From: an uncultured virus (IMG/VR IMGVR_UViG_3300037466_002099)
Lineage: Duplodnaviria > Heunggongvirae > Uroviricota > Caudoviricetes
Strand: one strand, 5' to 3'
Length of the DNA: 32,071 bases
IMG/VR virus record: IMGVR_UViG_3300037466_002099
Part shown: positions 1 to 32,071 of the stretch, in pieces
Position numbering within the stretch: position 1 is the stretch's first letter
Layout: each line of letters opens with the position of its first letter
Program-made: the position numbers and the translations under genes
The notes under the pieces: generated by a model
Told to the model about the DNA's origin: nothing
The model's input: only the letters and a program-made list of their open reading frames with translations
Database searches by the model: none

Positions 1-1
1 C

Positions 2-3000
2 AAGCTGGGCGTTGCCAGCGGCACCGCGCTCGAGCCGTCGTGCGCAACCGGCGTCTTCTTGCATACTGCGCCGGCCGGCTTCAAGGTCACCGGCGTCGAG
101 CTGGATCCGACCTCAGCCAAGTGCGCCGAGGTGCTGCACGGCGACCGCCACGAAATCATCAACGCCAGCCTGGAACGCTTCGCCACGCAAGACGGCGATC
201 GCCAGTTCGACGTGGTGATCGGCAACGTACCGTTCGGCCTGCGCGGCTCGCTGCTCAAGGACGACAAGCCGACGCTGAAGACCGCCGAGGGCTATTTCCT
301 CGATACCGCGCTCGACAAGACCCGCCCGGGCGGCGTGGTGGCGCTGATTGTGCCGACAGGCGTCATGGATGCCAAGTCGCAGCGCGGCCTGCGCGAGCGG
401 CTGCTGCGAAAAGGTGAATTCCTGGGCGCGGTCCGCATGCCCAACACGGCATTCGAGCACTCCCATACCGAGGTGACGACCGATATCGTCTTTTTCCGCA
501 AGCGGGCCGATGACGTGGCCGGCGCGCTGATGACGGTCAAACAGGGCACGCTCAAAGACCTCGGCGTGTGGGACGAGGACTATCTGTCCGGCGCTTATTT
601 CGAGACGCGCGGTGCCGATAGCATTTTCGGCACGATGGAGGCCGGCTGGCGAGCCAAGGCCGGCATCGGCCAGGACATTACCGTCTCCGGCTCCATGCGC
701 GGCGTGCCGGAATCGATCGCCGCCTGGACGCCGGACGAGGTGACGGCCGCGACGCCAACGGTACCGGACATCCTCGGCAAGCTGGATGAGGCCGGAAAGA
801 AGCGAGCGCTCGGCGCCGCGCTGAAGAAGCCCTACGACACATCCAAGCCGGGTGACACCAAGGCAGTCGATGGCGTCACCTACATATTGCAGGGCAAGCC
901 GCCGCGCTGGCACCGTATCGACGAGTTCCTGCAAGACGCGGGCATTTCCGACGCGCAGCCGATCGCCGCCGAGATCGAACGCATGTTCAACGGCCAAGCC
1001 GTCGACCGCCCGGCGCTCGAGGCGGCCGTGCGCGCGTATGTCGAAAAGCACGGCATCCCGGGCAAGAACCCGAACCTGAACCTTGCCGCCTCGCAGGACA
1101 AGACGCTGTACCGCCTGATCGGTGCCGTCAATCCGGACGGCACGATATCGGACGCGGTTGCTGGGCGCGGCGCGCGCAAGGTCGAGGGCTCGCTGGATAC
1201 GGCGGCCGTATCGCTGTCGCTCGAGCGCGATTCCGGCACGTTCTCGGTGGCCGAGCTCGCCGACCGCATCGGCAAGGATGTCGAGGAGGTCGAAGATACG
1301 CTCTTCGCCTCTCCGGCCTATGCCTATGCCGGGTCCGGCCAGTGGACCACGATGGACAATTACCTGACCGGCGAGCTGTGGCCGAAGCTGGACGCGGTGA
1401 AGGCGGAGGTGGCGCGCGGCGACCTGCGCGACGGGCTGGCCGAGAAATATGCGATGCAGGCCGCCAAGCTGGAAGAGACGATCGACCCGAAGTCGCTCGA
1501 AGATGTCGAGGTCATGCTGAACTCGGCATTCGTGCCGACCGACATCCTTGCAGCCTACTTCAACGAGCGGAAAGCCGCGTCGGACAACGACTGGGTGCGC
1601 AAGCTGCCGGACGTGAAAATCACGTTCAACGGCGGCGTCTATACCGTCGAGGGCGGAAATCAGCACGGCGAGATGAGGTTGCTCGACAAGTACCTGAACC
1701 GCACCGGCGTCAAGAAAGACGACATGCCGCAGATCGAGCAGATGAACGCCGATTTCAAGGCGTGGCTGCTGTCGTCGCGGTACCGCGATCAGGTCGAAGA
1801 ACTCTACAACCGCAAATTCCGGGGCTTCCGCCAGCGCGATTTCTCGAATGCGGCGATCGCCATCCCGGGCATGAATACCGAAGGGCTGAAGGATTACCAA
1901 TATGGCGGTCTGCGCTGGGCGCTGGCTGCCGGCAAGGGCATCATCGCCGCCGACGTGGGTCTGGGCAAAACCGTGCGCGGCCTGATGCTGGCGCGCATGG
2001 CGAAGATCAACGGCCAGTCCAAGCGGCCGACGTTCGTCGTGCCCAAGTCCGTGCTCGCCAACTGGGTTGCCGAGGCCGACAAGTGGTTCCCGGGCTCGCG
2101 CGTGCTGGTCATCGGCGAGACGTACACCAAGGACAAGGACGGCAATCTGAAGTCCAAGCCCGACACGGCCGCCGAGCGGAACCGCAAATACCACGAGATG
2201 ACGCAGAACGATTACGATTTCGTCTTCATCTCGCAGCCGGCTTTCAATGATCTCGACCTCGACCCGATCACCAAGGGCCAGTACGTCAACGATGATTTTT
2301 GGGTGCAGCGCGGCGATAAGCTGGGCAACGCCGGCGACAAGCGGCTGAACAAGGTCCGCGAAGCCTATAAACAGGCCATCGCCGACCGCGAATTCCAGAA
2401 GCGCACCGACGCGATCTACTTCAACGACCTGGGCATCGACATGCTGCTGGTCGACGAGGGGCACGCCTTCAAGAACCTGTATGCCGCCCGGGCGCGCTTC
2501 GGCGAGTCGCCCAAGTTTCTCGGCGGCCAGGGTCTATCGAACCGCGCTCTCGATATGAACCTGAAAACTCGTTGGGTGCGCGAGCAGAACAGCGGCAACG
2601 GCATCTATATGATGACCGCGACGCCGACGAAAAACAGTCCGCTCGAAATCTACTCGATGCTGTCGCACATCGCGCCGGAAGCCTTCGAGCGCATCGGCAT
2701 CCGCAACAGCGAAGAATTCCTTGACCGCTTCTGCGAGTTCGCCAACGACAAGATTCTCGGCACCGACGGCACCATTCAGGACGCCTTGGTCACCGTCGGC
2801 TTCAAGAACCTGGGCGAGCTGCGCGAGATCATGAAGCGCTTCATCGATCGCAAGACGGCGGCCGACGTGGGGCTGGTGCTGCCGACGCGCAACGATCAGA
2901 TGCACATGATCGACATGACCGACGAGCAGAAGGCAGTCTATTCCGACCTGCGTGAGCAGATGGCCGAGCTGGCGACGAAAAAGGACGCTACCGGCGACGC

Positions 3001-5257
3001 GCATATCTTCTCCATCATGGACAAGATGGCGAAGGCGGCGATGGACCTCGAGCTGCTGGACGCCAAGACCTACGCCGGCGCCAAGAGCCCGAAGTATGCC
3101 AAGGCCGCCGTCAACATCGCAGCCGGGGCCAAGGATGGCGGGCAGGTCGTTTTTGCCGAGTCCGTCGCCTCGCATGAGAAAATTGCCGCTGCCCTGGTGG
3201 CGGCCGGCATTCCGCGCGACCAGATCGCCATCATCAACGCGCAGGCCGCCGAGTCCTCGGCCAAGCGCCAGAACATCTCCGACGCCTTCAACTCCGGCAA
3301 GATTAAGGTCGTTATCGGCAACAAGACGATGGAGGAGGGCATCAACCTCCAAAAAGCGACGACCGATATCCATCACCTCGACCTGCCGTGGGAACCGGCG
3401 TCGATGCAGCAGCGCAACGGGCGCGGTCTGCGCCAGGGCAATATCAACGAGGCCGTCCGCATCCATACCTACATCACCAAGGGTTCGTTCGACGGCTACC
3501 GCTACCAGTCCATGATGGCGAAAAAGGATTGGCAAGACCTGCTGTGGAACGGCGGCGATCGCGTGGACAACATGGCGCGCGAAGGCAAATTCGACCGCTC
3601 CGACCTCTTGATCATGATGAGCGCGGATCCGGAAGCCGAGCGCGCCAAGTTCGAAGCCGACAAGGCGGCCGCGCAGGAGCGCCACGACGCCGAGCAGCGC
3701 CGGTCCGCCGCGTCCGAGTTCGTCCGCTTCCAAGTCATGAAGCGCAGCTACCGCGACCTGCAGAACAAAAAAACACAGTCGGCCGAGCGGCTGCGGGCGA
3801 AGATCGAACGCGCCAAGACGTTGTTGTCGAACAACAAGTATTTTTCCGCCAAGGGCGCGCTCGACAGCGATCAGCCGGTCGTCATCCATCCGGATACCGG
3901 CTTGGCGCTGCAGCGCGGCGTCGGCCTGGACGTGACCGAGCACGACGGCACGGCCGGAAAATGGGTGGTGACGGACGTGAACCCGCTGTCGGGCGATGTG
4001 TCGATGCGGCGTTATGGCGAGCTTGGCAAGGGCGGCCGGGCTATTACCGTGCCGATGACCGAGCTGTCGCACGGCGTGTCAGCCTTCCCGTACAAGGCTG
4101 ACGAGGAAGAGGCGGAGGTGGCGAAGCAATTCGCCGCTGATGCCGAGGGCAAGGTCGCAAAGATCGAGAAGGTGAGCGACCTGCGCGACATTCCGCAGAG
4201 CATCATCGCGGCGAACTATGCCGGACTACAATCCCGGCTGAAGGAAGCCGAGAAGGGATACCGGCATGGCCGCGCTTACGGCGCCCGGCTGGCAATGATC
4301 GGGCCTGATGGCAAGGCCGTGCTCGGCGGCCAGTATGGCGTTGGCGACAAACTCGATACGCACGACATCATGTTGCCTACGCCGGAGCATAAAGAACAGG
4401 CGATCCAGGCATACATCGATACGGAGCGGGAAAAAGAACTGGCGCGAGTCAGCGAGTACCGCCAGGGCAGGCGCGGCCGATCTGGCGATTTCGTCTACAC
4501 TCTACGGAACACGTACCCGACCGGCACCGAGGACAGGACGAATCCGTGGGGCGATGCCGGCGTGCATGTGTTCGGCGAGGGCTTCAAAAAAGAAGCGCAC
4601 GACCGTTTCGAACACGAACAGCGCGACCGTGCCAAGGCGGCGAAGGATCTGGCCGGCACAATCGACCATCTGGTGCCGACGGCGGACATTGCTCAGCACA
4701 CCGGAGCCAAGTGGCCGTCCAAATCGCTAGCTATGGTATATGCCCGGGCCAAGCGCGACGGCTTGCTGGATAAGCCGGTAGGCGACTTCCTGTCGGCGGT
4801 GACGATGCACTCGATGGCGCTGGTCCGCCGTGACGGCTATGGCGGCTCTACTGTCACGTCGCCGTCAAAAGAGCCCCTGTCCGAGGTGCTGCCGAAGTTG
4901 GCGAAACAGTCCGGCCATGCCGATCTGGCGGCGGCGATGATCGTTGCGACGCCGGGAACGACGCCAGAGCAAAAGTTCCGGCAACTGCTCGACCTCGGGG
5001 AAAAGGCCAACGTCGGCACGCCGGGCCTGTCCAGCATCACGCAACACACATATCCGCCGGCGGTGCTCAACGCCATGCATCACTTGTCGTCCAAGCACAG
5101 CGCCGATACTTTCTTCGACAAGAAAGTTTCAGAGGTGGCATCGCGGCACTCCGGTAGTTACAGCCGTGACGTTGACGAAGTGTTCGGTGGTAGAAACCAA
5201 CATGTCACCTTGCGCGAGCTGCTGGCTGGCGCGTCCTCGACCAAGGAGGCAGCATGA
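2..5257 (+). CDS. DarB-like N6-adenine DNA methyltransferase / SNF2-family helicase fusion, 5'-partial (>1750 aa)
   Basis: Frame is open from base 2 (KLGVASGTALEPSCATGVFLH), so the true start lies outside the window. MTase motif I LEPSCATG and motif IV VIGNVPFG. Helicase motifs ADVGLGKT, LVDEGH, MTATP, EEGINLQ, QRNGRGLRQG. Architecture matches P1 DarB-type proteins. Confidence 0.9.
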   Translation, partial: KLGVASGTALEPSCATGVFLHTAPAGFKVTGVELDPTSAKCAEVLHGDRHEIINASLERFATQDGDRQFDVVIGNVPFGLRGSLLKDDKPTLKTAEGYFLDTALDKTRPGGVVALIVPTGVMDAKSQRGLRERLLRKGEFLGAVRMPNTAFEHSHTEVTTDIVFFRKRADDVAGALMTVKQGTLKDLGVWDEDYLSGAYFETRGADSIFGTMEAGWRAKAGIGQDITVSGSMRGVPESIAAWTPDEVTAATPTVPDILGKLDEAGKKRALGAALKKPYDTSKPGDTKAVDGVTYILQGKPPRWHRIDEFLQDAGISDAQPIAAEIERMFNGQAVDRPALEAAVRAYVEKHGIPGKNPNLNLAASQDKTLYRLIGAVNPDGTISDAVAGRGARKVEGSLDTAAVSLSLERDSGTFSVAELADRIGKDVEEVEDTLFASPAYAYAGSGQWTTMDNYLTGELWPKLDAVKAEVARGDLRDGLAEKYAMQAAKLEETIDPKSLEDVEVMLNSAFVPTDILAAYFNERKAASDNDWVRKLPDVKITFNGGVYTVEGGNQHGEMRLLDKYLNRTGVKKDDMPQIEQMNADFKAWLLSSRYRDQVEELYNRKFRGFRQRDFSNAAIAIPGMNTEGLKDYQYGGLRWALAAGKGIIAADVGLGKTVRGLMLARMAKINGQSKRPTFVVPKSVLANWVAEADKWFPGSRVLVIGETYTKDKDGNLKSKPDTAAERNRKYHEMTQNDYDFVFISQPAFNDLDLDPITKGQYVNDDFWVQRGDKLGNAGDKRLNKVREAYKQAIADREFQKRTDAIYFNDLGIDMLLVDEGHAFKNLYAARARFGESPKFLGGQGLSNRALDMNLKTRWVREQNSGNGIYMMTATPTKNSPLEIYSMLSHIAPEAFERIGIRNSEEFLDRFCEFANDKILGTDGTIQDALVTVGFKNLGELREIMKRFIDRKTAADVGLVLPTRNDQMHMIDMTDEQKAVYSDLREQMAELATKKDATGDAHIFSIMDKMAKAAMDLELLDAKTYAGAKSPKYAKAAVNIAAGAKDGGQVVFAESVASHEKIAAALVAAGIPRDQIAIINAQAAESSAKRQNISDAFNSGKIKVVIGNKTMEEGINLQKATTDIHHLDLPWEPASMQQRNGRGLRQGNINEAVRIHTYITKGSFDGYRYQSMMAKKDWQDLLWNGGDRVDNMAREGKFDRSDLLIMMSADPEAERAKFEADKAAAQERHDAEQRRSAASEFVRFQVMKRSYRDLQNKKTQSAERLRAKIERAKTLLSNNKYFSAKGALDSDQPVVIHPDTGLALQRGVGLDVTEHDGTAGKWVVTDVNPLSGDVSMRRYGELGKGGRAITVPMTELSHGVSAFPYKADEEEAEVAKQFAADAEGKVAKIEKVSDLRDIPQSIIAANYAGLQSRLKEAEKGYRHGRAYGARLAMIGPDGKAVLGGQYGVGDKLDTHDIMLPTPEHKEQAIQAYIDTEREKELARVSEYRQGRRGRSGDFVYTLRNTYPTGTEDRTNPWGDAGVHVFGEGFKKEAHDRFEHEQRDRAKAAKDLAGTIDHLVPTADIAQHTGAKWPSKSLAMVYARAKRDGLLDKPVGDFLSAVTMHSMALVRRDGYGGSTVTSPSKEPLSEVLPKLAKQSGHADLAAAMIVATPGTTPEQKFRQLLDLGEKANVGTPGLSSITQHTYPPAVLNAMHHLSSKHSADTFFDKKVSEVASRHSGSYSRDVDEVFGGRNQHVTLRELLAGASSTKEAA

Positions 5258-5580
5258 TCGACCCGAAACAGCTCGCCGCGAGCACACTGCAGCTTTTGCA
5301 GGCAGACCCGCGCAACTATCGCAACTTCGGCGTCTACTGGTTTTTGATCAAGGCGCTGCTGAAGCACTATTACACGAAAGACAACCTATACCTGCTGGGC
5401 GACTACGTGGACCAGTCCGTGATTGACCGGATGCCGGTCCACGCGAGCCTTCAGGAAGCGCTCGAGGCGGCGGTCGAGGCGTACCAGATCAACGCCAGCT
5501 ATGGCATGAATGCAACGGAATTCACTGACCCGGAGGGCGAAACCTTCACCCTGACCGACGCGGACGCCGGCGGCCTGTAA
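5254..5580 (+). CDS. Hypothetical protein (108 aa), translationally coupled to the DarB-like gene
   Basis: ATGA start/stop overlap at 5254-5257, RBS AAGGAGG upstream, followed by a terminator. Confidence 0.8.
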   Translation: MIDPKQLAASTLQLLQADPRNYRNFGVYWFLIKALLKHYYTKDNLYLLGDYVDQSVIDRMPVHASLQEALEAAVEAYQINASYGMNATEFTDPEGETFTLTDADAGGL

Positions 5581-5602
5581 CCTGCCTGTCTGCTACCTTA
5601 AG

Positions 5603-5625
5603 AGCCGCCTTCGGGCGGCTTTTTT
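5603..5625 (+). terminator. Rho-independent terminator
   Basis: AGCCGCC-TTCG-GGCGGCT stem-loop followed by a T run. Confidence 0.9.
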
Positions 5626-5643
5626 GCTTTGGTGGCAACATTT

Positions 5644-5883
5644 TGTAACCGTGGTTTCGGATGTGATTTTCTAAGTCATTGATTTTAAACGTGTAACCAG
5701 AAACCAGAAACTTCGTGGAAGACATAAATATACACACATATACCCATATACCCCCATCCCCTACCTCACATAGTATCTATATATATAAATATTGGTTACA
5801 AGGTATATTTATATATATAAGTGATTGATTTTAAAGTGAAACCAAAATGAAACCGGCTGTAACCGGCGGCAGTTTCAGGTTAC
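5644..5883. other. AT-rich non-coding element with two IHF consensus sites, GWAACC repeats and a 15-bp inverted repeat (candidate origin or packaging site)
   Basis: TAAGTSATTGATTTTAAA at 5672-5689 and 5818-5835 (reverse strand fits WATCAANNNNTTR). TGTAACC/TGAAACC at 5644, 5692, 5837, 5848, 5858; inverted GGTTAC at 5794 and 5878. Inverted repeat 5778-5792 / 5805-5819. Confidence 0.6.
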
Positions 5884-5899
5884 GCCGCCGCGTGTTGCC

Positions 5900-5915
5900 G
5901 TCGTGACCCTAGACT
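5900..5915 (+). promoter_or_regulatory. Putative phage late promoter (GTCGTGAC-CC-TAGACT)
   Basis: Copy of the motif repeated at transcription-unit starts; ATG at 5923 follows 7 nt after the -10-like hexamer. Confidence 0.75.
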
Positions 5916-5922
5916 CGGGGTT

Positions 5923-8900
5923 ATGACCAAAATTCTGTTCCTTAAAGCTGCCAGCATTCCGCCAGGAGCCCGCTGGATTACGGTCCACGCCGGGGGAAAT
6001 AAGGATGCCAAGGGTCAGCCGGTGCTGATCCAGCCAAACCCTGATGGCTCCGCTCATGTGATAGGCGGCGCAGGGGGTGCTCTCAACTATCTTAAGCTCC
6101 GTGCCGTCCGCTCCGAAGACGACTACAAGCGCGAGGCCGAGCAACGCCGCAAGGACAAGGCCGAGAAGCGCAAGGAGCAGCGCGCCGCCGACAAAGAGGC
6201 CGGCATCTACGAATCCAAGGCCAAGGCCAAAGAGAATCTGCGGCTGCAGCAGCAGGCGCACGAAAAGGAATTCATCCGCACCGTCGCGCAATCGATGGGC
6301 TGGGAGCCCAAGAGCCTGGAATTTCCCGAGCAGGATTACGCGCACCTGTCGGAAACCGCGCTCAGCAAGGTTGCAACGAAGCATCACCGCGAGCTACTGA
6401 GCCGCGCGCTGGATGCCGTCGAGATGCAGCGTCAACGGCTGGTGACCGACGCGGCCGCGCGCATGGAAGCCGGCATCGGCGAAATCCCGCTCGACGCCAA
6501 GGGCGCCGATACGCTGTCGGTCGAGGATATCGCGCCGGTGGCGCCGGCCAGCGGCGGGCTCGGTTTCCAGGCTGACTACAAAAACCGGGCGGAAGCGGCC
6601 GGGCTGTCGGAAGACGAGCTCAAGCGCGAGGCCGACGCGGCGCGCGCTGCCAAGCTGTCGCAGATGACCGACGCGCAGCGCCGGGCGGCCGTCACGCGCG
6701 GCGAGACCGCGAAGATGGTTCGCCAGGAGCTCCAAAACATCCGCGAGCCGATCGTCTCCGATGCCAAGGCGCAGCTCGTCGAGGCCAAAAAGGCAACCGA
6801 GCTCCTGAAGGCGCAAAAGCGGCTGCGGCAAATCCAGAAGAAGGCGCGCGACTTCAACGCCGAAATCGACAAGTCGGCCGCCGAGCCCAAGGCATTCGTG
6901 CTCGAGTACACCGCCGACCCGGACACCGACGCCAAGGTGGCCGAGGACATTGCCGGTGACCTGCGTACGATGAAGACGCAAGCTTTCCTGTCCGAGTTCA
7001 AGCGGCTGGCTGGCGAGCGGCCGGAGGAGACGCTGGGCAAGCACCTGGGCATCGGCGCCTACAACTCGATCAATTCCCTGGCGTTGGCCGTCGGCGGCGA
7101 GGCGCTGGTCGACCGCTCCGTTGTCGATGTGCTGGGCATCGCCGGCGCCGCGCAAGTGCTGGCCCGCCGGATCCATACCGACCTGCCGGATGATGTCGAG
7201 CGCATCACCGACGGCATGCAGGACTTCCATCTGCACCATTACATGCAGGCGAGCGAGGAGGCGCTGTCCGAGGCGCGCGACCTGATGGACGCGGCCAAGG
7301 AAATCGAGCTGGGCGAAGCGGCGACGGGCTCGGACCTGCAGTCGGCGCAGGAGCTCAACGCCAAGCGCCGGCGCGCGGTGAATGACGCGCAGAAGACGCT
7401 CGGGCAGGCACTCGGAGAGATGGAAGCGAACGCGGCAATTTTGGTCTCGCTGAAGCAGGGAAAAAAGGACAAGTTTCAGGTCTCGCTGGGCAAGATCAGC
7501 GCCGAGGATGCCATCCGCCAAGTTCGCGCGATCGGCCTGCAGCGCGGCGACTACACCATCGAGAACGTCGCCGGCGACACTTTCCTGACCGTCAACGGCA
7601 CCGGCCTGGACCGGCTCGCCAAGCCCGTCAACCGCGCCGATATCGAGCAGGTCAAGCGCAACCTCGATATCATCAACGGACGCCATGACGAGGACGGCTG
7701 GCTGCCGCTGGGCGTGGCGAACCGGCCGGATCTGGCGATGGACGTGAAGCCGGGCGTGGCGCCACGGCTGGCCGAGCCCTTCGCGCCCGGCGACGACCTC
7801 GAGCAGTCCTTGCGCGACTACATCGGCGGCCGCGCGGCCGACGGCGATGCGCCGGGCGATATCGTGGCTGATATCCAGTCGGCGGACTTCTTCCAAAAAG
7901 TCGGCTGGGAGCGATCGGAAGCGTACCGGCAGGCGTTGAACGCCGTCGCGCCGCTGAAGGACCAAGACGGAAAGATGCAGCGCGCCGAGGCGCTGGCTGA
8001 GCATTTCGACAAGTTGGCCGACCAGTTCGTGGCGAACCGCTACGGCGGCGAACGCTCGACCCTGAATCGGCAGAAATTCGCCGTCGATCAGAAATCCGTG
8101 GATGCGTTGCACCGCGCGCTGACCGAGACCCCGGAGGGCACAGCCGCCTACAAGCAGATCGGCGAGCTGGGGCCGCACGACCAGCGCGCGCTGCGCGAGT
8201 TCTTCTACAAGAACGTGGCGAAGGAAAGCCCGGACGCGGCCAAGCTGCGCGCCGAGCTCGAGGCGACCGAGCAGAACGAGCCGGAGCGCGAAACGACCGA
8301 CATGTTCGGAGAGGCGACGACCAATCCGGAATGGGCGGAGTGGAAAACCAGGCGCGACGAGCTGGCCGGCAAGGTCGGTGCCGCGTCCCTGACTTGGGGC
8401 AAGTACGTCGATACCATGCGCGGCAACGAAAAAGCCTACGAGGCCGTGCAGGATATCATCCGCTCGCGCGTGGCGAAATCGTTCGTCGACGCGCACAACA
8501 AGCTGAGCCCGGGCGCACCGCTGAAACTGGGCAAGGCGGTCGTGCGCAACAACCTGAACCACTTGGACGCGACCGACCCGGCGGCGCGCGAGGAGCGCAT
8601 GCAGAAAGAGCGCGAGCTGGTCGACAGCCTGCGCGAGCGCGTGCAAGGCCGGTATGCCTCGGGCAGCGTCGGCGACAAGCTGGACGCGGCGCGCGATCGG
8701 CAGGAAGCCTTCGAGCAGGCGCAGATGGGCTTCTTCGCCAACGAGGAGCCGGCCGCCGAGGCGACCGAGCGCACCCTGGCTGGCGACGAGCGGCACACAC
8801 TCGGCCATGAAGCCGAGCGCCAGATCGCCGGCATGATGGGTGTCGTCGGCAAGAACTTCCGGCCCGGTCAGCCGCTCCGTCTGTGGAATCCGGCCATGAG

Positions 8901-10452
8901 CGGCGGCAAGAACGCCGCCCGGCAACGGCTGGTGAAGCTGGTCGACGCCAACAAGCGCGTCGTCGCCGCCTTCGGTACCGGGTCCGGCAAGTCGCTGCTG
9001 CAGCTCGCCTCCTTTACGCATCTGCACCAGCAGGGCAAGGCCAAGCGCGGCTTGTTCCTCGTGCCGTCGATCGTGCAGGGGCAGTTCTCCGGCGAGGCGC
9101 TGCGCTACCTCGAGCCCGGCAAGTTCAACTGGCATATCGAGCCCGGTGCCAGCCGCGAGGAGCGGATTTCCGCCTACAAGAACCCAGAGCACCATTTCTG
9201 CGTGATGACGCACCAGTCGTTCCGCGACGACATGATGCACCTGGGCGCCAAGCATGCCGGCATCGCCGAGTCCGAGATGTCCGACCGACTGAACGCCATG
9301 ACGCCGGCCGAGCGCAAGGACTGGATGAAAGGCGTCTGTGAGCGCGAGGGCATCAACTTCGACTACCTGACTGTGGACGAGAGCCAGTACACACTGAACC
9401 GCGCCGGCAAGGAAAATTCCGGGCTGGCGAATGTGGTCGACGCGCTGTCCGCGCATACGCCGTACTACCTGACGGCTTCGGGCGACCCGGTGAAAAATGA
9501 CGCCTCCGAGGTCTATGACCTGATGCGCAAGATGGATCCGGACCGCTACGCCGACCGCGCCGCGTTCATGCGCCGCTACGGCGCCGATACCCTGGCGTCC
9601 AAGGACGCACTGAAGCGCGAGATGGCGCGCTACGTCTATCCGAGCCGCATCGACCCGGATGTGACTGCAAACCGCCGCGCCGAGACGGTCGAATTGTCGG
9701 ACGGGCAAAAATCGGCCCTGGCCGAGCTGGACCGCCATTTCAGCAATGCGCGGTTGTCGCGCATGCAGGGCAAGGTAGATGTCGAGGCCATGAAGGCGAT
9801 CTCGCCGAGCTCGTTCGCCGACGTGCCGGAGGACAAGCATGAGGCCGTCGCCAAGGACTTGCAGGCCAATCTCGGCATCCTGAAGTCGTCGGCGATCGCC
9901 CGGGTGATCAATTCCCATCCGGACAATGCCAAGATTGAGCACCTGTCGAAGCTGGCCGGCGAGCGCAAGGGCAAGCCGGGCGTGGTTTTTGCGCACTCGC
10001 TCGAGGCAGTCAACCGCATCAAGGAGCGACTGGAAAAGGACGGGCACCGCGTCGTCGTGCTGACCGGCGCCGACAGCTCCAAAGAAAAGGAGAAGAAGCG
10101 GCTTGCCTTCAACCCGGAGCAGGGCGAGGCCAGCGCCGATATCCTGATCGCCTCGGACGCGGGGGCAACTGGGATGAACATCCAGCGTGGGCAATGGCTG
10201 GTGAACGTTGACACGCCGCAAACCGCGATGACGCATGCGCAGAGGGGAGGAAGGATATACAGGACTGGCCAAACTCGAAATGTCGAGCTCATCGATTTAG
10301 TCGCTGATCATCCGGAGGAGCGTAAAGCTCGCGACAGACTTCAAAAGAAATATGCATTGCGAGAATTGATGACAAGCCCAATGGAAGGGCTTGATGACAC
10401 TGGAATTTCCTGGTTTATCAAGCAACGACAGGAGGCACAAACTTTCGTGTAG
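5923..10452 (+). CDS. Large SNF2/SF2 helicase-like protein (1509 aa) with ~990-aa helical N-terminal region; candidate virion-packaged protein
   Basis: C-terminal motifs AFGTGSGKS (Walker A), TVDESQ (Walker B variant), ASGDP, SDAGATGMNIQ, QRGGRIYRTGQ. Codon usage matches the region. N-terminus MTKILFLKA. Confidence 0.85.
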   Translation: MTKILFLKAASIPPGARWITVHAGGNKDAKGQPVLIQPNPDGSAHVIGGAGGALNYLKLRAVRSEDDYKREAEQRRKDKAEKRKEQRAADKEAGIYESKAKAKENLRLQQQAHEKEFIRTVAQSMGWEPKSLEFPEQDYAHLSETALSKVATKHHRELLSRALDAVEMQRQRLVTDAAARMEAGIGEIPLDAKGADTLSVEDIAPVAPASGGLGFQADYKNRAEAAGLSEDELKREADAARAAKLSQMTDAQRRAAVTRGETAKMVRQELQNIREPIVSDAKAQLVEAKKATELLKAQKRLRQIQKKARDFNAEIDKSAAEPKAFVLEYTADPDTDAKVAEDIAGDLRTMKTQAFLSEFKRLAGERPEETLGKHLGIGAYNSINSLALAVGGEALVDRSVVDVLGIAGAAQVLARRIHTDLPDDVERITDGMQDFHLHHYMQASEEALSEARDLMDAAKEIELGEAATGSDLQSAQELNAKRRRAVNDAQKTLGQALGEMEANAAILVSLKQGKKDKFQVSLGKISAEDAIRQVRAIGLQRGDYTIENVAGDTFLTVNGTGLDRLAKPVNRADIEQVKRNLDIINGRHDEDGWLPLGVANRPDLAMDVKPGVAPRLAEPFAPGDDLEQSLRDYIGGRAADGDAPGDIVADIQSADFFQKVGWERSEAYRQALNAVAPLKDQDGKMQRAEALAEHFDKLADQFVANRYGGERSTLNRQKFAVDQKSVDALHRALTETPEGTAAYKQIGELGPHDQRALREFFYKNVAKESPDAAKLRAELEATEQNEPERETTDMFGEATTNPEWAEWKTRRDELAGKVGAASLTWGKYVDTMRGNEKAYEAVQDIIRSRVAKSFVDAHNKLSPGAPLKLGKAVVRNNLNHLDATDPAAREERMQKERELVDSLRERVQGRYASGSVGDKLDAARDRQEAFEQAQMGFFANEEPAAEATERTLAGDERHTLGHEAERQIAGMMGVVGKNFRPGQPLRLWNPAMSGGKNAARQRLVKLVDANKRVVAAFGTGSGKSLLQLASFTHLHQQGKAKRGLFLVPSIVQGQFSGEALRYLEPGKFNWHIEPGASREERISAYKNPEHHFCVMTHQSFRDDMMHLGAKHAGIAESEMSDRLNAMTPAERKDWMKGVCEREGINFDYLTVDESQYTLNRAGKENSGLANVVDALSAHTPYYLTASGDPVKNDASEVYDLMRKMDPDRYADRAAFMRRYGADTLASKDALKREMARYVYPSRIDPDVTANRRAETVELSDGQKSALAELDRHFSNARLSRMQGKVDVEAMKAISPSSFADVPEDKHEAVAKDLQANLGILKSSAIARVINSHPDNAKIEHLSKLAGERKGKPGVVFAHSLEAVNRIKERLEKDGHRVVVLTGADSSKEKEKKRLAFNPEQGEASADILIASDAGATGMNIQRGQWLVNVDTPQTAMTHAQRGGRIYRTGQTRNVELIDLVADHPEERKARDRLQKKYALRELMTSPMEGLDDTGISWFIKQRQEAQTFV

Positions 10453-11269
10453 TGAGGCGCTTCCTTTTCGGTTCTGTCGAGAGCGCTTCTTCCGGCGTCA
10501 TTCCTTTAGCAAGGCGATACTGAATGGTCGCTTTGCTGAGTCCTGTTGCGCGAGCCCAACCGGCAAGCGTTAACGATTGGCCAAATGCGGAGACTTTGAA
10601 GTTGTCTCGCCGATTGTTTGCTTGCTCATATTTCGTCGCCCATCTACAATTTTCAGGAGAGTACCCCTTGGTGTTGTCCCTCCTATCTATCGACATGTCT
10701 GATGGCGGCTCTCCCATATCTGCCAAGAAATTTTCGAATGTGTGCCATCGTTCACAGACATTTATTCCGCGACCGGCATACGCAGAATAGGATTTGTGGT
10801 TAGGATCATAGCAGCGCTGCATCATGCAGCACCAGATATTATGTACTCGTTTCCCTGTCATTCCATGGCGACGGTTGAGTGGCCTCGCGTTTTTTGCTGC
10901 CACTTCCCTATTCAGACATCCGCACGATTTTGTGTTGCCTGATGTAAGTGCACCGTAATGAACCAGCTTTTCGGTTCCGCAGTCGCACTTGCAATTCCAT
11001 CTGGACTTAGCGCTCGTGCCGTAACCCGAATTCGGTCCACGAGACAACGCCACGAGTCGGCCGAACCTCTTCCCGGTAATATCTTTTGCCCTAAACCGAA
11101 GGCAACCGCACGATTTCGTCGTTCCTTCCTTCAAATGATGTGCTGCCGCGACGGTCGTGGCACCACAATCACAGACACAATGCCACTTGGCGATTTCGCC
11201 GACTTCGGACCAGCGGTGGGTGACAGTCAAGATGCCAAAGCGCTTACCGGAAAGGTCGTCAAGTTTCAT
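10418..11269 (-). CDS. Free-standing HNH homing endonuclease-like protein (283 aa)
   Basis: Two N-terminal repeats GKRFG.L...W.C.CDCG...TKSCGC, HNH-like core SIDRRDNTKGYSPENCRWAT..EQANN, C-terminal HTH-like segment. Lower GC than flanks; convergent 35-nt overlap with the helicase gene. Confidence 0.85.
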   Translation of the reverse strand: MKLDDLSGKRFGILTVTHRWSEVGEIAKWHCVCDCGATTVAAAHHLKEGTTKSCGCLRFRAKDITGKRFGRLVALSRGPNSGYGTSAKSRWNCKCDCGTEKLVHYGALTSGNTKSCGCLNREVAAKNARPLNRRHGMTGKRVHNIWCCMMQRCYDPNHKSYSAYAGRGINVCERWHTFENFLADMGEPPSDMSIDRRDNTKGYSPENCRWATKYEQANNRRDNFKVSAFGQSLTLAGWARATGLSKATIQYRLAKGMTPEEALSTEPKRKRLTTRKFVPPVVA

Positions 11270-11298
11270 AAGTTGTGGAATTCACCGATAACATCCAT

Positions 11299-11307
11299 AT
11301 TGTATCA
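11299..11307 (-). promoter_or_regulatory. Candidate extended -10 promoter for the HNH gene (TGaTACAAT)
   Basis: Minus strand reads TGATACAAT about 30 nt upstream of the ATG at 11269. Confidence 0.4.
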
Positions 11308-11312
11308 TTTTC

Positions 11313-11341
11313 TTGGCGCAATGCTCTTTTTTGATTATAAT
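11313..11341 (+). promoter_or_regulatory. Sigma70-type promoter (TTGGCG-N17-TATAAT)
   Basis: Perfect -10 at 11336-11341, 17-nt spacer, partial -35 at 11313-11318; ATG at 11348 lies 6 nt downstream. Confidence 0.65.
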
Positions 11342-11347
11342 GGCCGC

Positions 11348-11557
11348 ATGAAGATCACCTCTCTCGCTCTCGCTGCCTCTACCTTACTCGCCGGCCCTGG
11401 GCACGCGCTCGCCGCCGACCCTGGCTCCTGCTACGGCATCGGCGACGCCGACGCGCGCACCTACTGCCTTGCCAAAGCGCGCAACGATGCGAACATGTGC
11501 TATGCCATCCAGCGCGCGGAGCTGCGCTCGGCTTGTCTGTCGGAGGTGCGAAAGTGA
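11348..11557 (+). CDS. Small secreted four-cysteine protein (69 aa)
   Basis: MKITSLALAASTLLAGPGHALA is a Sec signal peptide ending in A-L-A. The mature part has two CY.I...D/E.R..CL half-repeats. Start reassigned from the ORF-track 10958. Confidence 0.75.
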   Translation: MKITSLALAASTLLAGPGHALAADPGSCYGIGDADARTYCLAKARNDANMCYAIQRAELRSACLSEVRK

Positions 11558-11817
11558 TTGACGGCCACATGGATACGGTCCGTCGCCAGCTCGGCGAGCT
11601 CGGCGCGATGTCCGACCAGACCGAGGAAATGGAGCGGCAAATCCTGTCGCGCGCCGAAGAGGGACTTGCCAAGATCGACGCCGAGATCGACAAGGCTCGC
11701 GCCGATGCGCTGGCCGGCGGCGAGGAAGCCAAGAGCCGCTATACCTCGATGGTCAAGGAGCGGGGCGTGCTGCAGCAGGTCATCGCCCGGGCGAGGGAAG
11801 CGCTGAATCCGACCTGA
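11554..11817 (+). CDS. Hypothetical coiled-coil protein (87 aa)
   Basis: GTG at 11554 overlaps the previous TGA, RBS GGAGG at 11542-11546, helical composition, followed by a terminator. Confidence 0.65.
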   Translation: MIDGHMDTVRRQLGELGAMSDQTEEMERQILSRAEEGLAKIDAEIDKARADALAGGEEAKSRYTSMVKERGVLQQVIARAREALNPT

Positions 11818-11841
11818 TAACCGCCCAGCCAAGAAACAAAT

Positions 11842-11864
11842 AGCCGCCTCCGGGCGGCTTTTTT
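11842..11864 (+). terminator. Rho-independent terminator
   Basis: AGCCGCC-TCCG-GGCGGCT plus T run. Confidence 0.9.
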
Positions 11865-11888
11865 ATTGTCCGCATGCGCGCACGCAAA

Positions 11889-11904
11889 GTCGTGACGCCA
11901 TGAT
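11889..11904 (+). promoter_or_regulatory. Putative phage late promoter (GTCGTGAC-GC-CATGAT)
   Basis: Motif copy just after a terminator; ATG at 11911 is 6 nt downstream. Confidence 0.75.
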
Positions 11905-11910
11905 GGCGGC

Positions 11911-12801
11911 ATGGAAGAAGCCCAGCTACTTGCTGCCGTACCCGACTTTTTGAGCATTGAATCGATGTTCAAGGCGACGCCTGCCGAGGAGGCGGGCGCG
12001 CGCTTTATCTATTTCGAGGCAAGCAACGAGAAGCTGGACCAGCAGAACGAGCGGGTCATGGCGAAGGCGCTCGAGGATAGCGCCTCGCATTACCTGAAGT
12101 TCGGCAACGTCGATATCGACCATTACACGATGGTCGGCACGCGCATGGGCATCCCCAACCCGATGTCCTACGAAATCGGCCGCCCGGTGGCGGCGCGCAT
12201 CGAGAACAAGCGCACCTTCGTCAAGGCCCAGCTTTACCAGGGCGCGTCGGAGCTCGCCAAGAACGCCAATATGGTGTGGGAGTCGATGACGCAGATCAGC
12301 CCGCCGGCGCGCTGGTATCCGTCTGTGGGTGGCGCGGTGCTCGCCAAGAGCATTCAGGTCGACCCCGAGACCAAGAACAAGATCGCCGTTATCGAGAAAG
12401 TGCGCTGGACGAACGTCGCGCTGTCTCGCACGCCGGTCAATCCCAACCTGCCGACGGCGCAAACCATCCCGTTCGGTGCCTTGGCGAAGTGCTGGACGGC
12501 GCACGGCCTGGATTTCACCAAGGCGCTCGAGGCCGGCTACGGGACCGATTCCGCCGCGCTGGCTGGCGGCGCCGCGATGCGCAAGCAATCGCTCGATCGC
12601 CGCATTCATAGTTATTTCGATTTCCGCGAGCGCATTGCCAAGGCTCTCCGCAGTGGCGACGCGGGAAAGAATCCTGGCGTGAAGCAAATCGCTGCTTACG
12701 CCGCAAACCAATTCGGGCTCTCGCTGGATGAAGCAGCCGAATACACCGAGCGCTTCATGCGCGACCTGAAAACAAGTCTTAACCAACGGAGTAAGTCATG
12801 A
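11911..12801 (+). CDS. Prohead (capsid maturation) protease
   Basis: HK97/herpes-type protease pattern: EAS.E.LDQQNE, NVDIDH (His), PSVGG (Ser), NVALSRTPVNP. Lies upstream of scaffold and capsid genes. Confidence 0.8.
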   Translation: MEEAQLLAAVPDFLSIESMFKATPAEEAGARFIYFEASNEKLDQQNERVMAKALEDSASHYLKFGNVDIDHYTMVGTRMGIPNPMSYEIGRPVAARIENKRTFVKAQLYQGASELAKNANMVWESMTQISPPARWYPSVGGAVLAKSIQVDPETKNKIAVIEKVRWTNVALSRTPVNPNLPTAQTIPFGALAKCWTAHGLDFTKALEAGYGTDSAALAGGAAMRKQSLDRRIHSYFDFRERIAKALRSGDAGKNPGVKQIAAYAANQFGLSLDEAAEYTERFMRDLKTSLNQRSKS

Positions 12802-13448
12802 ATGATTTCGAAAAACTCGTCGGCGAGCTGGAAGCTCTGAACGCCGACACCGAAGCCATGACCAAAGCACTCCCGGCGGATGACGGCAAGGATGATGACA
12901 AGATCCAAGCCGCCGCTGCGGAAGGCGGCGACGGCGATGCAACCAATGACGGCGGCGAAGGCGGCGATGATGCCGACGGCGCGGCCGATGGCGACGACAA
13001 GCCGATGGCGAAGTCGATGAACGTCACGCTGGAAGACGGCACCACCGTCGAGGCGCTGGACGGCACCGAGCTCATCAAGTCGCTGACCGCCCGTCTCGAC
13101 AAGTCCGCCGAGGGCCAAAGCCAGATGGCGAAGGCGCTCGAGGCCGTCGGCGCCGTGATCAAATCGCAGGGCGAGCTGATCAAGTCGCTCAACGAAAAGC
13201 TGACCAAGCTGGCCGGTGCAGGTCGCGGCCGCAAAGCAGTTCTGTCGGTGGCGGAAAAGCCCGCTCCCGGCGAAACGATGACGAAATCCGAGCCCGAAGG
13301 GCTGTCCGGCGAGCAGTTCATGGCGAAAGCGATGGATGCCATGAAAGCCGGCCGCATTAGCGGAACGGATGTCGCCGTCGCAGAAGCGAGCCTGAACCGT
13401 GGTGTCGTGGTTCCGGCTCATATCGTCCAGCGCGTCCTGCAGTCGTAA
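12798..13448 (+). CDS. Putative capsid scaffolding protein (216 aa)
   Basis: Between protease and capsid genes; acidic low-complexity linker, coiled-coil segments and nine hydrophobic-x-K-[A/S] sites. Confidence 0.65.
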   Translation: MNDFEKLVGELEALNADTEAMTKALPADDGKDDDKIQAAAAEGGDGDATNDGGEGGDDADGAADGDDKPMAKSMNVTLEDGTTVEALDGTELIKSLTARLDKSAEGQSQMAKALEAVGAVIKSQGELIKSLNEKLTKLAGAGRGRKAVLSVAEKPAPGETMTKSEPEGLSGEQFMAKAMDAMKAGRISGTDVAVAEASLNRGVVVPAHIVQRVLQS

Positions 13449-13484
13449 GGCGCCGGTTTTATTCACATCGAGGGAAAATCGATC

Positions 13485-14948
13485 ATGTATCCGAACATTC
13501 AACTTCCCAATATTGCCGGCGGCACTTCCACGACCGGCGAGTTGGGCGCCCAGCAGTTCGAAGAGCTGCAGAAGGCATTGACGACCGGCTATGGCACGGA
13601 CGTTTCGCAGTTGACCGGCGGCGGCGCTCTGCGCATCCAGTCGCTCGACAAGACCATGATGGCGACCATTCAGGAGAACAAGCACTTCCGCCTGTTCAAC
13701 GAACTCGCCAAGAACAGCGCCGGCGCGACCGTCGACGAATGGACCGAGCAGTCCGGCGTCGGTGGCTTCCTGGGCGGCTCGACCAACACCGAAACCGGCA
13801 ACATCGCGTCGGCTCAGGGTACCTACGCTCGCCGCGTCGGTCTGGTCAAGTACCTGATGACCCGCCGCGAAGTGTCTTTCGTCTCCACGCTGGGCAACAA
13901 CATCGCCAGCTCCGAGGCGATCGAGCAGCAGGCCGGTGCCAAGCAGCTCTTGACCGACGCCGAATACCTGTCGTTCTACGGTGATTCGACCGTGGTGCCG
14001 ACCGAGTTCGACGGCATCTACGCGCAGATCGTCGCCGGCGTGGCCGCAGGACAAGTCGACGGCGGCAACATCCTCGACGCGCAGGGCCAGTCCCTCGCCT
14101 CGGTCAATCTGGTGAACCAAGCCGCCTCGCAGATCAGCCGCCGCGACAACTTCGGCACTCCGACCCACCTCTTCATGTCTCAGTTGACGCAAGCCGACTT
14201 CGACACGGGTCTGGATCCGGCCTTCCGCGTGCCGCTGACCAACGTCCCGAACGGCGGTATCTCGCTCGGCTCGCCGGTGAAGGGCATCCGTACCTCGTGG
14301 GGTGACATCGCCACGATGCCGGACGTGTTCATCAATGACGGCGATCAGGACGTGCCGTTCGAGGTGACCTATCCCGCCCTGGCTACCGCCAACACCACGA
14401 TGAAGCCGACCCTGGCGATCGACGCTTCGGTGACCGACGCTTCGTCGCAGTTCGGTGCCGGCCAAGCGGGTAATTACTATTACCTCGTGACCGGCGTCAG
14501 CGCTGCCGGCCAGTCCGACGGCCGCATCACCGCGCAGACCGCCGTGGCTGCTGGCAAGAAGGTCGTTCTGACCATCACCGCGTCCGGTGGCGGCCAAGAA
14601 ACCGGCTACGCGATCTACCGCTCGCGTCTGAACGGCACCAACACGCCGTCCGACTTCCGTCTGGTGGCTCGCGTTGCCAAGGCCGGCGGCACCACGACCT
14701 ACACCGATTACAACCGCGACATCCCGGGCACCACCAAGGCATTCGTGCTGAACATGACCCCGGGCGATCAGGCGATCAACTGGCGTCAGCTCTTGCCGAT
14801 GCTGAAGTTCCCGCTGTACCCGACCGTCGCGGCCACGATTCCGTGGGCTCAGTTGATGTTTGGCTACCTGCGCATCACCAAGCGACGGCACCACGCCATC
14901 ATCAAGAACATCCTGCCCAACGGCGCAAAGTGGAAGCCGTTTAACTAA
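13485..14948 (+). CDS. Major capsid protein (487 aa), Herelleviridae-like, with a beta-sandwich insertion
   Basis: KALTTGYGTD...GALRIQSLD N-terminus and SFYGDS...EFDGI segment recall SPO1/Twort/A511-type capsid proteins. Strong codon bias, RBS, position after protease and scaffold. Confidence 0.88.
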   Translation: MYPNIQLPNIAGGTSTTGELGAQQFEELQKALTTGYGTDVSQLTGGGALRIQSLDKTMMATIQENKHFRLFNELAKNSAGATVDEWTEQSGVGGFLGGSTNTETGNIASAQGTYARRVGLVKYLMTRREVSFVSTLGNNIASSEAIEQQAGAKQLLTDAEYLSFYGDSTVVPTEFDGIYAQIVAGVAAGQVDGGNILDAQGQSLASVNLVNQAASQISRRDNFGTPTHLFMSQLTQADFDTGLDPAFRVPLTNVPNGGISLGSPVKGIRTSWGDIATMPDVFINDGDQDVPFEVTYPALATANTTMKPTLAIDASVTDASSQFGAGQAGNYYYLVTGVSAAGQSDGRITAQTAVAAGKKVVLTITASGGGQETGYAIYRSRLNGTNTPSDFRLVARVAKAGGTTTYTDYNRDIPGTTKAFVLNMTPGDQAINWRQLLPMLKFPLYPTVAATIPWAQLMFGYLRITKRRHHAIIKNILPNGAKWKPFN

Positions 14949-14967
14949 GCGGCTGATGGCTGAAGCA

Positions 14968-14991
14968 AGGAGGCGCCGCAAGGCGCCTCCT
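14968..14991 (+). other. GNRA-loop hairpin after the capsid gene without a U-tract (mRNA stabiliser or partial terminator)
   Basis: AGGAGGCGCC-GCAA-GGCGCCTCCT perfect 10-bp stem. Confidence 0.6.
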
Positions 14992-15019
14992 CATCGCATA
15001 CATCTACGGAGAAATTTCA

Positions 15020-15271
15020 ATGCCCAAAGTTATCTGCACGCTGCCCAATGCGTCCGAGGAAATCAACGGCGTCAAGTTCGTCAGCCACAAGGACGGCATG
15101 ATTTCGGAAGAGATCAAGGAAGATGTCGCCGCGCTGTTCCTGAGCATTCCGGGCTATGTGGCGGCCGGCGCCAAGGGCGGCAAGAAGGAAAAGGAGCAGA
15201 AGGACGCCAGTCCCGAAGCGACCGCTTCCGAAACGACTGAAACCACCGCCGGTCCCGCCGACAGCGAATAA
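15020..15271 (+). CDS. Small hypothetical protein downstream of the capsid gene (83 aa)
   Basis: RBS GGAG, consistent codon usage, charged low-complexity C-terminus. Confidence 0.75.
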   Translation: MPKVICTLPNASEEINGVKFVSHKDGMISEEIKEDVAALFLSIPGYVAAGAKGGKKEKEQKDASPEATASETTETTAGPADSE

Positions 15272-15309
15272 CGCTGCGCCCGCCGGTCTTTGAAGAAAGG
15301 CTTTAAATC

Positions 15310-15552
15310 ATGGCAAATATCAACGCTGCTGGCTCCGTCCAGAGTGAACTGAATCGCTCGACTCCGGCCGCTTCCGACGCCAAGCTGGGCGACGTGCTGG
15401 CGGACCTGATCAAGCAAGTCAACCTGAACACGGCGGCCATCCTCGTGATCGCGCAAAAGCTCGATGCGGACGCCGGCGTCACCGACACGAACTATACGTC
15501 CCTGTCCGGCGCGGCCGCCAACACGGTCAAGGATCTGGAAAGCCGCTACTGA
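15310..15552 (+). CDS. Small virion protein, possible head decoration/fibre (80 aa)
   Basis: RBS GAAAGG, coiled-coil segment, last gene of the capsid transcription unit. Function inferred from position only. Confidence 0.6.
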   Translation: MANINAAGSVQSELNRSTPAASDAKLGDVLADLIKQVNLNTAAILVIAQKLDADAGVTDTNYTSLSGAAANTVKDLESRY

Positions 15553-15576
15553 CCGGCTCGCAGTCGGGCTCAATGC

Positions 15577-15611
15577 AAACCGCCTGACGGGAAACCGTCC
15601 GGCGGTTTTTT
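15577..15611 (+). terminator. Rho-independent terminator
   Basis: AAACCGCCtGACGG-GAAA-CCGTCcGGCGGTTT stem plus T run. Confidence 0.85.
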
Positions 15612-15615
15612 ACAT

Positions 15616-15631
15616 GTCGTGACGCGAAAAT
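15616..15631 (+). promoter_or_regulatory. Putative phage late promoter (GTCGTGAC-GC-GAAAAT)
   Basis: Motif copy directly after the terminator, ~50 nt upstream of ATG 15681. Confidence 0.7.
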
Positions 15632-15680
15632 TCTATCGACAACGCGGTGCTGCGCACCTCCATTTTTCAAAGGGTAGATC

Positions 15681-16139
15681 ATGGCTCGAGGCGACGTTAA
15701 GTGGTTCGCAAGTTTTCTCCTGAAGTCCAAGAACGGCGGCGCTTTCAATCTGGCGACCGACTCCATCAAAATCGGCATCGTCACCAGCACCACGGCCCCG
15801 TCCGTCAGCACGGCAGATCCGCGCTGGGGCGCCGGCGGTTCTACTGACTTTTCCGCCAATCAGGTTGCGACCGGCACCGGCTACACCGGCCCCGTCGCAC
15901 TGACCACGCAAACCTACACGCGCAGCAACGGCGTCGATACCTTCGATGCTGACGACGTGACGATTCCGCAGGACGCCTCCGGCTTCACGAACGGCGCCTA
16001 CGGCATCCTGTACGACGATACCGTCGCCGGCAAGTACGCGATCGGCTTTATCGACCTGGGCGGCCCGGTCGGCATTCAAAGCGGGCCGCTGAATATCGTT
16101 TGGAATGCCTCCGGCATCTTCACCGAGACCGCGAGCTGA
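15681..16139 (+). CDS. Virion structural protein (152 aa), beta-rich, fibre/collar-associated type
   Basis: T/G/S-rich; pattern D.IKIG.V...FDADDVT...YGILYDDT...IGFIDLG...WNASGIFT resembles common phage virion proteins. Confidence 0.6.
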   Translation: MARGDVKWFASFLLKSKNGGAFNLATDSIKIGIVTSTTAPSVSTADPRWGAGGSTDFSANQVATGTGYTGPVALTTQTYTRSNGVDTFDADDVTIPQDASGFTNGAYGILYDDTVAGKYAIGFIDLGGPVGIQSGPLNIVWNASGIFTETAS

Positions 16140-16141
16140 TC

Positions 16142-16597
16142 ATGCCGGTCAGCGACCCGTCCGGCGCCGAGGTCTGGTGGGATCAGCAAATCGGCACTTT
16201 CATGGGGCAGTTGGGCGACCTCAAGGTCGGCAACTATGCCGGCGAAATCCTCACGGTCTCGGCCCTCGAGCAAGCACTTGGCGTTTCGCTGTCGGCCGAC
16301 ACCGGCGCGCAGCTCGGCACGGCCGCCTCGGCTTCGCCATACACGGCTAACAAGCGCTACGTCTCAAAACTACAATTCATGGATTTGTTCCGCCCTGGCG
16401 ATCTGATCAAGATCTACGATGCGGCGAAATTGTCTTCCGCCGTGCAGATCCAGCTCGACCGCGTGAACCGCGCGCCCGATGACCGGATTGAACTGACCGA
16501 TCCTCGCGTCATGACCGGCCTGATACAAATGGAAGCGCTCGGGCTACTTACCGCCGGCGACGCGGACCGAATCCAGAAAGGCATTCCTCCGTCATGA
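16142..16597 (+). CDS. Hypothetical protein, possible fibre assembly chaperone (151 aa)
   Basis: ATG 2 nt after the previous stop. Helical C-terminus SKLQFMDLF...IELTDP...GLLTAGDADRI resembles proteins encoded next to phage fibre genes. Confidence 0.55.
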   Translation: MPVSDPSGAEVWWDQQIGTFMGQLGDLKVGNYAGEILTVSALEQALGVSLSADTGAQLGTAASASPYTANKRYVSKLQFMDLFRPGDLIKIYDAAKLSSAVQIQLDRVNRAPDDRIELTDPRVMTGLIQMEALGLLTAGDADRIQKGIPPS

Positions 16598-17439
16598 CCG
16601 CATTTACCGATTTGTCCAATGTTGCCAACGCAATAACATTATCGACGGCGCAGCATAAGTCCTTCTGGATGGACAACCGCGTCCAGGGCGCGGCTGCGGC
16701 GACGCCGGTCCAAGGCTATATGCACAGCCTATGGCGCTACAACAAGTCGAATGGCGCGAATGGTGCCATCGCCTCGACGGGGCGCAATCCGACACGTTCT
16801 ACGCTGGGCGCGCTTGGGCAGAGCAATCCCACATCAGGCAAGCAGCTATTCCTGCTCGGCATGGAGCATATCGGCTTTCAGCAAGGGAGTTTTCTGCTCT
16901 ACGACCGCCTCTATGAGATAGGCGGCCTTTCTGGCACGGTCACCACAGCGCAAACCGTGAGTGCAACCCTCACTCGCAATACGTCCGGAGTCGACGCAAA
17001 TGGCGTTGGCAACGAAATCTGGTTGGAGATTTATTCGCCCATCGGAACGACTGCAACGACCATCACGGCGAGCTATACCAATCAGGCTGGCACATCCGGA
17101 CGCACAACCCAGGCGGCGACGTTCGGCGGCACGAACTACCGCGAAGAAACGCGGCTTATCAAGCTCGCTCTGCAGGATGGCGACACGGGCGTCCAGGCCG
17201 TAGCTTCGGTTACACTGGCGGTGAGCACCGGCACGGCGGGCAACTTCGGTGTCACCATCGCGAAGCCTATCTCACGCGGGTACCTCGAAGGCCAGGGTTG
17301 CGCAACGATCCGTGATTTCATTGGCGGCTTACCATCGGTCCCTGCGATCGATACTGATGCTTGCCTTGCGCTGGCGTATTACTACGGCAGCACCACGCCA
17401 ACTCGCGGCGATTTCTGCTTTCACTTTGCGGAAAACTGA
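16594..17439 (+). CDS. Beta-rich virion protein, paralogue 1 (281 aa)
   Basis: ATGA coupling; shares DRL...GGLSGTVTTAQT, SYTNQAG.SG and DGDTGVQ...TAGNFG.T blocks with the next gene. Confidence 0.7.
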   Translation: MTAFTDLSNVANAITLSTAQHKSFWMDNRVQGAAAATPVQGYMHSLWRYNKSNGANGAIASTGRNPTRSTLGALGQSNPTSGKQLFLLGMEHIGFQQGSFLLYDRLYEIGGLSGTVTTAQTVSATLTRNTSGVDANGVGNEIWLEIYSPIGTTATTITASYTNQAGTSGRTTQAATFGGTNYREETRLIKLALQDGDTGVQAVASVTLAVSTGTAGNFGVTIAKPISRGYLEGQGCATIRDFIGGLPSVPAIDTDACLALAYYYGSTTPTRGDFCFHFAEN

Positions 17440-18299
17440 TGAGCGCCATTTCCTCATTTGCCGAATTCAAGCAGCTATGTCAGTCGAATAGCTATGGCGT
17501 GTTTTGCGTCGGCATGAATAACGGCTCGGTCAACAATAACGGACTGGGCTCAATTTTCGCACGCGAGCAGTACCAAAGCGGCACTGTCACGGCACCATCG
17601 ACAGCGGTCTCGTTGGATAGTACCCACGTTGCCGCGCTGCTGCAAAATCCCAAACTGCCGACAGGTCTTACCGGGAAACAGTTCTGGTTGTGCGAGTCGG
17701 AGTTTATTTACAACTGCGGCAACGTCGGCGCTCAGCGGTGCTCTGCGTTGCTGCTCGACCGCCTATGCCATCAAGGCGGTCTTTCTGGCACCGTGACGAC
17801 CGCGCAGACCACGAATTTGCCGACAGCCGCACTCCCTCGTTACACGTCTGGCGACGGCGTTCAGGCCGCCGTTGAGATATACAGCCAAATTGGCAGTACA
17901 TCGACGACGCTCACAATCAGTTATACGAATCAGGCTGGTGTATCGGGACAAGTATCTCAACCTATCGTCATTGGCGGATCGTCTAACAATTCTGTGGGCG
18001 TCATGCTGCCGATTCCGCTGGCAGATGGGGACACCGGCGTCCAGTCTGTTCAATCCGTTACGCTGGCAGGAAGCACCCTCACGGCAGGAAATTTCGGCAT
18101 AACATTGTTCAAGCGCCTCGCACTTTTGCCGCCACATACTGGCAACTTCGTAGAGCGCCAGGGATATCGAAACTATTTGTTCGGCGGCGGCGCCGTCGAA
18201 ATATTGCCGGGTGCGTGCCTGCAACTGGCGATCATCACCCCCGATAGCAACGCCGGCTACAAGACCTATCAGGGCTCGCTCAACATTGGGCAAAAATGA
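17439..18299 (+). CDS. Beta-rich virion protein, paralogue 2 (286 aa)
   Basis: TGATG overlap at 17437-17441 gives start MSAISSF, aligning with MTAFTDL of paralogue 1. Confidence 0.7.
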   Translation: MSAISSFAEFKQLCQSNSYGVFCVGMNNGSVNNNGLGSIFAREQYQSGTVTAPSTAVSLDSTHVAALLQNPKLPTGLTGKQFWLCESEFIYNCGNVGAQRCSALLLDRLCHQGGLSGTVTTAQTTNLPTAALPRYTSGDGVQAAVEIYSQIGSTSTTLTISYTNQAGVSGQVSQPIVIGGSSNNSVGVMLPIPLADGDTGVQSVQSVTLAGSTLTAGNFGITLFKRLALLPPHTGNFVERQGYRNYLFGGGAVEILPGACLQLAIITPDSNAGYKTYQGSLNIGQK

Positions 18300-19465
18300 G
18301 AACCGATTTTCGAGGGTTCCTATTTGATGGCGCGGCGGCGCAACTCGGCGAAATCCCGCTGCAGTCGACCTCGGCGTCGACCACAATCAACTGCACCGTC
18401 GGCGCCGCGACGGATGCCGGCTTAACCGCTTCCGTCTCTCTTCCGACAAAGGTCAACGCGACCGTCGGTGCCGTTGCGGACACTGGCAAGACTGCATCTG
18501 TCGTCCTCACGACCAAGATCAACGCCACAGCCGGAGCGGTGGCTGACGCCGGTCGCACGGCGTCGGTGAGCCTGCCAACGAAAATTAGCGCTACCGTCGG
18601 CGCAGTCGCGGACGCAGGCAAAACTGCCTCGGTTTCGCTCCCGACAAAGGTCTCTGCGACCGTTGGCGTTGCGGCTGACGCTGGCAAGACCGCATCCGTC
18701 GTTCTTCCGACGAAGATCAATGCCACGGTTGGTGCGGTGGCTGATGTCGGCCGCACCGCGTCGGTCAGCCTGCCGACGAAAGTGAATGCGACGGTCGGCG
18801 CCGCTGCCGATTCGGGGAAAACAGCATCGGTCACGCTACCGACGGCGGTTGCCGCCACAGTGGGCGCGGCGGCCGACAACGGCAAGACGGCCACGGTCTC
18901 GCTGACGACGCGCATCACGGCGACTACGGGTGCGGCGGTAGATGCCGGGCGTACGGCGGCGATATCTAACCCGACCAATATCGCAGCAAGCGCCGGCGCG
19001 GCCGCCGATACAGGCAAGCCCGCCTCGGTCAGCTCTGGCAACTCGATTGGCTGCGTCCCTGGTACGGTTGCGGCTGCCGGTCTGCCGGCGACGGTCATCC
19101 ATCCGACCAACATTGCCGCCGGCGCGGGCGCCTCGGCCGCTGCCGGGCGGACCGCATCGGTTGCCGCCGGCTCGTCGATTTCTTGCTCGGTGGGCGTGGC
19201 GAGCGCCGCCGGCCTGCCTGCCTCCGTCGGCCAGGGCACGCTCATCGGCTGCGGTGCTGGCGCGCTGGCGGCCGCCGGCCGAACGGCGTCGATCGTGCTG
19301 CCGACGACTATTGCCGCCCATGTCGGTGCGGCGGTCGATATCGGCTTGTTGGCAGCCATCCAAACCGGCGTGCACAGCAACCCGCCGGCGGGGCGGACGT
19401 TCCGTATATCGGGCAGCAATCGTCGTGACCGTATTCTGGCAAGGAACCGAATTTTCCGAGCTTGA
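18296..19465 (+). CDS. Repeat protein (389 aa) with 15 x 22-aa repeats; candidate fibre shaft
   Basis: Consensus TK[IV]NATVGA[VA]ADAG[KR]TASVSLP from residue 29 to 358. Confidence 0.8.
   Translation: MRTDFRGFLFDGAAAQLGEIPLQSTSASTTINCTVGAATDAGLTASVSLPTKVNATVGAVADTGKTASVVLTTKINATAGAVADAGRTASVSLPTKISATVGAVADAGKTASVSLPTKVSATVGVAADAGKTASVVLPTKINATVGAVADVGRTASVSLPTKVNATVGAAADSGKTASVTLPTAVAATVGAAADNGKTATVSLTTRITATTGAAVDAGRTAAISNPTNIAASAGAAADTGKPASVSSGNSIGCVPGTVAAAGLPATVIHPTNIAAGAGASAAAGRTASVAAGSSISCSVGVASAAGLPASVGQGTLIGCGAGALAAAGRTASIVLPTTIAAHVGAAVDIGLLAAIQTGVHSNPPAGRTFRISGSNRRDRILARNRIFRA
18380..19369 (+). repeat. Degenerate coding tandem repeat, 15 x 66 bp
   Basis: 990 bp = 15 x 66 with no indels; conserved at protein level, diverged at synonymous positions. 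Confidence 0.85.
19422..19437 (+). promoter_or_regulatory. Putative phage late promoter (GTCGTGAC-CG-TATTCT) inside the 3' end of the repeat gene
   Basis: Motif copy ending 29 nt upstream of ATG 19467. Confidence 0.65.
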
Positions 19466-19466
19466 C

Positions 19467-20576
19467 ATGCCGACTGAACTTCAAAGCGACAATAAAGGAT
19501 TGTGGGCGCAGCAGGACAAGGGCGCCTATCTCGATTACGGCTTTGACTGGTCGGACTGGCTGCCCGAAGACGATACCATTGCGACAAGCATCTGGACGAC
19601 CGATGCCGGCCTGACGCTGAATTCCGGCGGTGTCGTTGGCGCCGAGACGACGATTTGGGTGCAGGGCGGCACCGCTGATACGTGGTATGCGGTTAGCAAC
19701 AAGGTCACTTCCGCGCAGGGCCGCCAGGATGTCCGCACCTTCCGCCTGTTCATCTATGACGGCGCCGCACCGATCACCGCGCAGGACGGCAGCGCGCTTT
19801 TCCCGAACCGCTTCGACGCCGTGTCCGAGCTGCGCCGCGACGGCTTCCTGCTGGCATCGCAGAACTACTTTGCCGGCGTCGAGCTGAGCGATGATTTTCT
19901 GTGGAACAAGCTGCGCGCAGCCGAGGCGGAGATCGGCCGGCGCCTGCGCGTGCCGCTGCAGCCGACGCAATTCTTCCCCGTCGAGCCGACACAGGCGCAA
20001 ATCGATGCGCTCAACGGCATGCCGTGGGAGGTCGACCCGCCTTACGATTATGAGCCCGACATGTTCCAGGCGGACCGCTGGGGCTTCATCGTCGCGCGGA
20101 AAAAGCCGCTGATCGCGGTGCAGAAAATCGAGCTTGCTTATCCGGCGCCGTCCAACTCGATCTATACCATCCCGTCCGACTGGATCCGGATGGACAAGAA
20201 ATACGGCCATATCCGTCTGGTTCCGGCATCGGCCGCCATCACGGCGCCGCTCTCGACATTCTTGATTCAAGCCCTGAGCGGCGGCCGGATGGTCCCGTTC
20301 ATGGTGCAAGTCACCTACACCGCCGGGCTGACGAATGTCGCGGCGAACTGGCCCGATCTGGTCGATGCCGTCAAGAAGCTGGCAATCCTGAAGATCATCG
20401 AGGACGGCTTTATCCCGCAGTCCGGCTCGATCAGCGCCGACGGCCTGTCGCAGTCGATGAGCTCTGACATGGACAAGCACTACGACATTATCGATCGGAT
20501 CATCGACGGCCCGAAGGGCTCGAACGGCGGCCTGATGGCGGCCATTCATGGCGTGCGCTCGATCGTCATGGGGTGA
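19467..20576 (+). CDS. Head-tail adaptor/neck protein (369 aa) with an extra N-terminal beta-sandwich domain
   Basis: ATG 1 nt after the previous stop (ORF-track start 18942 is too far upstream). N-domain LDYGFDWSDWL...VWVQGG..GRQDVRTF; C-domain AAEAEIGRRL...VTYTAG...SISADGLSQS is typical of head completion proteins. Confidence 0.7.
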   Translation: MPTELQSDNKGLWAQQDKGAYLDYGFDWSDWLPEDDTIATSIWTTDAGLTLNSGGVVGAETTIWVQGGTADTWYAVSNKVTSAQGRQDVRTFRLFIYDGAAPITAQDGSALFPNRFDAVSELRRDGFLLASQNYFAGVELSDDFLWNKLRAAEAEIGRRLRVPLQPTQFFPVEPTQAQIDALNGMPWEVDPPYDYEPDMFQADRWGFIVARKKPLIAVQKIELAYPAPSNSIYTIPSDWIRMDKKYGHIRLVPASAAITAPLSTFLIQALSGGRMVPFMVQVTYTAGLTNVAANWPDLVDAVKKLAILKIIEDGFIPQSGSISADGLSQSMSSDMDKHYDIIDRIIDGPKGSNGGLMAAIHGVRSIVMG

Positions 20577-20579
20577 CGC

Positions 20580-21212
20580 ATGCGCCTGAACCCCTCCTCC
20601 TTCAACGCGCACCTCTATCACATGGGGCAAAAAGTACGCTGGCGCAAAAGCTTTGCCTGTCCCTGTATCAACCCGCACTCCGGCGCCTCGAAGCCTAACT
20701 GTCCGCTGTGCGGCGGTAAGGGGCGGCTATGGGATCCGGCGGTGGATACCGTGATTGGCATCGCCAGCCAGAACGTGCAGAAAATGTGGGCGCAGATGGG
20801 GCAATGGGAGGCCGGCGACGCTGTGGTATCCATTCCCGAGGCGAGCGCCATGTACAACGCGGCCCAATTCGACCGCGTTCTGATGATGAACAGCACGGAC
20901 GGGTTTTCCCTGGTGCTGACGCGCGGCGCGGCGAATGAGCGGCTGCATGAGCCTATCGAGAAAATCGAGCGGGTTTTCTGGCTCGACGCGCAAAGCAATA
21001 TCGTCGAGGGTCGCATTCCTTCCGTGGCCGACAATGGCGCGCTGACCTGGGCGAGCGGGGCGCCTCCGGCGGGCACCCAGTACACGATTTCCGGAACCCG
21101 CTATTCGGAATACTTCGTGTTCAACCAATTGCCGAGCGATCGCGGCGAGCACCAGGGCGCGCGGCTGCCCAAGCGCGTAGTGCTGCGCCGCTTCGATTTG
21201 TTTAATAGATGA
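20580..21212 (+). CDS. Head closure/stopper-like neck protein with Cys4 zinc motif (210 aa)
   Basis: GQKVRWRKSFACPC...CPLCGGKG; follows the adaptor gene as in Herelleviridae-like neck modules. Confidence 0.65.
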   Translation: MRLNPSSFNAHLYHMGQKVRWRKSFACPCINPHSGASKPNCPLCGGKGRLWDPAVDTVIGIASQNVQKMWAQMGQWEAGDAVVSIPEASAMYNAAQFDRVLMMNSTDGFSLVLTRGAANERLHEPIEKIERVFWLDAQSNIVEGRIPSVADNGALTWASGAPPAGTQYTISGTRYSEYFVFNQLPSDRGEHQGARLPKRVVLRRFDLFNR

Positions 21213-21224
21213 TAAAATTTGAGC

Positions 21225-22034
21225 ATGCTAAAGACATGCGGAATTTATCTCATTAAATGCACACGCCCTGACGGGCTTCCGCTATATTACGTCGGGCAGG
21301 CTATCAACATCCGCGACAGGTGGAATGAGCACAAGCGCGACCTGCGCAGTGGGTCGCACCGCAACCGGCATATGCAAAATGTTTGGCGCAAGTACGGCGA
21401 GTCGGCATTCTCTTTGGTTGTGCTCGACGCTTGTGCCGCAGATGATCTCGACGAGAGTGAGCAATGGTGGCTCGATGAGATGCATGGTTATCTGCGATGC
21501 ATGAATATTGCAAAAGACGTTGCAAATCCACAACGAGGCATTCCGATCAGCGCAGAAAACAAAGCCAAGATCGGCGCCGCAAATCGCGGGAAAAAGCGAA
21601 CTGATGATATGCGACAGCGGCTCAGCGCCGCGACGCAGGGAAGGGTGTACGGCGCCGAGGTATATCAGAAAATCGGGGCCGCTCTGCGAGGCAAGAAAAG
21701 GCCCGAGCATGTGTGCGAGAAGATTTCGGCGGCGCACAAGCTAAAGGGCACAAAGCCAAGCATAGAGGCCATTCAAAAATCTCTCGAAAGCCGTCGATCC
21801 AGCATGCGTTCTCCCGAAATACTGGCTACTCTTCGAAAAAACGCGATGGACAAAGCCCGGCCAGTAATTGCGATCTGCATGAAAACCGGAGAAGTGAAGC
21901 GCTATGAAAGCATCGCGGCAACGTCTCTCGACGGATTCACCCCACAAAACGTCTGGCAACTGCTAAACGTGCGGGGCCGAACCCATCGAGGCCACATGTT
22001 CCAGTATGCGGACGCTACTTCAGCGTCCGCTTGA
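21225..22034 (+). CDS. Free-standing GIY-YIG homing endonuclease with NUMOD3-like repeats (269 aa)
   Basis: GIYLI...YYVGQA..IRDRWNEH core, repeats K.KIGAANRGKKR, C-terminal IENR1/NUMOD1-like HTH. Atypical codons; TGaTAAAAT extended -10 at 21210-21218. Confidence 0.88.
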   Translation: MLKTCGIYLIKCTRPDGLPLYYVGQAINIRDRWNEHKRDLRSGSHRNRHMQNVWRKYGESAFSLVVLDACAADDLDESEQWWLDEMHGYLRCMNIAKDVANPQRGIPISAENKAKIGAANRGKKRTDDMRQRLSAATQGRVYGAEVYQKIGAALRGKKRPEHVCEKISAAHKLKGTKPSIEAIQKSLESRRSSMRSPEILATLRKNAMDKARPVIAICMKTGEVKRYESIAATSLDGFTPQNVWQLLNVRGRTHRGHMFQYADATSASA

Positions 22035-22869
22035 CGGCTTCGCCGAAAGCTTGCACAGCCATCGGCTGCATTTCATCGGCGACCCTCTTGGCAAGAAATA
22101 GCCCCGGCTTTGGCGGTACTACCCACCCCTGAGAGCCTTCGATCATGATCCTGAAGGTCAAGTACGTCGAGTAACGCTTGCCGCCGGGTGTGCGTGTGTC
22201 GAACCTATACATTCCCGCATACCGCTTTTTTTCTGCGTCGGAAAGGCCATCAATTTCAGACGTGTCGAGCTTTTGCCCCCAGTTATAGTGATTTTTCGGG
22301 ACTAGGAACTGACTTTTTGTCTTGGGGTTTGAGGCGAATGGCGTCTGATTTTTCAGCGGCCGCATCCCATAAGTAGGGTGTAGTGCGGTTACCTCGCCAG
22401 CAGGACGCTGACTCTGGCCGTCGACTTTGCTGGCCGTCATGTCCTTTGCGAGATCATACACCGACGCGGGCATAGATGGGGAATGCGCGTCATTGCCCGG
22501 GGTCGACTGGCGAAACGGGATCACTAGGAATCGCCGACCGTCCTTCGTCTGTCGGACCTTCATGCTCGTATTGAGCATGACCTTCAAATCCTTGGCAGGA
22601 CGACCCGTCTCGATCTCGTTGGCATAGCGGTAATCGCTCGAGACAACTGCCGAGAAATCGCCCGTCATCTGCCATTGGATTGATGCGGTATAGGCATCCT
22701 TCTCGCCGCTCCAAAGCTTCGCCCGCTGCACGGCTTCCTGCCAATTGATCGAGGTCTGCTGGGCGACCGCGCGAACCGCCTGATGCAAAAGCGGCATGAC
22801 CGCCTTGTCAACCACGCCGGCTGCCTGCATCACGCCGGACAGGTCGACCGAAATTCTGTATTCCGCCAT
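22015..22869 (-). CDS. Putative neck/tail-completion protein (284 aa), inverted relative to the module
   Basis: RBS AAGGAGG and its own motif promoter. Segments YANEIETG, KDGRRFLVIPFR and YLTFRIM..GWVVP resemble the protein encoded between stopper and terminator genes in such modules. Confidence 0.6.
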   Translation of the reverse strand: MAEYRISVDLSGVMQAAGVVDKAVMPLLHQAVRAVAQQTSINWQEAVQRAKLWSGEKDAYTASIQWQMTGDFSAVVSSDYRYANEIETGRPAKDLKVMLNTSMKVRQTKDGRRFLVIPFRQSTPGNDAHSPSMPASVYDLAKDMTASKVDGQSQRPAGEVTALHPTYGMRPLKNQTPFASNPKTKSQFLVPKNHYNWGQKLDTSEIDGLSDAEKKRYAGMYRFDTRTPGGKRYSTYLTFRIMIEGSQGWVVPPKPGLFLAKRVADEMQPMAVQAFGEAVKRTLK

Positions 22870-22887
22870 CCGAACCTCCTTGGCGGA

Positions 22888-22903
22888 AGTCTATCGTCAC
22901 GTC
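22888..22903 (-). promoter_or_regulatory. Putative phage late promoter, minus strand (GACGTGAC-GA-TAGACT)
   Basis: One-mismatch motif copy with the same hexamer as the 5900 copy, upstream of RBS and ATG 22869. Confidence 0.65.
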
Positions 22904-22914
22904 CACGGCGGCGC

Positions 22915-22930
22915 GTCGTGACGCGATCAT
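22915..22930 (+). promoter_or_regulatory. Putative phage late promoter (GTCGTGAC-GC-GATCAT)
   Basis: Motif copy; ATG at 22937 is 6 nt downstream. Confidence 0.7.
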
Positions 22931-22936
22931 ATTGTC

Positions 22937-23767
22937 ATGATAGCTCTCATTGAACCGCTGCCGATTGGTAATGCGCTTCGGGTTTTTCTTGACCCGATTG
23001 ATGGCGCGACCTCCTGGCGCATTCTGCGCAAGGACGCCGACACGTTCACGGGCGAGACGGACCCGGACGCGGCGCTGATCTACGAGGGCAAGGACAAGTC
23101 GGCGCTGGATGTATCGAATTTGATGAATGGCGCGACTTATTACTATCGCGCCTACTATTTCGTCGCCTCGCAATGGGTCGCCAGCGAGACCGTATCGGCG
23201 GTGCCGGCGGCAACCTACGCGGACCGCAGCACCGACCCGATGACGATCGTGCGTGACCGCCTGGATGCCGGATTGGCGGTCGAGCTCGATCGCGGCGCGC
23301 TGAAGCACGATGATGGACACATTCCGGTCCTGACGGCGCCGCCGATCTTCTCGGATACGCGCTGGCCGGTGGTCACGGTGCATCTGCAATCCGATGCGCC
23401 GCACCATCGCGGCATCGGCGAGATGATCGACCCGGACGAGCTCGATGATGACGACGGCCTTTGGAGCGAGTCCGAAGGCTGGCTCTCCAGGGTGCAGCTC
23501 GTCATCGCCGCTTGGACGCTGAACCCGGACGGGCGCATTGATCTGCGCAAGGCGCTACGCCGCATCATCGTCGGAAACCTTCCGGTTTTTGACGATGCCG
23601 GCATGGTGAACATCGACGTGACCATGCAGGACGTGGATTTCATCCAGGGCGAGTATCCGGCGCCGGTCTATCAGGTGATGTGCAGCTTGAGCTGCCTCGC
23701 GCCGGTCCGGGTGAGCGATGAAGTAGCAAAAATCACAGACGTAGAAACTACGGCCGAGGCCGTTTGA
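22937..23767 (+). CDS. Putative tail terminator with an N-terminal FN3-like domain (276 aa)
   Basis: N-terminal WRILRK...LIYEG...L.NGATYYYRAY is FN3-like; C-domain WPVVTVHLQSD...GIGE. Two genes upstream of the sheath. Confidence 0.55.
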   Translation: MIALIEPLPIGNALRVFLDPIDGATSWRILRKDADTFTGETDPDAALIYEGKDKSALDVSNLMNGATYYYRAYYFVASQWVASETVSAVPAATYADRSTDPMTIVRDRLDAGLAVELDRGALKHDDGHIPVLTAPPIFSDTRWPVVTVHLQSDAPHHRGIGEMIDPDELDDDDGLWSESEGWLSRVQLVIAAWTLNPDGRIDLRKALRRIIVGNLPVFDDAGMVNIDVTMQDVDFIQGEYPAPVYQVMCSLSCLAPVRVSDEVAKITDVETTAEAV

Positions 23768-23778
23768 AAGGATTGATC

Positions 23779-23973
23779 ATGTCGGATGAGCAGCAGGATA
23801 ACGCGGTCATCGATCTTACTCTCGACGAGTTTTGCTTGCGCCTTTCCAAGAGCGACAAGCGGGTCGAGCTGATCGGTGCATTTCACTACACCGAAAAAGC
23901 AGCAGGTCGCTTCAAGGACGCCGAGCAGAACTACCAGACTCGGTTTGAGGCATTCGTCAACAAACCCGTCTGA
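23779..23973 (+). CDS. Small hypothetical protein preceding the sheath (64 aa)
   Basis: RBS GAAAGGA and ATG at 23779; fills the gap before the sheath gene. Confidence 0.7.
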   Translation: MSDEQQDNAVIDLTLDEFCLRLSKSDKRVELIGAFHYTEKAAGRFKDAEQNYQTRFEAFVNKPV

Positions 23974-23984
23974 GGTCATACATC

Positions 23985-25700
23985 ATGAGCGTCTTTTTCA
24001 ACGGCCGCCTTTGGATCTCTCCCGCCACGATGTCGGCGGTGGATGATTCTGCAATGGGCAACAAGAATCTTACCGTCGGTAACGTGGTGGCGCTGATCGG
24101 CGCGTCCGAGGGCGGCGAGCCCAACACGGCGCTGCGCTTCGGCAGCGCGGAAGAAGCGGAAGCCGTTCTGCGTAGCGGCGAGCTGCTGACCGCTATCAAG
24201 ATGGCCTTCGACCCGAGCTCCGAAACCGGCAGTCCGGCGGAGATCGTCGCTGTGCGCGTCAATCCTGCCGTTCAGGCTTCGCTGTCCCTGCTCGACGGCA
24301 GCAGCAATCCGGTCATCACCCTGACCTCGAGCGACTACGGCCTGTACACGAACCAGATCAAGGTCAAGGTCGAATCCGGCTCGACCTCCGGCAAGAAAGT
24401 CACTGCGCAGCTCGGCAACGACTACTATTCGCAGGACAATCTGGCGCGCAACGCCTTCCAGATCCAATACACCGGCGTCGCGCTGACTGCCGTCATGTCG
24501 ATTTCCAACTCGGCAATTGTTCTGCAGGCACCCAGCGGCTCGACTGTGGCGACGATCGACCTCAACACCTACAAGACGGTGCAGCAGGTCGTCGACCGCA
24601 TCAACTCGGTCGCCAACTTTACCGCCTCGGTGCTGGACGGCAACGGCCAGACCGCCGCTTTGAACGGCCTGGACAGCGCGACCTCGGTCGATGTCAAGAC
24701 CAGCGCCGCCACCGCCACGGCCAACCTGCAAGCCGTCGTCGACTGGATCAACAGCATCGGCGAGGGCTTCATCGATGCGGCCCGCGTCACGAATGCCGGC
24801 ACGCTGCCGGCCAACATCGGCTTTACCTACCTATCCGGCGGCTCGGACGGCACGATCACCAATACGCAGTGGAGCAACGCTTACACGACGCTGCAGACGG
24901 TCGATGCGCAGTGGGTGACGCCGGTATCGAGCGACCCGGCCATCCATGCCATGAACGACACGCACTGCGCGTTCATGAGCAATGTTGGTCGCCGCGAGCG
25001 TCGCGGTCTCTGCGGCATGCCGCTGAGCTCGTCCGATAGCGCCGCTCTGACCGCCGCCAAGGCGCTCAACAGTGACCGCACGTCGTTGGTGCACCTCGGC
25101 CACTACGACTATGACGACAACGGCAATCTGACGCTGTTCGCGCCCTACATGACGGCCGCCCGCATCGCGGGTGCTTTCGCCGGCCTGAACCCGGGCGAGC
25201 CGATGACCAACAAGTCGATCAAGGTGCGCGGCCTCGAGCGCGACCTGCGCAACCCGACCGATACCGACGTGCTGATCACCGGCGGCGTGCTGTGCGTCGA
25301 GAATACGTCGAACGGTTACAAGGTCGTCAAGTCCATCACCACTTGGCTGAACAACGACAATTACAACCGTGTCGAAGTCTCGACCGGCGTTGCCCTGGAC
25401 TTCACGGTGCGTAACGTGCGCGAGGCGCTGGACGTGCTGCGCGGCCAGAAAGGCGGCCCGCTGATCCTGCGCCGCGCGGCCAGCATCACCGAATCCGCGC
25501 TGCGCAAGCTGTCGGTGCCGGAGCCGAACGGCCCGGGCGTGCTGGTCGGTGACGCCGACAACCCGCCCTACAAGAACATCCGCGCCTTCGTCGAGGGCGA
25601 TGTGTTGGGCGTCAGCTTCCAGTGCTCGCCGGCCATCGGCGTGAACTACATCCCTGTCAGCGTCTTTGCCGTGCCTTTCAGCGGCTCGGCGACGGCATAA
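23985..25700 (+). CDS. Contractile tail sheath protein (571 aa)
   Basis: VALIGASEGGEP, DYGLYTNQIKV, YLSGGSDG, EPMTNKSI, LITGGVLCVE..GYKVVKSITT; size and position before the tube gene. Confidence 0.92.
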   Translation: MSVFFNGRLWISPATMSAVDDSAMGNKNLTVGNVVALIGASEGGEPNTALRFGSAEEAEAVLRSGELLTAIKMAFDPSSETGSPAEIVAVRVNPAVQASLSLLDGSSNPVITLTSSDYGLYTNQIKVKVESGSTSGKKVTAQLGNDYYSQDNLARNAFQIQYTGVALTAVMSISNSAIVLQAPSGSTVATIDLNTYKTVQQVVDRINSVANFTASVLDGNGQTAALNGLDSATSVDVKTSAATATANLQAVVDWINSIGEGFIDAARVTNAGTLPANIGFTYLSGGSDGTITNTQWSNAYTTLQTVDAQWVTPVSSDPAIHAMNDTHCAFMSNVGRRERRGLCGMPLSSSDSAALTAAKALNSDRTSLVHLGHYDYDDNGNLTLFAPYMTAARIAGAFAGLNPGEPMTNKSIKVRGLERDLRNPTDTDVLITGGVLCVENTSNGYKVVKSITTWLNNDNYNRVEVSTGVALDFTVRNVREALDVLRGQKGGPLILRRAASITESALRKLSVPEPNGPGVLVGDADNPPYKNIRAFVEGDVLGVSFQCSPAIGVNYIPVSVFAVPFSGSATA

Positions 25701-25717
25701 CCGGAGGGTAAATTATC

Positions 25718-26143
25718 ATGGCAACTCAGAACTTGAAAACCCGCTCCGGTAACCGGATTGCGGCAGTCTTCGACGGCAAGCAGATCGGCCTGCTGCAGTC
25801 GGTCCGCATGAACGACGATTATTCGCCGGAGCCGGCTTCCGGCATCGGCGATATCCATGTTCAGGAGTACGTGCCGACGATGGCGCGACACTCGATCTCG
25901 GTGTCGGCGATGGTGCTGAACAAGGGCTCGATGATGTCGGCCGGCATCGCAATGGAGAACGGCGACGCCGTGCTGCAGGGGCTCGTGTTCGACATCGAGG
26001 TCTACGACAAGGACACCGGCGACCTGCTGCGCAAGTACATGGGCGTCTCCTATGCCTCCGGCGATATCGACATCACCAAGCATGCGATCGTCGTGCAGTC
26101 CGGCCAGTTCAACGCGCTGGACGTGCAGGGCACCGGCGTCTGA
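25718..26143 (+). CDS. Tail tube protein (141 aa)
   Basis: Directly after the sheath; SGNRI....DGKQIG.LQS..ND.YSPE...GIG.I..QE.V pattern; RBS GGAGG. Confidence 0.85.
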   Translation: MATQNLKTRSGNRIAAVFDGKQIGLLQSVRMNDDYSPEPASGIGDIHVQEYVPTMARHSISVSAMVLNKGSMMSAGIAMENGDAVLQGLVFDIEVYDKDTGDLLRKYMGVSYASGDIDITKHAIVVQSGQFNALDVQGTGV

Positions 26144-26158
26144 TCGGTCCGCTACAGG

Positions 26159-26187
26159 AAAAGCCCGCTCCGGCGGGCTTTTTTTTT
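26159..26187 (+). terminator. Rho-independent terminator (possibly bidirectional)
   Basis: AAAAGCCCGC-TCCG-GCGGGCTTTT with a 9-T run. Confidence 0.9.
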
Positions 26188-26203
26188 GTCGTGATCGGAC
26201 AAT
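26188..26203 (+). promoter_or_regulatory. Putative phage late promoter (GTCGTGAT-CG-GACAAT)
   Basis: One-mismatch motif copy abutting the terminator T run, upstream of the chaperone gene. Confidence 0.65.
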
Positions 26204-26243
26204 CACCGTACTGCCCCTTTAACCCTGATTTTTGGAGAACCTT

Positions 26244-26609
26244 ATGAGCCGCACCCCTAACGCGAGCGATTTTCATGTCGATGTTGATGGCATCGGCCGG
26301 TTTGCCTTCGGCCGCCGCACGATCAACGACACCTACAAGATCCGCGCCGCCTATGCGCGTCTGACCGACGGGAATTATGACGAGGATGGCAATGTCGGCG
26401 ATATTTCCGCGATCGCGCTGGTGACCATCCGTGTGCTGCTCGTCGCGCAGCCGGACGGATTCGATATCGAAATGCTCGACCCGCTGCTCGACGATAAGTG
26501 GGAAGAGAAGATCATGAAGGTGTGGACCGCGCTTCGCGATAAGGAGCTCTCCTTTCGCCCAAAACCAACGCAAGCGGGCGAAGGATCGGGCGAAGCAGCT
26601 AGCCAATAG
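26244..26609 (+). CDS. Tail assembly chaperone, short form (121 aa)
   Basis: RBS GGAG at 26234-26237 and ATG at 26244; lies between tube and tape measure genes. Confidence 0.7.
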   Translation: MSRTPNASDFHVDVDGIGRFAFGRRTINDTYKIRAAYARLTDGNYDEDGNVGDISAIALVTIRVLLVAQPDGFDIEMLDPLLDDKWEEKIMKVWTALRDKELSFRPKPTQAGEGSGEAASQ

Positions 26610-26829
26610 TTACGAGCTTTGGTTCCGCGACAAATACAATTTGGCGCCGACCGACCCGCGCTTCCTAGACGCGACGCCTGAGCAAATTGAAACGGAGTAT
26701 TGGGCTTACCAGTACCGGGACAACAAGGTGCAGGAAGAAATCGAAGACGATGATTTCAACCTCGAAGCGGTGCTGGCAGAGATTGAGAATAACCCGGGCG
26801 AGTGGGAAGACGTGATTAAAGATGACTGA
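26557..26829 (+). CDS. Tail assembly chaperone C-terminal extension, probably reached by a +1 frameshift (fusion ~194 aa from 26244)
   Basis: +1 frame is open 26518-26829 with no ATG and reads AQNQRKRAKDRAKQLANSYELWFRDKYNLAPTDPRFLD...; TCC_TTT_CGC at 26550-26558. Confidence 0.6.
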   Translation, partial: AQNQRKRAKDRAKQLANSYELWFRDKYNLAPTDPRFLDATPEQIETEYWAYQYRDNKVQEEIEDDDFNLEAVLAEIENNPGEWEDVIKDD

Positions 26830-29536
26830 CGGCATAAAAATCCCAGTATCGGCAGATGTCGGCTCGTTTCAGTCCGGAACGGCGCAGGCCGGCAAGAGCC
26901 TTGAGCAGCTTGGCAAGACGGCCGAAAAGGTCGCGCAGAAGAAGATCAACTTGATCGACGAAAAGGCGCTGGATGCCAGCATGCGGCGCCTTGAAAAGCG
27001 ATTCGAGCAGTTCTTCAAGCGGGTCGAGGACGGGGTAAAGAAGGTCAATTCCGCTTCAGGAGGCGGCGCGGCCGGTGCGCCGTCGCCTTCGTTGCCGCCT
27101 CCGCCTGCGCTGCCGGCGCCTCAAGATCGGCGTCCGCGCCGTCCGGTGAATCGCTATCGCTACACTAATTCGCCGGAGTTCTCGGATGTCGGCCATAACC
27201 TGCTGAGCGGGTTTGGTGGCGGCTTCGGCCAGATCGCCTCCTATGGCGTGCGCGGTGCACGGGCAGGCATTCGCGACGCCGAGGCGTCGGGCGGCTCCGG
27301 CGGCCTGGGTGGCTTGGGCGGCTTGGCTAAGGGGCTCGGCATCGGCGCGCTCGCGTTCGGCGCCTATAAGCTGGCCGGCGCCGCGTCCGAGGGCGTCGAT
27401 ATGGCGAAGGAACGGGCCAATTCGCTCGATGTCCTCAAGCGCCAAATGGGCGACCTGGGCGTCAGCTTCGAAAGTCTGAAGGTCGTCAGCGAGTCCGCCG
27501 CGCAAGGCATGGGCATCAACTCCAAGGAGGCCGCCGACCTCGCTCAGCAGTTCAACAAGCTGAGCCGTGGCGGCGAGAGCGGCTTGGGGCTTGCCGAATC
27601 GGTGCGAACCGGCGTGGGGCTGTCGCGGGCCTATGGTCTCGACCCGTCCGCCGGCGTGGGCTTCCTCGGCGGTATGCGCAACATCGACCCGAAGCAGAAT
27701 AACCGCGAGCTCGCGCTGATGCTGGCCGAGGCCATCAACAAGTCCGGCATGAGCGCACGGGCGGACGAGCTCATGCAGGCGATCCAGTCCTATGCCGCCA
27801 TGACCTCACGCATGAGCCTGTCGTCGCCGAACGTGTCCGCCTACGCGGGCGCCTATGCGGGCCTTATGGGATCGGGTTACGCCGGCATGACGCCAGACGT
27901 TGCAGCCGGCATCCTCTCGCAAGCCAACTCTGCCGTGATGAGCATGGGTGGCGCTGGCGAGGCGGGGCAAAATTTCATCCTGCAGGCGATGCAGCGCCAG
28001 GGTGCCATTGACCCGATCGCGGCACGCGCCCTGGCGGAAGGCGGCATGTTCGGCACGCGGCGGAGCGTGTTCGGCGGCGGCCCGCTGGCGAAATACTTCG
28101 GCGGGCTCACGGGTGGAAGCGGCGCCGATGTCACCACTATCGATTCCATCAAAGCCTACCTCGACCGCCAGGGCATGAGCCCCGAGCTGAAGCTGGACGC
28201 CTTCAAGAACCTGATGCACTTGTCGTCCTACTCCAACGCGGCCGCGCTGATGGACATGCAGTCGCCGACGCTGGGGCGCCTCTCCGGCATGATGAGCAAG
28301 TACGGCGTCGACCCGAATAGTCTCAATCCCGAGGGGCTGCAGGGGCTCGCGCGTATCGCGGACGCTTCCGGCAAAGGCGAGCTCTCGTCTATCGCCGACA
28401 TGTATATGCGCCGCACCGGCAAGGGCGCGCTGAACGACGACGAGAAGCGGACGCTGGAATCCGCCAAGGGCATGGACGAGGAGTCCTTGCGCGGCGCCCT
28501 GATCAAGATCGCCGCCAGCAAGGATCAGGAGCAAACCGACGCGACGCGCATGCGCGACAGCCTGAAGTCGATCGAGAACGCGCAGATTACGGTCGGCGAT
28601 AAGCTGCTGGTGCCGCTGATGGCGATGAAGGACTTGCTCGGCTACATGGCCGGCGGCGGAAAGAAGTCGCAAAAGCAGATCATGACCGATATCGCCAACC
28701 TCGAATACGAGGATGGCGCTGGGCCGCTGAAAAAGCGAAAGGCGGAAGTCGAGGCACGGATTGCTGACTCGCAAAATCGCCTGTCGAACATGGACTTCAA
28801 TAAAAAACACCCGTTCGGCGGCCTTTTCGCTCCGGATCCTGAGTTTTACAAGGGCGTCCAAGACAAACTTGCGGCTGACCAGTCGGAGCTGTCCGGCATC
28901 AACGGTCAGCTCGACAAGCTGGATGCCGAGCGCCAGCAGCGCTTGGCGCCGGTGATGACGGACAGCTCCAAGTGGCGGGCTTACCAAGGGCAGGGCAATA
29001 CTCTGTTCGATGCGCTGATCCGCGCGGAATCCGGCGGCCGGCACTATGCCAAGGATGGCAGCCTGCTTTCCTCGAACAAGGGTGCGCTCGGCATCACGCA
29101 GGTCATGCCGAAGACGGGCGCCGACCCGGGCTATGGCGTGACCCCTCTGCGAAACCAGACGGAAGAAGAATACCGCCGCTTCGGCCAGGATTACCTGAGC
29201 GCGATGCTGAGCGAGTTCGGAGGTGACCAGCGCAAGGCGTTGGCCGCTTACAACGCCGGCCCGGGCGCGGTGCAGGATGCCGTTCGCAATGGCGGCAGCG
29301 GATGGCTCGATAGGCTGCCCAAGGAAACGCAGAACTACGTGTCGTCGATCATGCAGGATGCGATGGGCAGCGCCTCGCAGATCCCAACCTCGGCGCCGGC
29401 GTCGGCGGGCGGCACCGGCGAGACAACGCATGTCGTGCGCAATGAAATCGTGCTGAAGTCGTCGGACGGCAAAACCTCGACGATATCGAATGACGTGGTG
29501 ATCGCGGTCCCGCGTGGCGCCGGGACCAAGAGGTAA
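26822..29536 (+). CDS. Tape measure protein with C-terminal lytic transglycosylase (SLT) domain (904 aa)
   Basis: A/G-rich helical body; SLT motifs ALIRAESGG, GALGITQVMP, ALAAYNAGPG, LPKETQNYV; follows the chaperones. Confidence 0.88.
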   Translation: MTDGIKIPVSADVGSFQSGTAQAGKSLEQLGKTAEKVAQKKINLIDEKALDASMRRLEKRFEQFFKRVEDGVKKVNSASGGGAAGAPSPSLPPPPALPAPQDRRPRRPVNRYRYTNSPEFSDVGHNLLSGFGGGFGQIASYGVRGARAGIRDAEASGGSGGLGGLGGLAKGLGIGALAFGAYKLAGAASEGVDMAKERANSLDVLKRQMGDLGVSFESLKVVSESAAQGMGINSKEAADLAQQFNKLSRGGESGLGLAESVRTGVGLSRAYGLDPSAGVGFLGGMRNIDPKQNNRELALMLAEAINKSGMSARADELMQAIQSYAAMTSRMSLSSPNVSAYAGAYAGLMGSGYAGMTPDVAAGILSQANSAVMSMGGAGEAGQNFILQAMQRQGAIDPIAARALAEGGMFGTRRSVFGGGPLAKYFGGLTGGSGADVTTIDSIKAYLDRQGMSPELKLDAFKNLMHLSSYSNAAALMDMQSPTLGRLSGMMSKYGVDPNSLNPEGLQGLARIADASGKGELSSIADMYMRRTGKGALNDDEKRTLESAKGMDEESLRGALIKIAASKDQEQTDATRMRDSLKSIENAQITVGDKLLVPLMAMKDLLGYMAGGGKKSQKQIMTDIANLEYEDGAGPLKKRKAEVEARIADSQNRLSNMDFNKKHPFGGLFAPDPEFYKGVQDKLAADQSELSGINGQLDKLDAERQQRLAPVMTDSSKWRAYQGQGNTLFDALIRAESGGRHYAKDGSLLSSNKGALGITQVMPKTGADPGYGVTPLRNQTEEEYRRFGQDYLSAMLSEFGGDQRKALAAYNAGPGAVQDAVRNGGSGWLDRLPKETQNYVSSIMQDAMGSASQIPTSAPASAGGTGETTHVVRNEIVLKSSDGKTSTISNDVVIAVPRGAGTKR

Positions 29537-29539
29537 GCC

Positions 29540-31018
29540 ATGAAGCGCATTCCTGTTCGCCATCCCGGTATCTCCGTCAAGCTGATCAAGAACGTCGGTC
29601 GCTCGCTGCTGTCTGGCAGCGCCATCGTGTCGGAGCGGTTCGCCGGGCAAAATCGCATCGTTGACCTCGAGCCGTTCCTGTCGGAGCGCAGCCGCATCAC
29701 CGTATCCAAGTCCGTTCGCGAGCCGGCCGGCGGGTTTTCGCTGACCTTCATCGACCGCATCGACGAAGGCGCCGAGGATTCGCTTTACGGGCTATTTGAG
29801 CCGATGGACCTCGTTGAAATCCGCATGGCGAGCAAGAGCGCGGCCGACGGCTCGGAAATCCCGATCATGATGCGCGGATTCATCTCGCGCGTGCAGCGTC
29901 GGCGCTCGATGGGCGATGACGGCAAGCCGATGAGGACGATCACGGTCACCGGCCAGGACTACGGCAAGATATGGCAAATCCTGCAGGTCTTCTTCCTGCC
30001 CAACCTGCCCGATGTCGGCAACATGATCACCAGCTTCCCATTTTTCGCGCGCTTCGGCCTGTCGATGCAGACCATGCGCGCTGATGAGTTCGTGAGCGAA
30101 ATTTTCGCCAAAATCATCAACCCGTACATTACCGAGATGGGCGGGCAGGGCGGCGGCGATTCTACTTCGACTGCGCTCATGAAGATCACGCCGGATATCG
30201 AGATTGTCGACGGCATCGTCTCGCCGTTCGGCACTGGAAACTGGCGCGGCGGCACCATCTACAGTCTCCTCATGGAGAATTGCGATGTCGGGCCGTGGAA
30301 CGAGCTATTTATCGAGGATCGCGACGATGGCCCATACGTGGTCTATCGGCCCAATCCGTTCATGGCCGCCGATGGCAAGACCTTCATCCAGCCGCTCAAA
30401 AAGGTGCCGGACATCATCGCGATCACATCGGAAGACGTGGTGAGCCAGGACGATGAGCGCTCGGATGAGCATGTCGCCAACTATTTTTGGGTAGATGCGC
30501 CACGCTTTGCGCTCAACCGCACGGAAGTATTGCGCGCGATGACCTATCAGGGCGATCCGTCGACCTTCTTCATTCAGGACTACGGCAACGTCAACCCGAA
30601 GCTGTACGGCACGCGCAAAATGTGGGAGCAAACCATGCAGGGCGGACTGGGCGAGACCGACAGCGGCAACGGCACTCCGGCGGGCGGCGGACGGCAGATC
30701 ACCGATGCGAGCGCGACCGCATGGATCAACGCGCGCCGTAAGGTTCTGGTCGAGCAGAACAAGGACAACGTGCTCTTTGAAAGCGGCTCGATGCGACTGA
30801 AGGGCAACGAAAATATCCGCGCCGGCACTTATGTCCGCATCATCCAAGGCAGCATGGAGCCCGACTATTACGCCGTCTCCGTACAGCATGACTTTGTGCC
30901 ATTCGACGGCTTCTACACGACCGTCAATTATGAGCGCGGACGAGGCTTTATCGAGCGTGCCATGCAAGGCGGCGGCGCCGCCTCCCCGTATTGGACTGAG
31001 CTTTCTGACAACGAATGA
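29540..31018 (+). CDS. Baseplate hub protein (492 aa)
   Basis: Follows the tape measure; GGFSLTF...MRGFISRV...ITVTGQDYGK and SGSMRLKGNENIRAG...YYAVSVQHDF are typical of gp27/gp44-like hubs. Confidence 0.7.
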   Translation: MKRIPVRHPGISVKLIKNVGRSLLSGSAIVSERFAGQNRIVDLEPFLSERSRITVSKSVREPAGGFSLTFIDRIDEGAEDSLYGLFEPMDLVEIRMASKSAADGSEIPIMMRGFISRVQRRRSMGDDGKPMRTITVTGQDYGKIWQILQVFFLPNLPDVGNMITSFPFFARFGLSMQTMRADEFVSEIFAKIINPYITEMGGQGGGDSTSTALMKITPDIEIVDGIVSPFGTGNWRGGTIYSLLMENCDVGPWNELFIEDRDDGPYVVYRPNPFMAADGKTFIQPLKKVPDIIAITSEDVVSQDDERSDEHVANYFWVDAPRFALNRTEVLRAMTYQGDPSTFFIQDYGNVNPKLYGTRKMWEQTMQGGLGETDSGNGTPAGGGRQITDASATAWINARRKVLVEQNKDNVLFESGSMRLKGNENIRAGTYVRIIQGSMEPDYYAVSVQHDFVPFDGFYTTVNYERGRGFIERAMQGGGAASPYWTELSDNE

Positions 31019-31926
31019 ACACTTACGATAGCATCGAAATCGGACTTGTCGTCGCGACGTATCCGGCCGGCAACTCGGTCGACGTTCTCCTCGACCGGGA
31101 CGGCAGCCGGCTCAGCAACGTGCAGGTTGCCGTGCCGATGGGCTCGGACATATGCGGCGTGCTCGACCTGCCGGATATCGGCGGCCCGGCCGATGATAGC
31201 CGATGGAACATTACGGCCAGCCGCACGCGCTATATCCGCGCCATCGTGCAGTTCTACCGTGGTATGCCGATCGTGACGAACTTCCTGCTGCCACAGGTCT
31301 GCCAAGTCACGTTCGACGAGAAAAATCGCCGCATCGATCGCCATGCGTCCGATGTCTACACCTCGATCGACGACCTGGGGAACTATGAGCTAGCCTTCCC
31401 GAACGGAAGCTATCTTCGCATCGGAACCTCGCCGGCGCATGAAGACCTGACGGCCAGGGATTTCGACAAAAAATGGGCGATTACCCGCAACACCAGCAAT
31501 TCACTGTATTTCCATTACACGCACAAGAACGGCGGCTTCGCGGTCACCACGGTCGAGATTGACCCGTCCGGCAATATTAAGCTGTTCGGCGAGGGAAATC
31601 TCACGGCGACCATCAACGGCAACGTGACCGCGACCGTGGGCGGGAATGTGCATGCGACAGTTTCCGGCACCATGACCGCCGATGTTACCGGAGCGGTGAC
31701 CATAAACGCCCCCGCCGGCACCACGATCAACGGCCCGCTTACAGTCAACGGGCTCTTGACCTATACCCAAGGCATGGCGGGATCGGGCGGCGGCGGCAAC
31801 ACGGCCACGATCAACGGCAATGTGACGGTGACCGGCGGCGACGTAACGGCCGACGGCAAGAGCCTGAAGACGCACAAACACGGCGGCGTCACCACGGGCG
31901 GCGGCCAGACGGGCGTGCCCGTCTAA
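31015..31926 (+). CDS. Baseplate central spike (gpV/gp45-like, 303 aa)
   Basis: N-terminal OB-like region, beta-helix repeats (GNLTATIN-GNVTATVG-GNVHATVS) and C-terminal HxH metal site SLKTHKHGGV. Confidence 0.85.
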   Translation: MNTYDSIEIGLVVATYPAGNSVDVLLDRDGSRLSNVQVAVPMGSDICGVLDLPDIGGPADDSRWNITASRTRYIRAIVQFYRGMPIVTNFLLPQVCQVTFDEKNRRIDRHASDVYTSIDDLGNYELAFPNGSYLRIGTSPAHEDLTARDFDKKWAITRNTSNSLYFHYTHKNGGFAVTTVEIDPSGNIKLFGEGNLTATINGNVTATVGGNVHATVSGTMTADVTGAVTINAPAGTTINGPLTVNGLLTYTQGMAGSGGGGNTATINGNVTVTGGDVTADGKSLKTHKHGGVTTGGGQTGVPV

Positions 31927-31935
31927 GGCTGATTT

Positions 31936-31951
31936 GTCGTGACGTTACGAT
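31936..31951 (+). promoter_or_regulatory. Putative phage late promoter (GTCGTGAC-GT-TACGAT)
   Basis: Motif copy; ATG at 31958 is 6 nt downstream. Confidence 0.75.
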
Positions 31952-31957
31952 GGGGGA

Positions 31958-32071
31958 ATGAACCTCGCGCCTCCATCCAGTCAAAAGGCCGATGTGCGCC
32001 CGATCAGCTTCGTGCTGGTCGATCAATCCTCCTCGGCCGGTGCTTTTTCGCTCTCGATTGATCTGGTTATC
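31958..32071 (+). CDS. Hypothetical baseplate-region protein, 3'-partial
   Basis: MNLAPPSSQKADVRPISFVLVDQ... is open to the window edge, directly behind the promoter motif. Confidence 0.6.
   Translation, partial: MNLAPPSSQKADVRPISFVLVDQSSSAGAFSLSIDLVI

Follow-up and report, generated by a model that had tools for sequence, protein, structure and literature searches.

Two very large helicase genes lie ahead of the head genes in the window (the whole stretch of 32,071 nucleotides analysed here, from an uncultured Caudoviricetes virus, IMG/VR record IMGVR_UViG_3300037466_002099), and the question that they raise is whether they make up one packaged system, as an earlier note on this DNA had proposed with the Dar proteins of phage P1 in mind, or belong to two different kinds of protein. 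The Dar proteins of P1 are packaged and co-ejected, with a 30-residue N-terminal signal for targeting (PMC12810830, PMC9024508). Our favoured answer, to which we would give a probability of roughly 0.55, is that the head takes up two separate kinds of cargo, an accessory DarB-Ulx pair and a core helicase (henceforth Hel2), which would be tagged by a leader, trimmed by the protease and injected. This soil phage is probably a myovirus of roughly 94 kb resembling Bordetella phage PHB04, the closest isolate.

Table 1. Coordinates of the features discussed, with the evidence for each.
Feature	Position	Strand	Evidence or remark
DarB-like protein, 1751 aa, 5' end cut by window edge	2..5257	+	Pfam, PHROG, BLASTP
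Ulx-like protein, 108 aa	5254..5580	+	phrog_1629 'Ulx-like anti-restriction', E 2e-20, residues 5-106
Terminator-like hairpin with T run, end of DarB-Ulx transcription unit	5600..5623	+	sequence
AT-rich spacer with TATATA runs and two TTGATTTTAAA copies (5679, 5825)	5624..5899		motif count
GTCGTGAC, presumed late-promoter element	5900..5907	+	23 nt ahead of Hel2 ATG
Hel2, 1509 aa	5923..10452	+
Hel2 leader MTKILFLK (hydrophobic-x-K before Ala9), proposed capsid-targeting, protease-trimmed propeptide	5923..5946	+
Hel2 N-terminal region, 990 aa, mostly helical	5923..8892	+	sequence, AlphaFold model
Small conserved beta module of Hel2, PGxRWITVHxxG...GxPVLI...VIGGAGGxLNxLxL	5962..6102	+	42-sequence alignment
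Hel2 SF2 (SNF2-like) ATPase core: GSGKS, DESQ (motif II variant), QRGGRIYR	8893..10452	+
HNH homing endonuclease gene	10418..11269	-	phrog_374, E 4e-87; low-GC patch, GC 0.526
Small conserved coiled-coil ORF, PHB04 gp023 equivalent	11558..11806	+	tblastn, 45% identity
Terminator-like hairpin ahead of protease promoter	11842..11859	+
GTCGTGAC	11889..11896	+	22 nt ahead of protease ATG
Prohead protease	11911..12801	+	phrog_1028; 6 hydrophobic-x-K-[AS] sites
Scaffold-like acidic protein	12798..13448	+	position and composition only; 9 hydrophobic-x-K-[AS] sites
Major capsid protein	13485..14948	+	phrog_752; candidate maturation site ELQK|ALTTGYGTD after residue 30

The DarB-Ulx pair, the second helicase and the head genes

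By its sequence, the first of the two frames encodes a true DarB homologue. Although about 346 residues are missing in comparison with the 2097-aa gp027 of PHB04, the Pfam domains N6_Mtase, Eco57I, SNF2-rel_dom and Helicase_C are all found, laid out as an N6-adenine methyltransferase, a linker, a SNF2 ATPase and some 470 C-terminal residues with no assigned function, together with the catalytic motifs of the methyltransferase (LEPSCATG and NVPF) and of the SNF2 ATPase (GLGKT, DEGH and QQRNGRGLR). The frame matches the PHROG profiles phrog_10089 (E 4e-109) and phrog_11801 ('DarB-like'), and BLASTP aligned it with P1 DarB over 1200 columns at 26% identity (E 1e-81), with a second segment at E 5e-31. 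Methyltransferase and helicase are collinear in the two proteins and, here as in P1, a small Ulx homologue comes next, near the portal and protease genes, which makes the identification of DarB stronger than the earlier note could know. The start of the Ulx-like gene overlaps the DarB stop (ATGA), and its pairwise match to P1 Ulx is weak (12 of 22 residues identical). Both of the helicases described as tandem are present, with this previously overlooked gene between them. Unlike in P1, the pair stands beside a capsid of a different lineage, and the C-terminal 470 or so residues of DarB do not align.

Loading of DarB in P1 requires DarA and DdrB. PHROG scans found none of DarA, Hdf, DdrA and DdrB among the ORFs of the window, and single-sequence queries with P1 DarA and DdrB matched none of four related isolate genomes; the P1 Hdf query gave one weak match (E 3e-4), far from the head genes. 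The DarB-Ulx half of the locus is ordinary, a known anti-restriction pair on another capsid lineage that others have already annotated and hypothesised about. It is not new in kind, because RefSeq already gives the same annotations to DarB and Ulx of PHB04 and because the authors of a 2024 paper on the Thermus Lalka phages hypothesise that DarB and Ulx are packaged (PMC11437467). That phage group bears Hel2 as well as the DarB and Ulx genes; in the excerpts of the paper the Hel2 homologue is named only 'putative helicase' and no proteomics is reported (PMC11437467). Our literature search for Hel2-bearing phages found no virion proteome, N-terminal sequencing or expression study.

The second frame, whose protein begins MTKILFLKAAS, is an SF2 helicase with a clear Helicase_C domain, DEAD (26.3 bits against a cut-off of 26) and ResIII. 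The earlier note had called both proteins SNF2 helicases; the two ORFs are confirmed, but the label is borderline for Hel2 because its SNF2-rel_dom score (24.8 bits) falls 0.1 bit below the Pfam cut-off of 24.9. The best solved sequence relatives of its ATPase core are the SNF2 ATPases RapA (E 4e-7), CHD1 and ISWI. Good alignment is limited to the C-terminal lobe, the N-terminal region shows no relationship to them, and motif II of the Hel2 clade reads DESQ (110 of 119 close homologues). Walker A and the D-E pair are kept across the family, which argues for a motor under selection.

The long N-terminal region, matched by 434 clusters at 50% identity (E at most 1e-3), had been described as lacking a recognisable function, and wider searches leave it so. 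Pfam, run over three separate segments of residues 1-990 at E up to 5, gave nothing beyond two chance-level rows, solved sequence relatives at E up to 1 were none, and the ESM Atlas offered no usable match. AlphaFold models had a pLDDT of 80.7 (residues 1-990) and 80.1 (515-990) and place the strands of the beta module at residues 17-22, 31-38 and 44-49. With both models Foldseek found no PDB match at E up to 1e-3, and the model of residues 1-990 had no match in BFVD; the best VIA-align scores (Z 6.8 and 6.3) concerned single helical hairpins only, below what the tool takes as meaningful for helical models. Such a lack of fold matches to a predicted model does not show that the fold is new. 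P1 DdrB and DarA were also tried as relatives of this region and rejected (hhalign probability 0.4% and 0.2%).

Both helicases had been placed directly upstream of protease, scaffold and capsid. Upstream they are, but an HNH gene and a small ORF separate Hel2 from the protease. The HNH gene is an insertion outside the cargo system, and PHB04 has none at the corresponding place; the small ORF has equivalents in most related loci. The three solved sequence relatives of the capsid at E up to 0.1 are Gp6.1 (9vel), 5lii and 9row, and P1 gp23 is not among them, in agreement with the different capsid lineage that had been suggested. An Rfam scan of the window gave no family reaching its gathering score.

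The N-terminal leader and the company that Hel2 keeps

The start of Hel2, MTKILFLKA, had been likened to a K|[A/S] motif in capsid and scaffold, and the motif statistics support this. The pattern [LMFIV]-x-K-[AS] is enriched in the scaffold-like protein (0.84 copies expected) and the protease (1.0 expected), with none of 500 shuffles reaching either observed count, and one copy lies in the capsid, at K30|A. The protease block DFTK|ALEAGYGTD is common to the protease and the capsid N-terminus, and the K|A/S sites of scaffold, protease and capsid are kept in PHB04, Mecenats66, phiMa and Lalka27a. P1 differs in this respect, as its DarB N-terminus does not end in K|A/S, and its capsid protein is cut at E120|S121 (PMC9024508).

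Related loci were taken from the best 80 of 250 candidates, at 46% identity or more, so the set leans to closer relatives; 90 contigs were grouped into 67 clusters. We defined a strict leader as [ILVFM][ILVFM][ILVFMT]K[AS] within the first 14 residues, a pattern with a background of 0.21% of internal windows. It occurs in one of 25 window proteins and in four of 35 PHB04 coding sequences examined, those of HD, InPase, DarB and Hel2. None of the four lies outside the 12-gene interval that the portal and the protease enclose (Fisher p 0.009). Since the window cuts off the N-terminus of DarB, the leaders of DarB, InPase and HD are seen in relatives only. A looser leader, counted with start codons picked by rule of thumb, was present in Hel2 of 60/66 relatives, DarB of 31/33, HD of 9/10 and InPase of 17/35. 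Of 124 sequences of the wider Hel2 family, 84 have the motif no more than 16 residues ahead of the RWITV core, against 6.3% of control windows, with a residue other than A/S after the lysine in about one third of cases, and it falls at the domain junction in 49 of 78 homologues with N-terminal extensions. In Lalka27a the DarB leader reads MDLVRLYQELLAK|A and the Hel2 junction PALLAK|A, both in agreement with the sites in scaffold, protease and capsid of the same phage. Leaders are 5-8 residues long, and residues 1-10 of Hel2 are predicted to be disordered (pLDDT below 50 in the AlphaFold model). That Hel2 homologues keep the leader may also be explained, without cleavage, by shared ancestry or by a part that it plays in the structure.

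As a separate observation, the N-termini of DarB and HD share a 29-column hairpin module (probability 97%). Homology of the Hel2 leader to the N-terminal modules of these two proteins was considered and rejected (hhalign probability 1.4% for DarB and 19% for HD).

In T4, the capsid-targeting sequence runs up to the motif that the prohead protease itself recognises, and is then removed. It is N-terminal, about 10 aa long, and directs cargo into the scaffold core (PMC9958956). At the level of sequence the present lineage has the same marks, a short leader that ends in the presumed motif of its own prohead protease and recurs on several proteins. The likeness to IPII and IPIII of T4 lies in the short N-terminal tag on cargo, here a prediction; the differences are the proposed protease motif, K|A/S, and the size of the presumed cargo, large enzymes of 170-230 kDa.

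Hel2 homologues also occur as fusions. Among 22 long homologues scanned, seven carry a PF18823 InPase domain N-terminal to the Hel2 region, and LPD3, ART-PolyVal and DUF6884 were found once each. The portal-protease interval of PHB04 has InPase and RelA_SpoT as stand-alone genes (gp028, E 3e-45, and gp034, respectively), and in DarB-less clusters InPase lies 0-1.1 kb from Hel2 in eight of the 11 where it was seen. Domains of this kind belong to the polyvalent proteins, for which a late-gene context was described and injection with the DNA predicted (Iyer, Burroughs, Anand, de Souza and Aravind 2017, PMC5512222). Shared with that class are the DarB-type methylase-SNF2 dyad, InPase, RelA/SpoT, ART, LPD3 and the late-gene setting; unlike there, we find mostly separate genes with leaders of their own, not one polypeptide cut by a zincin peptidase, and the 990-aa region of Hel2 matches no Pfam LPD model. 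The terms 'Leader' and 'N-terminal signal' are absent from the text of that paper (PMC5512222). With class domains fused or adjacent to Hel2 homologues in a late or structural context, the better reading of Hel2 is as core cargo belonging to the polyvalent proteins.

Most helicases encoded in phage genomes are non-virion proteins. Hel2 could be another, a late-expressed DNA-processing enzyme that has its place in the morphogenesis operons but, for example, clears or resolves concatemers for packaging or acts in late recombination, with the N-terminal K-A/S simply part of the fold. We regard this as doubtful. It would suit the inteins present in four of the 22 long homologues, as is common in essential DNA-metabolism genes, and the place of the gene within the tail module of Lalka27a, and the leader's match to other proteins is indeed too short for proof. 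It fits poorly, however, with homologues fused to InPase, ART-PolyVal and LPD3, domains of a class for which packaging and injection have been predicted (PMC5512222), with a leader that recurs on three neighbouring, unrelated enzymes but on none of the 31 remaining PHB04 coding sequences examined, with the motif at domain junctions of extended homologues, and with the predicted disorder of the first ten residues.

Promoters and gene order in related phages

The promoter motif that the earlier note saw ahead of both the second helicase and the structural genes, which we took to be GTCGTGAC, does precede Hel2 and the protease. All six copies in the window are on the plus strand (1.05 expected, and none of 100 shuffles reached six), one of them 22 nt ahead of the ATG at 22937, and PHB04 has the motif at equivalent positions. 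Across the 67 related loci, in which 217 copies on the plus strand face 8 on the minus strand, it stands ahead of the portal in 14/14, the protease in 53/56, Hel2 in 44/66, gp030 in 23/39, DarB in 6/33 and the capsid in 0/54. Late promoters of this type would govern the operons of portal, gp030, Hel2 and protease and with them both kinds of cargo; DarB, which seldom has its own copy, is presumably transcribed from one further upstream. We had also considered TTGATTTTAAA as a shared promoter motif (two matches against 0.17 expected) and dropped it; the two copies are the only ones, both ahead of Hel2, and GTCGTGAC is the shared motif.

Gene order shows that Hel2 is a core gene and DarB an accessory one. 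Where 9 kb or more of sequence precedes Hel2, as in 53 clusters, DarB and Ulx lie upstream in 29, DarB lies downstream in one, and 23 have none; the portal is visible within 10 kb in 12 of these 23. Downstream, protease and capsid follow Hel2 in 49 of the 50 clusters with at least 6 kb of sequence, 41 of them within 1.5 kb. Mecenats66 and phiMa have Hel2 and no DarB, and some 30 kb separate the two genes in Lalka27a, where Hel2 lies among tail and baseplate genes and not head genes.

These arrangements tell against the original proposal that the DarB-like protein and Hel2 form one Dar-like anti-restriction system acting jointly on injected DNA, which we now consider unlikely. Adjacency of the genes in the window and in the 29 clusters would agree with it, as would the kinship of the two proteins as SF2 ATPases (about 530 residues align at 22% identity, E 3e-4) and the leader carried by both proteins in relatives. 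But Hel2 does without DarB in the 23 clusters and two isolates just mentioned, the genes are far apart in Lalka27a, here they belong to separate transcription units, divided by the terminator that begins at 5600 and the promoter motif that begins at 5900, and the Hel2 profile is unlike P1 DdrB or DarA. Highly improbable, finally, is a chiefly structural N-terminal region with a secondary ATPase, that is, a protein of the head interior or core with a role in shaping assembly, much as P1 DarA and Hdf tie cargo to head morphogenesis (PMC12810830), since the position ahead of protease and capsid and the mostly helical 990 aa with no enzymatic signature would allow it, but there is no sequence likeness to DarA and the ATPase motifs kept across the family speak for selection on the motor.

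Two proposed kinds of head cargo and their possible meaning

Under the favoured reading of two separate kinds of cargo, DarB would, by homology to P1, enter the procapsid with the help of Ulx and be injected along with the DNA; there its methyltransferase and SNF2 module would shield the genome, in cis, against type I restriction. Hel2, an SF2/SNF2-like ATPase behind a 990-aa helical region, would act independently of DarB, in a lineage that has InPase as a separate gene upstream of it. The hydrophobic leader, ending in hydrophobic-x-K|A/S, would bring cargo into the procapsid as the T4 capsid-targeting sequence does, the prohead protease would remove it, and the mature enzymes would leave with the DNA. 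On the entering genome Hel2 may work as an ATP-driven translocase on double-strand DNA that clears host proteins or nucleases or aids entry.

A bolder version, which we put forward tentatively, holds that the capsid-targeting leader (three to four hydrophobic residues followed by K|A/S) is lineage-wide, from soil proteobacterial phages to Thermus phages, and marks a whole enzyme kit comprising the HD hydrolase, InPase, DarB and the core helicase. Hel2 would then be an essential injected DNA motor, serving genome entry or the clearing of host proteins by a logic analogous to that of the N4 virion RNA polymerase.

Should the leader indeed serve for targeting and cleavage, sequence alone would suffice to predict the cargo of a large and mostly uncultured phage group, and foreign proteins could be directed into these capsids by means of it, as has been achieved for T4 and P1. 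An SF2 motor carried in the virion as a core component, if true, would be a new kind of injected enzyme beside the few such as DarB, T4 Alt and the N4 RNA polymerase, and the widespread polyvalent proteins that combine InPase and helicase would gain a role open to testing.

Gene neighbourhood of the two giant helicases

The window has a high GC content (53–67%). Among isolates, Bordetella phage vB_BbrM_PHB04 (94,005 bp) is nearest, with 81% nucleotide identity over 62% of positions 1–13500. DNA near-identical to the window is present in soil and rhizosphere metagenome runs apart from the possible source run. The plus strand carries genes for the protease, scaffold-like protein, capsid, adaptor/fibre, sheath, tube-like protein and lytic tail protein. 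The earlier note had described tandem giant helicases ahead of the head genes; this arrangement was confirmed, with a DarB-like protein and the 1509-residue second helicase (Hel2) preceding protease, scaffold and capsid, and a Ulx-like gene can now be added to it. The HNH endonuclease gene of the Hel2–protease gap converges on the Hel2 stop with an overlap of 35 nt, and PHB04 lacks an HNH gene at this place.

Features of the window and of related loci (L001, a related phage locus; L003, the locus of Thermus phage Lalka27a)
Feature	Sequence	Coordinates	Strand	Remarks
DarB-like gene	window	2–5257	+	5' end cut by window edge
Ulx-like gene	window	5254–5580	+	
Terminator-like hairpin	window	5600–5623		after Ulx-like gene
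AT-rich spacer	window	5624–5899		~280 nt in a 63% GC genome; two TTGATTTTAAA copies and TATATA runs
GTCGTGAC sites	window	5900, 11889, 15616, 19422, 22915, 31936	+	
Hel2 gene	window	5923–10452	+	
Hel2 motif II	window	9370–9381	+	DESQ, not DEGH/DEAH; located by motif reading
Free-standing HNH homing endonuclease gene	window	10418–11269	-	phrog_374, E 4e-87; low-GC patch in Hel2–protease gap
Terminator-like hairpin	window	11842–11859		before protease promoter
Shared block, protease	window	12514–12630		
Shared block, capsid	window	13572–13650		
GIY-YIG homing endonuclease gene	window	21219–22034	+	NUMOD-like tail; among structural genes
GTCGTGAC sites	L001	4251, 17514, 17772, 22910, 29450, 32736		
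Shared N-terminal hairpin module	L001	10894–11040 and 7705–7830		also in related loci
Extra N-terminal domain of Hel2	L003	11767–12010		before LAK|A

The first ORF contains N6_Mtase/Eco57I, SNF2-rel_dom and Helicase_C domains (Pfam) with intact catalytic motifs, matches phrog_11801 and phrog_10089 ("DarB-like antirestriction"), and is collinear with P1 DarB from the methyltransferase through the helicase end (26% identity over 1200 aligned columns, E 1e-81). Its stop runs into the start of a 108-aa gene assigned by profile to phrog_1629 ("Ulx-like anti-restriction", E 2e-20), and the darB-ulx order is identical in P1, where the pair adjoins the portal and protease genes. Homology of the two genes to P1 DarB-Ulx is very probable. 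In P1 the Dar proteins are ejected together with the DNA, DarB localisation is aided by Ulx and DdrB, and residues 1–30 of DarB are enough for capsid targeting (from the parts of PMC12810830 and PMC9024508 consulted). This half of the finding is correct but already known, because RefSeq labels the equivalent PHB04 genes "DNA methyltransferase" and "Ulx-like anti-restriction", and packaging of the DarB and Ulx homologues was hypothesised for the Thermus Lalka phages in 2024 (PMC11437467, in the sections consulted, which contain no proteomics on these phages).

We compared 98 IMG/VR loci, the second scan being the best 80 of 250 candidates, so that the set leans to relatives of at least 46% identity. 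After leaving out seven loci that duplicated a contig already in the set and one locus consisting of a C-terminus only, the remaining 90 contigs formed 67 clusters at 95% nucleotide identity. In this set, drawn in part from the best 80 of 250, 53 clusters extended 9 kb or more upstream of Hel2: DarB and Ulx lay upstream in 29, DarB lay downstream in one, and 23 had no DarB; a portal gene was found within 10 kb in 12 of these 23. Where the sequence continued for 6 kb or more past Hel2 (50 clusters), protease and capsid were present in 49, the protease starting within 1.5 kb of Hel2 in 41.

The two helicases had been proposed to form one Dar-like system injected with the DNA. Its first protein is indeed related to P1 DarB, as described above; the two-helicase system is not supported and was rejected, since DarB is absent from those 23 clusters, from phiMa (which has Hel2) and from the whole Mecenats66 genome (portal, minor head protein, Hel2, small ORF, protease, scaffold-like protein, capsid), and in Lalka27a lies ~30 kb from Hel2, itself placed between tail and baseplate genes. 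Moreover, P1 DarA and DdrB had no match in four related isolate genomes (P1 Hdf gave one weak match), and the Hel2 profile showed no likeness to either. Hel2 is a core gene of the head module and DarB-Ulx an accessory cassette.

The presumed promoter element ahead of Hel2 and the head operons

The window contains six copies of GTCGTGAC, a presumed late-promoter element, all on the plus strand (1.05 expected; none of 100 shuffles reached six), and the closest ATG lies 22–23 nt past it for Hel2, the protease and the gene at 22937. In PHB04 it stands ahead of the portal, Hel2, protease and further genes. Among the 67 representative loci (the set with the best 80 of 250), 217 copies were on the plus strand and 8 on the minus strand; the element was found upstream of the portal in 14/14 loci, the protease in 53/56, Hel2 in 44/66, gp030 (a PHB04 gene) in 23/39, DarB in 6/33 and the capsid in 0/54. 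The promoter motif that the second helicase was said to share with the structural genes is thus borne out. Given the hairpins after Ulx and before the protease, and GTCGTGAC before Hel2, this gene heads its own transcription unit, driven by an element common to the portal and protease operons, and it is the company of these operons from which we infer that the element is late.

At about half of the listed sites an A/T-rich triplet (caAT, tgAT, tcAT) follows GTCGTGAC by 5–7 nt, and at this same half the ATG comes at 22–23 nt without a clear Shine-Dalgarno sequence; the late mRNAs may have little or no 5' leader. The spacer before Hel2 had no Rfam match. Elsewhere, a listed 544-aa ORF (18942–20576) overlaps the preceding gene (18296–19465). 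Given GTCGTGAC at 19422 and, two bases past the upstream stop, an in-frame ATG at 19467, the sequence suggests 19467–20576 as the true gene (369 aa), equal in length to gp017 of PHB04.

Putative prohead-protease sites and N-terminal leaders

The pattern [LMFIV]-x-K-[AS] occurs nine times in the window scaffold (0.84 expected) and six times in the protease (1.0 expected), numbers that none of 500 shuffles reached in either case. The capsid has ELQK|ALTTGYGTD (the bar marks the putative cut) after residue 30, and the protease C-terminus repeats this block as DFTK|ALEAGYGTD. PHB04, Mecenats66, phiMa and Lalka27a keep these sites, each with its own flavour (LAK|A in the Thermus phages). Right after the K|A sites, protease and capsid have in common a block, K|AL..GYGTD...GG.A.R.QSLD, conserved in the same four phages, which may let the protease dock at the place where the capsid N-arm docks.

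As the earlier note had observed, the Hel2 N-terminus fits this motif: it reads MTKILFLK|AAS in the window, MKPILFLK|A in PHB04 and MKRLMIK|A in Mecenats66. Three further leaders occur in the PHB04 portal–protease interval, on the HD hydrolase (VIVFLK|A), InPase (VGAVVLLK|A) and DarB (MIILLTK|A). With a strict definition ([ILVFM][ILVFM][ILVFMT]K[AS] in the first 14 residues; background 0.21% of internal 14-residue windows), only these four of the 35 complete coding sequences of the PHB04 locus had a leader, and all four belong to the 12-gene portal–protease interval (Fisher p 0.009). In the window itself the leader is visible on Hel2 only (1 of 25 proteins). A looser leader was present in 60/66 Hel2, 31/33 DarB, 9/10 HD hydrolase (two DarB cross-hits set aside) and 17/35 InPase genes of the representative loci (set with the best 80 of 250), counts whose weak point is that start codons were picked by nearness to the aligned start.

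The RWITV core could be recognised in 124 of 150 listed family representatives, and the remaining 26 (mostly fragments) were dropped. The motif lay at most 16 residues before the core in 84 of the 124, versus 6.3% of control windows from the same proteins. Of the 78 N-terminally extended representatives, 49 have it, and there it sits at a domain junction. In Lalka27a, DarB begins MDLVRLYQELLAK|AEQ when read from the Met giving the published 2074 residues, and Hel2 has PALLAK|AEV after a ~80-residue extension; both match the sites of its own scaffold, protease and capsid. By eye, this extra domain may be ChaB-like.

Residues 1–10 of Hel2 have pLDDT below 50 in the predicted model. A precedent is the ~10-residue N-terminal capsid-targeting sequence on T4 internal proteins (PMC9958956, in the part consulted). 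The leader is short, conservation inside one family is not independent evidence, and hhalign found no homology between the N-termini of Hel2 and of the other leader proteins. Following the leader, the DarB-like and HD-hydrolase proteins have a homologous hairpin module in common, V.GY.RKDGT.V.PH (hhalign probability 97%, E 4e-11), suggestive of a portable N-terminal module.

The Hel2 family and polyvalent proteins

The last ~520 residues of Hel2 form an SF2 ATPase core, with Helicase_C, DEAD and ResIII above Pfam thresholds and SNF2-rel_dom 0.1 bit below. Its best solved relatives by sequence are RapA, CHD1 and ISWI, and the DarB-like helicase is distant (22% identity, E 3e-4). Of 119 close homologues, 110 have DESQ; in wider relatives GH or AH is mostly kept. 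The 990-residue N-terminal region is helical for the most part with few invariant residues (alignment and predicted model), and starts with a small beta module, PGxRWITVHxxG...VIGGAGG. In agreement with the earlier reading of this region as lacking a recognisable function, nothing recognisable emerged from Pfam, solved-structure sequences, ESM Atlas, Foldseek PDB, BFVD or VIA-align, and such blank searches are no proof of a new fold.

The 50,697 phage records contained full-length relatives from only five sources, single phages or groups of phages: PHB04, Morganella phage Mecenats66 and Thermus phages Lalka8/27a/27b, Cumys and phiMa. Of the metagenome candidates scored, 734 proteins matched at E≤1e-5, and the N-terminal 990 residues, searched on their own, matched 434 clusters at 50% identity; the longest Hel2-bearing contig reported by protein search had 94,071 bases. 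The literature searched gave no description of Hel2 or the leader. Inteins, some with LAGLIDADG domains, split the ATPase core in homologues P0143, P0169, P0180, P0223, P0074, P0091 and P0110.

We scanned 22 long homologues, a biased pick from the 150 listed, chosen for length or N-terminal extension. Within this pick, PF18823 InPase preceded the Hel2 region in seven, LPD3, ART-PolyVal and DUF6884 occurred once each, and four had inteins in the ATPase. The PHB04 portal–protease interval encodes a RelA_SpoT-domain protein, HD hydrolase, phosphatase, gp030, a stand-alone InPase (E 3e-45), DarB, Ulx and Hel2. InPase was seen in 11 of the clusters without DarB (set with the best 80 of 250) and in 8 of these lies 0–1.1 kb before Hel2, so that the DarB-Ulx cassette separates two genes that elsewhere occur as a fusion. 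Such domains are of the phage polyvalent-protein type, for which packaging and injection are predicted, and polyvalent proteins include two SNF2-related helicase families (Iyer et al. 2017; PMC5512222, in the part consulted). By its domain partners, Hel2 appears to belong with these proteins.

We give packaging and trimming of Hel2 a probability of roughly 0.55, and regard any specific activity for it as doubtful. The likeliest interpretation is that several enzymes tagged with the leader are head cargo; among them DarB-Ulx would be an optional anti-restriction cassette and Hel2 a core DNA translocase that is probably injected.

Follow-up and report, generated by a model that had tools for sequence, protein, structure and literature searches.

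A 16-base signal ahead of virion and cargo genes in a family of temperate phages, very probably a phage-specific promoter whose transcripts are often predicted to begin right at the ATG

Eight copies of a signal among virion and cargo genes

The window, by which we mean the whole 32,071-nt stretch of phage DNA analysed here, carries head, tail sheath and fibre/adaptor-like genes, together with a helicase-like cargo gene; DarB-like and Ulx-like genes are also present. Dispersed among them is a signal of 16 bases, composed of the octamer GTCGTGAC, a 2-base spacer and a minimal -10 box (NANNNT). Its eight copies (sites 1 to 8), the genes behind them and the neighbouring terminators are listed below.

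5600..5629, + strand: intrinsic terminator, after the Ulx-like gene and about 270 nt upstream of site 1
5900..5915, + strand: site 1, putative promoter, GTCGTGAC cc TAGACT; ATG at 5923, 7 nt past the hexamer; predicted leaderless
ATG at 5923, + strand: gene behind site 1, a 1509-aa helicase-like cargo gene
11842..11865, + strand: intrinsic terminator, hairpin and U run, ending 24 nt before site 2
11889..11904, + strand: site 2, putative promoter, GTCGTGAC gc CATGAT; ATG at 11911, 6 nt past the hexamer; predicted leaderless
ATG at 11911, + strand: gene behind site 2, the head maturation protease gene
13485-14948: major head protein gene, in the putative operon of site 2
15577..15614, + strand: intrinsic terminator, hairpin and U run directly before site 3; -23.2 kcal/mol, z -4.7
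15616..15631, + strand: site 3, putative promoter, GTCGTGAC gc GAAAAT; ATG at 15681, 49 nt downstream
19422..19437, + strand: site 4, putative promoter, GTCGTGAC cg TATTCT, inside the end of ORF 18296-19465; ATG at 19467, 29 nt downstream
ATG at 19467, + strand: gene behind site 4, fibre/adaptor-like
22015-22869, - strand: the only inverted gene, behind site 5, with an AAGGAGG ribosome site
22888..22903, - strand: site 5, putative promoter, GACGTGAC ga TAGACT; gene start 18 nt downstream
22915..22930, + strand: site 6, putative promoter, GTCGTGAC gc GATCAT; ATG at 22937, 6 nt past the hexamer; predicted leaderless
23985-25700: tail sheath gene, in the putative operon of site 6
26156..26187, + strand: intrinsic terminator, hairpin and 9-U run abutting site 7; -20.4 kcal/mol, z -4.4
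26188..26203, + strand: site 7, putative promoter, GTCGTGAT cg GACAAT; ATG at 26244, 40 nt downstream, with a GGAG ribosome site
26822-29536: 904-aa gene with an SLT domain, in the putative operon of site 7
31936..31951, + strand: site 8, putative promoter, GTCGTGAC gt TACGAT; ATG at 31958, 6 nt past the hexamer; predicted leaderless; the gene extends past the window end

An earlier note on this DNA had reported these eight sites, and all of them are present. Exact GTCGTGAC octamers occur six times, all on the + strand (5900, 11889, 15616, 19422, 22915 and 31936), against 1.05 expected in the 32,071-nt window, and none of 100 shuffles reached six. When GTCGTGACNNNANNNT was searched with at most one mismatch, the window gave 10 matches for 1.85 expected (0 of 100 shuffles reached 10). 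Eight of these are the sites listed, including the minus-strand copy at 22888-22903 (GACGTGAC) and the one at 26188 (GTCGTGAT), and the remaining two lie inside ORFs with no same-strand start nearby (11154, + strand, GTCGTGGC; 16500-16515, minus strand, GTCATGAC). The GTCGTGAC octamer is almost palindromic (GTC-GT-GAC).

Every site faces a gene start on its own strand, the inverted gene included, as had been claimed; for sites 1 to 8 in turn, hexamer and start codon are 7, 6, 49, 29, 18, 6, 40 and 6 nt apart. Seven of the eight are fully intergenic, for an intergenic share of 1254 of 32071 bases (3.9%) in the gene model of the window (binomial P ~1e-9). The exception, at 19422, is within the final 44 nt of the upstream ORF. 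Sites 5 and 6 stand back to back, with 11 nt between their boxes, in the 67-bp gap 22870-22936. It had also been noticed that three sites follow intrinsic terminators: hairpins and U runs do end just before 11889, 15616 and 26188, with folding energies of -15.6, -23.2 and -20.4 kcal/mol respectively (z -3.5 to -4.7).

All eight hexamers have A at position 2 and T at position 6 (A2/T6), the two bases that are captured by sigma region 2. An extended -10 (TG one base before the hexamer) is found at none of the eight, and none is among the canonical consensus matches with a TTGACA-like -35 at 16-18 nt upstream of the -10. Such canonical -35/-10 promoter-like sites are not enriched in the window (6 for 5.2 and 5 for 3.7 expected). 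A feature that the earlier note had missed is that, at four sites (5900, 11889, 22915 and 31936), an ATG lies 6-7 nt past the hexamer; leaderless mRNAs are therefore predicted there.

The signal in related phages

The signal is not peculiar to the phage of the window, and is common to a large family of ~90-kb temperate myoviruses. Family members include Bordetella phage PHB04, Pseudomonas phage Dolphis, Escherichia phage ECML-606-1 and many uncultured relatives, with 42-71% G+C. Throughout the family the signal marks virion, packaging and lysis genes, in 8-14 dispersed copies per genome, all ahead of late-type genes, and the protease gene is preceded by the same arrangement in most of 68 related loci. 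The octamer is unchanged in phages of Bordetella, Pseudomonas, Aeromonas, Yersinia and Escherichia and in uncultured relatives, over that whole range of G+C. The nearest record to the window (G001) is a near-identical 9.3-kb fragment, hence uninformative.

A strong strand bias was observed. In 24 near-complete genomes, the full motif occurs 222 times on the gene strand and 12 times on the other, while a reversed-pattern control gave 9 matches. The corresponding figures are 42 and 1 in five complete relatives, and 44 and 0 in four GenBank phages. In PHB04, each of the 11 exact octamers lies on the gene strand, and 10 are followed by the hexamer; among the genes behind its full sites are those for baseplate and tail, for protease and helicase, and for portal and holin. 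Orientation is equally strict at the level of the element itself, since GTCGTGAC is followed by the hexamer 254 times and its reverse complement 18 times.

The claims of a fixed spacing and of no shared -35 also held in the family. Among 241 unique octamers, an A2/T6 hexamer was found at spacer 2 in 201, and at any other spacer in at most 21 (17 for spacer 4), and sequences upstream of the box show no conserved position. The distance to the start codon is also constrained: for 204 unique full sites, an ATG follows the hexamer after 6 nt in 76 cases and after 7 nt in 39, which makes 115 in all, and it opens at least 50 codons in 112, compared with 11 at control offsets.

Variants of the signal were missed by crude k-mer enrichment, and were found by reading the regions upstream of orthologous genes. 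One relative (G007) has a changed box, (T/C)CGGGAC, and in one relative of 43% G+C the hexamer drifts toward TATAAT. In the GenBank phage list, relatives whose box has T as base 8 carry a G directly after it at 16 of 18 sites, which creates an extended -10 (TGn) without any shift of register. Phage Mecenats66 has only 2-3 weak sites. No published description of the signal was found within a limited paper collection, and the Mecenats66 paper contains neither the word "promoter" nor the word "motif".

Promoter reading, candidate factors and alternatives

These comparisons support the reading proposed in the earlier note, namely a promoter class that would serve particle genes and depend on a factor encoded elsewhere; as that note had supposed, no candidate factor is present among the window genes. 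We consider it very likely that the eight sites are promoters, and quite probable that the class requires a phage-encoded factor, while its "late" timing and its factor dependence are what we infer from sequence comparison. The best explanation overall, which we regard as likely, is one phage-specific promoter class driving virion and cargo ("late") genes, in which an octamer-bound phage factor acts with a host holoenzyme of the sigma70 type. The NANNNT hexamer would then be a minimal sigma70-type -10 at -12 to -7, the octamer GTCGTGAC would occupy -22 to -15, and a -35 element would be absent. The first transcribed base would lie 7 nt past the hexamer T, a position that at four of the eight sites would be the A of the ATG, giving leaderless mRNAs. 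As the hexamer alone would be too weak a promoter, and as the octamer stays constant across very different host G+C, we infer a phage-encoded protein that binds the octamer and replaces the -35 contact for the host holoenzyme.

The candidates for this role are two conserved small zinc-binding proteins encoded outside the window, usually adjacent, hereafter A (174 aa) and B (core of ~90-117 aa). They are the only ORFs of the complete relative G003 outside the packaging/virion block that are found in all five motif-bearing genomes compared, and both are absent from the motif-less genome G009. Each is present in the same 22 of 24 genomes, and the two genomes without them have no site; their absence from G009 and G011 is confounded, these being the most divergent genomes of the set. 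Among GenBank phages, A is confined to the 10 records of the ~90-kb family, and is not found in the Thermus relatives. In bacterial contigs around A homologues, 63 sites were counted in 758 kb, against 1 for the control. The motif lies directly upstream of the A gene in 8 of 48 bacterial-contig loci, and in 5 of these 8, A is the sole family gene within 10 kb. Relative G007 keeps A and B with its changed box, a single case that fits co-variation.

Searches for a known fold or function in A and B gave little. Neither matches Pfam or PHROG, and no DNA-binding family or fold was recognised in them; 3 of 24 long A homologues have sub-threshold N-terminal winged-helix matches. The structural model of A (pLDDT 79) is a mixture of strands and helices with zinc sites, and that of B reaches pLDDT 75. 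Structure searches with both models returned no clear match (best Foldseek E 0.32); the best VIA structural Z was 4.4 for A and, for B, 4.7 to Elf1 and 3.7 to TFIIS and topoisomerase zinc ribbons. A PDB sequence-profile search gave only matches at E>=0.13, and the ESM Atlas returned only unnamed clusters.

Two observations count against these candidates or suit another role. Mecenats66 has A and yet few, weak sites, and a B homologue in Yersinia phage fHe-Yen8-01 is annotated "particle associated protein", a label that would suit a virion protein better than a regulator. A conserved host component, instead of a phage protein, could also read the box. On balance, we give somewhat less than an even chance to A, B or both being the factor of this promoter class. 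An AraC-type protein of 150 aa, present in G003 and PHB04, was dropped as a candidate activator, being absent from ECML-606-1, G005, G007 and G008.

We put forward with more reserve, as a possibility we rather doubt than expect, that A and B are a new kind of late-transcription specificity factor. A pair of zinc proteins would sit on the oriented -22 to -15 box and allow the sigma70 holoenzyme to fire from a bare A2/T6 hexamer with no -35 contact, with precise starts, so that half of the late messages would begin at AUG. Such a system would work in alpha-, beta- and gammaproteobacterial hosts alike and, in some elements, be autoregulated through a box on the A gene's own leaderless promoter.

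Four other explanations were weighed. The one that survives best, which we nevertheless consider unlikely, is a divergent phage sigma-like factor (A or another orphan) that would read the whole 16-bp element with the host core polymerase, in the way that gp55 of T4 reads TATAAATA, and dispense with host sigma70. Divergent phage sigma factors escape profile searches, the only conserved element lies around -10 to -22 with no -35, and A is a conserved protein that is specific to these phages and belongs to no known protein family, all of which suits this explanation. Against it, A2/T6, and TGn where base 8 is T (16/18), are what primary sigma factors read, and the drift of the hexamer toward TATAAT in the 43% G+C relative is expected under a host sigma. 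In addition, the predicted strand and helix mixture of A, with its zinc sites, does not resemble an all-helical sigma domain 2, and the 67 non-structural ORFs of G003 have no Pfam match to a sigma factor or a phage RNA polymerase.

We find it less probable still that these are ordinary host promoters working with no phage protein, the octamer being contacted by the host holoenzyme itself, along the spacer or upstream, or else recognised by an alternative sigma or an activator conserved among hosts. Extended -10 promoters can function with no -35, some variants do form one, and the hexamer has both key sigma70 bases; yet the TG is missing from all eight window sites, and the octamer is invariant across phages of five host genera and uncultured relatives whatever their G+C. 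Moreover, relatives that have neither A nor B also lack the box, even though they keep homologous virion genes, and we know of no host sigma consensus that resembles it.

An element acting at the RNA level, either a processing site that makes leaderless messages or the binding site of a translational activator, would account for the fixed ATG spacing at about half of the sites. It has a precedent in the zinc-finger protein Com of phage Mu, and A and B are themselves zinc proteins. We hold it to be very improbable: three sites come directly after terminators, past which little RNA would extend; a translational role is hard to reconcile with sites placed 29-49 nt ahead of start codons that are equipped with ribosome sites; two promoters are needed in any case in the gap 22870-22936, where two sites stand back to back; and A2/T6 is a DNA-melting signature. 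Last, an operator for a repressor, or a DNA site serving packaging, replication or partition, whose position between genes is incidental, would suit a near-palindromic, intergenic octamer, but is scarcely credible given the strict orientation to hexamer and downstream gene (254 vs 18; 222 vs 12), the ATG distance, meaningless for such sites, and the dispersed copies all placed before late-type genes.

The preferred reading, a phage-specific promoter whose recognition is probably helped by a phage protein, would provide a simple, testable rule for the late transcription units and true start codons of a widespread but hardly studied family, whose hosts are Proteobacteria associated with soil, plants and animals. 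Because such start codons have no ribosome site, many of them will be misplaced by gene callers. The signal also points to a so far undescribed way of redirecting host RNA polymerase. As phages of widely differing hosts share one and the same box, its reader should be a portable phage protein, and a compact, host-independent promoter/activator pair giving leaderless messages could serve as an expression tool. With two candidate proteins, and with cultured phages in Pseudomonas putida and Escherichia coli, the question is directly answerable.

Comparison with known late promoters

Phage-specific late promoter classes that have no usable -35 and depend on phage proteins are well established, for example in T4 (gp55/gp33/gp45), P2 (Ogr) and Mu (C). 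T4 late promoters are served by a dedicated sigma factor, gp55, and only TATAAATA is read. Ogr is a small zinc-finger activator, and Ogr and C bind further upstream (~-55 and -35 to -50, respectively). To our knowledge, these systems all lack a box at -22 to -15, and leaderless messages are not a systematic feature of any of them.

The late promoters of P1 (LPmat, LPpro, LPlyz, LPdar, LPs, LPsit and LPpac), to which the earlier note had likened the signal, come closer. The analogy stands for the architecture, an A2/T6 -10 with a short box just upstream and no -35, repeated in many copies ahead of morphogenesis, lysis and cargo genes; it fails for the box, the spacing and the factor. In the GenBank annotation, from which we took their sequences, the seven P1 promoters read A(A/T)(G/A)T(G/T)A(C/T)T(T/A)-N4-hexamer. 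The P1 box, AAGTGACTT, is thus 9 bp long and ends 4 nt before the hexamer, whereas the window box, GTCGTGAC, has 8 bp and ends 2 nt before it; the two share a GTGAC core. None of the seven P1 promoters extracted has an ATG 6-7 nt past the hexamer, unlike the window. The P1 activator Lpa (gp10) is described as a sequence-specific DNA-binding protein working with RNA-polymerase-bound SspA (PMC1891329). No homologue of it (phrog_1704) was found in the five complete relatives at E<=1, while control genomes do match, and a tblastn search of the window, the 68 loci and PHB04 with P1 Lpa returned no credible match (best E 0.22). When the 29 ORFs of the window were compared by tblastn with the first 50 kb of P1, DarB was the sole match.

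The Thermus phage Lalka27a is a distant relative: the major head protein of the window is matched at 35.6% identity both in its close kin Lalka27b (H11) and in Lalka27a (H12) itself, and proteins A and B were not detected in the Thermus phages. According to a preprint, Lalka27a carries DarB and a large helicase as virion cargo, and its late promoters have no -35 and a consensus of their own, most transcripts being leaderless; of the 16 late promoters predicted there, half had starts 6 nt past the -10 that were backed by short-RNA sequencing (bioRxiv 10.64898/2026.04.20.719267). Lalka27a is said there to have no sigma factor or RNA polymerase of its own, and the authors propose a phage factor (bioRxiv 10.64898/2026.04.20.719267). 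The signals themselves differ, the consensus given there for Lalka27a being TAGGGT with a conserved C at -25, and that of the window GTCGTGAC-N2-NANNNT.

Sites and genes in the window

The earlier note had claimed eight promoter-like sites, each made of an 8-base element (the box, or octamer), a 2-nt spacer and a hexamer with A2 and T6 (NANNNT). In the window, GTCGTGAC has 6 exact matches, all on the plus strand, where 1.05 are expected, and 0 of 100 shuffles reached 6. The compound pattern GTCGTGACNNNANNNT, allowing at most one mismatch, has 10 matches vs 1.85 expected, and eight of these are the sites claimed, hereafter promoters 1 to 8 (distances run from hexamer to start codon):

5900, plus strand: promoter 1, 7 nt
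11889, plus strand: promoter 2, 6 nt
15616, plus strand: promoter 3, 49 nt
19422, plus strand: promoter 4, 29 nt
22903 (22888-22903), minus strand: promoter 5, 18 nt
22915, plus strand: promoter 6, 6 nt
26188, plus strand: promoter 7, 40 nt
31936, plus strand: promoter 8, 6 nt

According to the flanks and the gene model, all eight face a same-strand gene start, as had been stated, and seven are wholly intergenic, in a window of which 3.9% is intergenic (P ~1e-9). A hairpin and U run end directly before 11889, 15616 and 26188, which confirms that three sites follow intrinsic terminators. An ATG 6-7 nt past the hexamer at 4 of the sites had escaped remark. Promoters 5 and 6 (22888-22930) form a back-to-back pair for divergent genes, their boxes 11 nt apart. 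The remaining two matches, 11154-11169 (plus) and 16500-16515 (minus), carry one mismatch and lie within ORFs, far from same-strand starts, the latter antisense to its ORF. This 16500-16515 copy is also found in a 9.3-kb fragment (G001) almost identical to the window, and hence uninformative. Canonical -35/-10 sites occur in the window at chance level, with no enrichment. The 49-nt leader of promoter 3 (ATG at 15681) contains a small GC hairpin and, after it, T-rich sequence (15646-15666), which could be an attenuator or a chance occurrence.

The window is the part of a myovirus genome that encodes cargo, head and tail, with genes in this order:

DarB-like methylase/helicase and Ulx-like protein, then 1509-aa helicase, then head protease and major head protein
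continued: tail sheath, then SLT-domain tail protein and baseplate parts

The DarB-like methylase/helicase, Ulx-like protein and 1509-aa SF2 helicase genes are consecutive (2-10452). Because a DarB homologue and a large helicase are virion proteins in the relative Lalka27a, according to its preprint (bioRxiv 10.64898/2026.04.20.719267), this suggests that they encode injected anti-defence cargo, which would be expressed from promoter 1. Further on, a GIY-YIG homing-endonuclease-like gene with a C-terminal HTH/HNH-like part (21219-22034) is flanked by virion genes; it looks like an insertion, since gp016 and gp015 of Bordetella phage PHB04, which correspond to its two neighbours, lie next to each other.

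The signal across the phage family

PHB04 is the closest named phage (49.5% identity in the major head protein). Next come Aeromonas ST4, Pseudomonas Dolphis, Jeremy and Touem01, and Escherichia ECML-606-1; Enterobacter phiT5282EW, Yersinia fHe-Yen8-01 and Morganella Mecenats66 are also near relatives, and Thermus phages are more distant (~36% for the same protein). IMG/VR holds 68 related loci, many on 80-95-kb contigs with direct terminal repeats. Relatives encode an integrase, which indicates a temperate family.

The signal is a trait of this whole family. There are 11 exact octamers in PHB04, each on the gene strand; 10 of them have the hexamer, and they precede baseplate, tail, protease, helicase, portal and holin genes. 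The strand-specific enrichment that the earlier note had proposed to look for in relatives is pronounced: in five complete relatives, 42 copies of the full motif lie on the gene strand and 1 on the opposite strand (reversed-pattern control, 0); in 24 near-complete genomes, GTCGTGA-N4-ANNNT has 222 matches on the dominant strand vs 12 on the other (control, 9); and four GenBank phages give 44 vs 0. Most of the 68 loci, among them those of 42% G+C phages, retain the site upstream of the protease gene.

Among 241 unique octamers pooled from window-family sequences, 201 have the 2-nt spacer with A2 and T6, other spacers reaching at most 21, and positions upstream of the box carry no information; both the fixed spacing and the lack of a shared -35 thus hold. 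The hexamer is preceded by the box 254 times and by its reverse complement 18 times. Of 204 unique full sites, 76 have the ATG 6 nt past the hexamer and 39 have it at 7 nt, each other offset accounting for 0-8, and 112 of the 204 open there a reading frame of at least 50 codons, compared with 11 for control offsets.

The eighth base of the box depends on the clade: high-G+C phages have C, enteric and pseudomonad phages T, and a relative of 43% G+C has A or G. Of 18 sites with T (hand count; Dolphis, Touem01, ST4, fHe-Yen8-01), 16 continue with G, creating an extended -10 (TGn) with unchanged register; in the window's own T-variant (26188), C follows instead of G. Hexamers are near TATAAT in the low-G+C relative, and one genome, G007, has a variant box, (T/C)CGGGAC.

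Candidate factors

The complete relative G003, with ORFs called by a simple script, served as reference in a comparison with six more genomes, complete or near-complete. Only two of its ORFs beyond the packaging and virion block are common to all five box-bearing genomes, and both are missing from the box-less G009. They encode small zinc-binding proteins, A (174 aa) and B (117 aa), both rich in invariant Cys/His (ten such residues in A); B has a CxxC...CxxC ribbon and a CCC motif. Their genes are usually neighbours, and in G003 they head a transcription unit running into the terminase genes. Of 24 family genomes, 22 contain A and the same 22 contain B; the two others have zero sites, and G007 alone combines A/B with a variant box; the resulting 21/1/0/2 table gives Fisher P ~0.011 (by hand), weak evidence as the genomes are related. 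Neither A nor B is encoded in the window, in keeping with the earlier note, which had placed the factor outside it.

Among GenBank phages, A was found in only 10 records, all of this family, and not in the Thermus relatives. Its homologues (871 clusters) extend to contigs assigned to alpha-, beta- and gammaproteobacteria, where the 758 kb around A copies contain the motif 63 times (control, 1). The motif lies directly upstream of the A gene in 8 of 48 loci, and in 5 of these 8, A is the sole family gene within 10 kb. In two of the 8, on bacterial contigs (L141, L143), the ATG is 6 nt past the hexamer and a back-to-back partner site is present, arranged as at 22888-22930 of the window. In L141 (6759-10597, Paraburkholderia elongata contig), the A homologue is 200 aa long, its gene has a motif promoter of its own, and a type I-F CRISPR-Cas locus lies nearby, its csy3-csy4 end ~1.6 kb away.

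A search for a recognised fold or family for A or B found none; 3 of 24 long A homologues gave sub-threshold N-terminal winged-helix matches. Counting against a regulator, the B homologue of fHe-Yen8-01 (L104 2037-2381) is annotated 'particle associated protein'. No paper behind this label was found in the literature searched; if proteomics is its basis, B may be carried in virions. A and/or B are candidate box readers. A small AraC-type two-HTH protein is also encoded near the terminase genes in G003 (L079 6482-6934) and PHB04 (gp048), and is missing from other relatives.

Proposed mechanism and known late promoters

Overall, these patterns support the earlier note's reading of a promoter class dependent on an activator or alternative sigma factor. 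The signal would be an activator-type phage late promoter devoid of -35, whose activity, timing and factor we infer. The hexamer would be a sigma70-type -10 element spanning -12 to -7 and the box would occupy -22 to -15, transcription starting 7 nt downstream of the hexamer; the A2/T6 hexamer, the TGn-variant register and the ATG spacing all fit this layout. A phage-encoded protein would read the box; this is the economical explanation, since a hexamer alone makes a poor promoter and the box does not change from host to host. Among the 67 non-structural ORFs of G003, Pfam gave no match to a sigma factor or RNA polymerase.

The late systems of T4, P2 and Mu differ more from this signal than P1 late promoters do. 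The latter, AAGTGACTT-N4-TANNNT according to the annotation of the P1 record, share its architecture and the core GTGAC, but differ in box length and spacing. The P1 late activator Lpa (phrog_1704) is absent from the five complete relatives, and DarB is the only match between window proteins and the first 50 kb of P1. The signal thus appears to work like a P1 late promoter, yet falls outside that class.

Lalka27a is the sole relative with transcript data. Its preprint (bioRxiv 10.64898/2026.04.20.719267) describes late promoters that lack a -35 and follow a separate consensus, TAGGGT with C at -25. Starts placed by short-RNA sequencing fall 6 nt past the -10, and transcripts are mostly leaderless; the phage is described there as having neither sigma factor nor RNA polymerase, and a phage factor is what the authors propose. 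By analogy, these data support the same promoter logic. No published account of the signal itself was found in the literature searched. Relative to known late promoters, it would add systematic leaderless starts, as predicted here, and a named pair of candidate factors.
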